Source of the DNA: a virus
Direction: 5' to 3' (one strand)
IMG/VR virus record: IMGVR_UViG_3300025073_000027
Coordinates: 32,001-96,000 of that record
Length of the DNA: 64,000 bases
Shown here piece after piece: positions 1-64,000 of this stretch. The translations under genes were made by a program, and so were the position numbers. The notes under the pieces were generated by a model. That model ran no database searches and was not told the DNA's origin. It saw nothing but the letters and a program-made list of their open reading frames with translations. The stretch's first letter is position 1. Each line of letters begins with the position of its first letter.

Positions 1-2
1 AT

Positions 3-437
3 ATGTTAGGTGATTATTTTTATCAAATTGCAGATGAAGTTACTTATTATTTGGATGAATTGGCTGGTGAAAATAATTGGGAAATATTAAAAATTGTAGG
101 TATGCCTCAAATTGCTATCATAAATTTAGAAGATTATGTGATTGGTAGTTTAGAAGAAGAAAACAATCATTTCAAATGGTTTCCTGAAAACATAGAATGC
201 CCAAGTTGCGCTTTGGAACATACGGTTTTAGATAATATATTAGAATTTGATTGTTTATGTGGAGCAAAATATAAACTTGCTGATAATGGGTGGGAAAAGA
301 TTATTTGTGGAAATCCTGAATGTCGGAATGATATATTGAGAGAAGATATTATAAGAGATAAGATTAGTGGGAAATTGGTCTATGGAAAGAAGAATAAGGA
401 TATAAGAGATAAAGATATAAATCAAGTAAGAGAATAA
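3..437 (+). CDS. hypothetical protein with Cys clusters (probably 5'-truncated by the window edge)
   Basis: ORF track; CPSC, CLC and CGNPEC suggest Zn binding. Confidence 0.6.
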   Translation: MLGDYFYQIADEVTYYLDELAGENNWEILKIVGMPQIAIINLEDYVIGSLEEENNHFKWFPENIECPSCALEHTVLDNILEFDCLCGAKYKLADNGWEKIICGNPECRNDILREDIIRDKISGKLVYGKKNKDIRDKDINQVRE

Positions 438-449
438 AGGAATAATTAT

Positions 450-3230
450 TTGAAAAAATTACAACAATATTATATTTTTAAAATATCGACATCACGACTT
501 AAAAAATCTAATTATTGCTTAAATTTATCAATAAATGAAGCTCGTAAAACTGGCGAAATAGTATCTATTGGCGACTCTCAAATGCTTCGCTCTTTACGAA
601 AATTGAAAAATCAATCAGTAGATGAAGATACAATTACCCAATTATTTATAGAAAAGAAAAAAATAAAATCTAAGAAATACTCAAAAGAGAATACGGAAAG
701 ATTAATTGAAATTGAAAATCAAATAGACCAATATCTATTTGTACCAGAAATAATTTCGATTTTTGTTAATGATATTAGACATTATGAATATTTGGGTCAA
801 AATAATTTTAAATTAAATAATGTTACGTACAAGCGTTTATTATGTGGCGCAGGACAAGCTAGAAGAAACACATCCATTTGGATTGCTGAATCATATGAAA
901 AATCTTTAAAAACCATTCTCAATAATGATCGAAAAGATATTGAAATTACTCCTGCTAAATTTAACGCATATTTTAGCCTCGCCTCCTCTGCTACACTACC
1001 AGTTTCTACACCTTATTTTTGTGTTGTTCCAGATCATAATATAAAAAGAATAGAACGAGTAGATTATATTCAAGAAATTGAAAATGGTGATGATATCATT
1101 GAAGAACGGGATGAAGAAATAACATTTAATTTATGGGATGGTCAAGGACTAATTTCACCTCGTTTTGCTAAACAATGGGCCGATGAACTAGAATTAGATT
1201 ATATTCCTTCAGCATTTATTATTCGTTCTAATTTTATTAAGGGGATGCTTTGCACAATTGATTTTCATGATTATAGTGAAAATATTGCTGAAAATCATTA
1301 TGTGATAGATATATGGGGCAACAAATATAATATACGTGATGCAGACGTTATCTTAACGGAAAGCCAATTTAAAATTTGGAATGCGTATGAATCTATTGAT
1401 GATTTTGTTGGTAAGTGTAAAAAGAATGATTTAGGTTGGGGTATTAGTCGTGTTACTCCTAAGTATGAAAACACTCATACGTTTTTAAATTATCAGTTTG
1501 TTCAAGTTTTAGATTTAGATAATCAAGATATTATTGACTTGTGCCAACCAACAATAGAATATTTTGAAAACATTACTAAAAATAAAATTGAATACACTTT
1601 ATTATATTTGTTGGGTGAGAAAGCAAATCAAAAACATAATCCAAATATTTTTAATCATCTTTTCGATAATATAACAAAAGCACTCATTCTTAATAATAAA
1701 TTATTAGAAGATCCTTATATAAAAAACTATCTTCTACATAGTCTAAATAAAAAGATTAAACAATCTTATATTGGTAATTTGATCGTAGAGGGTCAATACA
1801 CCATAATAATTGCTGATCCTATTGCCTTTTTAGAATATATTTTTAATTTACCAATAAAAGGTTTGCTGAATAAAGATGAACATTATAGTCATTATTGGTT
1901 AAATAAAAAAGAGACAAAAATAGCAGCAATGCGCGCTCCTCTTACCTGGAAAAGTGAAGTCAATATTTTGAATTTAAAAAGAAATCTTGAAATTGATAAA
2001 TGGTACAAATATCTCAATAATTGTATCGTTTATAATGTATTTGGAAATGATAATTTGCTTCAAGGAGGAAGTGATCAGGATGGCGACATAATTTGTTTAA
2101 CTAATAATAAACAAGTTATTAAAGGTGCTAGTGGTGGTTTACCCATTCATTATGCTACAAAAAAAACTCCGAAACAAAAAATCGTAGAAGAAGAATTATA
2201 TAAATCAGATATAAATGGTTTCAATAATAATGTTGGTTTTGTTACTAATACAGCGACTAGTGCTTTTGCTATCTTGCCAAGGTTGAAAGAAAATAGTCCT
2301 GAATACATTGAAACAATTAATCGCTTAAAGAGATTTAGAAAAGAGCAGGGAGCAACCATTGATGCTACAAAGGGATTAGATATAAAACCTTTTCCTGTTC
2401 ATTGGACTAAATGGAAACGAATTCCTAAAAATGTAAGCGATGAAGAAAGAAAACAGAGAAAATTTGAAAACAGTATAGTCATTAATAAGCGTCCTTATTT
2501 TATGCGGTGGGTTTATTCTGCATATAATCGAAAATATTTAGAATTTAGAAAAAAATATTCTAAAGATTCACATATGCGATTTGACAAAGAATTAGATTTA
2601 CTATTGAATCAGAAATCAAATTGTGATAAATTAAGTGAAGAAGAAATTAGTTTTCTAAATGATTATGCTCAATATAATCCATTAATAGAAACAGATTGTT
2701 TAATGAATAAAATTTCCTGGCATATAGAAAGTAAAATAAAACAATTAAAAATAAGTTTATATAATAAACCCACAGAAGAAATTATTTTAATTTTAAAGAA
2801 TAAAAACATTATCACAGATAAAAAGAAGTATAAAAAACTTTATGATCTTTATAAAATTTATAAAAGTGGGAAAAGGAATTTTTCTAATATTGATAGTGGC
2901 AGCGAATCATTTAAATTTCGAACTATTGAACAATATAATAAATATATTCGTTTAAAAGCCAGTGAGATTTCTTCTAATGGATCTGAATTGGCTAATATGG
3001 CGGTAGATATTTGTTACGTTATTCATCCTACCGATAATAAAAATTTTGTGTGGCAAATATTTGGAGATGAAATTATTGAAAATATTATATTAAATAAGCA
3101 AGAATTTTGTTCTGTTCCATTTCGAGATAAAGGAGGAACTATTGATTATTTAGGAGATAAATATTCTATGTTTAATATAGAAATAAACAATGATGAAAAC
3201 TATGAGTATTTAATATATGAAGATTTTTAA
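450..3230 (+). CDS. yonO: YonO-like single-subunit DNA-dependent RNA polymerase (cellular RdRP-like two-barrel fold)
   Basis: 926 aa; WDGQGLIS, R-x-x-F-I-K-G, MRAP and catalytic GGSDQDGD (DxDGD) motifs; upstream of an HU-like gene and the packaging/head cluster as in SPbeta. Confidence 0.85.
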   Translation: MKKLQQYYIFKISTSRLKKSNYCLNLSINEARKTGEIVSIGDSQMLRSLRKLKNQSVDEDTITQLFIEKKKIKSKKYSKENTERLIEIENQIDQYLFVPEIISIFVNDIRHYEYLGQNNFKLNNVTYKRLLCGAGQARRNTSIWIAESYEKSLKTILNNDRKDIEITPAKFNAYFSLASSATLPVSTPYFCVVPDHNIKRIERVDYIQEIENGDDIIEERDEEITFNLWDGQGLISPRFAKQWADELELDYIPSAFIIRSNFIKGMLCTIDFHDYSENIAENHYVIDIWGNKYNIRDADVILTESQFKIWNAYESIDDFVGKCKKNDLGWGISRVTPKYENTHTFLNYQFVQVLDLDNQDIIDLCQPTIEYFENITKNKIEYTLLYLLGEKANQKHNPNIFNHLFDNITKALILNNKLLEDPYIKNYLLHSLNKKIKQSYIGNLIVEGQYTIIIADPIAFLEYIFNLPIKGLLNKDEHYSHYWLNKKETKIAAMRAPLTWKSEVNILNLKRNLEIDKWYKYLNNCIVYNVFGNDNLLQGGSDQDGDIICLTNNKQVIKGASGGLPIHYATKKTPKQKIVEEELYKSDINGFNNNVGFVTNTATSAFAILPRLKENSPEYIETINRLKRFRKEQGATIDATKGLDIKPFPVHWTKWKRIPKNVSDEERKQRKFENSIVINKRPYFMRWVYSAYNRKYLEFRKKYSKDSHMRFDKELDLLLNQKSNCDKLSEEEISFLNDYAQYNPLIETDCLMNKISWHIESKIKQLKISLYNKPTEEIILILKNKNIITDKKKYKKLYDLYKIYKSGKRNFSNIDSGSESFKFRTIEQYNKYIRLKASEISSNGSELANMAVDICYVIHPTDNKNFVWQIFGDEIIENIILNKQEFCSVPFRDKGGTIDYLGDKYSMFNIEINNDENYEYLIYEDF

Positions 3231-3972
3231 TGAATTAGAATATGCAAATAAATTAATAAAAAGTGGTTTTACAAAAACAATTTCGATGGGGGAATTGATA
3301 ATTTTAGCCAAATATTTTCGTTATATAGGAATAGATTCAAACAATTTAGAAAATGAATTAATAAGTTTTTGTAAAAAACATGTTCCTGAATTTATTTATA
3401 TTTTACACTATAATAAAATAGATATAGCAATAAGAAATTCTGAGAAATATTTACTTCGCATACCTGTAAATATACCTATTACTGAAAATGAATTAAAAAC
3501 AATAAAAGAATTAAAGAATTATCGATATGAGAAAATTTTATTTACAATGTTGGTGCTTGGAAAGTATTTTAAACTAACGAACACTACTTCTAAAAGCAAA
3601 TCAACTCGTTATTATATTTCTGCTTATGATAATGTTATTTTTCGATTAGCCCATACTTCTCAAAAAAAAGGTGAAAATATAATGCATTATTTATATAAAC
3701 AAGGGCTAATTGATAATATAAAAAGAACTAATTCTTATTATTTGCTTTTTACTTCAAATGAAGATGAATCGGAAATTGTTTTATATATAACAGATATAAA
3801 TAATATCATTAAATTTTATCCACCTCATTGTGATGTTTGTGGAAAAGATTTAGTTAAAAAGGGTAACAGACAATATAAATGTGATGATTGCAAAAATGAA
3901 TTAGAAAAAATAAGATGGATTCAAAGTAAAAGAAAACAAAGACATAAAATGTCCCGCATTAGAACTATGTAG
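3217..3972 (+). CDS. hypothetical protein with C-terminal Zn ribbon, overlapping the RNAP gene end (possible transcription factor)
   Basis: 14-bp overlap with the RNAP gene; CDVC...CDDC and a basic tail. Confidence 0.7.
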   Translation: MKIFNELEYANKLIKSGFTKTISMGELIILAKYFRYIGIDSNNLENELISFCKKHVPEFIYILHYNKIDIAIRNSEKYLLRIPVNIPITENELKTIKELKNYRYEKILFTMLVLGKYFKLTNTTSKSKSTRYYISAYDNVIFRLAHTSQKKGENIMHYLYKQGLIDNIKRTNSYYLLFTSNEDESEIVLYITDINNIIKFYPPHCDVCGKDLVKKGNRQYKCDDCKNELEKIRWIQSKRKQRHKMSRIRTM

Positions 3973-4043
3973 TAAATTAATGAGTATATAAGAGTTTATA
4001 CAAAATAACATGAAATTTAGAAATTCAATAAAGGAAAAATAAT

Positions 4044-4409
4044 ATGTCACCTACTAAAAGAAATTCTATAAACAAAGAAGAATTTATACGACTTATTGCT
4101 CGTGAAGCAGGATTTACTCTTGCTGATACTCGTATATTTTGGGATACTGTTGAGCAAATATTTGCAAGAGCAATTGTTTCTCATAAAACAGTAACTATTA
4201 CAGGTTTTGGTAAATTATATATTGTAGATATTCCTGGCACTAAAGAAAGCGGCAATAAGTTTTGGGATAACATTCATAAAAAATATTATGAACGGAAAGC
4301 ATCAAAGCGTGTTGTATTTCAAGTATCAAGCACATTACGAAATTTATTGAAAGATAGTTTAGAAGTAGAATTAGATGAAGAATTGATTAGTGAAAATGAG
4401 GTTGATTAA
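4044..4409 (+). CDS. HU/IHF-family DNA-binding protein
   Basis: NKEEFIRLIA start, VTITGFGKL, KRVVFQVSSTLR; same position as SPbeta yonN. Confidence 0.8.
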   Translation: MSPTKRNSINKEEFIRLIAREAGFTLADTRIFWDTVEQIFARAIVSHKTVTITGFGKLYIVDIPGTKESGNKFWDNIHKKYYERKASKRVVFQVSSTLRNLLKDSLEVELDEELISENEVD

Positions 4410-4432
4410 TAATTTAAAAAGGAATTAACAAT

Positions 4433-4684
4433 ATGATAAATATGTGTCCTTACTGTAATTTAGACACTGCTGGAAATCATGAATGGAATTGTCCATTAAA
4501 TTCAAATTATAATAAGCAAAATGAATATTCGAAAAATAATATAATGGGTTGGGAATGTCCTAAGTGTGGTTCAGTTTATGCTTGGTATGTTTCAAAATGT
4601 CCTAATCATGGGCCTAAAATTATAACTTCAAATTCCAGCAATTCAGAATATGAAATAAAGTATAACTGTGAAGGGGCCAGTTAA
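4433..4684 (+). CDS. small Zn-finger protein
   Basis: CPYC..HEWNC and GWECPKCG..CP motifs; AAGGA SD. Confidence 0.65.
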   Translation: MINMCPYCNLDTAGNHEWNCPLNSNYNKQNEYSKNNIMGWECPKCGSVYAWYVSKCPNHGPKIITSNSSNSEYEIKYNCEGAS

Positions 4685-4729
4685 TTAAATAATTAAATGA
4701 TGAATTATTTTTAATAATTTTAAAGGGAG

Positions 4730-4918
4730 GTGATGAAATTGAAATATAGAATTTATTGTATGAATGAAGCTATATTTAACAATTTCAATGACAATAAAAA
4801 TATAAATATATCGCCTTCTTTATATGATATTAAAATTATTGTTCAGTATGTTAAATATAATAGTTGGTTTAATTGCTTTCAAAATAAAAATTTTGACCGT
4901 AGTTTAAGGAGTAGTTAA
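4730..4918 (+). CDS. possible small hypothetical protein
   Basis: Good SD (AGGGAGG) but very AT-rich, low-information sequence. Confidence 0.3.
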   Translation: MMKLKYRIYCMNEAIFNNFNDNKNINISPSLYDIKIIVQYVKYNSWFNCFQNKNFDRSLRSS

Positions 4919-4920
4919 TT

Positions 4921-5304
4921 ATGATTACCGCCAATAAAAAATTTTCTTTTAACAATGGCGTAATGCGTTGGATAATTTACTACGGTGACGGCAGCACGTT
5001 CAGCGACGCGGATGGCGCGCCAGAGGACGCACCCGCCAGTAATGTGCAGGTGATTGCTATTGAAGATGAGGACTGCGGCAAGGTCTTACTGAACACTAAG
5101 GACTATTATTGGTGGACGGGAACGATCTGGCTGGCAGGTGACATCTTCGGGCTGTTTGACTATCTGTTACAGCCTGGATGGAAGCGGGTACTGTTCGGAA
5201 GGAGCATTGACAACCGTGAGTATCAGAAATTGTTAGTGCGTGCGAGCGAGGATGACTATTTGCCACGCAAATCCGCACGCAGGAGTTGGGAGCGTCAAGC
5301 ATGA
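4921..5304 (+). CDS. hypothetical phage protein (conserved part probably starts at ATG 4963)
   Basis: GC-rich from about 4960; stop overlaps the next start (ATGA). Confidence 0.65.
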   Translation: MITANKKFSFNNGVMRWIIYYGDGSTFSDADGAPEDAPASNVQVIAIEDEDCGKVLLNTKDYYWWTGTIWLAGDIFGLFDYLLQPGWKRVLFGRSIDNREYQKLLVRASEDDYLPRKSARRSWERQA

Positions 5305-7616
5305 CCGCTGTATTACCAGTCTGGACGCAGCAGAATTTTAGAGGCCGTAATGATAATGGCTCAGAAAGCGCGGCTACCTGGATTGCCAACGTCAATACCA
5401 ATTTTAGTCAGGCAGTTGATATAGCCTTCCGTGTTCGCTTGAGCATCACCGAAACCGCCGGAGCGACCAAGATCAACACGCCTGTTTTCGTGCTGCAATA
5501 CAACTTGGGCGGTGCGGGTTGGAACACAGTCACGACTACCAGCAGTGTGGTCAGAGCATCAGCCAGCGGGTATGTCACCCACGACACCGTTACCACGCAG
5601 CAGGTAGGGACAGGCACGTTTGAGGCCGGGCGTGTTGTAACCAACAGCGATACGCATACCGCATTGGGAGCAATGGCAAGCGAAGTCACCGACATGGAAT
5701 GGTGCGTCACAATCCAGTCAGGGGACGTAGCGAATGATAACACCATCCAACTAAGGGCGGTCTTATCTGGCGACACTATATTGAATGGTGGGTACACCAA
5801 CACACCCACAGTCACGGTGATTGAGGCAGTACCTAATGAATTAGAAGCTGTAGGAATAACTATTGGAAACCCAATAATAGGTAGCACTACAATAGGTCAA
5901 ATACATAATTTTTCTGCTGCTGGAATAGCTACTTCTTCTCCAATAGTAGATAATACTACACTAAAACAAACACACGCATTAATATCTGTGAATATAAATA
6001 CGGATAGTCCCATTTTGGGAACACCAACTTTAGGAGAAGCGAGTACTGAAAATATATTAGATGCAGATAGTGTTTCTACTGGTAGCCCTATATTAGATAT
6101 TCCTATAATAGCGCAATCTCATACATTGGGATCGTCTGGAATAACTGTTGGTCCTCCTGTATTAAGTGAAACATCACTTGCGGGAACGCATAATTTAACT
6201 TTAAATAATTTAATTATTGGTAATCCATCTCTTGAAAACCCTGATGTTAGTCAAAAACAATATTTTATTAGTGATAATTTAGAAAGTGGAAGTCCATCTT
6301 TAGGTAATTCTGATTTAATACAAGATCAAATTTTTACAGCAAGCAATCTTGCAACAGAAGCACCAATTTTAAATCACCCAAGTTTATCGGGTGATACAAT
6401 TTTAGAAGCAGATGGAATTGCAACGGGAAATGTAGAACTAGAAAATCCTGTATTTGTGCAAGAACATAGTTTATCTGCTATAAATTTAATTACAAATGAA
6501 ATATCTTTTGAGACACCTCAAATTGGGCAAAATCATGTAATTATAGCAAATAACTTAGCAACAGATAATCCAATTTTTGAAACATCTTCGATTGTGCAAA
6601 ATCATATCTTAGTTGCTAATTCTCTTGAACTTAGTAATCCGGCTTTAGATTATCCTTCAATAAGTGGCGAAGCATATTTAATTGCAAATGATTTAGAAAC
6701 CAGTGTATTAATTCTTGATAATCCTTTAATTGGTCAAATTTATGATTTAGTTGCAAATTCATTAGAAACGGGTAGTTCTGTCTTAGGACACCCATCTATG
6801 ATTGGTGAAAATATATTCGTTGCTGTAAATTTAATAACGGATAATCCAGAATTAGAAAACTCAACTTTAACTCAAAATCATAATATTATTGCTAGTAATG
6901 TTGTAACAAATAATGTTGATCTTGAAAATTCTTTAATTGGGCAAATTCATAATTTAACTGTATCTGAATTAGCAACAGGTAATCCCTTTTTGGGTACGCC
7001 TTCAATGCTTGGTGAATCTATACTTAGTGCTTTTTCATTAATTGCAGGTAGTCCCATTTTAGGAAATCCTGATTTTGGTCAAATTCATGAATTAATTTCT
7101 ATAAATCTAGTTAATGAATCTATTGAATTAGATGAACCTATTTTTAAACAAGAACAAATATTAATTGCTTTTGATTTAGATATAAATAGTCCGATATTAG
7201 AAACATCAACAATAAGTCAAAATAATATTTTAATTTCAAATAATATGATTGTTGATTATCCTGTTTTAGATAATCCGATTATATTGGTAGAGACAGGTTC
7301 AAATTTATTAGCAAATAATTTAGTGGTTGATAATCCCGTTTTGGGAATTCCTGCAATAATTCAGGATCATATATTTATTGCTGATAATCTTATTAATGAA
7401 AATTTGCAATTAGGAAATCCTGTTTTTAGCCTTGTTTTACAGGGAGAAATATCTGAAACATCTGATGATCAAACTTATATAGTTTTAGGTGATGTTAGAA
7501 TTGAAATTATTGGAATAAATAATAGAGAATATATAATTTTAGACGATATTATTTTAACTGATAATAGAGAATGTTACATTTTGGGTGAAAATAGGGTTTA
7601 TAAAATATTTAAATAA
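5301..7616 (+). CDS. virion fibre/appendage protein: N-terminal globular domain plus about 27 repeats of 19-20 aa
   Basis: ATG at 5301 overlaps the upstream stop; repeat consensus roughly L-x-A-x-x-L-x-T-G-x-P-x-L-x-x-P-x-I-x-Q-x-H. Confidence 0.7.
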   Translation: MTAVLPVWTQQNFRGRNDNGSESAATWIANVNTNFSQAVDIAFRVRLSITETAGATKINTPVFVLQYNLGGAGWNTVTTTSSVVRASASGYVTHDTVTTQQVGTGTFEAGRVVTNSDTHTALGAMASEVTDMEWCVTIQSGDVANDNTIQLRAVLSGDTILNGGYTNTPTVTVIEAVPNELEAVGITIGNPIIGSTTIGQIHNFSAAGIATSSPIVDNTTLKQTHALISVNINTDSPILGTPTLGEASTENILDADSVSTGSPILDIPIIAQSHTLGSSGITVGPPVLSETSLAGTHNLTLNNLIIGNPSLENPDVSQKQYFISDNLESGSPSLGNSDLIQDQIFTASNLATEAPILNHPSLSGDTILEADGIATGNVELENPVFVQEHSLSAINLITNEISFETPQIGQNHVIIANNLATDNPIFETSSIVQNHILVANSLELSNPALDYPSISGEAYLIANDLETSVLILDNPLIGQIYDLVANSLETGSSVLGHPSMIGENIFVAVNLITDNPELENSTLTQNHNIIASNVVTNNVDLENSLIGQIHNLTVSELATGNPFLGTPSMLGESILSAFSLIAGSPILGNPDFGQIHELISINLVNESIELDEPIFKQEQILIAFDLDINSPILETSTISQNNILISNNMIVDYPVLDNPIILVETGSNLLANNLVVDNPVLGIPAIIQDHIFIADNLINENLQLGNPVFSLVLQGEISETSDDQTYIVLGDVRIEIIGINNREYIILDDIILTDNRECYILGENRVYKIFK

Positions 7617-7650
7617 ATAATTATTACATTATAGAATAATAGGAGGCAAA

Positions 7651-8013
7651 ATGTCTTTTCTTTCGGAAAATATTTATAAATATGGTTTAAATTATCTTGA
7701 CGATTATGGTATTCGTTTGGATATTTGTTCTGCTGAACCTGCTACATATGAAGAAGCAACAACTACTTATACGGCTGGAAGTAAAGTTATTGTTTCAGGT
7801 TCGGCTACTCCTGGTGATCCCGATGGTTGGATGGTTATTATTCCTGCTATTACTGACGGAATAGTAAGTGCTAGTGAAACAGTGACTCATTGGGCGATTA
7901 GTGGTTCAGCAGAATTATTGGCAGCGAGTACATTATCTGGTTCTCAAGTTGTAACTTTGGATAATACATTTACTTTAACTTCTTTCAATATTAGAATTCC
8001 TGATCCAGCATAA
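7651..8013 (+). CDS. putative fibre subunit / structural protein
   Basis: AGGAGG SD; beta-rich; ICSAEP, THWAI and FTLTSFNIRIPDP. Confidence 0.6.
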   Translation: MSFLSENIYKYGLNYLDDYGIRLDICSAEPATYEEATTTYTAGSKVIVSGSATPGDPDGWMVIIPAITDGIVSASETVTHWAISGSAELLAASTLSGSQVVTLDNTFTLTSFNIRIPDPA

Positions 8014-8028
8014 TAGAGATTAATTATT

Positions 8029-8367
8029 ATGGCTAATACGTTCTTAAAAGATCCGCAGGCCATTCTAGATTATAAATTTAATTGGGCAGCACTTAGAAAT
8101 GGATCAACTGATCCTGGTGTTACAGATTGGTTATCTGCCAATGAAATTATTAATAGCTATGTTATAACGGCAACAGCATTGAATTCTGGTTGTGTAATTT
8201 CTGTGGTTGATTCATATTTATCGGATAGCGATAGTAGTGTAACTGTTTGGTTGGGTGGGGGAGATGCATATAAAGATTATTTAGTTTCTTGTAGAATTAC
8301 AACTAGTTCTAGTCCTGTTGCTAGGGTTGATGAAAGATCAATAAAAATAGAGGTTAAGAATCTTTAA
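8029..8367 (+). CDS. putative fibre adaptor structural protein
   Basis: FLKDPQAILDYKFNW...VTVWLGGG...Y.VSCRITT...DERSI.I pattern common in phage adaptor proteins. Confidence 0.55.
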   Translation: MANTFLKDPQAILDYKFNWAALRNGSTDPGVTDWLSANEIINSYVITATALNSGCVISVVDSYLSDSDSSVTVWLGGGDAYKDYLVSCRITTSSSPVARVDERSIKIEVKNL

Positions 8368-8382
8368 AGGAGATAATAATTT

Positions 8383-8592
8383 ATGACAGTAGTAAAAATT
8401 CCTTTTGATAGTGTTACTTATATGATAAATACTTCTGATATTTCAGGAAGTAAAGTAGCAGGTGTTTCAGTAATTGGAGCTAAAGTTTTTGATGTTAATT
8501 CAAAGCGTTGGTATATTAGCGGAAGTGATTTATTTTTAAATGAATTAACTTGGATGACAGGATCTTATACACCTGGAATGCTATTATATTAA
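8383..8592 (+). CDS. small hypothetical (likely structural) protein
   Basis: AAGGAG SD; ORF track. Confidence 0.6.
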   Translation: MTVVKIPFDSVTYMINTSDISGSKVAGVSVIGAKVFDVNSKRWYISGSDLFLNELTWMTGSYTPGMLLY

Positions 8593-8595
8593 ACT

Positions 8596-8613
8596 ATAAA
8601 AGTTAGATTTTAT
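8596..8613. repeat. ATAAAA-N6-TTTTAT palindrome (spacer GTTAGA)
   Basis: Exact copy 3 bp after the stop of 8383..8592. Confidence 0.7.
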
Positions 8614-8826
8614 TAGCCTTATCTACCAGGTGTAGAAAAAGATCTGATAACGCAAGTGCGTTTAATGTAATTTAGCTTATGTACCAAGTGTACAAAAAGT
8701 AACAGTACCGTTCAATAGAATGTTACCTGCATTTATATTGCCTCGTTTTGTCTATGGGTATACACGTAGACAACAGACCCACGCATGAGTCTGAGAGTGC
8801 TAGAAAAGGCGTGGCTTTTCTATGCT
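8613..8826 (+). ncRNA. putative structured RNA (multi-hairpin, with a tandem co-varying unit)
   Basis: No ORF; at least 7 hairpins; units 8613-8641 and 8672-8699 have compensatory stems TCTAC/GTAGA versus TGTAC/GTACA. Confidence 0.5.
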
Positions 8827-8899
8827 TATAGATTTATTAATGTATAAAATATTATAAATAATTATAAATTATAAAAATAATGTTTGAAAGGATAATAGT

Positions 8900-9868
8900 T
8901 TGGATCAACGACAATACGAATCACTTTATAAAAGGTGGCTAGAAAGAGATCCTTCAAGTAGATTTTGGACAAATGAAATCGCGGTTGAATATAATATGCC
9001 TTCTAGTGAGGCTACTCGTTCAGCTTTAAGGAGATATCGTAAACTTATAGAAAGTGAAGAAAATATAAATAAAACTTTAATTAATAGCAAAACAAGTGTT
9101 GGAAATGCTCGAATTTTAGTTTTTGATTTAGAACTTGCTCCTCTTGTTTGCTATAGTTTTGGACTTTGGGAAGAAAATATTGGAGTTGATCAAGTTATAT
9201 CTGATAATTTTATTATTTCTTGGTCTGCTAAATTATTAAATAATTCTGAAATAATATCTGATGTTCTTACTTCAAAAGAAGCACTTTCTAAAAATGATTA
9301 TAGAATTACAAAAAGTTTAATGGATTTATTAAATTCTTGTCATATTTTAATTGGTCACAATATACAAAATTATGATATTAAAAAATTAAATGTACGATTG
9401 CTTAAAAATAATCTTCCTCCTTTAACAAAACCTCAAATTATAGATACGTTATTAGTGGCGAGACAAAATTTTTCATTTCCATCTAATTCTCTTAAATATT
9501 TAAGTAAAACGTTGGGTATTAGAACTAAGATAGAGACAGGTGGTTTTGACTTATGGCGTAGGTGTATGGAAGGTGAAGAAGAATCATTAAAATTAATGGA
9601 TGAATATTGTCAAGGTGATATATTGGCAAATGAAGATTTGTATTATCGCATTCGACCATTTGTAAAAGGCCATCCTAATTTGTCATTATATTTTGATACA
9701 AATGAAGAACGCTGTCCAAATTGCGGTAGTGAAGAATTAAAACATGAGGGATTTTATTATACTCCTGCTGGTAAATGGGCTAGTTTACGTTGTGAATGTG
9801 GTGCTGTTAGTCGATCTAAGGTAAATGAACTTAATAAAGATAAGAAAAAAAGTTTAAAAGTTAATTAG
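8900..9868 (+). CDS. DEDD / RNase H-like 3'-5' exonuclease with C-terminal Zn ribbon
   Basis: VFDLE, GHNIQNYD, IDTL, YCQGD; CPNC...CEC. Confidence 0.8.
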   Translation: MDQRQYESLYKRWLERDPSSRFWTNEIAVEYNMPSSEATRSALRRYRKLIESEENINKTLINSKTSVGNARILVFDLELAPLVCYSFGLWEENIGVDQVISDNFIISWSAKLLNNSEIISDVLTSKEALSKNDYRITKSLMDLLNSCHILIGHNIQNYDIKKLNVRLLKNNLPPLTKPQIIDTLLVARQNFSFPSNSLKYLSKTLGIRTKIETGGFDLWRRCMEGEEESLKLMDEYCQGDILANEDLYYRIRPFVKGHPNLSLYFDTNEERCPNCGSEELKHEGFYYTPAGKWASLRCECGAVSRSKVNELNKDKKKSLKVN

Positions 9869-9878
9869 AGGTAAATTT

Positions 9879-10877
9879 ATGGTTGATATTGAAAGTAATG
9901 AACCATTGAAAAAAGGTGTTCGTAGTCGTAGGAAAACAAGTACTAATTTTGAGATTGATCCAAAATCAACTGCGAATGAATTAAAGTCTTGGATATGTCG
10001 TAAGTGTTTACGAAGACGACCTTTGAGAGATTATTATTCTACGGGTGATCCAGAGTGGGATACAACAGGTCATGTTAGTATTTGTCGTTTTTGTGTAGAT
10101 GATGCATTTGAACGATATTATGTTTCTGAAAATAGTTTTGAAAAAACAATTTTGCGTCTTTGTAAAGTTTTAAATTTTAAATTTGATAGTGGAGCAATAG
10201 AAGCAACAAAAAAACAGATTGAAACATCTGAGGCTAAAGGTAAACCCATAAAAGGTATTTTTGGTATTTATAGGAAAAGTTTAAATACCGGTGGTTTTGG
10301 TGGTTATAGGGGAGATGGGGATTTGAGTTATCAAGGAAGCGCAGATTTTGTTCCAACGAATGCATTGCGTGAAACTATTGAATCTCCTGAGGATATTGAA
10401 TATTTTGAAAAATCTTGGGGGCAAGGATTTGAAATTTCCGATTATGCTTTTCTTGAAGAATCTTATGCTAAATGGACTAGAACTACAGAAGTAGATAATT
10501 ATGGGGTAGAAATACTTCTCAGAGAACTATGTCATAAAGAAAACGAAATAAGAAAAGCTAGATTAGAGGGTAGTTCTGTAGATGGCTTAGTGAAAAGTCT
10601 TCAAGAAATTATGAAAAATTCGGCATTGACACCAGCATTACAAAATGCCGCTTCTAATGGTAGAAGCATAGATTGTTTAGGTGTTTGGATAAAAGATTTA
10701 GAAGTTCTATCTCCTGCTGAATGGTGGGAAGATCAACAAAAATATAGAGATATGGATGGAATTACTGAAGATATAGATGATATTAAGCGCAGCATGAAAA
10801 ATTTTGCAACTGGATCTAGAGATTACAACATTAATGATTTAGAAGAAATTAATAATCTTGAAAATGATGAAGATTGA
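9879..10877 (+). CDS. putative terminase small subunit (Zn-binding)
   Basis: Directly upstream of TerL; CRKC...CRFC; position-based call. Confidence 0.5.
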   Translation: MVDIESNEPLKKGVRSRRKTSTNFEIDPKSTANELKSWICRKCLRRRPLRDYYSTGDPEWDTTGHVSICRFCVDDAFERYYVSENSFEKTILRLCKVLNFKFDSGAIEATKKQIETSEAKGKPIKGIFGIYRKSLNTGGFGGYRGDGDLSYQGSADFVPTNALRETIESPEDIEYFEKSWGQGFEISDYAFLEESYAKWTRTTEVDNYGVEILLRELCHKENEIRKARLEGSSVDGLVKSLQEIMKNSALTPALQNAASNGRSIDCLGVWIKDLEVLSPAEWWEDQQKYRDMDGITEDIDDIKRSMKNFATGSRDYNINDLEEINNLENDED

Positions 10878-10896
10878 GTAAGAATAGAGGTTAAAA

Positions 10897-12720
10897 GTGC
10901 CAAGCTATAATAATTTTAGAAATGATTATAAGAGAAGTGTTGAAGGGGCGAATCAATTCAAAAATCCCAAAGTAATGATAAAACAAAGTGACATAAGCGA
11001 AGAACGAAAAAAAAGATTAGTTGATTGGATCACTTTCTATAGGCGCAACGTTCATAGATTTGTGGAACATTATTTTGGTATTAAATTATATCCATATCAA
11101 ATAATATGGTTATATATGATGAGTGTTAGTGATTCGTTTGTAGCTATATGTAGTCGTGCCGTTGGAAAAACATGGCTTCTTGGTGTTATGGCTTGCGCTA
11201 GAGCAGTTTTATATCCTAATTCTGAAATTGTAGTTGTAAGTTCAACTAAAGAACAGGCTGGAATTCTTGTATCAGATAAAATTACCAGTCTTCGTAATGA
11301 TTATCCGAATCTTGCTCGCGAAATATCAAATATAGTTACTAATATGAATAAATGGCAAGTTGATTTTCATAATGGATCAGTGATACGAATTGTGGCTTCA
11401 AGAGATTCAAGTAGAGGTAAAAGGTCTACTTTCACCATTTACGAAGAATTTCGTTTAATTGATAAACTGGTTCTTGATTCGGTGATTAGACCATTTGCTT
11501 ATATTAGGCAAGTTCCATATTTAAAAAAAGAAGAATATAAAAATTATGTCGTATTAATTGAAGAACCGAAAGAGGTTTTTATTTCTTCTGCTTATCATAA
11601 GGGTTTGTGGTGGTTTGAAGAAACCAAGAAGAATATTAAATCGATGATTAAAGGTGAAAATTCTGGTTTTATTGCAATGGATTTTCAAGTTGCTATTCGT
11701 CATCGCATAAAAACGCTTAGACAAATTAAAAATGAAATATCTAAGATGGATGAGATTACTGCCCTTGAGGAATATTATAACATTCCTTGGGGTGAAAGTT
11801 CTGACGCTTATTTTAGATTGAAAATGTTTGAAAGAGCGAGAACAATTAAAAAGGCGTTTTATCCTCAAAGGATGGAAACATATAATCCTAAAAAGAATCC
11901 TTATGGAATTCTTAAGTTGCCGGGGGAATTGAGAGTTGTTACTTGTGATACCGCTCAAAGGGCAGGACGAGCAAACGATTTAAGTATTACTGCTTGTTTA
12001 CGACTTCTTCCCACACATAAGGGATTTTTTCGTGAATTGGTATACATGGAATCATTTTCGGGAGTAGACTCGATAACTCAATCATTGAGAATGAAACAAG
12101 TATATTTTGACTTTGATGCAGATGCTTTAGTTTTAGATGTTGCTGCTGGTGGCGGCGGTCTTCCTATTTATGATCAACTTGGTATTTTAACTAAAGACGC
12201 TGAACGCGGTATTGAATATCCTCCCATGACAATTATTAATCACTCTAGCATAGATAATTCTGAATATGAAGAATTGTTGAAAAGAACTTTGGGTGTAGAT
12301 GCAAAACCAGTTATATATCCGATATCAGCTAACGCTAAATTGAATTCTCTATTGGCAGTAGAAATGAGAGATAAATTACAAAAGAGAATGTTTGGGCTTT
12401 TAGTTGATGAAGTAGTTGCTGAGGATTATTTGATAAGAAATAATAAAGAGTTTATGAAAATTGATGATATAAACGCTAAAAGTTTTTTTACTATGCCCCA
12501 TGTTCAGGTAAGCCTTTTTATAAATGAATGTGTTGGACTTTCGATGTCCATGCTATCGGGCAATCTTCGATTAGTGGAACCTCCTGGTTCAAGAAAAGAT
12601 AGATATGTGGCTATTGCAATGGGGAACTACTATGCATCTTTGTTGGATCAAGAATTGTTAAGAATAAATAGTGATACGACAGATCTTGAGGCATTAATGT
12701 CGGTTACTTTTATAAATTAG
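10897..12720 (+). CDS. terL: terminase large subunit
   Basis: LYPYQ, Walker A SRAVGKT, Walker B TIYEEF, ISSA, nuclease VTCD and KDRY. Confidence 0.9.
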   Translation: MPSYNNFRNDYKRSVEGANQFKNPKVMIKQSDISEERKKRLVDWITFYRRNVHRFVEHYFGIKLYPYQIIWLYMMSVSDSFVAICSRAVGKTWLLGVMACARAVLYPNSEIVVVSSTKEQAGILVSDKITSLRNDYPNLAREISNIVTNMNKWQVDFHNGSVIRIVASRDSSRGKRSTFTIYEEFRLIDKLVLDSVIRPFAYIRQVPYLKKEEYKNYVVLIEEPKEVFISSAYHKGLWWFEETKKNIKSMIKGENSGFIAMDFQVAIRHRIKTLRQIKNEISKMDEITALEEYYNIPWGESSDAYFRLKMFERARTIKKAFYPQRMETYNPKKNPYGILKLPGELRVVTCDTAQRAGRANDLSITACLRLLPTHKGFFRELVYMESFSGVDSITQSLRMKQVYFDFDADALVLDVAAGGGGLPIYDQLGILTKDAERGIEYPPMTIINHSSIDNSEYEELLKRTLGVDAKPVIYPISANAKLNSLLAVEMRDKLQKRMFGLLVDEVVAEDYLIRNNKEFMKIDDINAKSFFTMPHVQVSLFINECVGLSMSMLSGNLRLVEPPGSRKDRYVAIAMGNYYASLLDQELLRINSDTTDLEALMSVTFIN

Positions 12721-12752
12721 TAAGTATTTATTAGTAATAAATAATAATTGAT

Positions 12753-12873
12753 TAGATGGCGACAAGAATAGCTAACTTGTTGAAAAGGGGATTCTCTTCC
12801 TAATCCCCTCCATTTGTTTTTTTAATTTGAGGAAGAATAATTGATAAGAAATATAAAAGGAAGAATGAAATAA
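12753..12873 (+). promoter_or_regulatory. endonuclease-leader RNA element A (3-stem junction, loop complementary to the SD)
   Basis: P1 12753-59/12810-16; P2 CGACAAG/CTTGTTG; AAAA; P3 GGGGATT/AATCCCC; loop CTCTTCCT matches AGGAAGA at 12830-36 and 12858-64. Confidence 0.65.
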
Positions 12874-14247
12874 ATGACTAGTGGAATAAGATATACAGAA
12901 GAACAAGTTATTGATATGATTGAAAATTTTGGTTGTAAATTAGAGAGTTCATATTTGGGAGCAAGAAAAGATGTAACAATAATTTGTGTTTGTGGAAGAA
13001 GATTTACAACTAAATTCTATCGGTTTATAGATAAAAATAATACTCATAGATGCTCAACTTGCGCTAAAAAAATTGCTGCCAAAAAATTAAGGAGTGATTT
13101 TGATGAATTAGTTAGAAATTGTGAAAGTATTGGTTATTTTTATATAGAGGGTGAATATACAACTCGAAATTCACAATTGATATTTGAAGATAGTGAAGGA
13201 TATAAATATAGAGTATCTTATGCTTCAATTTATCATATTTTACAAGGTAAAGTGAAACGTTTGGAAATGTTTAGTTATAATAATCCTTTTACTTTTGAAA
13301 ATATGAAAAATTGGTTAAAGATAAATAAAAACGATTTTGAAATATTGGGTGGTCATTATACAACAAGGAATTCGACATTAATTTCTTATTGTAAAATTTG
13401 CTATAATGAATTTAATTCAAGTTGGATTAATTTAAAAAGTAGAAAATTTTGTCCAGAATGTGAAATAATGGCAATGTCAGATAGATTTAGGTTTAGTGTT
13501 GATAAAGTTAATGAAATTTTAAAAAACGCCGGATATTATTTGGTAAATGGAAATTATGAGGGTTGGGATTCTAAAATGAATCTCGTAGATGATTTTGGTT
13601 ATGAATATTTTTCTTCTATAAATTGTATAATCAAAGGTAGGCTTTCTACTTTTGGAAAAGGAAATCCTTATACCGTTAGTAATATTTGTAAATGGATAGA
13701 AATAAACGAAAAAAATTATAAGTATGTAAAAGGTAAATACATTAATGCGAGAAAGAGAAATTTAATTTTTAATTGTAATAAATGTAAAAACGATTGGAAA
13801 ACTTGTTGGAATGCGATTGAAACTGGTAATTCTTGTCCTAGATGTGGAAATTATTCAAAAGGTGAAACTCGAATAGAAAAATTTTTGTTGAATAATAATA
13901 TTTCTTATGAGAGAGAATATTGGTTTCCTGATTGCAGAAGGTTAATACGTAAACCGTTGGAATTTGATTTTGCAATATTTGATAAAAATAAAAAAATTAT
14001 GATGATCTGCGAATATGATGGTGAGTCCCATTTTATGCCTGTGGATTATGCTGGTAGGGGAGAAGAATGGGCTAAAGAGCAATTAGAGTTATCAAAAGTA
14101 AAAGATGAAATCAAAAATAAATATTGTAAAAATAAGGGTTATAGTTTACTTAGAATCCCTTATTGGGATTTTGATAATATTGAAAAAATACTTGAAGAGG
14201 CATTAAAACCAATTCCATGCCTTAACTTTCAAGGAAAGGAGGTTTAA
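12874..14247 (+). CDS. free-standing homing-endonuclease-like protein (Zn-ribbon repeats plus C-terminal PD-(D/E)XK/Vsr-like nuclease)
   Basis: Repeated CxxC modules; SKGE..I...L, FDFAI, EYDGESH, LLRIPYW; inserted between terL and portal. Confidence 0.75.
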   Translation: MTSGIRYTEEQVIDMIENFGCKLESSYLGARKDVTIICVCGRRFTTKFYRFIDKNNTHRCSTCAKKIAAKKLRSDFDELVRNCESIGYFYIEGEYTTRNSQLIFEDSEGYKYRVSYASIYHILQGKVKRLEMFSYNNPFTFENMKNWLKINKNDFEILGGHYTTRNSTLISYCKICYNEFNSSWINLKSRKFCPECEIMAMSDRFRFSVDKVNEILKNAGYYLVNGNYEGWDSKMNLVDDFGYEYFSSINCIIKGRLSTFGKGNPYTVSNICKWIEINEKNYKYVKGKYINARKRNLIFNCNKCKNDWKTCWNAIETGNSCPRCGNYSKGETRIEKFLLNNNISYEREYWFPDCRRLIRKPLEFDFAIFDKNKKIMMICEYDGESHFMPVDYAGRGEEWAKEQLELSKVKDEIKNKYCKNKGYSLLRIPYWDFDNIEKILEEALKPIPCLNFQGKEV

Positions 14248-15860
14248 TGGCTCCAAGAAAAAAGAAAATTGAAACAGAAATAATTACTTCGGAAAATGAA
14301 GAAATTCTTCTTGATAAAGGAACTGTGTGGGATGTTTTAACTTTTGCAAGAAATTTAGTTGGGGGAATGTATCCCGGTTTAATTACGCCAGATTTGATTA
14401 ATGCTCGTATGAAGGATGTTTCTTATTCTCCTCTCGCTGCCACGAGTGATAGTTTAAATCGCGCATTAGCTAATCCAAAAGAATCAGAAGAATCGCTTCG
14501 GAGTTTTATTGAAAATTTTGAAATAGTTTCGATGCCATTTAAGCGAATTTTATCTTATATGTCATCACATTTATCGATGGATCTTCAATATACTGTTACT
14601 AATCCAAAAGTTGATTATAAAAGTACAAAATTTAAAACAGATCAAAGTTCGGTATATGGTTTTTTTGATAAATTTGATCATAAATATTATTTTCGCAATG
14701 CAATCAAACAAATGCTTCGTAATGAATTGTATTTTGCTTCAGTAAGAGATGAAGGAAATAAAATAGTATTACAAGAATTACCATTGCAATTTTGTAAAGT
14801 GACTGCTCGATGGGATTACGGACTCTTGGCATCGTTCAATTTTTATTATTTTTTAATGCCTGGAATAGATATTGATTTATTTCATCCATTTTTTAAAAAG
14901 AAATTTAATGAAATACATAATGGAAGAAATAGAGAATATAACCCTTCCTTGCCCGTAGAATTACGTGGTAACTCACAAGATTACTATTGGGTAGATTTGC
15001 CGCCTGATGTTTGTTGGGTTTTTAAACTTGATACATCTTTAATTACGGCTGTTCCTTATTTTACTGGAATGATGCCTCTTTTGGTGGATGAAGGAATCAT
15101 GAGGGGGCTTCAAAAAGACATAAACATGGCAAGTGCTTCAAAAATGCTATTTGGAGAAGTCCCATTATTGAAGGATACTAAAGCCAGCGTCAAAGACATG
15201 ATTGCGATTGATCCTCAAACACTTGGACAGTTTTTAAGTCTTGTAAAATCGAGTTTAGGGAATGCGGTGAAATTGGGATCTGCACCTTTGCAAAATATGA
15301 CTGCGATATCATTTGATGGCAATGATGAACTTTTGGATAAATGGACTCGAACCATGATGAGTAATTCAGGAATGGATACATCTTTGTTGTATTCTTCTCA
15401 AGTAAAAGCTAATCTTATTGATTCACAATTGAGTTTTGAAAGTGATAGTAAGATAGTAGAACAACAACTTTATCCTCAAATGGCATTGTTTCTTGATTAT
15501 TGGGCAAATAAGAATCTTAAACATTATAAATATGTGTTTCGATTAGAAGGTAATGATTATTATCTTAATCGTCAACAAAGATTTGATCGAGCTATTCAAT
15601 TGGCTGGTTTAGGAATGGTAATGCCTCAATTGTTTTCATCATCGTTGGGTTTAAAACCGCAAGAATTTTATCGAATGCTGGAAGAATCAAAGGCGTTAGA
15701 ATTTGTAGATAAACTAACTCCCATTATACCGGGTTCTCAATTGTCTGGTAAAGAAAATGGACAAGGCAGGCCTCAAAAAAGTGACGATGAATTGGGGGAC
15801 TCTGGCGCACAAACTAGAGAAACGGGGGGGAATATTGCTTCGAAAGGTGGAAAAATATAA
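14247..15860 (+). CDS. portal protein
   Basis: 537 aa, follows terL; acidic/Gly C-terminal tail with GRP; synteny with SPbeta yonE. Confidence 0.75.
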   Translation: MAPRKKKIETEIITSENEEILLDKGTVWDVLTFARNLVGGMYPGLITPDLINARMKDVSYSPLAATSDSLNRALANPKESEESLRSFIENFEIVSMPFKRILSYMSSHLSMDLQYTVTNPKVDYKSTKFKTDQSSVYGFFDKFDHKYYFRNAIKQMLRNELYFASVRDEGNKIVLQELPLQFCKVTARWDYGLLASFNFYYFLMPGIDIDLFHPFFKKKFNEIHNGRNREYNPSLPVELRGNSQDYYWVDLPPDVCWVFKLDTSLITAVPYFTGMMPLLVDEGIMRGLQKDINMASASKMLFGEVPLLKDTKASVKDMIAIDPQTLGQFLSLVKSSLGNAVKLGSAPLQNMTAISFDGNDELLDKWTRTMMSNSGMDTSLLYSSQVKANLIDSQLSFESDSKIVEQQLYPQMALFLDYWANKNLKHYKYVFRLEGNDYYLNRQQRFDRAIQLAGLGMVMPQLFSSSLGLKPQEFYRMLEESKALEFVDKLTPIIPGSQLSGKENGQGRPQKSDDELGDSGAQTRETGGNIASKGGKI

Positions 15861-15871
15861 GGACATTTCTT

Positions 15872-15976
15872 ATGAAACTTACTCCTATGGATTGGTTAAA
15901 TAGACGTAAAGCGAAGAAAGAAGTTCCAAAAGAAATTCCGAAACAAAGTAATAAAGAGAAAAATAAAAATAAGTAA
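15872..15976 (+). CDS. possible 34-aa basic peptide (not in ORF track)
   Basis: AAGGA SD; MKLTPMDWLNRRKAKKEVPKEIPKQSNKEKNKNK; its stop abuts an ATAAAA-N6-TTTTAT site. Confidence 0.4.
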   Translation: MKLTPMDWLNRRKAKKEVPKEIPKQSNKEKNKNK

Positions 15977-15993
15977 TAAAAGACAAATTTTAT
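15976..15993. repeat. ATAAAA-N6-TTTTAT palindrome (spacer GACAAA)
   Basis: Exact copy. Confidence 0.7.
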
Positions 15994-16087
15994 TTGTTTT
16001 ATAAATAACAATAAATTTATAGATAACGGTATTGAAAGATGCTGGCCTCGTCTATAAAACTATAAAAAATAATGGAGGAAAAATTTC

Positions 16088-16414
16088 ATGGCTATTTCGA
16101 GTACAAACGTTACAAGATTGAACAAGATGAATCGTGCTGCTAAAGATGCATTGCTTGGAACTCGTTTACAACTATGTGGTGTAATTTCTGGTTCTGTTGG
16201 TGTTTCTACGGCACAGCAAACCGGAAGTGCGGTGACTGTTTATGATGCTCTTGCGACTCAAGGTGGTTATTTGTTTAGTATAAGCACCAATGGGAGTCCT
16301 TTAGACTTGGTGGCTGGATTTAGGGCTGCTCGTTCTGGTGGAAGTCTTACTATCGTTCCCCATGCATCAGGCAGTTACACGGTGGGAGATGCGGTAAATT
16401 ATATAATCTGGTAA
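16088..16414 (+). CDS. putative head decoration / structural protein
   Basis: GGAGG SD; Gly/Ser/Ala-rich beta protein in the head cluster. Confidence 0.55.
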   Translation: MAISSTNVTRLNKMNRAAKDALLGTRLQLCGVISGSVGVSTAQQTGSAVTVYDALATQGGYLFSISTNGSPLDLVAGFRAARSGGSLTIVPHASGSYTVGDAVNYIIW

Positions 16415-16471
16415 TATTAGATAGTATTTATCATAATATTAATCTTATAATTTAATAAGGAGTAAAAAAAT

Positions 16472-16672
16472 TTGTATATAATTTCTCCTACTCAAGATCA
16501 AATAGATGAATGGTTTTGTTGCAAGAAAAAGGTTGCTGAATTTTTAGTTAATGAATGCAAAATGCCACTTATACATAAAAATGAAAATAAATATTATTTT
16601 GCTATTACTAAAAAATTAAATGAGGCACTTGATAAAGTTCCATTATGGATGAAATTCTTAGAATTGCTTTGA
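16472..16672 (+). CDS. small hypothetical protein
   Basis: AAGGAG SD, TTG start. Confidence 0.6.
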   Translation: MYIISPTQDQIDEWFCCKKKVAEFLVNECKMPLIHKNENKYYFAITKKLNEALDKVPLWMKFLELL

Positions 16673-16735
16673 GTTATAAAATATTTGTAGAGAAAGAGAA
16701 ACACTTCCTTTCTCTTGAAAGGAGGTATATATTGG

Positions 16736-18421
16736 GTGAATAAAACTGATATAAATAAAAATATACTTAGTTTTGCTGTTGAAAATATTAGTTTATTAAA
16801 AGATGAAGAAAAATCCCAATTCGCTGAGTTACAAGTTGATGCTTTTGCAACCGGAAAATCTTTACATGATACATATGTATCAGAAGAAACGTTAAGAAAA
16901 ACTGCTCATACAATTTTACATAAACCATTTGTTTTTGCTGTTGATACTAGATTCGATGACATTTCAGGCCATCATAAGAAGGAGATACCAGGCGGCTTTG
17001 TCCCTGCCAATAGCCCTCTAGTATTTAAAACACTAGAAGATGGTCGCATTATGCTATCTTGTCATGTCCTTGTTTGGCGTAGATATAGTGGTAAATTATT
17101 GGAATATTTTGTTCGAGATGGAAATCGAAAAGGTGTTTCGGTTGAAATAGAAATTTATGAACAAGAAAAACGTTCAGATGGTTTAACTGAAATTTTAGAC
17201 TTCTGCTATTTTGCAATAACGGCATTGGGTGATTTGATTCGAAGTGCTATACCAAATGCTCAAGCAATTTTACAGTTTTCTCAGGAATATGAGAAAGCAG
17301 TAGAAGAACTTGAATTTGGTCGTTATGACGAAGTTGATTTAAAGATACCACGAAAAGTTAAAAAGAATGCTGAAAAAGCGTTGGAACTTTATAAACAACT
17401 TGGCAAAGGTGGCAATTCACAATCACTTGCTAATGCTAGATATTTGATTTCTAATAATGTAATTGAACCAAATAGAGTACGTAAAATAGCAACACGTAAA
17501 CCCAAAAACATTGAAATAGATGATGAAACAAGTAATGATTATATTTCTAATGGTCTTTGGGGTGGAATTGAAGGTTGGATGTGGGCAAATAAAATTGTTG
17601 ATAAATTAAATGATGTAGATGATAAAACAATGTCTTACTTTGATGATAATGGGGAAAATAAAATTGAAAAAGTAGGCGATCCTGAAAGTAAGGAGGTAGT
17701 TTCTGTGACAGATGAAGAAAAATTAAAACAAGAATTTTCTGAGGATGAAGATCCGAAAGAAGATGAAAAGCAAGAAAAGAAAGAAGTTGAAAAACTTTCT
17801 GAAGAGGAAGAAAAACAACCTACTGAAGACGAAAAGGGAGAAGAAGAGGAAAAAGAAGAGAAAGAAGAAAAAGAGGAAAAGAAAGAATATTCTCTTGATG
17901 CTAATTTTATTGCTGATGCTTTGGAATTTCTTAAATCTGAAACTGATGAATATCAAGTTTTAGTTACTGAATTTTCTGAAGAAGGTGGTAAAAATTTTGC
18001 TACTCTTGCTTATGCTTTGTTCGCTAAAGCGAAAGAAGTTCAAGAGATGTGCAATAAATATGCTGCTGAAAAGTCTGAAATGGAAGAAGGATGCAAGGCA
18101 CATATGGCAGAAAATGAGGAATTGAAGAAATATAAGGCTGAAAAAGAGCAAGAGCAATTTACTTTTGCTGTTGATGCTGTTTTGAAGCATATTGAAGAAA
18201 AAGCCGAAATTCCTGCTGATGAATTAGAAAATTTGAGGGAAAAATCAAATGAATATAGTTTAGAGACTTTTGATGCTTGGTCGAATATGGCTAAGGCCAG
18301 GGGTTTAGATTTTGCTGCTAAAGATAAGAAAGAAGATAGTAATGGTATTGTACGAATTGGTTTACCGAATATGCCATTTACTAAAGTGAAAGTAAGTAAT
18401 TCCCCTTGGGAACGTCAATAA
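16736..18421 (+). CDS. prohead protease-scaffold fusion
   Basis: In-frame GTG at 16736 after AAGGAGGT; KGVSVEI protease-like motif; acidic coiled-coil C-terminal half; precedes capsid genes. Confidence 0.7.
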   Translation: MNKTDINKNILSFAVENISLLKDEEKSQFAELQVDAFATGKSLHDTYVSEETLRKTAHTILHKPFVFAVDTRFDDISGHHKKEIPGGFVPANSPLVFKTLEDGRIMLSCHVLVWRRYSGKLLEYFVRDGNRKGVSVEIEIYEQEKRSDGLTEILDFCYFAITALGDLIRSAIPNAQAILQFSQEYEKAVEELEFGRYDEVDLKIPRKVKKNAEKALELYKQLGKGGNSQSLANARYLISNNVIEPNRVRKIATRKPKNIEIDDETSNDYISNGLWGGIEGWMWANKIVDKLNDVDDKTMSYFDDNGENKIEKVGDPESKEVVSVTDEEKLKQEFSEDEDPKEDEKQEKKEVEKLSEEEEKQPTEDEKGEEEEKEEKEEKEEKKEYSLDANFIADALEFLKSETDEYQVLVTEFSEEGGKNFATLAYALFAKAKEVQEMCNKYAAEKSEMEEGCKAHMAENEELKKYKAEKEQEQFTFAVDAVLKHIEEKAEIPADELENLREKSNEYSLETFDAWSNMAKARGLDFAAKDKKEDSNGIVRIGLPNMPFTKVKVSNSPWERQ

Positions 18422-18469
18422 TATTTTATTTTAAAAATTTAGATAATTTATAGGAGGTAAATAATTACT

Positions 18470-19018
18470 ATGGCTTATGGTGTAGTGATCCCAAATAAAA
18501 TTGAAGCAACTAATCGAGAAGTTCTTAATCGAACTGTTGTAAGTGCTTCTGCAATTGAAAATGGAAGTGTTTTTGCTCTTGATAGTAAGTCTGCCGTTAG
18601 TGGTTATGGTGAAGTATGGACTGCCACTTGGCCCACAACTGGTTCATTAACTGGTGTGTGGATGGCTATGACCCCTGAGGTTGTAAATGTTGCTGCTGCT
18701 GATGGTACGGTTTATCGTGGTATTAATGCTGATCCTCGTAACTTTACTAATTCGGCTTCTGCAATTATTGATGCTGTGAAACTTCAGCCTGGAGACATTA
18801 TTACTTTATCCTCGGATGCGTTTACCGGTGCTTATGCTGCTGGTTCTACTCATGCTACTGCGGCTTTTCAGAATTGGCAGTTGCAGTGGAGGGCTTTTGA
18901 CCCTGGTGATGCTCTTACTTTGAAGTATCTTTCGACTACATATATTCCAATTGGTAGTGGTAGTGCTATTGGAGATACTCGTCTTGCTGCTTATAAGTGC
19001 GAAGTAATTCGGAATTAA
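18470..19018 (+). CDS. head decoration / minor capsid protein
   Basis: Between scaffold and major capsid; IENG and GDIITL motifs. Confidence 0.6.
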   Translation: MAYGVVIPNKIEATNREVLNRTVVSASAIENGSVFALDSKSAVSGYGEVWTATWPTTGSLTGVWMAMTPEVVNVAAADGTVYRGINADPRNFTNSASAIIDAVKLQPGDIITLSSDAFTGAYAAGSTHATAAFQNWQLQWRAFDPGDALTLKYLSTTYIPIGSGSAIGDTRLAAYKCEVIRN

Positions 19019-19109
19019 TTTTATAAATAGATAAATTAATTTTGAAATAATTAATAATTAAATTTGTGGTTTTTATAGTTAATAAAATAATAAGGAGGAT
19101 AATCTAAAT

Positions 19110-20222
19110 ATGATTCCTAGCAATGTTTTAAAATTCGCTACTAAAGATAATCTTGGTGTTTATGAGAAGTTTCAAGATTATTACAATCATTATCGGTCTA
19201 TAAATGAAAAGAAATCTTTTACTTTTTCTGAAAAAGACACCGAAGGGAATCCAATTACATTTGCGGAAAAAGAATTAATGATGAGTGCTGCATTGAAGCG
19301 TGAAATTATGCGCGTAGCAGGTATTCAGAATTTTGAACAATTTCCGTTAGAACAATGGGTTACAAATCCCATGTTAAATTGGGCGACTTTTGCAGTAATA
19401 AGCGGTCTTGTTGAAGTGGTTATTCCAGATGTAATTTTTGATAGTTTTGGTTTGTTTACTGATATCAAAAATATTGGGTGGGGTGATAGTGCATTATTTG
19501 AAGTTGAAAGCAATGGACTGTTTACTGTTTCTAAAGCTGGTCGCGCTCAAAGAACGACTGAAATGTATAAAGAGTTTAAGGGCAATGTTTCGATTGTTCC
19601 TGAGCCTCGTCAGTTGACTGTTGGTGTAAGTTTATATCGTGTACTTTCGGGTGCAGAAAGTCTTGCTCGTTTCGTTTCAAAACTAATTTTGTCTCTTGAA
19701 AGTCAGATGACTATTGATGTATATAATGCATTTGTTACTTTAATGAATGGTCTTCCTACGACTACTACTACGGGTTTACAGGTTTCTGGTTATTCTGAAA
19801 CAGATTTACGCAGAATTTGCGCTCAGATTGAAGCTTGGACTCGGACTAAACCAATGGTGGTTGGAACAAGTCTTGCTCTCGCGAATGTTCTTCCTTCAAC
19901 GGATGTGAATTATCGTTGGGATCTTGGAACAAGTGAATATTCTCGTTTAGGTTATATGCAGACTGCTTGGGGATACAATATGCTTGCTTTACCCAATATT
20001 GCAGATCATACAACTGAATGGGCAAGAGTTATTAGTGATTCTTATCTTTGGATTCTTGCTCCTGCTTCTGGTAAACTTTTGAAATTGGTTCTTGAAGGCG
20101 CTACTTTGTCGAATACTGATAGTGTATTTGAAAACGGTAACTTGCTTCAGAGGTCAACCATGATTAAGAGTTATGGAATTGGAGTTGTTACTAATTCCTT
20201 GGCTGGACTTATTGCTCTCTAA
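19110..20222 (+). CDS. major capsid protein
   Basis: 370 aa, strong SD, followed by a strong hairpin; synteny with SPbeta yonB. Confidence 0.75.
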   Translation: MIPSNVLKFATKDNLGVYEKFQDYYNHYRSINEKKSFTFSEKDTEGNPITFAEKELMMSAALKREIMRVAGIQNFEQFPLEQWVTNPMLNWATFAVISGLVEVVIPDVIFDSFGLFTDIKNIGWGDSALFEVESNGLFTVSKAGRAQRTTEMYKEFKGNVSIVPEPRQLTVGVSLYRVLSGAESLARFVSKLILSLESQMTIDVYNAFVTLMNGLPTTTTTGLQVSGYSETDLRRICAQIEAWTRTKPMVVGTSLALANVLPSTDVNYRWDLGTSEYSRLGYMQTAWGYNMLALPNIADHTTEWARVISDSYLWILAPASGKLLKLVLEGATLSNTDSVFENGNLLQRSTMIKSYGIGVVTNSLAGLIAL

Positions 20223-20256
20223 AGATAGAATTTTTATAATTTAATAGTTTTATTAG

Positions 20257-20298
20257 TTGTCATGCAGATAAGTATAAATCTACTTATCTGCATGATAA
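20257..20298 (+). terminator. strong hairpin after the capsid gene
   Basis: TTGTCATGCAGATAAGTA-taaatc-TACTTATCTGCATGATAA. Confidence 0.6.
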
Positions 20299-20352
20299 AT
20301 TAATTTTTATAAATAGATAATTATAGATAAATAGATAAAAGGAGATTTTATA

Positions 20353-21057
20353 ATGGCAAGACCTAGTAAATCGCAAGTTGCGGACTCTACAGATGTTTCA
20401 GTTGGAACAGTGAGTGGAGATAATATAAATCAAAATGATTTAATGGAATTAATTCGCGGATTACAATTAAAAATTGAAGAGCTTGAGAAGAAAAATAGTT
20501 CTCAAGGTGAAACGCCAATTGTAGGTAATTATGACGATGAAGAAAATGAATATGAAAATATAACTATTCGTCCTGATAAATATATCAAGGTGATGAGTTT
20601 AGATACATATCCTCTTAATTTAAGTACAGAGGGTAGGGGTAAAGGAAGAATTTTCCGATTTAATGAATTTGGTGAAATCAAACGTATACAGTACAGGTAT
20701 CTTTGTGACATTATTGAACATCAAAGAAATTTTCTTAAGGGTGGTAAATTTTATATTCTTAATCGTGCAGTAATTCATGAACAAGGATTGGAAGAAGAAT
20801 ATTCTAAAATTCTCACAAAAGAAAATATTGAAGTGATTTTGAATGGAAATGATCGAGATATAACTATTTCTTTATTTCAATCTGCTAATAAATCACAGCA
20901 AGAAGTTATTATTCAAATGTTAATTGATCGTAGGATTTCTGGACAAAACGTTGATTTAAATATTTGGGATAAAGTTAATCGATTAGCGGATTTTGATATG
21001 GAAGAAAAATATAAAGTTACGAAAGATTATTTGGATTCTGTAAATAAAAGTGAATAA
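20353..21057 (+). CDS. hypothetical morphogenesis protein
   Basis: AAGGAG SD; F..FGE motif; follows the capsid gene like SPbeta yonA. Confidence 0.6.
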   Translation: MARPSKSQVADSTDVSVGTVSGDNINQNDLMELIRGLQLKIEELEKKNSSQGETPIVGNYDDEENEYENITIRPDKYIKVMSLDTYPLNLSTEGRGKGRIFRFNEFGEIKRIQYRYLCDIIEHQRNFLKGGKFYILNRAVIHEQGLEEEYSKILTKENIEVILNGNDRDITISLFQSANKSQQEVIIQMLIDRRISGQNVDLNIWDKVNRLADFDMEEKYKVTKDYLDSVNKSE

Positions 21058-21077
21058 TATTATAGAAAGGAGGGCAA

Positions 21078-21533
21078 ATGACCACATCTTTAGAAAATAT
21101 AAGCGATTTATTTTTGTCCTTGAGTAATGATTTTAGATTAACTGCCCTCTATCAAACATCTGGTAGCGTAGCACTTAATGATTATTTAGAACCATTTTTA
21201 TTGTTTAGTATTGATGATTTTGCAGATATTTCTTCTCAAGATTTAACTTATTCTACAACCACACAATTGTTTACAGAAACATTGACTCAAAAAAATAAAA
21301 ATATTCTTGCTCAAATTATGACTAAATATCATTTGCAAAGAGAATTGCAAAATATTATGCAAATGACAAATTTCATTGTTGATAAAGATTTTAAAACTTA
21401 TTCTGCTGCAAATAATTTAAAAGAAAAAAGAGAATTATATAATGCAAAAAGAGAGGAAGTTAGCCAGTTGTTAATTGATTACGGGTATAAGAATAATGAT
21501 TGGGATTCTTGGGAATTACAAGAATTTTCATAA
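21078..21533 (+). CDS. putative head-tail adaptor
   Basis: Helical, 151 aa; DFKTYSAANNL motif; position. Confidence 0.55.
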   Translation: MTTSLENISDLFLSLSNDFRLTALYQTSGSVALNDYLEPFLLFSIDDFADISSQDLTYSTTTQLFTETLTQKNKNILAQIMTKYHLQRELQNIMQMTNFIVDKDFKTYSAANNLKEKRELYNAKREEVSQLLIDYGYKNNDWDSWELQEFS

Positions 21534-21542
21534 GGAGGATAA

Positions 21543-22580
21543 ATGGCATACAAGTATTTCCTTTCGGGGAGTCCAATTACTTTTTATTCTCCTAATGAAT
21601 CTTTTGTAAATGATTTTAATGCATATCTTACTGCTGAATTTGCTAATGCTTCCAATGTTTATACTATACAAAAAGAATCATCTTTTGCTTCTGGTTCATA
21701 TGTTCCAATTCAAGTAAGAATAAATACAGCAATAGATTCTGAAACAGGTCAAAAATTAGGTGATGACTTTAAAGTTATTTTATTTAAAACTTTGTCGGAT
21801 GCGGGTTCAATGGGAAGTAAGTATTATTTTGATGATAATTATTGGTTGACAATAAACACAGAAGTTACTAAAAATTTAGCTGCTTCTTTAACGGTTCGTA
21901 GGTGTAATAATGTTTTAAGATGGACAAATTCAAGTGGTAGTCAATTGTCAGAACATTGTATTTTTGACTATCGTATAGCATCTCCAAAAAATACTTATAG
22001 GAGTGATCCGCTTATACCGGATGGGACTATTCGTTTATATTGCCAACTAAATTCGAAAACTAGACAAATTAAAGAAAATCAACGTTTTCTCTTTGGTTCA
22101 TCGGGGAATTTTTCGGCATGGCGCGTGTATGGTGCTGGAATATTGTCATTTTTAAATAATGAAACAGAAAATAACGAATCGGCACAAATTGTAGAATTTG
22201 CTATGGGTAAATCATTTATTAATGAGGATACTGATGATTTAGTGGGTGGATATGTAGACGCATATAAAATTTTAGCTTCTGGTTCTACTATTGAAAATAA
22301 TATTCAAATCACACCTACTAGCGGTTCTATTTTAGAAAATGATACTCAAACATATGAAGTGTATTTAGTGTCAGGATCTACAATACTCCCAAATACTTTT
22401 ACTTTTGAAATTTCTGGTTCAACTACGGTGGTTTCAACAAAATATTCTTTTGCCGCTATTGATGATAATTCATTTTCGGTTGAAAATATATCTCAAGATT
22501 TAGATAATTCTATATTTATTAATTGTGTTTCGGGTAGTTATTTAAGAGTTAAAGAATTGTGGTTGCGTGGAATGTGGTAA
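21543..22580 (+). CDS. putative neck / head-closure protein with C-terminal Ig-like extension
   Basis: RRCNNVLRW motif; position; Ser/Thr-rich C-terminus. Confidence 0.55.
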   Translation: MAYKYFLSGSPITFYSPNESFVNDFNAYLTAEFANASNVYTIQKESSFASGSYVPIQVRINTAIDSETGQKLGDDFKVILFKTLSDAGSMGSKYYFDDNYWLTINTEVTKNLAASLTVRRCNNVLRWTNSSGSQLSEHCIFDYRIASPKNTYRSDPLIPDGTIRLYCQLNSKTRQIKENQRFLFGSSGNFSAWRVYGAGILSFLNNETENNESAQIVEFAMGKSFINEDTDDLVGGYVDAYKILASGSTIENNIQITPTSGSILENDTQTYEVYLVSGSTILPNTFTFEISGSTTVVSTKYSFAAIDDNSFSVENISQDLDNSIFINCVSGSYLRVKELWLRGMW

Positions 22581-22582
22581 GT

Positions 22583-22695
22583 AGATAGGTTTCATCTGAT
22601 CAATGAAACTGAAAAAGGATGGTTTTCCCTCTAATCATCCTTTCTTTAATTTAATTATATTTATGAAAAAGAGGGAAATAATTGGAGGGAATATA
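22583..22695 (+). promoter_or_regulatory. endonuclease-leader RNA element B
   Basis: P2 GGTTTCAT/ATGAAACT; GAAAAA; P3 GGATGGTT/AATCATCC; loop TTCCCTCT matches AGAGGGAA 22670-77 and SD GGAGGGAA 22684-91. Confidence 0.65.
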
Positions 22696-23472
22696 ATGAT
22701 AATTAATGGCGATATGGTGAGCAATATAATTATAAGTGGTATTTATTGCATTGAGAATATTATTGATGGTAAAAAATATATTGGATATTCAGAAAATATA
22801 TATAAACGATGGAAATTTCATATTATGAATTTAAATGGTAATTATCATAAAAACGCTTATTTGAATCATGCCTGGAATAAGTATGGAGAAGAAAATTTTA
22901 AGTTTTGGGTAATAGAAGAATATATTAATGATCCACAATTATTGAAATTAATGGAAACTTATTTTATTGTTTATTATGAATCTTTTATAGATTTTGGGAA
23001 AGGATATAATTTAACATTGGGAGGAGAAGGATTATTTAATATTTCTAATTTAACTAGGAAAAAAATGTCTAAAAAAGGAATTAATAATCCTAATTATGGA
23101 AGAAAAGTATCATTAGAAGTTAGAAAAAAAATGTCTAATACACATAAATTATTAACTTTTTCAGAAAACCATCGAAAAAATCTTTCTATATCTGTAACCA
23201 AATATTTAAATGAAAATCGGGAAAAATATATTGGTGAAAACAATCCATTTTACGGAAAACAACATTCAGATGAACAAAAACAAAAATGGTCTGAAATGCG
23301 TAAAGGTAAAAGAAATGGTGGTGAAAAATTGAGTGTTGAAAATGTAATAGAGATAAAAAAAATGTTAATGAATGGAATAATGGGATGTGAAATTGCTAAA
23401 ATCTTTAATACATCTAAATCTAATATATCAAGTATTAAAAATGGTTTAACTTGGGGAGATATAATATTATGA
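22696..23472 (+). CDS. free-standing GIY-YIG homing endonuclease with NUMOD3 repeats and C-terminal HTH
   Basis: SGIYCIEN..KKYIGYS, R...H, E, GYNLT.GG, NPFYGKQHS; probable start ATG 22696 after GGAGG. Confidence 0.9.
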   Translation: MIINGDMVSNIIISGIYCIENIIDGKKYIGYSENIYKRWKFHIMNLNGNYHKNAYLNHAWNKYGEENFKFWVIEEYINDPQLLKLMETYFIVYYESFIDFGKGYNLTLGGEGLFNISNLTRKKMSKKGINNPNYGRKVSLEVRKKMSNTHKLLTFSENHRKNLSISVTKYLNENREKYIGENNPFYGKQHSDEQKQKWSEMRKGKRNGGEKLSVENVIEIKKMLMNGIMGCEIAKIFNTSKSNISSIKNGLTWGDIIL

Positions 23473-23506
23473 TAATTATTAATTTTTATAATGGGGAAAT
23501 TTATTA

Positions 23507-24307
23507 ATGTCTCCTATACAATTGCATCCTCGTCAGTTGGATCTTATCAAGCTTTCCGGTTCACACATTCGCAGAGAAGGTGCATTACCAGATCAAAAAT
23601 TAGGGGTAACGAGTGGTTCATCATCCATTTATTCTGTTTTTCTTTCAGATGGTGCAGGGGGAGCATATTGGGGAAATATGGGGGGTGAATTTGCTCATAA
23701 AATTACTGTTTTTCATTATGATGGTTCACCTGCTGAATTTTTTGAAGTAACGGATGCTGGTTGGGATTTAGCGGCAGCAGAATGTAGTGCATATGACACA
23801 ATGGTCAGCCCGCCTGCTGTTTACAGTACATCTCATACAGTACCGAATCAAGTTGCATATTTGGGAGCCGGGACACTCTCCACCAGGCATACGGGCAAGG
23901 TCACAATTGGAGCGGGCTGCTATATTCGAGATATAAATATTGTCAGAAGTGCCAACGATGAGAATGATCTTGACGGAATGGATGGTCCATCATCGGGAGA
24001 ATCATATCTCAATACGGTTAATATAACAGTTACGCAATTGGGGGCAGGCAACGCCAATGCTATCAACCTGGGGGTAGGTACGTTAAAAACTAGGGAGTGC
24101 TATTTGCGAGCGATTGTGGATGGAGCAGGAAGAGCGTCAGGTTTGTCATGTTCAGGTGATGGGATAGCATGGCTTCAACAGTCTGAAATGATCGCTTTGG
24201 CTGGCGAGACTGGTACGGCCTATGGCTGTTACCGAACATTGGGAACGGTATATATTATTGGCGGTCAGTGTATTGGCACAACCGCACCTACTTATAGTGA
24301 GGCATGA
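23507..24307 (+). CDS. tail-fibre-associated protein (beta-helix-like C-terminus)
   Basis: SDGAGGAYW fibre motif; Gly/Ala-rich beta repeats; GC rises from about 23790. Confidence 0.55.
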   Translation: MSPIQLHPRQLDLIKLSGSHIRREGALPDQKLGVTSGSSSIYSVFLSDGAGGAYWGNMGGEFAHKITVFHYDGSPAEFFEVTDAGWDLAAAECSAYDTMVSPPAVYSTSHTVPNQVAYLGAGTLSTRHTGKVTIGAGCYIRDINIVRSANDENDLDGMDGPSSGESYLNTVNITVTQLGAGNANAINLGVGTLKTRECYLRAIVDGAGRASGLSCSGDGIAWLQQSEMIALAGETGTAYGCYRTLGTVYIIGGQCIGTTAPTYSEA

Positions 24308-24308
24308 A

Positions 24309-25322
24309 ATGACAGGTACAATTACATGGATGACGGGATTTAATCGGAATATACCACTCAATTCGGTGGATTATAGCGGCGCAATTACAAGAGATACAGA
24401 ATATTATCGTACAGGAACTGCATCGCTGAAACTTTATACATGGAACGAACCCGCATATTGGGTACGACATCAAATTGCAGGATCACCAGACAATCCAAGC
24501 ATTGCTATTGCTATTAATCCGCACGATTATTTCAGTTACAACGTAGAGAATTTTCCTAAAATATATTTACGGAGGGATATTGATACCTATTTTGAACTGA
24601 GATGGAATTTCGACACGCATACAATGGATTTATATATTGATGACGCGCTAGCACAGGCTGGAGGTATTGAGGTATCGCAAAATGATTGGTTTCACCTGCA
24701 ATGGAAGATAGATCCGGATGGGGATAAAATCTATGTCAAGATAGATGGCCATGTTTCAATTGATTATGATTACACTGAAGCATATACATTTGATTATTGC
24801 TATTTGGTAGGTGGTAAATATGCATTACTGGATACGTACGAATGTTATTTCGATGATTGGTGCATTGGCTATGGTGATTATTTTGGTGATGTTCGGATTG
24901 AATCGCTTACACCAGAGGCCGATGATACTGTGCAATGGGACAGGTCAGCGGGAACGACAAATTATGAGAATGTTGATGAAACACCGCAATCAGATACAGA
25001 TTACAATTATACACGGGTAGATGCGGAATATGACAAGATGGATGTGACAGATTTTGTCACACCCGATCCTGTAACTGGAATAGCAAAACAGGTTATTGCC
25101 GTGATGCCTTGGGTACGTGCTAAGGTTGATGTTGCAACGGGTGAATATATCAAGGTTGGTGTAGACAGCGCAAGCACGATTGATACCACCACTCATGCCC
25201 TGGCATACTCGTATGAAATATATGAGCATATTATGCAGATCAATCCGGCTGACAGCGCAGCTTGGGAAGATGCTGATATTGATGCGTTGTTGCTGTATTA
25301 TGAGGCAGCGTTAGGAGCATAA
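24309..25322 (+). CDS. structural protein paralog 1 (putative ConA-like lectin domain plus shared C-terminal domain)
   Basis: ATG 24309 in frame; C-terminus NYENVDETPQSDTDY...NPADSAAWEDADID. Confidence 0.6.
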   Translation: MTGTITWMTGFNRNIPLNSVDYSGAITRDTEYYRTGTASLKLYTWNEPAYWVRHQIAGSPDNPSIAIAINPHDYFSYNVENFPKIYLRRDIDTYFELRWNFDTHTMDLYIDDALAQAGGIEVSQNDWFHLQWKIDPDGDKIYVKIDGHVSIDYDYTEAYTFDYCYLVGGKYALLDTYECYFDDWCIGYGDYFGDVRIESLTPEADDTVQWDRSAGTTNYENVDETPQSDTDYNYTRVDAEYDKMDVTDFVTPDPVTGIAKQVIAVMPWVRAKVDVATGEYIKVGVDSASTIDTTTHALAYSYEIYEHIMQINPADSAAWEDADIDALLLYYEAALGA

Positions 25323-26315
25323 ATGACTTATTTAATGACTTATGATGGCAATATTGGTGGAGTACCAGTTCCGAGCGGTTATTATGTAGGTGCATCAATT
25401 TATGCTGGATATGCTATAACGGGAACTTACTCGACACGAATATATAGTAACTCCTCCGCAGAGGTTTATATTAATTTTCCATATCCGAATACATCAAGTC
25501 CAGCGGTATCAATGTGGTTATATTTAACGGGTTTGGCTTGGACACATAGTTCATATTGTAAAATACAATTTTTGATCGGTAGCCTGTATGTTGGATTATT
25601 GTGGAATGGAACGAATAAAACTTTTGATCTCTATGTAAATGGTTCTAAAGTGGCCGATGGGACTGTATTTCTCGATTCTCAAAGCCTGTTTAATCTCAGA
25701 ATCTATGGAACGATTGCTGATTCTGGTGGAATAACAGTCAAAATTAATGGGGAAACTTCAATCGAATATAGTGGAGACACCAAGCCTGGATCGGACACGG
25801 AAGTAACAATGCTCTATTTTTGGACAAAAGGCGCTCTTGGAGCTTCTAGCGGTGTTTATATCTCAAGTTTATCCATCAATGACGGTGGAACTGATCCAGG
25901 AGATCGGCGGGCGCAGGTGCTAATGCCTGATGGTGACAGTAGCGTTCAGTGGACACCATCAACGGGATCAGACAACTATGCTACGGTAGATGAAGTTCCA
26001 TTGAGTGATACTGATTATCTGGAGACATCCACGGATGGACATAAAGACCTACTAACACTGGAGGATTTTGACGGAACAGACAGAACGATTGCAGGTGTAA
26101 CCAAGTTCGTGCGAGCGTGGAAAACAACCGCAGATGCACAGACATTATATAATGGCGTGAATAGTGGCTCTACTGAATCATATACCGAACATGAACTGGA
26201 AACAGCGGCAATATATTTTTATCATGGCATGGCGACCAACCCGGATGATAGCGCAGCCTGGGAAGATGCTGATATTGACGGGCTGCTTGCCATGCATCAA
26301 GCAGTTATACCGTAA
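25323..26315 (+). CDS. structural protein paralog 2
   Basis: C-terminus NYATVDEVPLSDTDY...NPDDSAAWEDADID. Confidence 0.6.
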   Translation: MTYLMTYDGNIGGVPVPSGYYVGASIYAGYAITGTYSTRIYSNSSAEVYINFPYPNTSSPAVSMWLYLTGLAWTHSSYCKIQFLIGSLYVGLLWNGTNKTFDLYVNGSKVADGTVFLDSQSLFNLRIYGTIADSGGITVKINGETSIEYSGDTKPGSDTEVTMLYFWTKGALGASSGVYISSLSINDGGTDPGDRRAQVLMPDGDSSVQWTPSTGSDNYATVDEVPLSDTDYLETSTDGHKDLLTLEDFDGTDRTIAGVTKFVRAWKTTADAQTLYNGVNSGSTESYTEHELETAAIYFYHGMATNPDDSAAWEDADIDGLLAMHQAVIP

Positions 26316-26734
26316 TGGCACAAAGAGTTAGCCAGACTGGGATCATTGTTGAATACACAGTTGATGACCATGCAATCCGGGCAAGTCAGACCGGTGTAAT
26401 CATTGAGTATGAGCCACAACCTGGCTGGCAGGTGTCACAGGCTGGCGTTGAGACAGCCTGGATACCACAACCGCCTCGTGAAATCTCAGTCTCACAGGCA
26501 GGCATTGAGATTGGGCAACAGCCCGAATATACTGATGTGCTGGTATCACAGGCTGGTATTGATGTTGCGTGGATACCATTTGTTGATACAACGGGTGAGA
26601 TTTATATCTATTTAACGCATTTAGGAACAACTATATTAGAAGATGGTATTTATTCCTTTGGATGTAGATTGGATACACAATATGATTACAGTGGGAGTGC
26701 AATTTATCAATATGGTGTAGATTGGGAACATTAA
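26315..26734 (+). CDS. structural protein with five (V/A)SQ(T/A)G repeats
   Basis: RVSQTG, RASQTG, QVSQAG, SVSQAG, LVSQAG. Confidence 0.6.
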   Translation: MAQRVSQTGIIVEYTVDDHAIRASQTGVIIEYEPQPGWQVSQAGVETAWIPQPPREISVSQAGIEIGQQPEYTDVLVSQAGIDVAWIPFVDTTGEIYIYLTHLGTTILEDGIYSFGCRLDTQYDYSGSAIYQYGVDWEH

Positions 26735-26747
26735 TGGGAGAATTAAA

Positions 26748-28505
26748 ATGAGCGATTACACACCTTTACCGGGAGATAGAAGCCCATATAAAACAAATAT
26801 TGCAGGAGTTCCACATGCTGATGATTGGGATGATGGTGATAGTCATCATGCGCCTATAACCTTGGGGAGTGGAGGAGATTCAGCATTATCTTTAGATGGG
26901 CAAGAATTAACATTAGCAGATGTTCTTACTCCTACTGAACATACTGCTATTGGCAATGGTTCTCCTCATCATGCGCCTATAACGTTGGCAGATGGAAGTT
27001 CTGGATCATTAATAGGACAAGAACTTGATTTAACTGGACTTGTTGAACATCCAATTATTTTAGAGACATTATCAATTTTAACGATATCTAGTGGATCTTG
27101 TACGGTAAGTAAGGATTATCACATTATTGCTGCCGAGTCTGGGACTACAGATGATCTCGTTACTATCAATGGGGGAGTAGATCGTCAAGTATTAGCAATC
27201 CAAGCAGATGCAGGTGATACCATTACAGTCAAGCATGGAACAGGTAATGTTTATCTGAATGGTGAAGCTGACTTTGATCTATCTGGAGACAAGAGTTTAT
27301 TGTTATTTTATGATGGAACAAATTGGAGTGACTTGGGTGCTGGTGGGAGTAGTGGAGTGTTAGTCGATCACGATCATTCTGGCGATGTTGGAGATGGTGG
27401 TACATTTGATGCGGCTAATTTAACCAGTGGTAGTGCAAGTGTTGGTGATGTGTTAACTTCTGATGGTGTAGGTGGAGCGGCATGGGAAGCATCAGCAGCA
27501 GGTATTGATCCTTATGATCTTGATCCGGAAGCAAATGGAGTAGCTGATCCTGGTACATCGGGTAGTTATAGTCGTGGTGATCATGTTCACACTTCGGGAT
27601 CGGGTGATGGCGATATGACTAAAGCAGTTTACGATATTGATGCTAATGGGGTTATAGATATTGCAGCAGGAGGAACAGGTGCAACTACTGCTCAGGCTGC
27701 AATTGATGCATTGACTAATGTGTCAGCAGCTACAAATGAACATGTGTTAACTAAAGATACAACAACAGGTAGTGCAATATTTAAAGAGGCGGCCAGCGGA
27801 AGTGGCGATAGCACCTATACAGATGCTTATGCCAGCAGGCCAGCGGCGAGTAATGATGGGGATTTATTCTTTCCAAATGATAGCTTTTATGTTCAACGGG
27901 ACACCGGAGCAGCTTGGGCATCCTGGGGTCCTATATTCCCATTAACACCGCTAGTAAATGATGATTTCGCATGGGTCAATCAGGGTGATGCAACTGTATC
28001 AGTGGTGAATGGCGGAGTATATTTAGAAAAGCCAGCAGCAACCGGGCAAAGTTTGAGAATACGAAAAAAGGCAGTACCATCCACGCCTTATACAATAGAT
28101 GTTTTAATGATACCAACCAGAGCGCCCGTCCAAGTGGCTGAATGGGGTATAGGTTGGCGACAGAGTAGTGACGGAAAATTGGCAGTATTGATGTTTCAGA
28201 CAAGCGTAACGCCTAATGTAACTGTATATTCTGGAAAATTCACTAATGAGACAACATGGAGCGCGGTATATCCTTCAGCGACTCTAGCATTAACTTCGTG
28301 GAATGTACCTCCTATATTTTGGAGGATTGAAGATAACGCGACCAACCGGATTATTAGTTATTCATGGGATGGGATACACTTTATGCCGTGGCACAGTATA
28401 GGGCGAACTGATTTTTTGACTGCCGATGAAGTTATTTTCTATGTATGTCCAAACCATGCAACAAATAAAATTGGTTTGAACATTCTAAGTTGGAAAGAGG
28501 CATGA
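26748..28505 (+). CDS. tail fibre protein
   Basis: GDVLTSDG.GGAAW, RGDHVH, GGTGATTA..A...L fibre motifs; duplicated HHAPITL; distinct C-terminal domain. Confidence 0.75.
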   Translation: MSDYTPLPGDRSPYKTNIAGVPHADDWDDGDSHHAPITLGSGGDSALSLDGQELTLADVLTPTEHTAIGNGSPHHAPITLADGSSGSLIGQELDLTGLVEHPIILETLSILTISSGSCTVSKDYHIIAAESGTTDDLVTINGGVDRQVLAIQADAGDTITVKHGTGNVYLNGEADFDLSGDKSLLLFYDGTNWSDLGAGGSSGVLVDHDHSGDVGDGGTFDAANLTSGSASVGDVLTSDGVGGAAWEASAAGIDPYDLDPEANGVADPGTSGSYSRGDHVHTSGSGDGDMTKAVYDIDANGVIDIAAGGTGATTAQAAIDALTNVSAATNEHVLTKDTTTGSAIFKEAASGSGDSTYTDAYASRPAASNDGDLFFPNDSFYVQRDTGAAWASWGPIFPLTPLVNDDFAWVNQGDATVSVVNGGVYLEKPAATGQSLRIRKKAVPSTPYTIDVLMIPTRAPVQVAEWGIGWRQSSDGKLAVLMFQTSVTPNVTVYSGKFTNETTWSAVYPSATLALTSWNVPPIFWRIEDNATNRIISYSWDGIHFMPWHSIGRTDFLTADEVIFYVCPNHATNKIGLNILSWKEA

Positions 28506-28597
28506 AACCCATTACCCACATCTTCATCGCCGCACAGTTCGCAGACATCGCTATGACAATTACTGGAATGGGCCAAGGGTGCAAATATTTTAAATAA
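28502..28597 (+). pseudogene. truncated GC-rich homolog of the downstream membrane protein
   Basis: MKPITHIFIAAQFADIAMTITG aligns with WLIIAQFLDILTTFIG of 28739..29071, then degrades into AT-rich sequence. Confidence 0.6.
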
Positions 28598-28674
28598 TAA
28601 GTTTAATATTAAATAAAATATAATAATTTTTTATATTGAACATTACAATATAAATAATAATTAATAATATATAA

Positions 28675-28692
28675 ATAAAATATTGATTTTAT
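28675..28692. repeat. ATAAAA-N6-TTTTAT palindrome (spacer TATTGA)
   Basis: Exact copy, but within a very AT-rich spacer region. Confidence 0.5.
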
Positions 28693-28738
28693 TACAAAAT
28701 TGTCAAGGTCTTGTTAATAAGGATAACAATAATAAATA

Positions 28739-29071
28739 ATGATAAATTATAATAAGATACAAAATAATATATTTAAACATCCTTTTTATATTAGAATAAT
28801 AAATTTAAAAAGGGTATCTTATTGGTTAATTATAGCACAATTCTTAGATATACTAACAACTTTTATTGGTGTTAGTTTAATGGGATTGATGGAATTAAAT
28901 CCTATGGGATTTACATTTCAAATAGTAATGTTAAAAATATTAATAACTTTTTTAGTGGTATATGTATTAGAACATGAAAAATATTTTAAATTTATGTGGG
29001 CTGTTCCAATTACAGTATTAATATTTCCTTTATGGAATTTATTAAATATTGTTTTAGATTTAATATTATAA
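28739..29071 (+). CDS. DUF5658-like membrane protein
   Basis: D..TT..G...G..E.NP motif; three hydrophobic segments. Confidence 0.65.
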   Translation: MINYNKIQNNIFKHPFYIRIINLKRVSYWLIIAQFLDILTTFIGVSLMGLMELNPMGFTFQIVMLKILITFLVVYVLEHEKYFKFMWAVPITVLIFPLWNLLNIVLDLIL

Positions 29072-29095
29072 TGGTAAAAAAAATAAATGGATTAA

Positions 29096-29127
29096 ATTGC
29101 TACGCATATTCATTTATGCGTAGCAAT
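29096..29127 (+). terminator. stem-loop
   Basis: ATTGCTACGCATA-ttcatt-TATGCGTAGCAAT; no clear U tract. Confidence 0.45.
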
Positions 29128-29160
29128 ATATTAAATTTGAAAAAGAAAGGAGGATAATGG

Positions 29161-29703
29161 ATGCCAGAATATAATCAATATGAACAATTGCCAAATCTTC
29201 CTTATAATTGTATAAAATATTTAATGGAAAATAGTGAGTTGGCATTCCGCTTACTTCAATATAATGACGGAAACGCCTGGAAACTAGATGTAACTCATCC
29301 TAATTTAACAACTGCTGAAAAGGGTGCGTTAATTTATGATGGAGTTAAAAGTCAAACTGATTGTAGAATATTTATGACTGCGGGAATTGATAGTGCTTGG
29401 ACTGAACAAGTTTGTCAATTACGCATTAGTATTCTTGAGGTTTATCCTTCTAATCATATTGTTGGTAATGTATTAATAGGAATGGAAGTATATCCTCATG
29501 CTTTAGTATCTCAACTTTCAAATTATACTACGCGAGCAGATTTAATGATACAAGAATTGATACGTGTATTTAATGGGGCAGAAATAGGTGGATTAGGATA
29601 TTTATTTTTTGATGCTTCCAAAAATTCACGTTGTAGGATGATGTCGATTGGTGCATCTCCTTTTATTGGAAAAGCAATTTCTTTCGCTAATTGGGTAATT
29701 TAG
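29161..29703 (+). CDS. putative tail terminator/completion protein
   Basis: Position before the major tail gene; FNG...GGLG.L.F motif. Confidence 0.5.
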   Translation: MPEYNQYEQLPNLPYNCIKYLMENSELAFRLLQYNDGNAWKLDVTHPNLTTAEKGALIYDGVKSQTDCRIFMTAGIDSAWTEQVCQLRISILEVYPSNHIVGNVLIGMEVYPHALVSQLSNYTTRADLMIQELIRVFNGAEIGGLGYLFFDASKNSRCRMMSIGASPFIGKAISFANWVI

Positions 29704-29716
29704 GAGGTGTTCATGG

Positions 29717-30562
29717 ATGGATGATATCGAAAAGATATATGATTCCAAGAGAGATTTATGGGGGCAAGCACAAATTTATAAAAATATAAATTTTTATCCC
29801 ATACGATTAAAAGATACTCATGCTCAAAATCTTTATTATAAATTGTTTCAATATCCTAAAAATTTTATTAATGAAAAACAAATAGTTAAAGCAAGTTATT
29901 TGAAATATTTATTATTATTTATTCAACAATCTATGAATCCTGATGGCAGGGAAATCCAAGACGGATTGATAGATTTTTTAAAATTGGTAACTCAAAGCGA
30001 AAAAATAGAAATAGAATATAAATTGATAAATATACCAGATGAGCAGAAACAAGATATATTAAATCGAATGGTAATAACCATAGATATAGATGGCATTATT
30101 TTCACAGAAAAAGATTTCGATATTATTAGAGAAATTATTCTTAGGCAAAATGGTTTATCGACAAAATTTATAGAAGAATATAATCCTGAATTAGAAAGAC
30201 ATTTACAATATGTGAATAGCAAATTCGATGATCTTTCTTTAGAAGATGAAGTGATTTTATTTTCTGTAATGATGGGTAAAAACTTAATGGAAATAGAAAA
30301 TTATACTCTTTATCAATTTCGTAAGAGTATGGAAAGATTATTGTTGCTACATAATTTTGATTTATATAGTCCTTTAGAAATATCTGGGCAAATAAAAAGT
30401 AAAGATGGATCAGAAATTGTAAAACATTATTTTTCGGCTATTAATAAAAATTCAGGTAGATATTCAAATATTATGATAGAAAAAGATGAATTTTTGAATA
30501 GTAATCCATATTTACCAGATGAAAATGGTGTAATACGAGATTCTATGGGAAGTGTAAAATAA
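29717..30562 (+). CDS. putative tail assembly protein
   Basis: FDIIREIILRQN and IENYTLYQF motifs; position. Confidence 0.5.
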   Translation: MDDIEKIYDSKRDLWGQAQIYKNINFYPIRLKDTHAQNLYYKLFQYPKNFINEKQIVKASYLKYLLLFIQQSMNPDGREIQDGLIDFLKLVTQSEKIEIEYKLINIPDEQKQDILNRMVITIDIDGIIFTEKDFDIIREIILRQNGLSTKFIEEYNPELERHLQYVNSKFDDLSLEDEVILFSVMMGKNLMEIENYTLYQFRKSMERLLLLHNFDLYSPLEISGQIKSKDGSEIVKHYFSAINKNSGRYSNIMIEKDEFLNSNPYLPDENGVIRDSMGSVK

Positions 30563-30630
30563 ATTATTAAATATTAAATTTAGTAATGTATAAATAAATT
30601 TAATATAAGAAAAAAGGAGAAAAAAATAAT

Positions 30631-31662
30631 ATGGCAAATCAATTTTTAGTTAGTGTTGCAGATGCAATTGGGCGGGATGCTTCTACAGGCGATTTACTTT
30701 TTGTAGGTAAGGCAAATATATCTTCAAGTTTTACAATGTCCACCCAAAAGACTGAAGTGCGTGGTGGTATTGGTAATGCTATTTTGTATACTTATTATCA
30801 TGATAAGGCTTTGGAAGTTAAAATTGAAGCTGCTACATTCGAAAAATCATTACTTGCTTTAAATGCTGGAACTACGGTTGTAACTGGTAGCACTACTGTT
30901 GTAAAACAAGAATCTGTTACATTAGTTGCGGGTGTTGGTACTGTGACTGAAACTCCTACTGGTGGTAAAGTTAGTGTTTTACTTCCTGATGGAAGTATTC
31001 AGAATTTAACTCCAAATGGAAGTGAAATTACTGTTTCTGGTGGTGCTGCACAAACTGTAACTGCTATTTATGAATATACTGATACTGATGCACAATATGT
31101 AACTGGCTTTTCGACTTTACCTCCTACTGGCATTGATCTTACTTTAATTAGTGAAGTGCGAAATGCTGCTACAACTCTTGAATATTATTTTGTAATTAAT
31201 GTTCCGAACTTCAATGTTTCTGGTAACTATACAATGGCGTTGTCTGCCAATGGTGTTTCTCAGCAATCACTTGATGGTATGGCTGCTGTAACAACTGATG
31301 CGGCAGGAGATTATTATTTTAAAGCATATTGGATTCCTACTACTACAACTACCGCTGTTGCATATACTGATATTGCTGCAACTCCTTCGGTAATTACTTT
31401 TTCTGCTGCTGATCTTCCCGATACTCAGCAATTAAGTGTATTAGGCATTAAGGGTGGAATTTATGCAAATGTTAATATTACTACTTCATGTACTTTTGAG
31501 GTAACTTCTGGTTGTACGGATGTAATTTGGTCTGGTAGTACGGGTGTAATTAGTGCGTGTGCTACTGCTATTGAAAATGATGCTGCTGTGGTTGAGGTCT
31601 CATATTGGGACGTAACTAGCGGAAGTTTGAGCGACACCATGAATGTCGCAATTGGAGCATAA
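30631..31662 (+). CDS. major tail (tube) protein with C-terminal Ig-like domain
   Basis: EVRGGIGN motif; Thr/Ala-rich; strong SD; downstream hairpin. Confidence 0.75.
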   Translation: MANQFLVSVADAIGRDASTGDLLFVGKANISSSFTMSTQKTEVRGGIGNAILYTYYHDKALEVKIEAATFEKSLLALNAGTTVVTGSTTVVKQESVTLVAGVGTVTETPTGGKVSVLLPDGSIQNLTPNGSEITVSGGAAQTVTAIYEYTDTDAQYVTGFSTLPPTGIDLTLISEVRNAATTLEYYFVINVPNFNVSGNYTMALSANGVSQQSLDGMAAVTTDAAGDYYFKAYWIPTTTTTAVAYTDIAATPSVITFSAADLPDTQQLSVLGIKGGIYANVNITTSCTFEVTSGCTDVIWSGSTGVISACATAIENDAAVVEVSYWDVTSGSLSDTMNVAIGA

Positions 31663-31683
31663 TCATCAATATTGTTTTTTATA

Positions 31684-31711
31684 AAGTAGGAACATTTATT
31701 TGTTCCTACTT
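31684..31711 (+). terminator. hairpin after the major tail gene
   Basis: AAGTAGGAACA-tttatt-TGTTCCTACTT. Confidence 0.55.
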
Positions 31712-31740
31712 ATCAATTTTTATAAAAAGAGGTGGCATAT

Positions 31741-32196
31741 ATGACAGACGGTTATAATAGTTGCAACGCGCCTTGTATTTGGATAGAAAATTTATCGAAA
31801 AGAGTAGATAAAATGGAGGATACATTTGGTAATGTTAATAATAAAGTAATCGATATTGATAAAAGATATTCTCTTACTGAAATATTATTAGCTAAATTAG
31901 AAGCGGCATTTACCAATAATACAAATGCGATAATTAGTATTGAGAAGACTATGATATCGATGCAAAATGATATAAAAAATAATGCTTATACTACAATGCG
32001 AATTGAAAGAGAAGTAGGTGAAATAAAGGAAAAATTTGATGCGGCAGAAGAAGTAGCTAAATTAGATTTAAGAGTTGTTTTTAAAAGATTTATTGATAAT
32101 AAAGTTACTTGGATTTTAGGAGGGGGTATTACGATAGTTACTTTATTGGAATTATTAAGTCGTATAGATTGGGATAATTTATCTAAGGCTTTTTAA
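31741..32196 (+). CDS. coiled-coil protein with C-terminal TM segment (possible lysis accessory)
   Basis: GAGGT SD before ATG 31741; heptads then WILGGGITIVTLL. Confidence 0.5.
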   Translation: MTDGYNSCNAPCIWIENLSKRVDKMEDTFGNVNNKVIDIDKRYSLTEILLAKLEAAFTNNTNAIISIEKTMISMQNDIKNNAYTTMRIEREVGEIKEKFDAAEEVAKLDLRVVFKRFIDNKVTWILGGGITIVTLLELLSRIDWDNLSKAF

Positions 32197-32272
32197 TTAT
32201 TAAAATATTTAGAAATAATTATAAAATTATTAAATAAATTTTATTGAATTATAAATTATAAAAGGATAAGAT

Positions 32273-32866
32273 ATGTCTGAGGTAGAAGAAATAAAGTTAA
32301 ATAAATTGAATATTGTTTTTTCAGATCAAGAAAGTGAAGAATTTAAATTTCAGGGTAATATAATTATAGTAATTCCATATATATTTATTGGCGAAAAAAT
32401 AGGTTTAATTCGGGAATATATAAATAATTTATTTGATGAATTTGAATATGATTTAGCAAAAAGATATATGGTAGCAGAATATGCTTTAATCCTTCAACTT
32501 ATAGAAGGACAGACTAATGTTGAAACAGATAAATTAGATGTTGATAAATTAATATCATCTAAATTATGGGAACAAATTAAATCTAGATTATTGAATTATG
32601 ATGAATTTCGAGAAGAATTAAATCGAGTATTGGAATTACGACAAGCACAAGAAAGTTTAAATAAATCGGTTGGTACAATATTAGAACAAGTTTCTGTAAA
32701 AGCGATAGATCTTTTAAATAAAATAAGTGAAATGGATGTTGAAAATTTCAAAGATGTATCGGCTGAATTTTCTAAACAACTTGAAGTATTGAATGAAAAT
32801 TTACCTGGAATTACAAAAAAGGCTTCTGTTTCTACGCCAAAAAGAAAATATACAAAAAAATCTTAA
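32273..32866 (+). CDS. hypothetical protein (possible tail chaperone)
   Basis: ORF track; position. Confidence 0.5.
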   Translation: MSEVEEIKLNKLNIVFSDQESEEFKFQGNIIIVIPYIFIGEKIGLIREYINNLFDEFEYDLAKRYMVAEYALILQLIEGQTNVETDKLDVDKLISSKLWEQIKSRLLNYDEFREELNRVLELRQAQESLNKSVGTILEQVSVKAIDLLNKISEMDVENFKDVSAEFSKQLEVLNENLPGITKKASVSTPKRKYTKKS

Positions 32867-32876
32867 TAATAAATAA

Positions 32877-33092
32877 ATGGATACTTTGATGAATGACGAT
32901 GCTGTAAAGGTACTTAAAAAATTAAAGTACGAATGTCCCGATTGTGGGGAGAGGAAATTAATTGTAATAATGGTGAAAAAACCTCATAATGGCATTATTT
33001 ATACTGAAAAAATGATCATTTGCCAAGAATGCGATTATAGAACACCTTTCAAAAAAAAGAATGAGAAGAAATTAGAATTTGAAGATAATTGA
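32877..33092 (+). CDS. Zn-ribbon protein
   Basis: CPDC...CQEC. Confidence 0.6.
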   Translation: MDTLMNDDAVKVLKKLKYECPDCGERKLIVIMVKKPHNGIIYTEKMIICQECDYRTPFKKKNEKKLEFEDN

Positions 33093-33111
33093 TAGCAAGA
33101 GGAGGTAATTC

Positions 33112-33612
33112 ATGTTTGATAATGATGTTGCTCTAAATGCTGCAATTATGCAAGATTTGATTTCTATCGTTGATGTAGTTACTGATAAATTACATGAGGA
33201 ATTAAAGAAACTTATTAAAAAGATTGTCTATGATCCATATACTCCAAGAGAATATAATCGTCAAGGAAATAATGGAGGTCTATTGGATGAATGGGATAAA
33301 AAAGACCCCGTTGTGGCAGGTAATGTTGTTTATGCAGAAATATTTGAAGATCCTGCTCGTTTAAATGTTGATCCTGCTACTTTTGTACATGGTAGTAATT
33401 TTTGGATTATGAGTGATATAAGACAATTATTGGCAGAAATAGTTATTGAGGGTAAAAGTGGAAGTTTATTTGACTTTGGACAGCCGCCTCACTTTTGGAA
33501 AAGTCCTCGGAATTTCTGGATTGTATTTGTAAAATTATTGGGAGATGGAACAGTAGATAGGATGATTGAAATGGAAATGAAAAAAAAAGGTATTCCTTTT
33601 ATAAAATTATAA
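33112..33612 (+). CDS. putative tail completion/neck protein
   Basis: VY.PY.P..Y.R and PRNF motifs; GAGGAGGT SD. Confidence 0.5.
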   Translation: MFDNDVALNAAIMQDLISIVDVVTDKLHEELKKLIKKIVYDPYTPREYNRQGNNGGLLDEWDKKDPVVAGNVVYAEIFEDPARLNVDPATFVHGSNFWIMSDIRQLLAEIVIEGKSGSLFDFGQPPHFWKSPRNFWIVFVKLLGDGTVDRMIEMEMKKKGIPFIKL

Positions 33613-33623
33613 TTGATGGATTT

Positions 33624-33731
33624 AAGGGGCTAAATTGACGAATTGAAAAGATGTTTTATCACCTCAAACATCCTGCCCCTTTTAGATTTGATTTAAGAGG
33701 TGAGATAAATAATAATATAGAGGTGATAATA
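33624..33731 (+). promoter_or_regulatory. endonuclease-leader RNA element C
   Basis: P1 AAGGGGC/GCCCCTT; short P2 AATT/AATT; GAAAA; P3 GATGTTT/AAACATC; loop TATCACCTC is the exact complement of SD GAGGTGATA 33720-28; second match GAGGTGA 33697-703. Confidence 0.7.
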
Positions 33732-34469
33732 ATGAAGGATTTAATTGGAAAAAAATTTGGTAAATTAATTGTATTATCTAAAGTAGATAAACCAGTAAAC
33801 GCAAAATCTTATGGATCATATTGGTTATGCTTATGTAATTGCGGTAATAAAAAAGTAATTAAAGGAAAATATTTATTAAATGGGCATAGTAAAACGTGTG
33901 GATGTGAAAAAGGTAGAAAGCGTAAAGATATATCTGGAAAAAGATTTGGTAGATTACTGGCAATTAAAATAGATTATGTCGATAGGGTTAATGGAGCATA
34001 TTGGTTATGCAAATGTGATTGTGGAAATGAAAAAACAATCAGATTAACTAATCTTACTAGCGGTAACACTATTTCCTGCGGTTGTAAACAAAAAGAAAAT
34101 TATGAAAACCGTATAAATGCTTTAGAATATGGTGTTGCGGCATTCAATGAAATATATGCTAAATACCAAGAAGGAGCTAAAAAAAGAAATTTAGTGTTTG
34201 AATTAGATAAAGATTATTTTACATCTATTATTAATTTAAATTGTTATTATTGTGGATGCGAACCAAATCAAATACATAGGGGTAGTAGATGCAATGGATC
34301 ATATATCTATAATGGAATTGATCGAGTTGATAATTCTTTGGGATATATAATTGATAATTGCGTTCCTTGTTGCGGTAAATGCAATAGAATGAAAAGTTCG
34401 TTGTCGCAAGATGAATTTTTAAATTTAATTAAAAATATTTATTTGAATAAAATTGCTAATGAAAATTAA
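33732..34469 (+). CDS. free-standing HNH-type homing endonuclease
   Basis: Two GKxFGxL...WLCxCxCGN...SCGC modules; CYYCG, GIDRVDN, NCVPCC..CN..K; probable start ATG 33732. Confidence 0.85.
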   Translation: MKDLIGKKFGKLIVLSKVDKPVNAKSYGSYWLCLCNCGNKKVIKGKYLLNGHSKTCGCEKGRKRKDISGKRFGRLLAIKIDYVDRVNGAYWLCKCDCGNEKTIRLTNLTSGNTISCGCKQKENYENRINALEYGVAAFNEIYAKYQEGAKKRNLVFELDKDYFTSIINLNCYYCGCEPNQIHRGSRCNGSYIYNGIDRVDNSLGYIIDNCVPCCGKCNRMKSSLSQDEFLNLIKNIYLNKIANEN

Positions 34470-34510
34470 TATAATTTACTTTTATTTTAAGGAAGGAGAA
34501 TAATTAAATA

Positions 34511-34816
34511 ATGGAATTAAAAGAGTTTTTGCTTTGGCTGGCAACTGCGGGTGGATCAAGCATAGTGGCTAGTTTTATTTTAGAACGTATTCCTGGTTTT
34601 CAGAAATTAATTGCTGAGGCTAAACAATGGGTATATTTTGCCGTATGCGTAACTTTAAGTATTTCGAGTTATGCGGTTTTGAATTATGTACCAGTTGAAA
34701 TTTTACAGGCAGTAGCGCCTTATTTTGCTTTAATTGCTTCTGTGTTTGCATCTGTATTTGTTGGAACTACGTTTCATAATGTTGATAAGACAGAAAAAGA
34801 TGAAGGTGTGGGTTAA
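34511..34816 (+). CDS. putative holin
   Basis: 101 aa, three hydrophobic segments, charged C-terminus. Confidence 0.55.
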   Translation: MELKEFLLWLATAGGSSIVASFILERIPGFQKLIAEAKQWVYFAVCVTLSISSYAVLNYVPVEILQAVAPYFALIASVFASVFVGTTFHNVDKTEKDEGVG

Positions 34817-34840
34817 TATTTAACTGTCTCCCTCGGGGTT

Positions 34841-34886
34841 TGGAGTGTGTTTGGTAGATTTTCTATCAAGCGCACTCCATTTTTTT
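34841..34886 (+). terminator. rho-independent terminator
   Basis: 17-bp stem TGGAGTGTGTTTGGTAG/CTATCAAGCGCACTCCA followed by T7. Confidence 0.75.
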
Positions 34887-34931
34887 GAATTTATAAAAAT
34901 AGAAAATAAAAAATAAAAGGAAGATTTTATA

Positions 34932-35396
34932 ATGTATAGAAAAAAAACAATAAATTCTAAATTTAAAATAGATACCAGCGATAAGGGTAAGTTAAAACGT
35001 ACTTTTAATGGTGTTTTATATGATAGTGAAATGGAGATGAAATTCCATAAAGATTATCTTGTTCCATTATTAAAAAAAGGGAATATAAAAACTATAACAT
35101 TACAACCTAAATACATATTGCAAGATAAATTTAAGAAATATGGAAAAAGCATTTTGCCAATTAATTATGTGGCAGACTTCGAGGTTGAATGGTTAAATGG
35201 ATTAACTATTGTATATGATGTGAAAGGTTTACCTACCCCTGAGGCTAAAATGAAACGAAAAATGTTTGATTTTCGATATCCAGATAAGGTACTTCAATGG
35301 ATTGCTTTATCAAATATTGATGGTGGTTGGATTCAGTATGATGATCTAGTGAAGGCAAGAGCAAAGCGTAAGAAAGAAAAGAATTCTATAAAATAA
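34932..35396 (+). CDS. DUF1064-family putative endonuclease
   Basis: YDSEME, LQPKYIL, YVADF, DVKG, KRKMF. Confidence 0.8.
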   Translation: MYRKKTINSKFKIDTSDKGKLKRTFNGVLYDSEMEMKFHKDYLVPLLKKGNIKTITLQPKYILQDKFKKYGKSILPINYVADFEVEWLNGLTIVYDVKGLPTPEAKMKRKMFDFRYPDKVLQWIALSNIDGGWIQYDDLVKARAKRKKEKNSIK

Positions 35397-35411
35397 AAAA
35401 ATTGTTAAATA

Positions 35412-35440
35412 TTGACAAATTTTTATTTTAATGATAAAAT
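35412..35440 (+). promoter_or_regulatory. sigma70/sigmaA-type promoter with extended -10
   Basis: TTGACA-17 bp-TAAAAT with TG upstream of the -10. Confidence 0.7.
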
Positions 35441-35467
35441 TATTTACAATAATTGTAAATTTTGAAA

Positions 35468-36865
35468 ATGGAGAAATTAGTGAATTACAACAATATAAAA
35501 ACTTATTTAGATTGGAATTATAAAAGTAAAGATTTATATTCTTCTGGTTACGAAGAATATTACCCTTTTTTTAATCAATATAAAAAAGAAAAGTTTTTAA
35601 ATCTTTTAAATGAAGATCAATTGAAAGCAATTGATGATAACTATAATGTCTATCGAAGCGTCAATATTTTTCCAATTTTTTATTATACTGAAAATGGAAT
35701 ATTAGAAGAAATTAAAAAATGTTATAATCGAGATGTTGAATTTTCTGGAAATACATTAGATCTTAAATATAAACAGGGTAATACTTTACTAAAATTTTTG
35801 TTTCCTAATTTTCATAGATCTTCCTATGGACATAGAGAAAATCCAATTAATTCTTTTGATAAATTTTATAAAAATGGATGGCTTAAAGAAATTATTGCTT
35901 TTCAGTTAAAATATGATTCTGCTATACCGCTAAGACTTTTATCCACTATGAATTTATATAGACAAAGAACGCCTAATAATTTCAATCCGATGAAAGCAAA
36001 AGCATTATATGAGCGATATTGTCCTAAAGATGGAATAATATATGATTTTTCTTGTGGTTATGGCGGAAGAATGCTTGGTGCTTTAACGAGTAAAAATAAT
36101 TATAAATATATAGGCGTTGAACCAAATTCTGAAACATTTGACAATCTTTTGATTCTTGGAAATTTTATAGAAATATCATTGCAAAAATTAAATACATTTG
36201 ATATTTATAAAGATGTTAGTGAAAATTATATTGCCGAGAAAAATAGCATAGATTTTGCATTTAGCAGTCCCCCATATTTTGATTTAGAAAAATATTCTGA
36301 TGAAGATACTCAATGCTATATACGATATCCAGAAATAAATGAATGGTTTGAAAATTATGTAACACCTACAATAAATAATATTCATTATGGTTTAAAAGAT
36401 GATGCTTATTATGCTGTAAATATAGCTGATTTTAATGTACCTGGAATTGGAAGAATAAATTTAGTAGATCGTTGGACTGAAATATCTGAAAGAATTGGAT
36501 TTGATTTAGTTGATCATTTATATATGAAATTGAGTAATCGAGGTGGAAGAAGAAGAAGCGGAAAAACTGGTGGTTTCAATAAAAAAGAGGAAAGTATTTA
36601 TGTTTTTAAAAAAGTAGATAAGCATAATAGTAATAATTATAAAAACAGAAATATTCCCAAATATATTGAAGATAAAGTAAAAATATATAATGATTGTATT
36701 CAAACGGCAAATGATATGGAAAACGATATTATTGAATGGTACATAAAATATTCAAATAATTTAAATTTGGATAAATCAATTATTACACAAATATTAAAAA
36801 CTACTTCTGAATATAATAATTTAGAAGAAGCAATACATAAATTAAATAAATTATTAAAAGAATAA
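35468..36865 (+). CDS. amino-DNA methyltransferase (SPPY type)
   Basis: Motif I YDFSCGYGG; motif IV FSSPPYF; start TTG 35462 or ATG 35468. Confidence 0.8.
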   Translation: MEKLVNYNNIKTYLDWNYKSKDLYSSGYEEYYPFFNQYKKEKFLNLLNEDQLKAIDDNYNVYRSVNIFPIFYYTENGILEEIKKCYNRDVEFSGNTLDLKYKQGNTLLKFLFPNFHRSSYGHRENPINSFDKFYKNGWLKEIIAFQLKYDSAIPLRLLSTMNLYRQRTPNNFNPMKAKALYERYCPKDGIIYDFSCGYGGRMLGALTSKNNYKYIGVEPNSETFDNLLILGNFIEISLQKLNTFDIYKDVSENYIAEKNSIDFAFSSPPYFDLEKYSDEDTQCYIRYPEINEWFENYVTPTINNIHYGLKDDAYYAVNIADFNVPGIGRINLVDRWTEISERIGFDLVDHLYMKLSNRGGRRRSGKTGGFNKKEESIYVFKKVDKHNSNNYKNRNIPKYIEDKVKIYNDCIQTANDMENDIIEWYIKYSNNLNLDKSIITQILKTTSEYNNLEEAIHKLNKLLKE

Positions 36866-36887
36866 TCAATACTATTATTTATTTTAT

Positions 36888-36915
36888 AAGGAGCATTTTA
36901 TAAATGCTCCTTTTT
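36888..36915 (+). terminator. terminator after the MTase gene
   Basis: AAGGAGCATTT-tat-AAATGCTCCTT followed by T tract. Confidence 0.65.
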
Positions 36916-36933
36916 CATTATATGGAGAAATAT

Positions 36934-37953
36934 ATGCCAAGGAAAACATTTAAAAAAATAACAACTACGCCAGAATTAATCAACAGCATTAATTATAAAA
37001 ATAAATTATTGATGGAACGATTTTTAAGAGAAAAAAATGTTCGTTCTTCTGATAAAACTATTGTAAATTATCGTAGTCATTTGAATATATTTTTTGTTTG
37101 GAATTTACAATATAATTCAGATAAATTTTTTTGTGATATTAGGAAAATTGAATTTGCTGATTATTTTAATTTTGTAGTTAATGATTTGAATTGGGGTTCT
37201 GCTAGATTTAATGGCGGCAGATCATGTTTAAGTAGTTTATCGAGTTTTACTGAAAAATTTTTAGATGATGAATATCCTCAATTTAGAAATGTAATTTTAA
37301 AAGCGGTTGAATTAATGCCCAAATCTCCAACAAGAGAAAAAACAGTATTGTCGGAGGATCAAATAAATGGACTATTAAAATACTTATCTGATAATAATGA
37401 TATTCAAGAAGCATGTTGGTTAGCACTTGCTACTTCTTCAGGTGCTAGGTTTTCTGAATTGCTTAGATTTACTACTGATATTATTGATGAGAATAATACG
37501 GTGTTTGAAGGTATTTTTATTGAAACAACCAAAAAGATAAAAACTAAAGGTAGAACAAAAACAGGGAAGTTGCTTACAAAATATATTATAAAAGATTTGT
37601 TTTTATCTTATTATGATAAATGGTTATTGGAACGAGAAAAGATATTATTAGAAAAAGATTTAGATCATAATTATATATTTATAAAAAGGGATGGGACTCC
37701 CGCAGAAGAACATATAGTTAGAAGTTGGATTACCAAGTTTGAAAATTATTTAGGTGTTCCTTTTTATCCTCATGCGTTAAGACATTATCTTACCACTCAT
37801 CTTTTCAGAATAGGACTTCCAGCACAATTAATTAAGGAATTATTTGGATGGGAAAGTTTGGAAATGGCAAGTCTTTATAACGATATGGAAGCAAAAGATA
37901 TGAAATGGAACGAATTAGAAAAATTGAAAGAGCATTTAAATAACAAACAATAA
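36934..37953 (+). CDS. tyrosine recombinase (XerC/D-like; SPbeta YomM position)
   Basis: SGARFSE (R), KGR (K), PHALRH (HxxR), LFGW (W) and SLY (Y) all present; ATG 36934 after GGAG. Confidence 0.9.
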   Translation: MPRKTFKKITTTPELINSINYKNKLLMERFLREKNVRSSDKTIVNYRSHLNIFFVWNLQYNSDKFFCDIRKIEFADYFNFVVNDLNWGSARFNGGRSCLSSLSSFTEKFLDDEYPQFRNVILKAVELMPKSPTREKTVLSEDQINGLLKYLSDNNDIQEACWLALATSSGARFSELLRFTTDIIDENNTVFEGIFIETTKKIKTKGRTKTGKLLTKYIIKDLFLSYYDKWLLEREKILLEKDLDHNYIFIKRDGTPAEEHIVRSWITKFENYLGVPFYPHALRHYLTTHLFRIGLPAQLIKELFGWESLEMASLYNDMEAKDMKWNELEKLKEHLNNKQ

Positions 37954-37967
37954 AATATAAATTTTAT
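37950..37967. repeat. ATAAAA-N6-TTTTAT palindrome (spacer TATAAA) containing the recombinase stop codon
   Basis: TAA 37951-53 lies inside the left arm. Confidence 0.7.
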
Positions 37968-37977
37968 CGTGTTTTTA

Positions 37978-38026
37978 ACCCCCATATATAGACACTAATT
38001 TGATAGTACCCCCACATATAGGGGTA
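37978..38026. repeat. direct repeat pair ACCCCCAYATATAG, 30-bp period (NrdR-box-like)
   Basis: Copies at 37978-37991 and 38008-38021. Confidence 0.55.
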
Positions 38027-38083
38027 TATTTTTAATTTAAAGCCTCCTTTAGAGGCAAGAACGTAAGAAGGGAGGTGCGATGA

Positions 38084-39276
38084 ATGGCAAGCAAATATTC
38101 GGTTATAGTAGAAGCTTCAATTAAGGAATCGTCTATTCAAGCCCAATTAAATAACATTTCTAAAAATTATGTTTTTAATATTAAAGCAAAAATTGATTTG
38201 TCCGATATAGAAAATCAAATTAGAAATGTTTCTACTAAATTAGGTGAATTAAGAATGAAGGCAGAGCAGGGAGTAAAAACAAAAAGTGTCAAACCAATGA
38301 TTGACACTACTCAAGATCAAAAATCTCTCGATGCCTTATATGCAAAAATAGAGCAAATCAAATTAGCTACGGGCGCAAGTGCAATTAAATTTGATATTTT
38401 CACAGAAGTTGGTGAAGATGGAGAAAAAATTACTAAAGCATTATTGACTTACAACGATACTCTTGGGAATGTCAAAAAAGAAACATATCAGTGGGCTACT
38501 GTTACTAAGCAAGTAGGAATGGAAGCACAAGAAGTATCTGAATGGCTAAATACTGCTAATAAATATACAGATGATGGTACTAAAAAAGAACGACAAAGAC
38601 AATTGGAATTAAAGAAATCTGCTGATTTAGTTGCACGAATGAATCAACAAGCAGATTCGGCAATTGCTAAAACGGTTGGTAGAAATCAAAGAATTCCAGA
38701 AGTTCAAGAAGTAATTAAAGCCGCTAATGCATTGAAATTAGCAACTGCGGCTGGTAATACGGAAGAAATGGCAAGATTAAATAATGAACTTAAAAATTCT
38801 GTTACTCGAATGGGTAATTTAGGAAAAGAAACATTATCTGTTAGTAATATGCTTTCTACCGCTATTAAAAAGGTTGCAATTTGGGCAGTTGGCACAACTG
38901 CTATTTATGGAACAATTAGAGCAATTAAACAGATGATTGAAGTTGTAAAACAGTTGGATACTTCTCTTGTTGAATTGCAAAAAGTTAGTGATCTTTCAGG
39001 TGCATCTTTACGCGCTTTTACAGATGAAGCATTTAGAATGGGGGAAAAAGTTGGTAAAACGGGTAAAGAAGCGATAGATGCTACTACGGAATTTGTTCGT
39101 GCTGGTTATGATGTATCAGAAGCATTAAAAATGGGTGAAGCGGCATTGATAATGACAAATGTTGCTGAAGGGATTGATAATGCTACAGAAGCCACAAGTG
39201 CATTAATTGCTGTGTTGAGAGGTTTCAATATGGAAGCGGATCAAACACAAAAAATTGTCGATGTGATAAATGAGGT
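38084..39276 (+). CDS. tail tape measure protein, exon 1
   Basis: TP901-type core (LDTSLVELQKV...DVINEV) broken at GAGGT; joins exon 2 in frame. Confidence 0.85.
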
Positions 39277-40744
39277 AAATTTGTGCCTCTTAGTATGGTG
39301 ACATACTAAATAAAGTTGGCTTTTATCGGTGGAAGTCTAGGGATAGATAATACCGAGGACAAGATTTGTTTGTTTGTTTGTTTTATAAAAAATAATGGAT
39401 AAGAATATATGGAAATATTAAAATGTAAAATTTGTGATAAAGAAAAATATGTAAATGAATTTGCTTGGAAATCATCTTATATATGCAAAATGTGTCGATA
39501 TTATATTGTCCATAAAGATTTAATATTATTGAATAATTGGAATAAAGATGAATATGATTTAATATTAGATAAAATATTGTTAAATAGAATAACTACTTTA
39601 GATGAAATACTTCCTTTTTTAAATAATAAAAATATATACGATTTAGTAGATTTACTATCTACTACATTAAAAATTGGTGGAAACCATAGTTTAAGAATTA
39701 AATTAACTTGTAATAACTGTGGAAAATATGTAATTAGATCGATGAATTTTTTATATAAAGGAAATATTTATTGTGACATGGATTGTCGAAATGAATATAA
39801 AAAAAATAATGCCAAAATTGGAAAGGACAATCCTTCGTACAAAAAAATTAAAGTAAATTGTTCTAATTGTGGAATAGAAATTGAAATTATACCTTATGAT
39901 TATAAAAAGGTAAATTCCTTTGGAGATAGTAATAATTTTTGTAGTCAGAATTGCTATTGGGAATTTAGAAAAAAATATTATGTTGGTGAAAAAAGCGGCA
40001 TGTATAATTTTCAACCCACTCAAAAACAAAGAAATACTAGAAGAAAAATTGCTGTTAACCTATATACAAAAGGAATTTTCGCGAATAAGATTACTAAACC
40101 ACATGAGGCAATAAATAATATTTTATCTAAAAATAATATTGATTATGTCAATGAAAAAAATTATAAATATTATTCGGCAGATATATATCTTAACGAATAT
40201 GATTTAATAATTGAAATTATGGGCGATTATTTTCACACTAATCCGATTAAGTATTTAGATATAAATAATTTAAATTCTATGCAATTAAAAAATTTAAGAA
40301 AAGATAAAAGTAAAAGATCATATATAAGAAAATATTACAATATTAATATTTTATATTTATGGGAACAAGATATAAATAATAATATAAATCTCTGTGAACA
40401 ATTAATAAATTTGTATATAAAAGATAAAAATAATTTAAGTGATTATAATAGTTTTAATTATCATTTACTAAACAATAAAATTAATTTAAATGATAAAATT
40501 GTATTACCGTTTTTTATGAAAGCAATAAAAATAAAACAAACAAAACAAACAAAAATCCGTAACGAATAAGTTGTAGCATGGTGACATGCTGCACATGCCA
40601 ACCTCTTACGCAAGTAAGATGAAGATATATTCTGACCACATGTATAATCCAAATAATAAGAAGCATGTGAAGTAAGAAGAAATTCTTACTCGCCGCAATG
40701 TTTTGCGGTCAGTATTGCCTTTGGGCAAGAAAGTAACAGAAGTG
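39277..40744 (+). mobile_element. group I self-splicing intron with internal endonuclease ORF
   Basis: P1 GAGGU/GCCUC with U.G at the 5' splice site; ATCGGTGGAAG...AATACCGAG core; AAGATATATTCTG P7-like segment; GNRA hairpins; terminal G at 40744; splicing restores DVINEVSNTAAINFDDLADG. Confidence 0.9.
39409..40569 (+). CDS. intron-encoded homing endonuclease (Zn fingers plus Vsr-like/EDxHD-type nuclease)
   Basis: CxxC and FCSxxC motifs; ADIY...IIEIMGDYFH, KDKSK, ILYLWE. Confidence 0.8.
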   Translation: MEILKCKICDKEKYVNEFAWKSSYICKMCRYYIVHKDLILLNNWNKDEYDLILDKILLNRITTLDEILPFLNNKNIYDLVDLLSTTLKIGGNHSLRIKLTCNNCGKYVIRSMNFLYKGNIYCDMDCRNEYKKNNAKIGKDNPSYKKIKVNCSNCGIEIEIIPYDYKKVNSFGDSNNFCSQNCYWEFRKKYYVGEKSGMYNFQPTQKQRNTRRKIAVNLYTKGIFANKITKPHEAINNILSKNNIDYVNEKNYKYYSADIYLNEYDLIIEIMGDYFHTNPIKYLDINNLNSMQLKNLRKDKSKRSYIRKYYNINILYLWEQDINNNINLCEQLINLYIKDKNNLSDYNSFNYHLLNNKINLNDKIVLPFFMKAIKIKQTKQTKIRNE

Positions 40745-43700
40745 ATCAAATACAGCGGCAATTAATTTTGATGATCTTGCAGATGGTCTTAGGAGAACAT
40801 CTGGTGTTTTATCTCAAACAGGAACAGGCATTGAAGAACTCAGTGGCTTATTAACAGGTGGTTTTGAGCAACTAAGAGATATCGAAAAAGTCTCTAGTGG
40901 ATTAAATTTCATATCTTTACGCTTAAGGGGCATTGGAGAAGATGGGGAAAAGATTGAAGGATTGATGCCTAAACTTCAAGATGATTTTATGAGACTTGCA
41001 GGTATTAGTATTTTAGATCCAGAAACAAATGGACTTCGAAGTACATACGATATTATATCTGACATGGCTCGAATATTACCAACTTTAGATCCATTATCTA
41101 GAGGATTTTTAATGGAAAAGGCGGCAGGTCAGCGGCAAGTTGCTGTACTTGAGGCAATTATTCAAAACTGGCAAAACGTAGAAAAAGCAACCGAATCAGC
41201 AAAAAATTCTACTGGATCTGCTTTACGAGAAAATGAAAAATATCTCAATAGCATTGAAGGTAAAATGAATAAAATGACAAGTGCTTGGCAACAACTTTCT
41301 AAAAATACTATTGATAGTGATTTTACTAAAACGCTTATCGATGCCGGAACAGAACTAATAAAACTTATTGATAAGTTAGGATTAATAAATACTATTATTG
41401 TAAGTGTTACTGTAGTAGCATTTGCAAAATGGGGTTTAACATTGCCCATAATTACTCAAGGTATTTATTCTTTAGCCACTGCATTAGGTGTAGCTTCTGG
41501 TGCGGCTGTAACTCTTTCTTATGCTTTAACAGGAGGTTTAATTGGTATTGCTATTGTAGGAGCTATAATTGCATTTAAAGCATTAACAAAATCTGCTATA
41601 GATACTTATGAAGCATTTGAAAAATTAAAATCTCAAGCGGAAGCAAATCGAGATGAATTAAAATCTTTAGCAGATGAATATGAATCATTGGCTAATAAAC
41701 AAGAAAAAAATTCTGATGATCTTGTTCGTTTATTAAATATACAATCTTTAGTAAATATAAAGTATGGTGCAGCAAAAGAGGGCATAACTTTATATAGCGA
41801 TGCTATTGATAATAATTCAAAAGCAATACAAAATAATATTGATTGGTTAAAAAGACGCGCAGAATTTGAAGCAAGAGAATTTTTAATTAGAAATAAACGC
41901 ACTATTGAAGAAGCTAAAAAAGGATTAAGTGAATCAATAAGAAGAGATCCTACCGATGTATTTGGATATGAAAGTCCTAAAACTTTATATGAAGAGCGAG
42001 ATTATTTATCTAAAAGACTTGAATTAGAGGGAGATTTATTTGGGCTTACGCAAAGGCGCTTAGATAAAATAAACGATGAAATTTATGCATATGAACAAAT
42101 ATTATTAGTTGCAGAAGAATATAGAAATCTATTAATATTTATTAATGATGTTTCCCCTGATTTTTCTGATGCTGGTGTTCATAATATGTTAAATTCTCTT
42201 GGAATTGTTGGAGAATTAACGGAACAATATAAAGGTTTAACTGATACTCTAAAATCTTTAGGTGAAACCTCCGATATAGTTTATTCTACAATCCGTAAAA
42301 ATGCTGAAGGAACACTTACTTTTGCTGATATTCAAAAACTTGGTGAATCTTATGAAGATTATATTGATATTCTTGAAATAGAGGGTGATCGAGTATCAAT
42401 TAATACTGATAAATTACAAGAATATAATATCGCTAATATTGAAGCATCACTTAGTAAGGCGCAACTTGCTTTAGCTACAGATACAAGCAATGAAAAACTC
42501 CAAAAAGAAGTATTAGTATTAGAAGCATATCTTTCTCAAGCAAAGAAAGCAACAGATCAATCTAGAGATTTTGTAAATAATTTTAATACAATGATTGATA
42601 CTGTAACTGCCAGTATGTCTAAAGAAGAATTATCTGGTGGTTTTGATATATTGAGTAGAAAATTAATTGAAGTAAATGGTCAATTCGAAGATGGTGTAAT
42701 TACAGCTAAAGAATATGCGGATGGGATTAATGATGCTTTAAAGAGTATTGATTTTGATCAAGTATTTAAATCTAAAGATTCTGCTGAAATATTCTTTTCT
42801 GGAATGGTTGCAAATGCGGCACAATCATTAAGTCAAATGAATTCAGAATTTAATGCTGGAAGTATTTTGTTTTCAGAGTACACCGATTCTCTTGTTAGTT
42901 TTGCAGGAGTAATGGATACTATTAGTGGTTTAACTCAAAATCTGGCAGAGGCATTTGGGGATGCTGGTGATATTGTCAGTACAATTGCAGATGAAACTAC
43001 AGGCGGGTTTAGTAGAATTGCTGATGGTATGCGAGAATTGCAAGAATTACAAGAAACAAATGTTTTAATGGAATCTGCTGTAGCACAAATTCGTTCTGCT
43101 GCAATTCAGCAAGGTACAGAAGATTATAATATTTTAATGGATAAGATTGCTGAATCTGCTTGGGCAACTAGTCAAAATTGGGTTGATATGGATGGTCAAG
43201 CATTTACTTCGGCAGAAAATTTAGCAACATATTTAAAGGGTAGCACATCTAATTTCTTTAATTTTGCTAATCAAACTGCGAGTGCTTCGGGTACAGCCAT
43301 TAAAAATATTATGACTGGTGCGGGAACAGTATTAGAAGCATTAGGAAAAGCAATTCAAAATTTTGATGCCAAAATAACTTTTACTCCAAAATTAAAAGGA
43401 CCAGTAGATTTTGCTGCTATTATTGGTGGTAAACCCATTAATGATTGGTTTCAAATGCCAAGTATTGAATTTGATATTACTGGTTCAGGTGGTGAATCTG
43501 TTCAAGGTTTAGGAAAGGCTATTTCTGCCTTTGGTTCAAGTTTAATTCCTAAAAGCCCTGGTGGTGGTTGGAGAGATGCGGGGGCGGGTGTACGAGATGA
43601 TGGTGATCCATTTGGTTTTGATTGGACTATTTATGAAAAAGAATTAAATCAAGTAAGTGGTAATGCTGGTAAAGCCGCTAATGCAGCTAAAGATTTAGAA

Positions 43701-44801
43701 GATGCTCTTGGTGGTGCTGGTAAGGTTGCAAAAGAAGATCAAAAAAGTATTGCCGATTTATTCAATTTGGTTATTGATAAAATCAAACAAGAAAAGAAGG
43801 AACAAAAAGAACTTCTTAAACAACAGCAAGAAACAATAAAAGCACAGCAAGAGGCGTTGAAAGAACAACTTAATGCTTATAAAGACATTATTGATGTTCG
43901 AAAAGCATTATTGGATACTCAAAAAGAAGAATTAAATTATGCTGATGAAATAGCAGATAAGAATAAATCAATTGCTCGTTTACAAGATGAACTTGCTACT
44001 TTGGCATTAGATGATTCTTTGGAATCTCAGGCAAGACAACTTGAATTAAAGAATGAACTTGCTGAACAGATGGAGGATCTTGCACGTACTCAAAGAGATC
44101 ATCAATTTGATGAACAAAAAACTGCATTGGATGCAGAATATGAAACTTATAGAAAATCTATAGAAATTCAAGATGCTCTATTACAACAGCAATATGACGC
44201 AATAGATCTGCAAATAAAAATAATTGAAGAATTTTTATCTAAATCTGGAATAATCGCTCAAGAAGCATTGCGTAGAATCGCAGAACAAGCTCCTGGATTA
44301 TATCAATCATTAATTGATTGGAATTCTGAATATGGAAGTGGCATTGATCGCGATGTTACAGATGCGTGGAACGAAGCATATGAAGCATTATCAAGATATG
44401 TAGATTTAATAGATGCTTTACGTGGTACTAGCGAATATGGCGATGTTCTTCTTAGCACAACATTTCCAACACATCATACCGGATTAGCTTCTGGCCCTGT
44501 TGGTGGAGTTAAAACACCAACAAATGAAGTGTTTTCTAAATTAATGGCTGGAGAAATTATTCTTAATGAAAATGATATGCTTGGAATTATTCGTAGAATT
44601 CCTGAAATAGCTGGTAAATTACAAACTGCTTCTACTCCTATGGGTTTAACAATAGCGGGTAATTTGATTAATATTGAAGGTAATGTAGATGAAAACGTTA
44701 TGGAAGATATAAAGAAAATTGCCGATAAAGTTATGAATCAAATTAATCAATCTCTTTTAAGAAGGGGTTATACAAGAGGAGCGCAATTGTTTCAGTTTTA
44801 G
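40745..44801 (+). CDS. tail tape measure protein, exon 2 (spliced product 1749 aa)
   Basis: In frame with ORF 40962..44801; RSTYDI, AGQRQ, GSALREN, long coiled coil, C-terminal HHTG. Confidence 0.85.
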
Positions 44802-44829
44802 TTTTATATAATTAGATTTTATTTTATTG

Positions 44830-44863
44830 AGGAAAGAGGGATTATTCTAGTCCCTCTTTCTTT
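44830..44863 (+). terminator. terminator-like hairpin
   Basis: GAAAGAGGGATTA-ttc-TAGTCCCTCTTTC followed by TTT. Confidence 0.6.
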
Positions 44864-44895
44864 AATATTTTATAAAGTATTGAAGGAGGTAGCGT

Positions 44896-45690
44896 ATGGG
44901 ATTTTATTCTCGCAGTTTCGTGTATAACAATATCCCAAGCGAACAATTTAATTTAGAAATTGCTAATATTGAAGGTGGAACAAGTTCTAATCCTGGTTCT
45001 GGATCAGTAGATATTATTGAGCAATTTATTTTTCGGCGTAGTGTCCCGTTTTTCTATGGAGTTAAATGGTCTAAGAAGCTTGAATTTCCAGTTTCATTTT
45101 TTTCTCCTGATGAAATTAGTGCAGTTGATATATCTTATATTTCCTCATGGTTATTTGGGCATTTGTCTTATAAAAGACTTGAACTTTCTCAACCGGATAT
45201 GAGTGGAATATATTTAAATTGTATTTTTACAGATCCGAGGATAATACGTGCAGGAAATAATATATTTGGTATTTCAGGTACTTGTGTGGCAGATTCACAA
45301 TTTGCTTGGAAATATCCTGAAACCACCACATATAATTACGGCAGTTCAATTGTTTCAGGTAGTACGATTTTTTATAATAATTCTCATTATCAAGGTTATT
45401 TATATCCAGATATGACAATTACAACTGGTTCTGCCACAGCAGGAATTACTATTGTAAATATGTCTGATGATGATAGAGAATTTGTTTTTACTGAATTGTC
45501 TCCTTATGAAACACTTACTATTAATAATGATTTAGGAATTATTACCAGTTCTTTAGGAACAAGAAGGTTAGCTAATTTTAATAAAAATTTCTTTAGATTT
45601 GTTCCAGGTTTAAATAATTTATCATTTTCGGGAAGTAACATTAATCAAATAACAATGACTTATTCATTTGCCCGAAGAATTGGGGGATAA
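44896..45690 (+). CDS. distal tail protein (Dit)
   Basis: Directly follows the tape measure gene; SWLF, FNKNFFRFVPGLN. Confidence 0.75.
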   Translation: MGFYSRSFVYNNIPSEQFNLEIANIEGGTSSNPGSGSVDIIEQFIFRRSVPFFYGVKWSKKLEFPVSFFSPDEISAVDISYISSWLFGHLSYKRLELSQPDMSGIYLNCIFTDPRIIRAGNNIFGISGTCVADSQFAWKYPETTTYNYGSSIVSGSTIFYNNSHYQGYLYPDMTITTGSATAGITIVNMSDDDREFVFTELSPYETLTINNDLGIITSSLGTRRLANFNKNFFRFVPGLNNLSFSGSNINQITMTYSFARRIGG

Positions 45691-45693
45691 TAT

Positions 45694-47469
45694 ATGGAAA
45701 TTAATTTTAATGTTTTTGATCAAATTGAAAAACCATCCATTTCGCTCTGCAATCCTGAACGCACTCAATTATATTCTTTAAATGCTTGTTATAACACATT
45801 AATGAAACTTAGATGGAATGGTCAATCGGAATTTATATTTACTTATCCTCAACAAGTAGGTGATATAGAATTAGATGCATTTGATTATCTTGAAGGAAAA
45901 AGAGAAATATTAATAGAAGGAATAGGATATTTTCAAATTACAGATGTTCAAGATGATTCAGATGGTACACCCAATATTAAAACAGTAACTTGCTATTCTC
46001 AAGATTCCGAGTTGGTTTATAAAAAGGTATTAAGATTTTCGGGAACATATTCATTTAGCGATTTAATGACAACTATTCTTGAATTAGTTCCCGAATGGTC
46101 TTTAGGAACTATACATGCTGATTTGTTAAGCGTGAGTAGAACTTTTGATATAAGTGATTCAAATGTTTATCAATTTTTAACTAAAGATGTTTCTGCCGCC
46201 TTTGATTGTGTATTTATTTTTGGATATATTGATAAAACAATATCTGCGATTCCTACTAGTTATCCACCGTTAGAAACAGATATATTTTTATCATTTGATA
46301 ATTTAATTAAACATACTGAATATAAAGAAGTAACTAGTGAAATTGCTACTTGCTTATATTGCTATGGAGGCAATGATTTAACAATACGTTATGTTAATCC
46401 GTTAGGTACTAATGCAATTTATGATTTTACATATTATAAAACTACAGATTGGATGTCTCAAGGATTAGTTGATGCTTTAACTATTTGGGAAACTAGTGCA
46501 AGTGCTATTCAAATATCTTATGCTGATTTAGTAGAGAGTTTAAGCACTTATCAAACAGATATGTTAAATTATCAATCGCAATTAGTTGAACTTGAAACTC
46601 AATTGGCGATATATAGAGAATTAAAAATTGTTCAAGAATTACAAGAACTAGATACTACTGTAGTAGATGCTCAAATTGCTCAATGGGAATTATATGTAAT
46701 ACAACAGAATTCATTAATTTCTCAAACTCAAACTACTATAGATGATATAACAAGTCAATTAACTGAGATAAATTCTGATCTTTCTTTTACAAATACAGAT
46801 AATTTCACAGATGATCAATATTTGGAATTAAGCAATTTTATATTTGAAAATATATATCAAAATGATAGTATTTTAATTACTGATTCAATGACTTTTCCAG
46901 AAATACAAGATCAATCTCAATTATTATATGATATGGCATTAGATGTATTAGCAAAAGTATCATTGCCTCGCTATCAAATTACTATTAATTCAGTTAATTT
47001 CTTAGCATTAAAAGAATATGAGCCATTTATTGAACAATTAACTTTGGGAGATCAAATAACTGTTGACAGCGGTAAAGGATATATGATTGATGCTACTTTA
47101 TTAGAAGTAGATTTTAGTTATGATAATCCTGAGGAATTTACAATAATTCTTGGAAATAGACAAAGATTAGGTGATGCAAATTTTGTATTTGCTGATTTAT
47201 TTGGTCAAAGTTTAAGTACATCTTCATATAGTTCAGCAAGTGGAAGCAGTATTGGTGAAACATGGGTAATGGAAGATTTAACTGGACAAATAGGAGTATC
47301 TTTTTATACTGCTCAAACTTATATTGCTGATTCATTAAGAATTTATGTAAATGGTATTTTACAAAGAAAACTATATACATATACGGAAAGTGTTAGTTTA
47401 CAATCTTTTACTATGCTTGATGAAGTATTAACTGATGATACTCTTGTAATTGAATATAGAATAGCTTAA
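45694..47469 (+). CDS. baseplate hub / Tal-like tail protein
   Basis: Follows Dit; FDCVFIF, VNPLGTN.IYDF.YY, LTLGD; coiled-coil insert. Confidence 0.7.
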   Translation: MEINFNVFDQIEKPSISLCNPERTQLYSLNACYNTLMKLRWNGQSEFIFTYPQQVGDIELDAFDYLEGKREILIEGIGYFQITDVQDDSDGTPNIKTVTCYSQDSELVYKKVLRFSGTYSFSDLMTTILELVPEWSLGTIHADLLSVSRTFDISDSNVYQFLTKDVSAAFDCVFIFGYIDKTISAIPTSYPPLETDIFLSFDNLIKHTEYKEVTSEIATCLYCYGGNDLTIRYVNPLGTNAIYDFTYYKTTDWMSQGLVDALTIWETSASAIQISYADLVESLSTYQTDMLNYQSQLVELETQLAIYRELKIVQELQELDTTVVDAQIAQWELYVIQQNSLISQTQTTIDDITSQLTEINSDLSFTNTDNFTDDQYLELSNFIFENIYQNDSILITDSMTFPEIQDQSQLLYDMALDVLAKVSLPRYQITINSVNFLALKEYEPFIEQLTLGDQITVDSGKGYMIDATLLEVDFSYDNPEEFTIILGNRQRLGDANFVFADLFGQSLSTSSYSSASGSSIGETWVMEDLTGQIGVSFYTAQTYIADSLRIYVNGILQRKLYTYTESVSLQSFTMLDEVLTDDTLVIEYRIA

Positions 47470-47488
47470 TAATTAGAAAGGAGGTCGA

Positions 47489-47833
47489 ATGACATATAAT
47501 ACGTCATATTCCACGATCAATTCTTTGGGAGATATTCCTTTCGTTGGTGGAACAACTTATACATTATTTTTTGAATGTAATGATCAAAATGGAGGCGAGG
47601 TAGATTTAAGTGGGGCTACAGCGCGATGGAAAGCCGCTCCTTTTGGAACTTCGTATGCAGTAATTAATAAATCGGGTTCTATAATTTCCACAAATGTATT
47701 TGCTGTATATTTAAGTTCAGCAGATACTATTGCTTTAAGTGGTAAATTTAGTCATCAACCTCAAATTACTTTTGCAGATGGAACAGTTGTAATTCCAGCA
47801 CAAGGAACAGTAACTATAGTTGGAGGTTTATAA
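47489..47833 (+). CDS. baseplate protein (BppU N-terminal-like)
   Basis: VDLSGATARW...V.L...DT..L.G pattern. Confidence 0.55.
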   Translation: MTYNTSYSTINSLGDIPFVGGTTYTLFFECNDQNGGEVDLSGATARWKAAPFGTSYAVINKSGSIISTNVFAVYLSSADTIALSGKFSHQPQITFADGTVVIPAQGTVTIVGGL

Positions 47834-48075
47834 TGCCCGTAACTCCCATTGAAGTAGAAAATACTTTATATATTTATATTGAAAGTAGTGGAAGTAGAGT
47901 TGTTAGAACAGGTTTACTTGGTTATTATGATCCTTTAATGATGACAGATTTATTTAATTTAACACTTGGAGAGCTATCAGTAAGAGATGATACATTACCT
48001 AGTTCAGTAGATGCAATAATTGATGATCTTCCTGCTGGAATAAATGCTCACAAATTTGATTTAATAATAGGATAA
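47833..48075 (+). CDS. small tail protein
   Basis: Coupled to the upstream gene; LG.YD....L...TLGEL. Confidence 0.5.
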   Translation: MPVTPIEVENTLYIYIESSGSRVVRTGLLGYYDPLMMTDLFNLTLGELSVRDDTLPSSVDAIIDDLPAGINAHKFDLIIG

Positions 48076-48080
48076 AAAAT

Positions 48081-48890
48081 ATGGGAAATACTGATAATTT
48101 AAATTTAGAAACTCATGATTTAGGAATAGATACAAATAGGGGTTTTGAAAGTTATCGAATGGGATTAAATGGTTCTGGTTCTATTTGCGATTATCCAGAT
48201 AGTAATATGATGCTTATTTCTGATTGGGCTGGAACTTTACCAATTGCAATGCTTGCATTATTATCTGTTACAAGTGCATCTGTAGCAACAGTAAATACAT
48301 ATGCTACTTCGGCTAGTAGTTCTGCATCTTCTTTATTAGCTGGAATTAATGCTGTAGATAGTAGGTTCGAAATAATAGATGAATTTTCAGGATCAGGACA
48401 AGCGGATTTTGATAGTATATCTCAAGATTATACTCATGTAATTATTATAGGTACTGCTGGTGTTAATCGAGGGGTAGATTTAGCTGATGTTGGATGTGAT
48501 TTCAATGGAGATTCTGGTAGTTCTAATTATGCAACTGTTGAATGGATAAGGTCCGGTTCAGCGGGTGGAAGTGGAGGAAGTTCTGTTGACTTTGCTTCTT
48601 CATCAACTGCTCAAATTTTATTAGGAAATGTTTCTGGTTCTGTAAATAGCGGATATGGAGGTACATTTTTTGCTATTGTTCCATATTATTCTGGATCTAC
48701 GGGTTTTTATAAAACGGCAATGGGCTTTTCTATGAATCATATGAGCGATTGGATGTCATCAATGAAAACGGGTGGTTATTGGCAAAGTGTAGATCCAATT
48801 ACTAGAATTAGAATATTTGGAAGCGATAATACTGCTACACGCTATAATTTTTTAACTGGAACAAAAATTACATTATATGGTTTATTGTAA
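48081..48890 (+). CDS. tail-associated protein paralog A
   Basis: Shares GQADFD.I.Q..TH, CDFNGD, GFYKT and I.RIRIFG with the next gene. Confidence 0.65.
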   Translation: MGNTDNLNLETHDLGIDTNRGFESYRMGLNGSGSICDYPDSNMMLISDWAGTLPIAMLALLSVTSASVATVNTYATSASSSASSLLAGINAVDSRFEIIDEFSGSGQADFDSISQDYTHVIIIGTAGVNRGVDLADVGCDFNGDSGSSNYATVEWIRSGSAGGSGGSSVDFASSSTAQILLGNVSGSVNSGYGGTFFAIVPYYSGSTGFYKTAMGFSMNHMSDWMSSMKTGGYWQSVDPITRIRIFGSDNTATRYNFLTGTKITLYGLL

Positions 48891-48901
48891 AGGAATAATA
48901 T

Positions 48902-49684
48902 ATGACTACTGAAAGCGTAAATTTAAATTTAACACTGTATGACAATGATGGCGATCAATCTGGAAGTTTTATAACATGGGTACAAGATATGAGCGGTTCT
49001 AGCAATAGTAATATGACCAAAATTGATGATTATGCTGGAAATATGAGCGGTTCACTCACAGGTATATCTACTTCTGTTAGTGGTTCAATGGTAAATATAT
49101 CTGGATCTATGGCATCAATTAGTGGTTCTTTAGTTACACTTACTGCAAGTTTAGCAGAATTACAATTAAGATTACAAAAAATAGATGAATTTAGTGATGC
49201 TGGTCAAGCTGATTTTGATGATATTCCTCAAACATTTACACATCTTGTTATTATGGGAGTAGTTAATGTCAATCTAGTATATAATAGCAATGGTTTTGGA
49301 TGTGATTTTAATGGCGATGCCAATTCTGCTCATTATAATAATGTTACATGGATAAGATATAATACTCCCCCAACTGAATCATTTTCAGAAGATCTTACGG
49401 GAGAATTATTTTTAGGTAGTGCGCCAGGTAATACTAATTTACAATATGGTACACCTGTCCTTGCCATTATTCCTAATTATTCAGCAAGTGGAGGATTTTA
49501 TAAAACTGGAATGAGTTTTACTACTTATCATCTTGGAGGAACATATATAGTATCCTCAACACAAGGAGGAGTATGGAAAAGTACGGCGGCAATTAATAGG
49601 ATTAGAATATTTGGATTATGGGCTGGTTCTACTCGATACGATTTTTCTGAGGGAACAAAATTATCGCTTTATGGTTTTGGTTAA
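48902..49684 (+). CDS. tail-associated protein paralog B
   Basis: Same shared C-terminal domain; N-terminal SGS heptad-like repeats. Confidence 0.65.
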   Translation: MTTESVNLNLTLYDNDGDQSGSFITWVQDMSGSSNSNMTKIDDYAGNMSGSLTGISTSVSGSMVNISGSMASISGSLVTLTASLAELQLRLQKIDEFSDAGQADFDDIPQTFTHLVIMGVVNVNLVYNSNGFGCDFNGDANSAHYNNVTWIRYNTPPTESFSEDLTGELFLGSAPGNTNLQYGTPVLAIIPNYSASGGFYKTGMSFTTYHLGGTYIVSSTQGGVWKSTAAINRIRIFGLWAGSTRYDFSEGTKLSLYGFG

Positions 49685-49760
49685 ATAATAAAATTATAAT
49701 TTATAAAATTATATATAATTTACAAATTTATAAATAATAAAATAATAATAAGGAGAAATA

Positions 49761-50699
49761 ATGTCCGAAGTAATTGAAAATTTAGTAGGAACTGAACGAC
49801 CTTTATGGCGAGATTATTCATATTATCAACAACTGGTAAATTTTGATAAAGCGAAAGAAATTGGTGTTCAAGGAATGGCTGCTAGAGCAACTATTTCTTG
49901 GGGATATCAAGATTCTTGGTTTCCTAGAAATTGGGAAGAATCTAAACGAGTTAATATGTTTAGAACATCTTATCATGTTTTATATCCCGAAGAAGATATT
50001 TTAAGACAATTAGATAATTGGTATAAAGTTCATCCTCATATTGATATTATTCCGAGGGTTATAGATCTTGAATTAGAACACGATCAAACACCAAATAAAA
50101 TTGCTGATGTAACTTGGAGAATGTCAGAAATTATATTTTCCAGAGATGGAATTAGGCCTATTATTTATTCTAGATATTTACTTATCAATAAATGGTTAGT
50201 ATCTTGGACAACTGAAATGCTTAATATGCATTTTTGGTGGTTAGCACAATATTTATATGATCGCACTATTGAACATTCTGGACCTCCAACCCCTCCATTA
50301 AGAGTAAATCCAGAAAGAATAATTTTACATCAAACTGCCGATAAAAAATTATCTATTGGTGAAACTATAGGAGCAGTAGATTATGATCGTTGGTGTATTG
50401 GTAATATTTTAAATCAAAATAACTTTATTGATAGAGAGTGGATAAAAAAAAACGAATCTTCCTCCCTACCATCTTTAGATGAAACATCACAAGTTAAAAG
50501 TTTATTTAATAATTTAAGAGTAAGAAAAATTCCAAATAATACAACTAGTTCGTCTACAATAGTGGAATATTTATCTGAAAATGAAATAGTAGATGTTATT
50601 GAAGAAAAACAATTTGGAGATAATATTTGGCTTAGAATAGGTTATAAGCAATGGATTGCTAAAAAACATCTTGGCACTTATTATGTTGATGAAGTTTAA
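49761..50699 (+). CDS. endolysin: GH25 muramidase with C-terminal SH3b-like domain
   Basis: DYSYYQ, IDLE, PIIYS, WLAQY, HQT, VDYD; LRVR...WLRIG...WI. Confidence 0.85.
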   Translation: MSEVIENLVGTERPLWRDYSYYQQLVNFDKAKEIGVQGMAARATISWGYQDSWFPRNWEESKRVNMFRTSYHVLYPEEDILRQLDNWYKVHPHIDIIPRVIDLELEHDQTPNKIADVTWRMSEIIFSRDGIRPIIYSRYLLINKWLVSWTTEMLNMHFWWLAQYLYDRTIEHSGPPTPPLRVNPERIILHQTADKKLSIGETIGAVDYDRWCIGNILNQNNFIDREWIKKNESSSLPSLDETSQVKSLFNNLRVRKIPNNTTSSSTIVEYLSENEIVDVIEEKQFGDNIWLRIGYKQWIAKKHLGTYYVDEV

Positions 50700-50707
50700 G
50701 ATGTTGT

Positions 50708-51466
50708 ATGGCAAATTTAATATTTATCTTTCTATTTTTATTTAATTTAATATTACCAATAAATAATAACAATAATATAGATTATAAAAATGAATTAGAA
50801 AAATATAATATTATATTTACTGGTAATTGGTCTGAAACCAATTTATTTTATGTTTATTCGGGTATTGAATTAGTGGGAAATAAAATACTTGATTATTCTG
50901 ATATTCAAGGCAATTCTATTGATGCATTTGTATGGGCTTATAATATAACTAAAAGGAATCCATTTAAAATAGAATATTATGGTACAGGAAAAGTAGGAGG
51001 AATAGCGAGTTCTTCTAATAGAATAGGGTTTTCTGGTTTTTATAGAAATTATTATTCTTTATGTGAAGACATAGAATTAAGTTCTATAAATTTAGTAATA
51101 CATGAATTAGGACATGCTTTTGAATATTTGGTAGATGAAGAATTAGAGGTAGTTGAATTAATACCTTATATGGTATTAATAGATACAATAAAAAATACTT
51201 ATTTTCCAACTAGGGACGGTACAAATAATAATTTTGGTTTTTGCGGAATAAGGTGGGATTATCAACAAAGCCCAAGTATACATCCTAGAGAAGAATTTGC
51301 AGATATGTTTATAGGTTGGGTTTATGATTGTTGGGAGGATTCTGAAGATGGTAAATTGCGTAGTGAATTTATGGATATTCATATGTCGGTATGGTTAATA
51401 TTAGTAATAAAAGAACATTTTTATCATAAGAGTTACACATTTGGTAGTCGGTATTTTGTATATTAA
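50708..51466 (+). CDS. secreted or membrane-anchored zincin metallopeptidase
   Basis: Hydrophobic N-terminus; IHELGH...EEFADMF. Confidence 0.7.
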   Translation: MANLIFIFLFLFNLILPINNNNNIDYKNELEKYNIIFTGNWSETNLFYVYSGIELVGNKILDYSDIQGNSIDAFVWAYNITKRNPFKIEYYGTGKVGGIASSSNRIGFSGFYRNYYSLCEDIELSSINLVIHELGHAFEYLVDEELEVVELIPYMVLIDTIKNTYFPTRDGTNNNFGFCGIRWDYQQSPSIHPREEFADMFIGWVYDCWEDSEDGKLRSEFMDIHMSVWLILVIKEHFYHKSYTFGSRYFVY

Positions 51467-51500
51467 TGGTGGTTTTTGATATTTATTGGTATTTTTATAT

Positions 51501-51539
51501 AAAAAAGAGACTCGATTTTATTCGAGTCTCTTTTTTTTT
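51501..51539. terminator. bidirectional terminator between convergent blocks
   Basis: A6-GAGACTCGA-ttttat-TCGAGTCTC-T9. Confidence 0.85.
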
Positions 51540-51550
51540 ACGTTTTTGGA

Positions 51551-51868
51551 TTATTGTAGATAAGGTGGTAAATTTAATTGTTCTAACTTTTTAGAAAGTT
51601 TATTTGCTAATGCTTGTTCTACATCTACTCCTTCAGCAATTCCAGCAACAATAATCATCATTACAACGTCACCTAATTCTTTAGCGAGATCGTTTTTATC
51701 AAATTCTGGTTTATTTTCTGGATTATTTCTTATCCATCCACCATCTCTAGATAAATCTAATTCGTATACTTCTCCTAATTCTGTATGAACAAATTTAAGT
51801 GCTTGATGAAAATCAGGCCATTTTAAATTACGTTTTATGTAATAATCTTTTATTATATCAATTAACAT
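51551..51868 (-). CDS. MazG-like NTP pyrophosphohydrolase
   Basis: TELGEV...KELGDV. Confidence 0.8.
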   Translation of the reverse strand: MLIDIIKDYYIKRNLKWPDFHQALKFVHTELGEVYELDLSRDGGWIRNNPENKPEFDKNDLAKELGDVVMMIIVAGIAEGVDVEQALANKLSKKLEQLNLPPYLQ

Positions 51869-53771
51869 TTTTTTCCTTTGCTGGTTGCTCTAATATTTGA
51901 AATGTTTTTGAATTTTGTCTATATATCGTACCACCTTTTAATCCAACTTTCCACATATATAAATAAATATCATATATATCTTGAATGGTAGAATTTTCGG
52001 GAATATTAATAGTCTTAGATATTGCATTACTAATATATTTTTGCCATGCCGCTTGAATATCTACATGAGTTTTCCAATGAATTTCATTGGCAGTTTTAAA
52101 TAAATTTTGAATATCTTTAGAAACTAATTTGCATCCCGCAATAGTTCCATTGTTAAATGTATATTCTAAAATTTCTACTATTTCTTCTTTTGAATACCCA
52201 AATTCTTTTAGTTTTTTCTCTAGAGATGGATTTGTCTCAAATATGGAGTCTTTAGCCACATTTCCGATACCTTCTGTAATATTTCGCTTATACGCAAGTG
52301 CATAAAAAGGTTCTATGGAACTATTAACTCCTGCAATAATAGCAATGCTGCCCGTAGGTGCAAGGCTGGTGCAAGCAATATTTCGTAAACCCACTTCTTT
52401 CAATACATTAAAAGGTATTTTTGATATGTCATAAGGGTTATGATATAAAACCTTAGTAACTACATCAAGATTCACTTCATCTTTATTGTAATATCCAAAA
52501 GCACCACGTTCTCTTGCTAATTCAAATGATGTTTCCCAAGCGTGAAAATTAATAAACCATGATAAATATTCAGATAATTTGATTGCATCTTCAGAATCAT
52601 AGGGTATATTTAATTCTACCAATAAATCAGCAAATCCAAGTATCCCTACACCGAGTCTTCGAAGATTTTTGGTCATATCATTGATGTAATCCAATGGTGC
52701 TTTTGTAACTTCAGTTACATCTTCGAGGAATCGAGTTATTGTTTTTGTAATATCTTTCAATAATTCATAATCTATATCTTTTGTTTTCTTGTTGTATACT
52801 TCATGCAAATTTATTGATGCTAAAATACAACTTTCACCAGCAAGTAATGGAACTTCTCCGCAAGGATTCGTTGATTCAATATTACCCATATAAGGAGTCA
52901 TATTGTCTCGATTGATCGCATCGTAAAATAACTCCCCCGGATCTCCTGATAACCATGCCTGTTCTGCCATTTGATAAAGTATATCTCTTGCTTTAACAGT
53001 TTTAACAACCTTATTATTCAATGGTGAAATTAAATTCCAATCATCATCTTTTTCAACCGCTTGCATAAAATCATCAGTTAATAAAACTGAAATATTAAAA
53101 TGAGTAAGTTGATCATCTAATAAAGTTTTTTCTAATACTTTTTCATATTTTGTGTTTTTCAATCTACCGTCAAAGGCTTTTAAATTTCTATCATATTCTT
53201 CCATCAATCTTTCATTTCGATGATTCAATCTGGCTTTAAATCGAATAAAATGTTCTATGTCGGGATGAATTACGCTCAAAGAACCCAGTTGCGCTCCTCG
53301 TCTAGATGCTTGTTGAATTACTTCACCTGTTTGATCGAATAAAGACATGAAACTTAATGGGCCAGATGCTTGACCACCAGTAGATTTAATTTCAGCACCT
53401 TCTTCTCTAACATGACTAAATGAATAACCTACGCCACCACCCATAGCAAATATTTCTGCTGCATCTTTAAGCGTATTATAGATAGATGTTCGAGAATCTT
53501 CTACTCCAAGCACAAAGCAATTGGCAAGATTTTTAATTCCTGTTCCAGCATTAGCAATAATTCTACCGCCAGAAATGAATTTTAAATCATATAAATATTC
53601 ATAATACTTATCTGCAATTTCTTGTATTTCACTTTCAGTTTTTCCGTAAGGCTTTTCTCCCTCTGCTATAAAATCTGCAATATTTCTACATGCTTCTTTC
53701 CATACTTTTGTTTTTTTGGTTGAATATTTTAATGCAAATACCTTTTTACCCTTATCGTTAAGTTCTCCCAA
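51858..53771 (-). CDS. nrdJ: class II (AdoCbl-dependent) ribonucleotide reductase
   Basis: NCFV, GGGVG, RRGA, TNPCGE, RRLGVG, APTGS, ISKTIN, KGGTIYR; no beta-subunit gene adjacent. Confidence 0.85.
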   Translation of the reverse strand: MGELNDKGKKVFALKYSTKKTKVWKEACRNIADFIAEGEKPYGKTESEIQEIADKYYEYLYDLKFISGGRIIANAGTGIKNLANCFVLGVEDSRTSIYNTLKDAAEIFAMGGGVGYSFSHVREEGAEIKSTGGQASGPLSFMSLFDQTGEVIQQASRRGAQLGSLSVIHPDIEHFIRFKARLNHRNERLMEEYDRNLKAFDGRLKNTKYEKVLEKTLLDDQLTHFNISVLLTDDFMQAVEKDDDWNLISPLNNKVVKTVKARDILYQMAEQAWLSGDPGELFYDAINRDNMTPYMGNIESTNPCGEVPLLAGESCILASINLHEVYNKKTKDIDYELLKDITKTITRFLEDVTEVTKAPLDYINDMTKNLRRLGVGILGFADLLVELNIPYDSEDAIKLSEYLSWFINFHAWETSFELARERGAFGYYNKDEVNLDVVTKVLYHNPYDISKIPFNVLKEVGLRNIACTSLAPTGSIAIIAGVNSSIEPFYALAYKRNITEGIGNVAKDSIFETNPSLEKKLKEFGYSKEEIVEILEYTFNNGTIAGCKLVSKDIQNLFKTANEIHWKTHVDIQAAWQKYISNAISKTINIPENSTIQDIYDIYLYMWKVGLKGGTIYRQNSKTFQILEQPAKEKNVN

Positions 53772-53793
53772 AATTTTTAAACTACCTCCTAAA

Positions 53794-53811
53794 ATAAAAG
53801 ATGAATTTCAT
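53794..53811. repeat. variant palindrome ATAAAA-GATGAA-TTTCAT
   Basis: Contains the TGA of the kinase gene; the nrdJ SD follows on the - strand. Confidence 0.6.
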
Positions 53812-54344
53812 TGTAAATTAATAATAGATATAAATTTATCTACTTCAATTTCTAATTTATTTAATCCGCTTTCTGAATAAATATTGTAATCATGTTCAAA
53901 ATTGATTAATTCTGTTTCCGATATATGATTTTTCTGTTTTTCTGTTAAATTATTTTTAAAATTTAATCTATGTACTCGCATAGATATAACATTATTTGGA
54001 AATCTTGCTTGTGGATAATATATTTCGTTTTTATATCTGGTATCAGCAATGGCAAAATAATCATAATAATCACTTAATATATCAATAATATCGCAAGATT
54101 TTTCAATCCAATATAAAGGTTTTTTTAATTCCCATCTTACTTTTTCTGTTCCTAATGTTTGTAGCAATGTTCTTCCTATTTCATCTTTTTCTCCATTCCA
54201 ATTCATATATTGTTTAGCAATATATTTTAAATAATCTGCATTATGTAATATTAAAGTTTTACCAGATAATTTTTGTTTTAAAAAATTGGCAGTAGAATCT
54301 TTACCGTGTTGAGCTAAACCACTAATTAAAAATATTTTGTTCAT
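53808..54344 (-). CDS. P-loop deoxynucleoside monophosphate kinase-like protein
   Basis: ISGLAQHGKD, ADYLK, RTLLQ.LGT, DTRY.NE, HISE. Confidence 0.8.
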   Translation of the reverse strand: MNKIFLISGLAQHGKDSTANFLKQKLSGKTLILHNADYLKYIAKQYMNWNGEKDEIGRTLLQTLGTEKVRWELKKPLYWIEKSCDIIDILSDYYDYFAIADTRYKNEIYYPQARFPNNVISMRVHRLNFKNNLTEKQKNHISETELINFEHDYNIYSESGLNKLEIEVDKFISIINLQ

Positions 54345-54870
54345 TTTTATATGCTTTTATAGTTTTTATTATATCTTCCCAACCATTTACTCTATTTTTA
54401 TAATTATAATTTTCATTCCATGGAGCATTTATTAAAAGTCCATATGCTGTAGTATTTATAATATTATCGTAATTATCATCTATCATTATTGTTCCATTTA
54501 ATAAAAATTTTGATGCCGTTTGTATATAATGATCATCTTTATTCCAAAATTTATTATTTTTTAACCATTGATATTTATATACTGATCCTTCGGGTGTACC
54601 ACCAGTTACATAAACAATTTTAAAATTTAAATCACGTAAAATATTTATTCCTTCGAGGGCATACGGTAGTGGTTTTATATAATTATAAAGAGTTTTAGAT
54701 TTTAAAAATTCATAAATTTTATCTCCACATTCGGGAACTGTATATTGAACTAAATTCCAATCTTTAATTTGTTTAATTTTAAGTTTATCTTTATATTTTT
54801 GATTATATCTACGAATCCAGACCTTAATTGTATCTGCAATTGTATCGTCAATGTCTATAAGGGCATACAT
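54322..54870 (-). CDS. 5'(3')-deoxyribonucleotidase (HAD family)
   Basis: IDIDDTIAD, YVT, K..WL, MIDD, PWN. Confidence 0.85.
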   Translation of the reverse strand: MYALIDIDDTIADTIKVWIRRYNQKYKDKLKIKQIKDWNLVQYTVPECGDKIYEFLKSKTLYNYIKPLPYALEGINILRDLNFKIVYVTGGTPEGSVYKYQWLKNNKFWNKDDHYIQTASKFLLNGTIMIDDNYDNIINTTAYGLLINAPWNENYNYKNRVNGWEDIIKTIKAYKNEQNIFN

Positions 54871-54879
54871 ATTTATTCC

Positions 54880-55146
54880 TTATAATTTTATAACTTCTAG
54901 TTTGGGTTCTTCTCTTATTTCAAAATCGACTTTATTATCAGTATTAGGAAAAATAGTGGCCCTCATTCCAATATATTTTTTACATAATTTTTTTGCTTCG
55001 AACCATTTAAGGTTTTTACCAAGAATAATTAATTTTCGTATACGATGTGTTCTTTTTGTGTTTTTCTTTATATCTATTACCTCTTTTTTTTCATAAGACC
55101 ATCCTTTCACACTAAATAGTTTCTTTTCTTTTTTATCAGTATCCAT
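54880..55146 (-). CDS. small basic hypothetical protein
   Basis: AAGGAG SD; lies within the operon. Confidence 0.6.
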   Translation of the reverse strand: MDTDKKEKKLFSVKGWSYEKKEVIDIKKNTKRTHRIRKLIILGKNLKWFEAKKLCKKYIGMRATIFPNTDNKVDFEIREEPKLEVIKL

Positions 55147-55182
55147 TATTTATTATTTTCTCCTTTTATTTGTTATAAATTT

Positions 55183-56121
55183 TTATATAATATTTTCGTT
55201 TATTGGAACTGCTTTAGCCTTATGTGGTATTTCTTTATATGATTCACAATTAAGATAAGTACATGCGCTACGAATACCCCATAAAATCTGATTGAGAATT
55301 TTTTCTAACGGTTGTCTTTGAGCAATATCTAATTCTGTTTCTTTTCCTTCAATAGATTTAATTTCTTTACCGTTGTTGATATGATTTTTTTCAGAAGCCA
55401 TACCGAAAATTTTACCTGTATTTTCTGCTTCAAATGTATTGGCAATCATTCCACCTAACATAGCAAAATCTGCACCTGCATAAAAAGAATGAACTATATC
55501 GCCAGATTGTTTTATACCTCCATCTGCCACAATTCCAATATTTATTTCAGAACATTCTTTAATTGCCGCTAATTGATTTCTGCTTACGCCAGTTACACGG
55601 CGAGTAAGGCAATTTGACCCTGGTCCAATTCCTATTCTTGCCCAGTTAAATCCACAATCTAATAAATGTATAGCAGCTTCTTTTGTAATAATATTTCCAC
55701 ACATTATAGAAATATCATCGCCTAGTTCTTTTCTTAATTGTTCCCCATATTCCTTGAGATTAGATAAATATCCATTAGCTATATCCACTGTAATTAAGAT
55801 TGCTCCATGATCTATTGCATATTTAGCAAGATCAATTTCCCATTGACCGCTTAATCCAATCGCAACACCAAAAGGAACATCAGCTTTATAAACTTTGCGA
55901 ATATCTGCTTGTCGATCAATATAGACTTTAAATCTATGAAGAATTCCCAAACAATTATTTTTACCCATTTCAATTACGAGTTCACTTCCCGAAATTCCAG
56001 CCATAGGTGAACTCATTATTGGGTATAAATTATGAAAATTACTTTCTAATTTAACATTCCCTCTATGATTTATACAACTAATGCTTTTTGGGATTAAATA
56101 AATACTATCATAATCATCCAT
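55183..56121 (-). CDS. guaC: GMP reductase / IMPDH-family protein
   Basis: SSPM, GILHRF, VDIANG, GNI, GIGPGSNCLTR, ADGGIK, GMAS; no CBS domains. Confidence 0.75.
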   Translation of the reverse strand: MDDYDSIYLIPKSISCINHRGNVKLESNFHNLYPIMSSPMAGISGSELVIEMGKNNCLGILHRFKVYIDRQADIRKVYKADVPFGVAIGLSGQWEIDLAKYAIDHGAILITVDIANGYLSNLKEYGEQLRKELGDDISIMCGNIITKEAAIHLLDCGFNWARIGIGPGSNCLTRRVTGVSRNQLAAIKECSEINIGIVADGGIKQSGDIVHSFYAGADFAMLGGMIANTFEAENTGKIFGMASEKNHINNGKEIKSIEGKETELDIAQRQPLEKILNQILWGIRSACTYLNCESYKEIPHKAKAVPINENII

Positions 56122-56175
56122 TAATACTTTATTGAATTCTCCTTTATTATTTATAATTTATAAATTATTACATTA

Positions 56176-56268
56176 TAATATAAAATAAAAACACTCAATC
56201 TGTTCACTCGATTGTTTTCCCCCATATTAACCGGGTGAAGCACCGTTGAGTATTTTTATTTTGTATTA
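56176..56268. promoter_or_regulatory. long imperfect inverted repeat in the guaC leader, near the serine recombinase
   Basis: About 23-bp outer arms plus inner TTCACTCG/CGGGTGAA stem. Confidence 0.55.
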
Positions 56269-56337
56269 AAATAATTGTTTGTTTTTATTTTTATTTATTA
56301 TTATTATCTTTTATTAAATATTGAAATTATAGAATAT

Positions 56338-56366
56338 ATTTTACCACAAAATGTAAATTTTGTCAA
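56338..56366 (-). promoter_or_regulatory. sigmaA-type promoter for the nucleotide-metabolism operon
   Basis: TTGACA-17 bp-TAAAAT with extended TG on the - strand. Confidence 0.7.
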
Positions 56367-56404
56367 GCAAATTTATTACCCTTATTTTTATAGTAATATT
56401 GTTC

Positions 56405-56433
56405 TTGCATTGATTTTGATTTTATATTATACT
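56405..56433 (+). promoter_or_regulatory. sigmaA-type promoter for the serine recombinase
   Basis: TTGCAT-17 bp-TATACT. Confidence 0.55.
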
Positions 56434-56497
56434 TCTGTATGTAACATTTATGTTGGATTGTTTCATAAACATTGTGTTAAATATTTGAGGTTAAATT

Positions 56498-58351
56498 ATG
56501 AATCAATATGCAGAAAAAGAATTATCTGGTTTAGTCTTTCAAACATTTGAACAACTGGCAATAAATGGTTATATTGGTGATCCCTCTGGTGAAGACGCTT
56601 ATGGATATTTGAGAGTATCTACAGATCAGCAAGCAGATGAAAATCGTGCTGGATTACCTAGACAAATTGAACGAATTCATGAAATATCAAAAGAAAAAAG
56701 AAAACGAATTAGTTGGGATAGAATAGTAGCAGATGATTTTTCTGGTTTTGATTTTGAGCATAGACCTCAATTACAAAAGTTATTAAAAGAAACCATAAAT
56801 CCTAATACTCGTAGAGCAAATGTAATTGTAATGGAACAATTAGATAGATTAAGTCGTCAAGCTGATTGGCATCAAGGTTATTTGCTTGAAAAATTTATTA
56901 AAGATCGTGGGATGGAAGTTATTTTTTGGAAATCCTTTGGCAGTCGAATTGAAAGAGTAGTAATGGGGGCTATTTCTCAAGATGGCATGGAAGATGCTCA
57001 AGGAAGAATGAAAGATGGTAAAAAACGTAAAGCAAAAAATAAAAAAGTTACCGCTTCTGTTCGTGCCTATGGATATGAGCGAGTAGATCCAGATGGTAAA
57101 TTTTCAGAAAGAACACAAAGAGAAACGCATTATAAAATAAAAGACGATGAATCTATTTGGATTATTTTTATTTTTAATGAAATTGCTATTAAAGGTACAT
57201 CTGCTAGGCAAGTGGCTAAAATGTTAAATGAAAAGAGTGTACTTTGTAGAAATTCTAAAGCGTGGGAAGCAAGTGATATTACTCGTATTATACATAATCC
57301 ACTATATAAAGGTATGTTCACAGCAAATCGATATCGTGAATATAAAATGGAAGTGGTGGAGAACGGTGTTAGTCGATTAATTAATAAAACTGAAATGCGA
57401 CCAGAATCAGAATGGATTTATGTTCCTGTACCCCCCACAGTTAGTGAAGAAATGTGGGAATTAGCAAATAATATGCTTTCTAAAAATAAGCAAATGTCTC
57501 CTCGAAATCAAAAAAAATATATTTATATTTTATCTGGATTAATTAAATGTGCTACTTGTGGATATACACTTGTTGGAGATGTTAAAACTGTTAAAGCTGG
57601 TACTAATCGAATGAAAGAAACTAAAACCTATCGTTATTATCGTTGTACTTCTACTACTGCTTGGCGTAAAAAAAACTATAAAATGGAATGTAATCAAAAA
57701 TCTATCTCAGTTGAAAAATTAGAGGAAACCGTTTGGTCAGTCATTAGGAAAGTAATATATGAACCAGAAATATTATTGCAAGCAATGGATGCTGAATATA
57801 ATAGTATAAGCAATCAACAAATTATTGATACAATTAAACACTTAGAAAATGAAATAAATAAATTAGAAAAACATTTGGCTAAAGACTATGAATTATATAG
57901 AAATGATTATCTTACTGCACAAGAATTTGGAGAAAAGAAGCGTTTATATGAATTAGATATTAATAATAAATCAAGAGAAATAGAACAACGCAATAATCAA
58001 ATTATTACTCAGGATAAATTAGAACAACGCAAAGAATTTATATTGGGATTATCTGAAAGGGCAAAGCAATATGATTATGGTAAAAACGCCCCTACTAACA
58101 TAAAACAAACATTGATTAAGTCTATAGTTGAAACAATATATGTTAATTCTAATGAAGGTTGGGTGACAATAACTGGTCAAATTAAGGGAACATGGTCATT
58201 GATTGATAATAATGCTTTACATATTGTGAAACAATCATTGGAACGAATGTTATACAATAGGGAAACATTGCGTTTCAAAATACATTATTGGATAAAAGAT
58301 GGCATTACATCTTCTATAACATTGCTCTCTAGTGATCCAAATCTAGATTGA
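56498..58351 (+). CDS. large serine recombinase (integrase)
   Basis: YLRVSTDQQ, DRLSR, YGY, NPLYKG, LSGLIKCATCG, YYRC, coiled coil. Confidence 0.92.
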   Translation: MNQYAEKELSGLVFQTFEQLAINGYIGDPSGEDAYGYLRVSTDQQADENRAGLPRQIERIHEISKEKRKRISWDRIVADDFSGFDFEHRPQLQKLLKETINPNTRRANVIVMEQLDRLSRQADWHQGYLLEKFIKDRGMEVIFWKSFGSRIERVVMGAISQDGMEDAQGRMKDGKKRKAKNKKVTASVRAYGYERVDPDGKFSERTQRETHYKIKDDESIWIIFIFNEIAIKGTSARQVAKMLNEKSVLCRNSKAWEASDITRIIHNPLYKGMFTANRYREYKMEVVENGVSRLINKTEMRPESEWIYVPVPPTVSEEMWELANNMLSKNKQMSPRNQKKYIYILSGLIKCATCGYTLVGDVKTVKAGTNRMKETKTYRYYRCTSTTAWRKKNYKMECNQKSISVEKLEETVWSVIRKVIYEPEILLQAMDAEYNSISNQQIIDTIKHLENEINKLEKHLAKDYELYRNDYLTAQEFGEKKRLYELDINNKSREIEQRNNQIITQDKLEQRKEFILGLSERAKQYDYGKNAPTNIKQTLIKSIVETIYVNSNEGWVTITGQIKGTWSLIDNNALHIVKQSLERMLYNRETLRFKIHYWIKDGITSSITLLSSDPNLD

Positions 58352-58493
58352 TCTTCTTGAATTAGATATTCAAGCCAAAGAGATAAAGAGTTTTGAAAAC
58401 TCAGCATTTGGAGATTGCTTATTTCTGATAAATTTAATGTTACTTCGTTTAATACATTATTATCATTATTCATTATGAGTTCCTATTATTATT

Positions 58494-58754
58494 TTATTTA
58501 TTATAATGTGAAAGATCTAAAAGATCTAAAGGATTGTTTCTTTCTAATCTTAGAACAGTTTCAATTAAACCATCTTCGCTATCTAATTCAAAACCTAAAA
58601 CTTCACATTTATAGCGTCCATTATATCTTTGCTGATTTTCCTCAGTAAGTCCTATTTCAATTGCTTTTTTTGTACTGGTGTAAACACCCACAATATAGGA
58701 GTGAGCATGGCGATCACCATATTTATACATTATTACTGTATAGATTTTATTCAT
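58494..58754 (-). CDS. hypothetical protein
   Basis: AAGGA SD; HSYIVGVY. Confidence 0.65.
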   Translation of the reverse strand: MNKIYTVIMYKYGDRHAHSYIVGVYTSTKKAIEIGLTEENQQRYNGRYKCEVLGFELDSEDGLIETVLRLERNNPLDLLDLSHYNK

Positions 58755-58770
58755 TGTTATTTATCCTTAT

Positions 58771-58788
58771 ATAAAAGCTAAATTTCGT
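58771..58788. repeat. variant palindrome ATAAAA-GCTAAA-TTTCGT
   Basis: Immediately upstream of the SD of 58494..58754. Confidence 0.5.
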
Positions 58789-58810
58789 TATATATTATTT
58801 GAATATTTTA

Positions 58811-60028
58811 TTAGATTATATTAACTCTAATTGGGTACAACGATATACCCTTTATCCTGTCATCATATATAAATTCAGGATTACATTTTCTTAAAATATT
58901 AAAACTTCCATTTACATCAGCATTAATCAAAGTGCCATTTTTGGATTGATATAAACCTCTTTTAATTCTTTTTCCACTAAATTTATATTTACCAAATTTA
59001 TCAGGTATAACATCATTATCAATAAAACTGGATTTACTCGTATATTGTTCAGTCATTATTTGAACTTTAATTCCATTTTCCTCTGCTTTATAAATAATCT
59101 TATTTATCAAAGATTCAAAAGGAATTTGAACAAATTTTTGATTATTCTTTTTTCCAATATTGCTTTTTCTTTGCCAATCTTTATTTCTACCAATCACTAT
59201 GTTGTCTATATTATTTTCAATACAATAGTTTATAATCCAGCGACTTACTTTATGTATATGATCTTCTGTAATATTATTTTTTTTAGTTGATATTTTTTTA
59301 ATTCTATTGGATGTACCCTTTCCTATATAACCTTCAGCTTTAGCGAACAATTTATTGTAATAATTATTTATTGATTTTATTATTTTGCCATTTATAACAA
59401 TGGGCTGTAATCCTATGTTATTAGTTAATGTAGCAAAATTATTTATTCCTAAATCAATTGCTAGATGGTTATTATTATAATTTGTTTTTTCTTCAGCTTC
59501 TTTCTCATAAACTATTTCTATTTTATAGCAAGATCCATATGGTACTATTCTGATTTGTTTTAATTCATTTTTGACTATATTGGTTTCTATAAATTTATTT
59601 CTTTTCAAAGAACCCTTTTCTTGAAAATAACATTTATTATCTATTATTTTTAATTGTTGTTTATCAAAAAATGTAACAAATCTTCCATTTTTATTTTTAT
59701 ATTTGGGCAATTTTGGCATACCGCAATATTTCGATTTATTTTTACTCCAATCTTTTATCGCTCTAAAATATGATTTCCAATCTGATCCTAATCGCATAAT
59801 GGTCATTTGAGAAGTTTTAGATGGCAAGGCTTTAAATAATTCATGATGTTTATATTGTTTATTTAAATCAAAAGCAAATAACAATTTTTTATTATTTATA
59901 AATTCCTGTCGCATTATATAGTTGATAAAATTATATAAATTCTTTGATTTATAACATAAATCATCACAATATTTAAATAATCTGTGATTTCGATCAATGA
60001 TATGAATTTGAGTTCTTAATAATTTCAT
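58811..60028 (-). CDS. tnpB: IS200/IS605-family TnpB RNA-guided nuclease (no tnpA in window)
   Basis: LAIDLGINN (RuvC-I), EQYTSK, INADVNG (RuvC-III); 3' hairpin GGGTATA/TGTACCC. Confidence 0.9.
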   Translation of the reverse strand: MKLLRTQIHIIDRNHRLFKYCDDLCYKSKNLYNFINYIMRQEFINNKKLLFAFDLNKQYKHHELFKALPSKTSQMTIMRLGSDWKSYFRAIKDWSKNKSKYCGMPKLPKYKNKNGRFVTFFDKQQLKIIDNKCYFQEKGSLKRNKFIETNIVKNELKQIRIVPYGSCYKIEIVYEKEAEEKTNYNNNHLAIDLGINNFATLTNNIGLQPIVINGKIIKSINNYYNKLFAKAEGYIGKGTSNRIKKISTKKNNITEDHIHKVSRWIINYCIENNIDNIVIGRNKDWQRKSNIGKKNNQKFVQIPFESLINKIIYKAEENGIKVQIMTEQYTSKSSFIDNDVIPDKFGKYKFSGKRIKRGLYQSKNGTLINADVNGSFNILRKCNPEFIYDDRIKGISLYPIRVNII

Positions 60029-60036
60029 TTTTTTTA

Positions 60037-60621
60037 TTATATATTATATTTTTTATCGGCAATATCTATTTCTACAAATTCTAATTGTTGAGGCAGATTA
60101 AAATATCGAGTTAACCAAAAACTATGATAATAAGAAGAATGACCTGTAGCACCCGATTTTCCACTTGGGGTTATGTAATCTATTCTTCTCGTTGGAACTA
60201 ATCCTTGACAATCATATTCTGAAAATAATTTTGCCATCTTTTGACACATATCAAACGGTATAAGAAAGGCAAATGGTATATCGTGTTTAATTGCTTTATC
60301 TATGAATCTGTATTTTAAAGAAAAAGGCGGGTTTGTAATAATTGCTGTCGGTTCATTAAACATTAATGTGTCTTCTAATAGAAAATTAATTGGTTGATTG
60401 CCATTTACTATTCTAATATCGGATGCAAATATATAATATCCATATTTTTGAAGTCTATTAATAATTTTTCCTTCGCCAGCAGAACATTCCCAAATTTTGT
60501 GAATATTTTTTGGAATAAATGATACTAATAAATCAACAGCATAATTAGGAGTTTGAAATAGATCTCTACCCTGCACTTCATTTATTATTTCCGGTTGATT
60601 TGTTTTAGGTTTATTACTCAT
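60037..60621 (-). CDS. DNA adenine methyltransferase
   Basis: FQTP, WECSAGEG (motif I), ITNPPF (motif IV). Confidence 0.85.
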   Translation of the reverse strand: MSNKPKTNQPEIINEVQGRDLFQTPNYAVDLLVSFIPKNIHKIWECSAGEGKIINRLQKYGYYIFASDIRIVNGNQPINFLLEDTLMFNEPTAIITNPPFSLKYRFIDKAIKHDIPFAFLIPFDMCQKMAKLFSEYDCQGLVPTRRIDYITPSGKSGATGHSSYYHSFWLTRYFNLPQQLEFVEIDIADKKYNI

Positions 60622-60639
60622 ATTATTTATTATCCTTTA

Positions 60640-60906
60640 TTAATTAGGTGGTGTTACTTTCACATTATATTTAAAACTATCTATAAAATCTTTTAAACAA
60701 TCTTCACAAATATCAAACTGCCATATTTCCATGTCATATTCACTACCATATTGATATTCAATTGCGAAAGATTGAATAACATCCATCCAAAAGAAATCTT
60801 GTTTATTTTTAGGCTTGAAACTTTTTCCACATTTATTGCATATGATTTCAGTAATTTCTAATTCTTTAATTATTTTTTTTATTTCTCTTGTTTTTTGTAC
60901 CACCAA
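60640..60906 (-). CDS. Zn-binding hypothetical protein
   Basis: CNKCG...YGS.YD...DICEDC. Confidence 0.7.
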   Translation of the reverse strand: MVVQKTREIKKIIKELEITEIICNKCGKSFKPKNKQDFFWMDVIQSFAIEYQYGSEYDMEIWQFDICEDCLKDFIDSFKYNVKVTPPN

Positions 60907-60939
60907 TTATCTCCTTATAAAATAAACTTTTTATTGGTA

Positions 60940-61197
60940 TTACATCGAACTGCCCCACATATCTACTACTTCTCCAAATTCTATCCACATTCGTTTTACA
61001 TATGAACCACAATTTTCACGTTTACCATTATCGTTTCCCCAAATAGCATAACTACAAGCTATCATACCTTCTACTTCTTCAGTAATCCATCTTTCTCCGC
61101 TATCTTGATCAAATATTAACCGATGAATTTTTACCTTTGGACCAAGGAAATTATTTTCTGTTTCTCGCTTATTAACATTAATATCTACATCACCCAT
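60940..61197 (-). CDS. hypothetical protein
   Basis: SD and ATG overlap the palindrome at 61196. Confidence 0.65.
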   Translation of the reverse strand: MGDVDINVNKRETENNFLGPKVKIHRLIFDQDSGERWITEEVEGMIACSYAIWGNDNGKRENCGSYVKRMWIEFGEVVDMWGSSM

Positions 61198-61219
61198 AAA
61201 ATTATCCTTTTATTATTTA

Positions 61220-61432
61220 TTACATATTTTGTAAGTATCGTATTATTTTCATTATGAAATCATCTGCTTTATTTCCTAAAGATGCAAGTAATAGCAAAAA
61301 ATAAAATATAGAAAATAAACCCCAAAAATAAATTGCTTTGTTTATTGCATGAAGTTTTCGTAATTCTTCTATTATTACTTCTGGAAATATTGAGAAAATA
61401 AAAGCAAGCAACATTAAGCCTGTTTGTTTCAT
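61220..61432 (-). CDS. small membrane protein
   Basis: Two hydrophobic segments. Confidence 0.6.
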   Translation of the reverse strand: MKQTGLMLLAFIFSIFPEVIIEELRKLHAINKAIYFWGLFSIFYFLLLLASLGNKADDFIMKIIRYLQNM

Positions 61433-61536
61433 TGATAAGAATTTTTACAAGTTTTACAATACCAACTCAATCCCCATTGATAAAATTCTCGATATTTTTT
61501 ACAATGAGGACACCAGAGAATTTTTAAATTCCTCAC
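61429..61536 (-). CDS. 35-aa Zn-ribbon peptide (not in ORF track)
   Basis: MRNLKILWCPHCKKYREFYQWGLSWYCKTCKNSYQ; GTGA and ATGA coupling on both sides. Confidence 0.6.
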   Translation of the reverse strand: MRNLKILWCPHCKKYREFYQWGLSWYCKTCKNSYQ

Positions 61537-61733
61537 CAAGGACAACCTCCTTCTGTATATAACCAAGATCGACAAAAATATATTTTTAAATGTTTATCAT
61601 AAAACATTCTATCTCCACAATGAGAACAAATACGAGTGTTAGACCAAGCTACATGTCTTTCTCGTTCTAAACCGTCATTTAATTCCCATTGGGGTAGATT
61701 TCTTTCACTTACTTTAGGTTTTTTATATTTCAT
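61533..61733 (-). CDS. Zn-ribbon hypothetical protein
   Basis: AGGAG SD favours ATG 61733; CSHC...C...C. Confidence 0.6.
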   Translation of the reverse strand: MKYKKPKVSERNLPQWELNDGLERERHVAWSNTRICSHCGDRMFYDKHLKIYFCRSWLYTEGGCPW

Positions 61734-61763
61734 TATTTTTATTCTCCTAGTAAAATTCACGTT

Positions 61764-61943
61764 TCATATCCAACTAGCTTCTAAATAAGTTGTTTTATTG
61801 GATTGTTTTTTATTGCATAGATGATCTTCATCTAACCAATAAAATTCACCACAAATATCACAGATATCACAATCGGGAGTTTCTAAATGTGGATATGATA
61901 TTTGAATTGATATTCCGTATGCCCATTCTGGAAATGTATTCAT
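61764..61943 (-). CDS. 59-aa Cys-containing protein (not in ORF track)
   Basis: AAGGA SD; MNTFPEWAYG...CDICDICG...; TGA lies in a palindrome arm. Confidence 0.6.
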   Translation of the reverse strand: MNTFPEWAYGISIQISYPHLETPDCDICDICGEFYWLDEDHLCNKKQSNKTTYLEASWI

Positions 61944-61970
61944 GTATTTATTCCTTATAAAATCCTTGTT

Positions 61971-62297
61971 TTATTTGATTGCAGGAAACTTTTTATTTTT
62001 CTTTCTAGCACCCTTTACTATTTCATCCCATTCATTCTCTAATTCTGTACGTTTTTGTACATGTTGTTGACACAAACTCCATAATTCATCTGAGTATGGA
62101 TAGCAACGGCGAAAAGGATAAAAACCGTATCTGCCATTATTTAATTCTTCTAAGTCTTTATTACCTCTAAGTTCAATACATTTACCTTCACTCGTTGTAT
62201 AAGCATCAGTATAAATAATAATTGGAAATCCTTTAATTGTTCCTGCTTCTAAGCCGGTGGGAATAAATATGTATTTGTTATTTATTATTTTATCCAT
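61971..62297 (-). CDS. hypothetical protein
   Basis: ORF track; TAA lies in a palindrome arm. Confidence 0.65.
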   Translation of the reverse strand: MDKIINNKYIFIPTGLEAGTIKGFPIIIYTDAYTTSEGKCIELRGNKDLEELNNGRYGFYPFRRCYPYSDELWSLCQQHVQKRTELENEWDEIVKGARKKNKKFPAIK

Positions 62298-62359
62298 TTG
62301 TTATTTTATTCTAATAAAAATATAGTTTTATCTGGTTTTCTTATAATAAAAACGTTATT

Positions 62360-62575
62360 TTATTGGTTCAGAGCAGGTATATTCCAGAAAGCAGGATATT
62401 CCCTTCTCATATGTCTTGTCGCTAATATTCTTTGCAAGATATGAATACTGTTTTTAAAATCATTAACATCATCGGCATTTAAATCCTCTAGCCTAATAAA
62501 AGTATTCCACGCCTGAACAATGTGATGTATAACACAATATTCCTCATAAGTTAAACCAGTTTCTTCGTGTTCCAT
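62360..62575 (-). CDS. hypothetical protein
   Basis: AWN.F..L...D..DF...IH.LQ helical motif; TAA lies in a palindrome arm. Confidence 0.7.
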   Translation of the reverse strand: MEHEETGLTYEEYCVIHHIVQAWNTFIRLEDLNADDVNDFKNSIHILQRILATRHMRREYPAFWNIPALNQ

Positions 62576-62600
62576 TTTTATTCCTTATAAAAGCATTATT

Positions 62601-62759
62601 TTATTGTTTATAAAATGGTAATCGTGAATCCGCTCCACGTTTTACTTTATCCTTAGAAAGTCCTAAAGATTTTGCTACTTTTTCTATATTTTGAAGATGA
62701 CTACATATACGATAATTTTTATCTTCTATTGTAATTGTATAAAAGTATATATTGTTCAT
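62601..62759 (-). CDS. 52-aa hypothetical protein (not in ORF track)
   Basis: MNNIYFYTITIEDK...LPFYKQ; TAA lies in a palindrome arm. Confidence 0.5.
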   Translation of the reverse strand: MNNIYFYTITIEDKNYRICSHLQNIEKVAKSLGLSKDKVKRGADSRLPFYKQ

Positions 62760-62808
62760 TTTGTTTTTTTATAACCAAAACTTATTTATTTTTTTATATT
62801 TATAATAT

Positions 62809-63066
62809 TTACATTTTTTTTACTGGCTTATCGGGTATAAAATTAATCTTATGTGAAAGCCATTGTTTTAAACTATATTCAATATCGAGGTAATAAAATA
62901 TTTCATTCATATATTCTTTTATCCAACTATAGATTTCTCGTAAACCAAAATTTAATAAGCTGAATTTTCTCGCTTTACAAATATACCAATCCCAATATGA
63001 TATATGTTCACAATGAAGGCATAGGTGATTTTTGTATATTTCTTGCATTTGTTTATTTTTATCCAT
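62809..63066 (-). CDS. hypothetical protein
   Basis: CLHC...C; SD follows the palindrome at 63085. Confidence 0.6.
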   Translation of the reverse strand: MDKNKQMQEIYKNHLCLHCEHISYWDWYICKARKFSLLNFGLREIYSWIKEYMNEIFYYLDIEYSLKQWLSHKINFIPDKPVKKM

Positions 63067-63098
63067 TATCCATTTGTTTTCCTTATAAAATATCGGTT

Positions 63099-63266
63099 TT
63101 ATTGTTTATTATTTTCTACCCAATATAAAAATTGATCCAATTCGGATTTAGCATATCCATGCCTTGATTGTATATCTTGATAATCATCATATTTATCTAA
63201 GGTTTCAAGATATTCTGTTACCCATTCATTATATAATTCTAAAAATATTCTTGTTTCAATATTCAT
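63099..63266 (-). CDS. 55-aa hypothetical protein (not in ORF track)
   Basis: AAGGA SD; MNIETRIFLELYNEW...VENNKQ; TAA lies in a palindrome arm. Confidence 0.6.
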   Translation of the reverse strand: MNIETRIFLELYNEWVTEYLETLDKYDDYQDIQSRHGYAKSELDQFLYWVENNKQ

Positions 63267-63294
63267 TTACTTATTTCCTTATAAAATTGTGGTT

Positions 63295-63498
63295 TTATTC
63301 TGAAATATATTTATTTGTATCCATAAATTTAATATCAATAGCACTCGATAAAATATTTATAAGTTTTCCTGTTTTAACATCTTCTAAACAATAGCAATGA
63401 TAATTATCAATCATATATGAATACCAAAATAATCCCATCTTCCATTCAATACCTATTTGATATTTACATAATCTATATTGAGGTTCTAATTTAATCAT
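63295..63498 (-). CDS. hypothetical protein
   Basis: AGGA SD; TAA lies in a palindrome arm. Confidence 0.6.
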   Translation of the reverse strand: MIKLEPQYRLCKYQIGIEWKMGLFWYSYMIDNYHCYCLEDVKTGKLINILSSAIDIKFMDTNKYISE

Positions 63499-63530
63499 TT
63501 GTTTTTCCTAATAAAATCTAATTTTTATCA

Positions 63531-63764
63531 TTATAAATTTTTAAGTTCCCATTCTAAATCTTCTATTTTATTTTTTAATTCTTCTATGTCATCATCATAT
63601 CTTTTTTCAAGAACATCCAATTCATCTGCATATTCATAACATAAATTTCTTAATCGATCATTGACTTTTCTAATTACTTTCAGTTCCTTTTCAATTTCAT
63701 CAATGCTAGGGCAAGAGTGTTCAATGTTATCAATTTTTCTAGTTCGTTCACTATAAATAGTCAT
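63531..63764 (-). CDS. coiled-coil hypothetical protein
   Basis: SCP.ID...R..N..LR motif. Confidence 0.65.
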   Translation of the reverse strand: MTIYSERTRKIDNIEHSCPSIDEIEKELKVIRKVNDRLRNLCYEYADELDVLEKRYDDDIEELKNKIEDLEWELKNL

Positions 63765-63768
63765 AATA

Positions 63769-63999
63769 TTAATTATTATTGTCCTTTTTTTCTGTCATTA
63801 TCATTCTTATTTCTTCTAAACTAACTGGATAATAATTATTATTATCTATTCCAACATCATATGCTAAAGATCCATTTGGGTAAATATAATTACCGTGAGA
63901 GTGAGCATGTAAATGCCATGACCCATAATGTTTTCTATCCCATTCCGCAAGAGGATAATGACATAAAACAATTGGTACTTCAAATTCTTCTAATACAAT
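63769..63999 (-). CDS. calcineurin-like metallophosphoesterase, C-terminal part (cut by the window edge)
   Basis: Manual translation: IVLCHYPLAEW...SWHLHAHSHG...YDVGID. Confidence 0.8.
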   Translation of the reverse strand: MVLEEFEVPIVLCHYPLAEWDRKHYGSWHLHAHSHGNYIYPNGSLAYDVGIDNNNYYPVSLEEIRMIMTEKKDNNN

Positions 64000-64000
64000 C

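Follow-up and report, generated by a model that had tools for sequence, protein, structure and literature searches.

In T-even phages, the ribosome-binding sites of homing endonuclease genes are sequestered in RNA structure, which presumably keeps translation down, and examples include I-TevI, I-TevII, I-TevIII, segB and Aeh1 mobE (PMC2988022). In these cases a simple local hairpin holds the site, a late promoter within the hairpin provides an escape, and the hairpins are not known to form a conserved sequence family (PMC2988022). Hairpins upstream of free-standing endonucleases have also been described for 'fractured genes'; each is one hairpin bearing a late-promoter motif of the T4 type, and the available portion of that paper mentions neither a junction nor pairing of a loop with a box nor a palindromic loop (PMC2677866). 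In the window considered here (the whole stretch of virus DNA that was analysed, 64,000 nucleotides), each of three free-standing homing endonuclease cassettes is likely to carry a structured 5' leader RNA that throttles translation through a cis pseudoknot. Like the T-even hairpins, these leaders contain a structure predicted to pair with the ribosome-binding site of the endonuclease gene, but here the structure is a conserved three-way junction, some 40-60 nt 5' of the site, which would contact it by a loop (a predicted pseudoknot), two target boxes and a second, self-complementary loop are present, and in many relatives the leader begins at a promoter belonging to the cassette. The original prediction that the leaders are unlike simple T4-type hairpins is borne out by these differences. 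In having the ribosome site occluded by a pseudoknot rather than a simple hairpin, the proposed leaders resemble SAM-II, preQ1-II and the T4 gene 32 leader, all of which use pseudoknots to bury the Shine-Dalgarno site. They differ from these in having two alternative target boxes and no Rfam model match, and a ligand or protein partner is here only conjectural.

All three leaders are on the + strand, and inspection of the sequence located every element of the hairpin-junction-hairpin arrangement that had been predicted in front of the three endonuclease genes. The three-way junction of leader A (12756-12813), supported by covariance models R1 and R2 as well as by sequence and folding, is closed by stem P1 (ATGG at 12756-12759 with CCAT at 12810-12813). 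P2 (12760-12766 with 12776-12782; hairpin 12760-12782) carries the loop AATAGCTAA (12767-12775), which contains the palindrome TAGCTA, and is joined by AAA (between the end of P2 at 12782 and the start of P3 at 12786) to the 8-bp P3 (12786-12793 with 12802-12809; hairpin 12786-12809) with the loop CTCTTCCT (12794-12801). A T-rich tract 3' of P1' (12814-12828) is flagged jointly with P3 as terminator-like. The P3 loop is complementary to box 1 (AGGAAGA, 12830-12836; duplex -10.2 kcal/mol) and to box 2 (AGGAAGA, 12858-12864; -10.1 kcal/mol), the latter being the ribosome-binding region of endonuclease gene A (12874-14247, ATG at 12874), which encodes 457 amino acids with matches to phrog_559 and CapR and DUF2726-like matches. 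A possible -10 element (AATAAT, 12744-12749), 6 nt 5' of TAGATGG, has one mismatch to TATAAT and is weak alone; clear promoters occupy the equivalent place in relatives. Leader A and gene A are regarded as an insertion because the terminase-portal gap is only 13 nt in the relative TR-TP1. In the fractured genes, too, leader structures move with mobile endonuclease cassettes, and the 3' end of the cassette provides the start of the next gene (PMC2677866); here gene A does so for the portal gene.

Leader B (22582-22643; both models, sequence and folding) begins with TAGATAGG (22582-22589) and has a poor closing stem, two of the five P1 pairs being non-standard in model R2. Its P2 (22588-22595 with 22603-22610) bears the loop CTGATCA (22596-22602), and its 11-bp P3 (22614-22624 with 22633-22643) the loop TTCCCTCT (22625-22632). 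The 6-nt palindromes predicted for the first loops of A and B are thus present, TGATCA being that of leader B. Box 1 is AGAGGGAAA (22670-22678; -14.1 kcal/mol) and box 2, the ribosome-binding region, is ATTGGAGGGAA (22681-22691), which forms 11 bp with the loop region including one G-U pair (-15.9 kcal/mol). Endonuclease gene B (22696-23472, ATG at 22696, 258 amino acids) has GIY-YIG and NUMOD3 domains.

Leader C follows an exact TATAAT (33608-33613) that overlaps the stop codon of the upstream gene and lies 10 nt 5' of P1. Its three-way junction (33624-33681), recognised from sequence and from the ranking described below, has a 7-bp P1 (33624-33630 with 33675-33681), in keeping with the closing stem originally noted in A and C, a weak P2 (AATT/AATT, 33633-33636 with 33641-33644) whose loop is without a palindrome, the junction GAAAA (33645-33649), P3 (33650-33656 with 33666-33672) with the loop TATCACCTC (33657-33665), and the junction CT (33673-33674). 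Box 1 is GAGGTGA (33697-33703; -12.2 kcal/mol) and box 2, again the ribosome-binding region, is GAGGTGATAA (33720-33729; -15.5 kcal/mol). Endonuclease gene C (33732-34469, 245 amino acids) is phrog_374 and HNH-type, and its start codon at 33732 is supported since relatives align from residues 1-3.

The P3 hairpins start 82, 82 and 88 nt upstream of the ATG in the three leaders. Whole-leader minimum-free-energy z-scores are weak (-0.65, -1.30 and -1.00 for A, B and C), in B and C the fold of minimum free energy already joins the P3 loop to box 2, and the loop-with-box duplexes are strong throughout (-10 to -16 kcal/mol). When the loop of any upstream perfect-stem hairpin was compared with each gene's own -24 to -3 region across the 137,722-bp genome (233 crude ORFs), genes A, B and C ranked as the top three, with longest matches of 9, 7 and 7 nt; three genes followed with 6 nt, and 169 genes scored 0.

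Leaders A and B are members of a widespread family in virus contigs. Model R1 was built from three unrelated virus contigs and used to search both strands of the window; model R2 comprises 62 sequences, none from this window. Leader A ranked first in the window with R1 (27.0 bits, E 2.5e-5), where leader B ranked second (14.4 bits, E 0.1), and leader B ranked first with R2 (27.5 bits, E 0.0025), followed by leader A (26.8 bits, E 0.0034); the next R2 match scored 15.8 bits. Leader C is below significance in the 64-kb window with both models (R1, 8.6 bits, E 4.9; R2, 13.0 bits, E 3.2) and represents a diverged copy that keeps the layout. The proposal of one architecture occurring three times stands for the layout, which A, B and C share, but not for detection by the family models, which miss C. 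The real sequence gave 7 and 18 matches versus 0, 0, 1 and 1-2 in shuffles. Of 100 loci in cellular genomes that share the 16-letter pattern, none matches the model at E ≤ 0.001, and the family was not found in five cultured phage genomes.

Across the family, the three-way junction often has a promoter before it and is followed in order by a U-rich tract, box 1, a box 2 located at the start codon, and the nuclease gene. The junction itself reads P1, GAUAGRU, P2 (whose loop is self-complementary), YGAHAAG and P3. In the family alignment the junction letters are the best conserved part of the RNA, and the stems are free to vary. The 16 modelled stem pairs all covary, both partners changing in each, and 95.7% of cells are paired compared with 69.2% in shuffles, although these counts (alignment A10, 61 distinct sequences) lean towards the modelled structure because A10 was fitted to it. 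The fold covariation score is 0.711 versus 0.231 in shuffles, a value reached by none of 500 shuffles, and slid controls gave at most 0.16. The tract after P1' contains 8.3 T per 15 nt in the family versus 4.7 in background. A 6-nt palindrome occurs in the P2 loop of 59 of the 62 aligned members, in eight different words, a count biased by the seeding of the models with TAATTA loops. The HIV-1 dimerisation initiation site is a 9-nt kissing loop in which a central 6-nt self-complementary word is flanked by purines. The P2 loop of leader A, AAUAGCUAA, has exactly this format, and relatives contain eight different palindromic hexamers; the setting is a phage mRNA leader with putative dimerisation rather than a retroviral genome.

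The P3 loop fits both boxes whatever their letters, even where the boxes are unlike Shine-Dalgarno sequences. A match of at least 7 nt between a leader's own P3 loop and its own downstream region occurs in 36 of 64 distinct leaders, versus 5.5% of 4,024 cross-leader pairs. Two separate boxes (at least 6 nt and at least 5 nt) are found in 48 of the 64, versus 13.5% across leaders; 16 have no clear second box and four no match of at least 5 nt, some of these exceptions being weak model matches admitted at E up to 0.5. Matched triple changes are seen: L303 has the loop AAGTGTTTA and TAAACAC twice, whereas L271 has AAGCGTTTA and TAAACGC twice, and L042 pairs the loop TTCTCTAC with AGTAGAGA(A) whereas L018 pairs ACCTCTAC with (C)GTAGAGG. 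As first proposed, the loop covaries with the ribosome-site region, both in the present leaders and across dozens of unrelated virus contigs. The target is the initiation region and not specifically the Shine-Dalgarno sequence, as had been supposed, since many relatives' boxes are not purine-rich and adjoin the ATG; the boxes span only 6-10 nt and in every case lie over the ribosome site. Because the upstream box 1 is about as strong as the proximal box 2, the term decoy describes only one possibility for it.

R1 matches were found at 20 of the 80 loci that protein A retrieved and at 3 of 80 for each of proteins B and C, without exception on the strand of the nuclease gene. Among 44 distinct downstream proteins, 16 have NUMOD4 and HNH_3, 10 have DUF4379 and five have GIY-YIG; PHROG matches were to phrog_59 (17), phrog_559 (14), phrog_314 (7) and phrog_374 (3), sets that may overlap. 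By these matches the downstream genes belong to at least four nuclease families, which agrees with the idea of one portable layout before unrelated homing endonucleases; read from the sequences, the N-terminus encoded after L271 is of the GIY-YIG type and that after L303 of the NUMOD4 type, although the two leaders and their boxes are almost the same. A promoter belonging to the leader, or a tRNA gene, usually precedes it in relatives, which makes it the leader of a cassette rather than just a structure within a late operon, as it had been described.

In Rfam 15, no family matched at threshold for leaders A-C, a canonical relative, 15 member loci or the whole genome. Leader A reached 14.0 bits with int-alpA (RF02996; gathering score 35.8), there was no match for leaders B and C, the canonical relative or the 15 member loci, and the whole-genome search gave none at E ≤ 10. 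The claim that the leaders belong to no named family holds at these thresholds, but the int-alpA motif has the same layout: an 8-bp P1, UA, a short P2 hairpin, GAAAA, and a P3 hairpin whose loop includes ..CCUU.., followed by CU, P1', a U-run and ..AAGGG able to pair with the loop. Its junction letters are those of leader C (TA, GAAAA, CT), whereas A, B and their relatives also have GAUAGRU, a self-complementary P2 loop of 9 nt, AT-rich arms of greater length and a second box; its gene context, judged by the family name alone, also differs. The motif is an orphan candidate RNA of Rfam type 'sRNA' and reportedly originates from Weinberg et al. 2017. Its name is absent from the main text of PMC5737381, and the accessible literature using the name gives no published function.

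The leader's most likely role is to mask the ribosome site through a pseudoknot formed in cis. The leader RNA would fold as a three-way junction, and the apical loop of P3 would base-pair with one of the two downstream boxes; since the proximal box covers the ribosome-binding region, pairing with box 2 would block 30S binding and throttle nuclease translation. The junction and U-tract may also halt part of the transcripts, and the self-complementary P2 loop probably pairs two leader RNAs tip to tip. On this evidence from sequence comparison, pairing in vivo, net repression and the roles of box 1, the U-tract and the P2 loop are all putative, and the leader may limit translation, act as a switch or protect from nuclease toxicity. 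The net sign, repression or activation, is unreadable from sequence because a box 1 pseudoknot would leave box 2 free, and a reading confined to box 2 would leave the equally strong box 1 without explanation.

A less probable alternative is a leader that is attenuated and acts in trans. Most transcripts would end at the U-tract, freeing an RNA of about 65-70 nt that docks on the full-length message through the self-complementary P2 loop, with its P3 loop on box 2 and the message's own P3 loop on box 1; the outcome would be dose-dependent repression, and the scheme overlaps with the cis pseudoknot. It would account for the T-rich tract directly 3' of P1' and the terminator-like character assigned to leaders A and B by a simple scan, for the sRNA typing of the look-alike int-alpA, whose U-run is immediately 3' of P1', and for two nearly equal boxes, which fit the two loops of a dimer. 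The palindromes in the P2 loops also favour it, subject to the seeding bias, but a branched junction would be an unusual terminator and the U-tract may be no more than the single-stranded linker needed by a pseudoknot.

A switch in which the junction (GAUAGRU, YGAHAAG) recognises a small molecule, or else a protein of the phage or its host, is rather unlikely; such binding would set the P3 loop on box 1 (gene on) or box 2 (gene off). Conservation of the junction letters while stems vary, and two alternative partners of equal strength as a two-state device requires, are consistent with such a switch. The letters may, however, be purely structural, leader C and the int-alpA consensus keep the layout without GAUAGRU, and the gene context points to no ligand or protein. 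Very improbable is a DNA operator, in which the box (two direct copies and one inverted in the P3 loop) would be bound as double-stranded DNA by the nuclease or a repressor; I-TevI does repress its own promoter via an operator resembling its homing site (PMC2988022), and box letters vary between genes, but the nucleases behind near-identical leaders and boxes can be of different families (L271 and L303), the inverted copy is always exactly in the apical loop of an RNA-covarying stem, and the boxes are short and always over the ribosome site. Least credible of all, ordinary terminators of the genes upstream, with pyrimidine-rich loops that fit Shine-Dalgarno sequences by coincidence, would suit the terminator-like flags on A and B and the frequency of cross-leader two-box matches, which are not rare because any CCUCC-like loop fits many ribosome sites, but this is contradicted by the genome-wide ranking, the shuffles, the covariation (including boxes unlike Shine-Dalgarno sequences), the strand of every model match and the cellular loci.

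With the cis pseudoknot as the preferred reading, this leader family most likely keeps selfish DNA-cutting enzymes scarce in the phage.

The virus record is 137,722 bp long with a G+C content of 29%, of which the window represents bases 32001-96000, and its large terminase shares 35-39% identity with those of SPbeta-like and Thomasclavelia phages. Three genes in the window encode homing-endonuclease-like proteins, and directly 5' of each, on the same strand, lies a leader (A, B and C), an arrangement that recurs in relatives. Gene A (12874-14247) matches phrog_559 and has CapR and DUF2726-like domains, gene B (22696-23472) has GIY-YIG plus NUMOD3 domains, and gene C (33732-34469) matches phrog_374. 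Each leader is laid out as a three-way junction in which a closing stem (P1) joins two hairpin arms (P2 and P3), and two sites complementary to the P3 loop follow downstream, the second of them (box 2) at the ribosome-binding region. The original prediction had described this layout in front of three unrelated nuclease genes, and that observation was borne out: the hairpins, junctions and boxes of A, B and C were each found where it had placed them, as were the 6-nt palindromes in the first loops of A (TAGCTA) and B (TGATCA), leader C having no palindrome. The joining motifs are TAGATGG and TGAAAAG in A and TAGATAGG and TGAAAAAG in B (GAUAGRU and YGAHAAG in the family); leader C keeps GAAAA and lacks GAUAGRU.

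The P3 loop matches box 1 and box 2 over 7 and 7 nt in leader A and over 7 and 10 nt in leader C, and in leader B over 9 nt at box 1 and 7 contiguous nt at box 2 (11 bp with one G-U pair). Duplex energies for box 1 and box 2 are -10.2 and -10.1 kcal/mol in A, -14.1 and -15.9 in B, and -12.2 and -15.5 in C. When B and C are folded to minimum free energy, the P3 loop is already paired to the proximal box; z-scores for the entire leaders are weak (-0.65 to -1.3). A genome-wide comparison took 233 crude ORFs, all perfect-stem hairpins in the 170 nt upstream of each, and the longest Watson-Crick match between any hairpin loop and the gene's own -24 to -3 region. The three nuclease genes ranked at the top, with matches of 9 nt for C, 7 nt for B and 7 nt for A, whereas the best of the remaining ORFs reached 6 nt and 169 genes scored 0. 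The distance from hairpin start to ATG in the three nuclease leaders is 82, 82 and 88 nt. In-frame ATGs within leader B (22603, in P2) and leader C (33651, in P3) bring the ORFs as listed up to lengths of 289 and 272 amino acids, and alignments with relatives begin at the shorter starts; a gene caller choosing the upstream ATG could hide leader B or C.

Relatives of the leaders were sought in 240 virus-contig loci fetched through distant relatives (at most 50% identity) of the three nucleases. A strict descriptor, which demanded a hairpin, a loop complement of at least 7 nt, a second copy of at least 6 nt and a start codon, detected 7 distinct sites across 843 kb, compared with counts of 0, 0 and 1 when the sequence was block-shuffled three times. 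When the descriptor was relaxed and a P2 hairpin lying 3-8 nt upstream was demanded in addition, there were 18 sites, versus 1 and 2 in shuffles. These sites lie on the strand of the nuclease, just 5' of its start, and share the closing stem, GATAGRT, a P2 hairpin with loop AGTAATTAA, TTGAHAAG and P3. A 16-letter pattern from the conserved half had at least 120 matches in IMG/VR, with 84 distinct sequences among the matches listed. By script, 50 of these 84 have a P2 stem, two of the 50 being non-members by eye, and a model confirmed three of the other 34 listed matches as members. Two stretches with the pattern and no fold (L296 and L337) and two real members (L309 and L344) were left out of the model seeds and the protein set; no ORF of at least 70 amino acids occurs in the stored stretches of L293, L309, L337 and L354.

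Two covariance models were built from other virus contigs, R1 from three contigs and R2 from 62 matches, none of them from the window; their E-values are rough because calibration was shortened. When R1 was run over both strands of the window with filters off, leader A ranked first (27.0 bits, E 2.5e-5) and leader B second (14.4 bits, E 0.1). R2 gave 27.5 bits (E 0.0025) for B and 26.8 bits (E 0.0034) for A, the next match scoring 15.8 bits. Since both models were built without window sequence and rank these two leaders at the top, A and B are family members by a test that was blind to them. Leader C fell below significance with R1 (8.6 bits, E 4.9, rank 13) and with R2 (13.0 bits, E 3.2, rank 9), so that in C the layout is present and a model call is not possible. 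A weak match on the minus strand at 49928-49994 (14.2 and 13.6 bits, E 0.12 and 2.4) has P1, GGGAUA, UGAUAAG and CUUCCC letters and no P2, lies antisense within a plus-strand ORF and is probably due to chance. In the rest of the genome outside the window the best R2 match had an E of 1.6. Three further nuclease genes there, two GIY-YIG and one phrog_374-like, at 112584, 124113 and 106100 of the whole genome and all on the minus strand, have upstream regions without the layout; the gene at 112584 is preceded only by a weak R2 match (L381 1098-1159, 12.8 bits, E 4.1) with an AAG...CTT hairpin and no boxes, which may be a decayed copy of a leader.

The common fold is seen in the paired positions of the family alignment (A10, 61 distinct rows). 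Standard pairs fill 95.7% of its cells versus 69.2% in shuffles, changes on both sides occur in 16 of 16 pairs, and the covariation score is 0.711 versus 0.231. None of 500 shuffles reached 0.711, and slid controls scored at most 0.16. These figures lean towards the structure because A10 was fitted to the model. In the raw sequences, the closing stem ranges from GGG/CCC via CGAGG/CCTCG to AATAAGA/TCTTATT. Of 62 aligned members, 59 contain a palindrome of 6 nt within the P2 loop. TAATTA accounts for 46, an excess biased by the seeds, followed by TCATGA (6), TAGCTA (3), ATTAAT (2), TTCGAA (2) and TGATCA, TTATAA and AATATT (1 each). The TAGCTA of leader A, the TGATCA of leader B and TCATGA each differ from TAATTA by one pair of changes that preserves self-complementarity.

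Pairing between the P3 loop and its boxes was assessed in 64 distinct leaders (61 model matches plus A, B and C) over 110 nt downstream. The loop matches its own downstream region over at least 7 nt in 36 of the 64, as compared with 5.5% of 4,024 cross-leader pairs, and two separate boxes are present in 48 of 64 versus 13.5% across leaders; the leaders without a box match include weak model matches admitted at E values up to 0.5. Matched triple changes, in the loop and both boxes, distinguish closely related leaders. The two boxes are of about the same length in the 64 leaders, which argues that both are under selection. The covariation of loop and ribosome site expected of homologs is thus present, and what had been said of the Shine-Dalgarno sequence as the partner held in part: the loop covaries with the ribosome-site region, but many boxes, such as GTTAGC, do not resemble a Shine-Dalgarno sequence. 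Examples of the loop complement in this large group are GTTAGC, GTTGACA, TAAACGC and GTTTAGCA; the box again occurs in two copies with the second 0-9 nt 5' of the ATG, and a TAnnTTTG promoter motif, which we take to be of the Bacteroidota type, is often found upstream.

Association of the leader with endonuclease genes, whose enrichment the original prediction had proposed as a check, is evident in the fetched virus-contig loci. R1 found a leader in 26 of 240 loci (20 of the 80 obtained through protein A, and 3 of 80 for each of B and C), always on the strand of the gene, and the leader is also present in about 50 of the 84 distinct virus-contig pattern matches listed. The corresponding R2 counts, 22 of 80 loci for A, 4 of 80 for B and 2 of the 40 protein-C loci searched, include many of the rows that trained R2. 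Among 44 distinct proteins encoded 3' of the listed pattern-derived members, 16 have NUMOD4 plus HNH_3, 10 have DUF4379 and 5 have GIY-YIG domains, and listed matches to PHROG nuclease families number 17, 14, 7 and 3; the domain and PHROG sets may overlap. The 16-letter pattern occurs at 120 or more loci in cellular genomes, and none of the 100 loci searched matched R2 at an E of at most 0.001. No R2 match at E ≤0.1 was found in 5 whole cultured-phage records. Neither of two leaders had a blastn match at E ≤0.01 among 50,697 phage records, and a 15-kb part of the window was likewise without a match by megablast. Within the limits of this sampling, the leader family is confined to uncultured virus contigs.

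No Rfam 15 family reached its gathering score in the window or in 18 member loci, in agreement with the expectation that the leader belonged to no named family. The sole relevant sub-threshold match was that of the orphan motif int-alpA (RF02996) to leader A, at 14.0 bits against a gathering score of 35.8; RF02996 had no match in B, C or the whole genome at E ≤10, nor in one canonical relative and 15 member loci. By eye, the int-alpA consensus is arranged like the leaders, with P1, UA, P2, GAAAA, P3, CU, the 3' strand of P1 (P1'), a U-run and an AAGG box able to pair with CCUU of its own P3 loop. Leader C has all junction letters in common with it, and leader A shares GAAAA, the U-run and an AGG box. 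From its name only, int-alpA would lie between int and alpA-type prophage genes. Since the layout is the same and the score is far under gathering, int-alpA is regarded as an architectural relative of the leaders and not as the leader family itself. The name int-alpA is absent from the main text of the 2017 survey (PMC5737381), and full-text searches found no published description of the leader family; the int-alpA description in the supplement of PMC5737381 could bear on novelty.

Judged from sequence and by analogy, the mechanism that is best supported, and is probably the correct one, is RNA-level pairing of the P3 loop with the region where translation starts. Such pairing should hold translation down, since box 2 spans the ribosome site, and would in this respect resemble the T-even hairpins described in section 12 of PMC2988022. 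In that type the ribosome site lies within the stem of a local hairpin with an embedded late promoter (PMC2988022, section 12), a definition that does not fit the leaders, whose boxes would pair with a loop 25-65 nt upstream and not with an adjacent strand. Sequestration of the ribosome sites of homing endonucleases is known, and what appears new is a distinct, conserved three-way-junction RNA with two targets and an int-alpA-like layout that would achieve the same. Box 1 may serve as a competitor, a second target or a stand-by site. The core of the original interpretation stood, namely that unrelated homing endonucleases share a portable pseudoknot-type leader which covaries and for which no Rfam family reaches threshold; its functional details are putative.

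An exact TATAAT lies 10 nt 5' of P1 in leader C and AATAAT precedes leader A, and no convincing promoter was found for leader B. Immediately 5' of the leaders, TAnnTTTG occurs in 10 of 64 versus a 3% background and TATAAT with at most one mismatch in 52 of 64 versus 46%, and in several leaders the position of a complete TTGACA-17-TATAAT or of an extended -10 element would put the transcription start at P1. Some members begin a few bases 3' of a tRNA gene in phage tRNA arrays (L339 615-760, L309 1416-1556 and L095 about 1150-1280), so tRNA processing could set the 5' end. The tract directly downstream of P1' is rich in T across the family (8.3 T per 15 nt versus 4.7 in the background) and together with P3 and P1 gives a terminator-like look; a simple terminator scan flags A (12786-12809) and B (22614-22643), with 10 sites in the region versus 8.1 expected from shuffles. 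The perfect 18-bp hairpin followed by a T-run at 20257-20298, 3' of a 370-amino-acid ORF (19110-20222, phrog_4088), looks like an ordinary strong terminator, and its layout is unlike that of leaders A, B and C. One reading, which appears unlikely, would account jointly for box 1, the U-tract and P2: short terminated leaders would bind by way of P2 and mask box 2 in trans. A more elaborate scheme, which we consider quite improbable, makes the leader a self-contained dosage governor of selfish nuclease cassettes: attenuated leader RNAs would kiss nascent full-length messages through the self-complementary P2 loop and bring in, in trans, another loop directed against the ribosome site, so that each of the two boxes of a message would have its own loop, and nuclease translation would be turned off as genome copies, and hence leader RNAs, accumulate. 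This would be the logic of plasmid copy control exerted by a sense RNA and common to at least four unrelated nuclease families, with int-alpA as the same device.

The boxes are disfavoured as protein-specific DNA operators because leaders L271 and L303 are nearly identical, but the sequences that follow read as a GIY-YIG-type N-terminus after L271 and a NUMOD4-type N-terminus after L303. A mini-ORF coupled to the nuclease start was rejected; A and B have a TTG-started ORF after box 1 that ends at or overlaps the ATG, and there is none in C or relatives. TTGAHA does not serve as a -35 element, since P3 occupies the positions 16-18 nt downstream and no -10 element is found there. A hammerhead or other ribozyme, suggested by the hairpin-GAAA-hairpin look, was dismissed: A, U and C all occur as the third letter of the junction, Rfam has no ribozyme model that matches, and on visual comparison the strands that join the stems do not appear to fit the hammerhead core. 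A group I intron was likewise dismissed, there being no Rfam intron match and the terminase gene being complete before the cassette. The Rfam models for hammerhead, twister, pistol, hatchet and group I intron had no match at gathering score in the window, and ribozyme and group I families are absent from the E ≤10 lists for leaders A, B and C.

Leader A and its gene form an inserted cassette, since the terminase and portal genes are 13 nt apart in phage TR-TP1, the closest cultured relative, and 1,526 nt apart in the window. At 14225-14250 the portal ATG overlaps the stop codon of gene A (TAATG), and a strong AAGGAGG lies within the last codons of gene A, so that the essential portal gene receives both its ribosome site and its start context from the cassette. 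Contigs from four DNA runs compared with 10900-15900 included no reliable terminase-portal junction without the cassette; the single joint (11544 to 14109) has a shorter side of just 21 letters. The 3' end of gene A (14145-14207) matches pieces of many other contigs from the groundwater and soil DNA runs in which this phage occurs, and related nuclease genes are apparently common in those samples. No RNA run is listed among those that contain this DNA.

Few mobile genes are as common in phages as homing endonucleases. To our knowledge, detailed understanding of how they are made tolerable to their hosts is limited to a handful of T4-type genes, and RNA dimerisation, at which the self-complementary P2 loop hints, is rare in bacterial and phage messages. 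The leader could serve as an annotation marker for nuclease cassettes and their true start codons. If repression is real, it is also a compact repressor, acting from loop to ribosome site, that can be programmed by sequence, and a likely role for the orphan motif int-alpA would follow. One portable RNA leader common to at least four unrelated nuclease families would then represent a general answer to the problem of nuclease tolerability, provided that translation is truly held down.

Follow-up and report, generated by a model that had tools for sequence, protein, structure and literature searches.

Recurrent ATAAAA-N6-TTTTAT dyads at gene junctions of SPbeta/YonO-group phages as possible core-addressed sites of gene-module exchange

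A phage genome of 137,722 bp (G000) that belongs to the SPbeta/YonO group carries many copies of an 18-base palindrome, ATAAAA-N6-TTTTAT, whose six-base centre, or core, differs from copy to copy. These dyads were enriched, fixed in spacing, positioned at gene junctions and conserved across the clade, their two half-sites varied independently, borders of homology between relatives fell at a number of them, and their cores were nearly unique within genomes and conserved between genomes. We lean, if only slightly, towards reading them as core-addressed crossover sites for the exchange of gene modules.

The window analysed is a stretch of 64,000 nucleotides of this genome, and its dyads and related features were located as follows, with cores given for the plus strand.

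8596-8613: exact site in the structural block (plus strand)
15976-15993: exact site after the portal gene
28675-28692: exact site in the structural block
34913-34930: exact site absent from the first-pass annotation, with the ribosome binding site (RBS) in the core and an ATG 1 nt past the arm
36904-37953, plus strand: YomM-like tyrosine recombinase with the catalytic R, HxxR, W and Y present, putative reader of the sites
37950-37967: exact site that shares bases with the recombinase stop codon
51407-51424: exact site absent from the first-pass annotation, near the end of the plus-strand block and intragenic by our own gene calls
53794-53811: one-mismatch site (TTTCAT arm) at a junction
58771-58788: two-mismatch variant (TTTCGT arm)
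60640-63764, minus strand: thirteen small ORFs of 35-108 aa between sites
60917-60934: exact site, core TAAACT, after which the minus strand reads AAGGAG and ORF 60640-60906 begins
61196-61213: exact site, core TTATCC, with the minus-strand start codon of ORF 60940-61197 overlapping the arm and the RBS in the core
61751-61768: degenerate site with two mismatches, GTAAAA-N6-TTTCAT
61957-61974: exact site, core TCCTTG, with the stop of the upstream gene 61971-62297 in the arm
62314-62331: exact site, core ATATAG, separated by 14 nt from its neighbour at 62346, an interval that contains no ORF (an 'empty slot')
62346-62363: exact site, core ACGTTA, with the stop of 62360-62575 in the arm
62587-62604: exact site, core GCATTA
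63085-63102: exact site, core TATCGG
63281-63298: exact site, core TTGTGG
63511-63528: exact site, core TCTAAT

The fifteen exact copies in the window compare with 0.31 expected, in line with the approximately 0.3 chance copies estimated in the first-pass annotation, and none of 100 shuffles gave fifteen. That annotation had located the nine array copies and their spacers correctly and was borne out at 8596, 15976, 28675 and 37950, while it overlooked 34913 and 51407. Among its variants, the one at 53794 has a single mismatch, whereas those it placed at 61750 (61751-61768) and 58771 carry two each. It had also confined the array to 60917-63528, where the genes are on the minus strand, but the array extends beyond the window as far as genome position 98.5 kb and the motif occurs genome-wide. 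The genome-wide scan that it proposed returned 53 exact copies versus 1.25 expected from an order-3 Markov background. The enrichment of N6 over N5 and N7 that its proposal required was observed, as N6 had 15 copies in the window and N5, N7 and N8 one each, and a scan of the whole genome from N3 to N10 gave 53 copies at N6 and 0 to 3 at every other spacing. Chance or base composition as the source of the dyads was ruled out by the excess of copies over the shuffles and the Markov background and by the enrichment of N6 only.

Dyads in G000 were located mostly at gene ends: although coding sequence makes up 90% of the genome, 50 of the 53 copies fell at junctions. The earlier placement of all sites at gene junctions held in general and failed at 51407. 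A stop codon lay inside the 5' arm at 30 of the 50 junction sites, and an RBS often came after the 3' arm. Within the array, the upstream stop fell inside an arm at five of the nine exact sites by our gene calls, rather than the six reported previously, and a Shine-Dalgarno sequence (AAGGA or TAGGA) abutted the other arm at six of nine, which agrees with the "most" of the earlier description. The arms were strictly conserved across 6 bp with weak symmetric flanks, and the half-sites were alike. Five of the 22 small array genes at genome 92.6-98.5 kb had a homologue in the relatives compared.

The same motif was found in phages encoding a YonO-type RNA polymerase, with 13 exact copies in SPbeta (0.1 expected), 14 in phi3T, 15 in BUCT082, 13 in c-st, nine plus ATGAAA variants in Perkons and 55 in an uncultured relative, G001, of which G002 is an identical part. 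Only N6 was enriched in every genome examined, and 80 helicase loci (1.16 Mb) contained 55 copies at N6, five at N5 and one at N7. The dyad was nearly absent from the helicase loci of a distant gut clade of similar GC. Arm conservation in SPbeta reaches approximately 11 bp by our own reading. G000 and G001 were alignable over approximately 8 kb only, single-protein scans of viral and metagenome contigs gave no close relatives of this phage, and contigs from four DNA runs at genome 88-108 kb gave same-phage fragments and noisy short-sided joints only. The evidence on borders described below comes from comparisons among relatives and not from the array at 60917-63528 itself. A description of the dyad was not found in the literature searched, which left out the original SPbeta genome paper.

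Cores were rarely repeated within a genome. Only one same-core pair occurred inside a genome versus 12.1 expected over four genomes (Poisson 1e-4), and G000 alone had none versus 4.7 expected. Between genomes the cores were conserved, with 26 same-core sites common to SPbeta and phi3T, and at 15 of these at least one flank had been replaced (nine with a single flank kept and six with neither). Site 116414 was identical at 18 of 18 positions, though the adjoining gene was only 32% identical in protein. Three further loci (L060, L063 and L065) shared collinear cores between unrelated flanks, and G000 carries one of these cores, AGAAAG, at a corresponding distance from its helicase gene. Cores shared by G000 and G001 were at the chance level (8 versus about 9). 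Cores differed within a molecule and matched between partners, as in core-specific tyrosine-recombinase sites, and this near-uniqueness within genomes and conservation between them point against the general tolerance of spacer mismatch suggested in the first-pass annotation, although one indel between L063 and L065 resembles an exchange between sites with unlike cores.

Alignments between relatives often began or ended precisely at the arms. Seven records terminated on the last base of site 116414, five began at base 1-2 of site 95562, and two terminated on the last base of a two-mismatch site. Between SPbeta and phi3T, breakpoints were present in 15 of 32 site-bearing junctions versus 23 of 163 site-free junctions (Fisher p = 9e-5, a value uncorrected for the joint clustering of sites and breakpoints in accessory regions), and nine of the 42 junction-zone breakpoints were at most 12 nt from a site versus 5.6% under the null (p = 4e-4). 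In L063 and L065, sites bounded single-gene indels and a replacement at three of four places examined; three of nine breakpoints in this pair fell at sites versus 26% under the null, and five further pair comparisons were also without a significant excess. The earlier proposal of gene-shuffling recombination sites thus stands insofar as gain, loss and replacement in relatives often end at sites, but most breakpoints, including the majority of those in the junction zones of SPbeta and phi3T, lay away from recognisable sites.

If the dyads border exchangeable gene modules in the SPbeta/YonO-polymerase group, each with its own 6-bp core, two related phages or prophages in one cell would undergo strand exchange between sites of the same core. 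Left and right neighbours would be swapped with the gene order undisturbed, and unlike cores would stop a genome from deleting its own segments. Tyrosine recombinases require identity within the overlap region, and the proposed exchange between same-core sites follows the logic of these enzymes. It could well be, with a chance a little short of even, that this is a natural form of recombinase-mediated cassette exchange, in which genome-unique 6-bp cores would serve as addresses and a phage tyrosine recombinase of the YomM family would swap accessory genes at matching positions. Exchange as the selected function, its chemistry and its reader protein are inferred from these patterns.

The candidate enzyme is the YomM-like recombinase at 36904-37953, whose catalytic residues are intact. 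All eight genomes tested that carry the motif encoded it, whereas the one motif-free genome did not. The tyrosine recombinase had been suggested as the possible enzyme in the first-pass annotation; the link is one of co-occurrence among related genomes with a single negative case, and the assignment is tentative. G000 encodes two tyrosine recombinases, whose best solved relatives are of the Xer type. The second, a canonical Xer-like recombinase (G000:125510-126409), was rejected as reader as it correlates worse with the motif, with a homologue in the motif-free PMBT24 and none in BUCT082; IntI4 gave only a partial and weak match to it. By the standard of tyrosine recombinases the 6-bp arms are short, which counts against the exchange reading.

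A less probable explanation, and one we regard as rather unlikely, is that the dyads bind a conserved DNA-binding protein of phage or host, whether a regulator (of early and accessory genes, for example) or an architectural factor, and that recombination is incidental, arising from short stretches of common sequence, as has been proposed for the PeSLs of T4-type phages. Direct selection on a binding site would be the simplest account of the strict conservation across very distant phages, and symmetric, independent half-sites would suit such a protein equally. Sites lay directly 5' of RBSs and at several borders travelled with the downstream gene, the entanglement of the G000 arms with stop codons and RBSs may reflect a role in expression, and dyads were denser in the two small-gene blocks (44 of 85 and 24 of 87 junctions occupied) than in the structural block (only five of 56). 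Laboratory hybrids of SPbeta and phi3Ts used ordinary homology, which accounts for 15 of the 16 reported recombination sites (bioRxiv 10.1101/2020.05.06.055103). The one non-homologous junction of that study is given as "following yosA", and this may or may not be site 116414. However, a regulator blind to the core leaves unexplained both the scarcity of repeated cores within genomes and the full conservation of cores (18 of 18 positions) next to unrelated flanks or flanks with 32% protein identity. There was also no fixed geometry relative to promoters, promoter-like sites in the array numbered 43 versus 51 in shuffles, and the distance from dyad to next start codon ranged from -8 to more than 100 nt. 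Promoters of the sigma-70 type were rejected in view of this incompatible start-codon spacing and lack of enrichment.

It is very unlikely that the dyads function at the RNA level, as small hairpins with a role in termination, processing or the translational coupling of cistrons. Stop codons inside the 5' arm and RBSs after the 3' arm in G000 would fit such a role, but overlap with stop codons was far weaker outside this genome (16 of 52 sites in G001 and three of 11 in SPbeta). Of 12 left-arm variants, 11 were A to G changes that would retain a G.U pair, though they retain a stop codon too; 12 of 17 variants at pair 3/16 broke the pairing on the sense strand. Predicted hairpin free energies were -0.3 to -2.6 kcal/mol, five of nine being no better than shuffles, and compensated two-mismatch forms were not enriched (134 versus 162 expected). 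Covariation was absent in both Perkons and L067. The 38 sites of Perkons included eight of the G/C form, nine A/T and 21 mixed, versus 9, 10 and 19 expected if half-sites are independent, and all mixed half-site forms were present in L067. A hairpin, terminator or processing site was rejected on this low stability, absence of covariation and pair-breaking variants. Given the independent variation of the half-sites and the marginal RNA hairpin, the best explanation of the sequence patterns is that the dyads are double-stranded DNA sites for a symmetric protein dimer, with a half-site AT(A/G)AAA and a gap fixed at 6 bp.

Operators of MrpR (SroF), namely SPBRE, which the first-pass annotation offered as its alternative, and promoters of the YonO polymerase are most improbable. 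The phage does belong to a group that represses through repeated elements, and SPBRE, which a repressor of recombinase fold reads, is like the dyads an element repeated between genes within this phage family. SPBRE is, however, longer and non-palindromic, a 15-bp motif in a 24-26 bp box that is read by a monomer and present at about ten copies in promoters (PMC10516654; bioRxiv 10.1101/2025.11.27.690993). Sequence words shared by the upstream regions of seven MrpR targets are unlike the dyad, and most dyads are in non-late blocks. A YonO promoter was rejected as YonO is reported to start the late operon at a single site upstream of yonK (PMC5467207).

Since the 1970s, exchange at module borders has served to explain the mosaic genomes of phages, and whether dedicated sequences define these borders is still an open question. 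The dyad is a sharply defined site common to Bacillus, Psychrobacillus, Clostridium and uncultured phages that matches module borders to the base and has position-specific cores, and the presence of the same site in SPbeta, a genetically tractable model, makes the idea directly testable. Cassette exchange would, if true, keep gene order while accessory content turns over fast. Confirmation would bring to light a new type of device for gene exchange and provide a natural set of orthogonal recombination sites.

Among known systems, the PeSLs of T4-type phages resemble the dyads: both are short, conserved and intergenic, both lie beside small non-essential genes in variable regions, and both mark the ends of insertions, deletions and replacements seen between relatives (Arbiol et al. 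2010, PMC2839356). PeSLs are described there as sigma-70 promoters with terminator stem-loops that recombine through mutual similarity (PMC2839356), whereas the dyads are 18 bp long with an individual core at each site, marginal hairpins and no promoter enrichment. Terminator-like sites in the array numbered three versus 1.3 in shuffles, with none at dyads.

Integron attC sites are imperfect palindromes of 57-141 nt with R'', L'', L' and R' boxes (GTTRRRY core) that fold as single strands. The array is like an integron in having promoterless single genes in one orientation with imperfect palindromes between them, but at 18 bp and with no GTTRRRY core the dyads have no attC-type structure, and the earlier term "integron-like" was dropped. 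The dyads are also spread genome-wide, and exchange is apparently between matching positions of related genomes. Heterospecific lox/FRT cassette exchange is an engineered device with identical inverted arms of 13 bp and an 8-bp spacer that must match between partners. Its unlike spacers keep sites on the same molecule from reacting, as is proposed for the dyads, and we know of no natural system with dozens of heterospecific sites of the lox/FRT type.

The dif (pdif) modules of Acinetobacter plasmids likewise have inverted arms and a 6-bp centre bounding shuffled accessory modules, and their 28-bp sites, whose 11-bp arms differ between XerC and XerD, are ascribed to the Xer pair of the host (PMC6449649, PMC13141974, PMC5790767). 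Unlike pdif sites, the dyads have two half-sites that are the same, are conserved over 6 bp (approximately 11 bp in SPbeta) and are carried by a phage. The arrangement that defines dif and pdif, inverted arms around a 6-bp centre, is nevertheless present in the dyads, in which only N6 is enriched.

The motif ATAAAA-N6-TTTTAT, a dyad of two 6-bp arms (half-sites) around a 6-bp core, occurred 15 times in the window compared with 0.31 copies expected from dinucleotide-preserving shuffles; no shuffle in 100 gave as many. The array of nine exact copies placed at 60917-63528 by the first-pass annotation matched the sequence in every copy and spacer. No more than one copy each was present at N5, N7 and N8 in the window, and in the whole 137,722-bp phage genome exact N6 copies numbered 53 while the other spacings from N3 to N10 gave 0 to 3 each. 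Under an order-3 Markov background 1.25 exact copies were expected genome-wide; one-mismatch copies numbered 37 (18.6 expected) and two-mismatch copies 134 (162 expected). The spacing scans and the Markov and shuffle counts therefore show that the motif is real, sharp and bound to a 6-bp gap. Two of the tests named in that annotation, a genome-wide scan against a Markov background and enrichment of N6 over N5 and N7, bore the motif out, and its observation held more widely than stated, with 53 copies genome-wide and further copies in relatives. Exact N6 copies in these were as follows.

G001, a 168-kb uncultured relative with a terminase about 70% identical: 55; reversed-pattern control, 0
SPbeta: 13, with 0.1 expected and none at N4, N5 or N7-N10
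phi3T: 14
BUCT082: 15
Clostridium phage c-st: 13
Psychrobacillus phage Perkons: 9
Enterocloster phage PMBT24: 0

Among 80 RecD2-like helicase loci (1.16 Mb) there were 55 copies at N6, five at N5 and one at N7, and the N6 copies clustered in nearer relatives, a distant gut clade of comparable GC having almost none. Perkons carried about 29 more sites with ATGAAA half-sites and mixes both half-site forms, and in a relative's locus with a helicase 48% identical (L067:13508-19341) nine sites downstream of the helicase had mostly the ATGAAA/TTTCAT half-site. Since both forms occur in these two, position 3 of the half-site can be any purine. The dyad is a clade character, and no description of it was found in the literature searched.

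The window comes from one phage contig with overlapping ends; about 130 nt are repeated at the contig ends (genome 1-130 and 137590-137722), indicating a circular or terminally redundant assembly. The phage is tailed, with terminase, portal and tape-measure genes, and also has genes for a large serine recombinase, a TnpB and nucleotide metabolism. A simple in-house gene caller gave 229 genes (90% coding) in three blocks, a plus-strand structural block flanked by two minus-strand blocks of mostly small genes, with the array genes on the minus strand. Features of interest were as follows.

Window 450-3230, plus strand: homologue (926 aa, PF05183) of YonO, the SPbeta single-subunit RNA polymerase, 35% identical to that of BUCT082 and 26% to that of SPbeta; heads the structural block
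Window 12874-14247, plus strand: HNH/homing-endonuclease-like gene between the terminase and portal genes
Window 36904-37953: tyrosine recombinase, counterpart of SPbeta yomM; catalytic R, HxxR, W and Y kept
Window 58811-60028 and 60037-60621, both minus strand: TnpB/IS605 OrfB-type gene and small NPPF-motif gene, directly adjoining the array
Genome 125510-126409 (L137:2510-3409), minus strand, outside the window: second tyrosine recombinase, canonical Xer-like, all catalytic residues present, E = 4e-30 to a solved XerC-like chain

The small NPPF-motif gene probably encodes an adenine methyltransferase. Similar TnpB-gene DNA is carried by Bacillus phage G, Lak phages and a Staphylococcus phage.

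Gene junctions held 50 of the 53 exact copies, and the junctional fractions across four gene-called genomes were 50/53, 52/55, 11/13 and 13/14. In the small-gene blocks, sites with at most one mismatch marked 44 of 85 junctions on the left and 24 of 87 on the right; the structural block had them at only 5 of 56. The TAA at arm positions 2-4 formed the upstream stop codon or an in-frame second stop in 30 of the 50 junctional copies. An overlap of stop codon and arm had been claimed for six array sites; the overlap stood and the count became five of nine by gene calls. AAGGA or TAGGA directly followed six of the nine, in agreement with the Shine-Dalgarno sequences said to abut the other arm at most array sites. 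Over the sites of the whole genome, distances to the next start codon ranged from -8 to >100 nt. Pairs resembling empty slots, with unlike cores 1-14 nt apart and no gene between, were found at these positions.

Window 62314-62363 (array sites 62314 and 62346, 14 nt apart)
Genome 124128-124164 and 18264-18300
Relatives' loci L060:3767-3806, L060:4234-4273 and L063:2835-2871

A CCCC-ATATAT-GGGG-type hairpin, possibly a terminator between paired sites, followed or joined the sites at window 37950 (37968-38010) and genome 106210/106125 (106125-106227). Seventeen of 22 small genes downstream of the helicase had no homologue in the relatives compared and five did. [quoted passage not shown]

The evidence favours a site that would be read as double-stranded DNA by a symmetric dimer. 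Predicted free energies of the nine array hairpins were -0.3 to -2.6 kcal/mol, five being no better than shuffled sequence, and 12 of 17 one-mismatch junction variants at pair 3/16 in the genome broke sense-strand pairing. In Perkons, A/G in one arm was independent of T/C in the other (observed 8, 9 and 21; expected 9, 10 and 19), and all mixed half-site forms were present in L067.

Cores rarely recurred within a genome. Among sites with at most one mismatch in four genomes, one same-core pair was observed and 12.1 were expected from column composition (Poisson 1e-4), including 0 against 4.7 in this genome and 1 against 5.6 in G001. SPbeta and phi3T, a mutual mosaic of 75-100% identical blocks, had 26 common-core sites, of which 11 kept both flanks, nine one flank and six neither. 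One of these islands, site 116414, was identical at 18/18 positions beside a gene whose protein identity was only 32%, and another was inverted with respect to the sequence around it. SPbeta 99497 and phi3T 88477 (L037, L050) shared site and core in opposite orientation with both flanks unrelated. Relatives' loci L060, L063 and L065 had five cores in common, collinear and with unrelated flanks, and one of these cores also lay at the corresponding distance upstream of this genome's helicase gene. Core sharing between this genome and G001 was at chance level overall.

Breakpoints between SPbeta and phi3T fell at 15 of 32 junctions with a site (at most one mismatch) and 23 of 163 without (Fisher p = 9e-5, regional clustering not corrected for); the reverse comparison gave 12/29 and 28/160 (p = 0.006). 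Of 42 junction-zone breakpoints, nine lay within 12 nt of a site, compared with 5.6% of junction-zone bases (p = 4e-4 under this stricter null). Homology started at the first site bases at 83687, 113663 and 131161, stopped inside the right arm at 86885, and stopped past the left arm, with differing cores, at 87598. In the whole phage collection, the SPbeta matches of seven records ran to the final base of site 116414-116431 and no further, those of five began at base 1-2 of site 95562 and those of two stopped with the final base of a site bearing two mismatches. One control junction had no break at its centre; breaks were present at the other, where one ATAAAA half-site stands by itself. Nearer to this phage, in the L063/L065 pair, sites or decayed sites bounded one replacement and two single-gene indels; a fourth difference, an indel, was not so bounded.

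The expectation of module borders at the sites in relatives found partial support. Most breakpoints lay away from any recognisable site, and L063/L065 (3/9 at sites, 26% null) and other pairs were not significant. These results and the uncorrected clustering weaken the border argument, as do laboratory SPbeta x phi3Ts hybrids, for which 15 of 16 recombination sites reportedly lay in ordinary homologous regions (bioRxiv 10.1101/2020.05.06.055103). We lean towards the sites being core-addressed crossover points for gene-module exchange between related phages by a tyrosine-recombinase-type reaction. This is ranked above the main rival, regulatory or architectural binding sites at which recombination is incidental, which we consider a tentative and rather unlikely explanation. 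For the crossover reaction, the YomM-like recombinase is a candidate enzyme solely by co-occurrence among related genomes. Homologues were present in G001, SPbeta, phi3T, BUCT082, c-st, Perkons and MT835481 and not found in motif-free PMBT24; yomM likewise lies among tail genes in SPbeta. The Xer-like recombinase, whose closest homologue in the named phages is that of PMBT24, tracked the motif worse and was rejected as site reader.

The suggested alternative of an operator for MrpR, which binds the SPbeta repeated element (SPBRE), was rejected. As described in two reports (PMC10516654; bioRxiv 10.1101/2025.11.27.690993), SPBRE is a 15-bp motif in about 10 promoter regions and MrpR/SroF binds a 24-26-bp box as a monomer, and words common to the upstream regions of seven MrpR targets bore no resemblance to the dyad. 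A YonO promoter was likewise rejected because YonO reportedly has a single start site for the late operon, upstream of yonK (PMC5467207). The array, initially described as integron-like, does not fit an integron, its sites having no attC-type structure.
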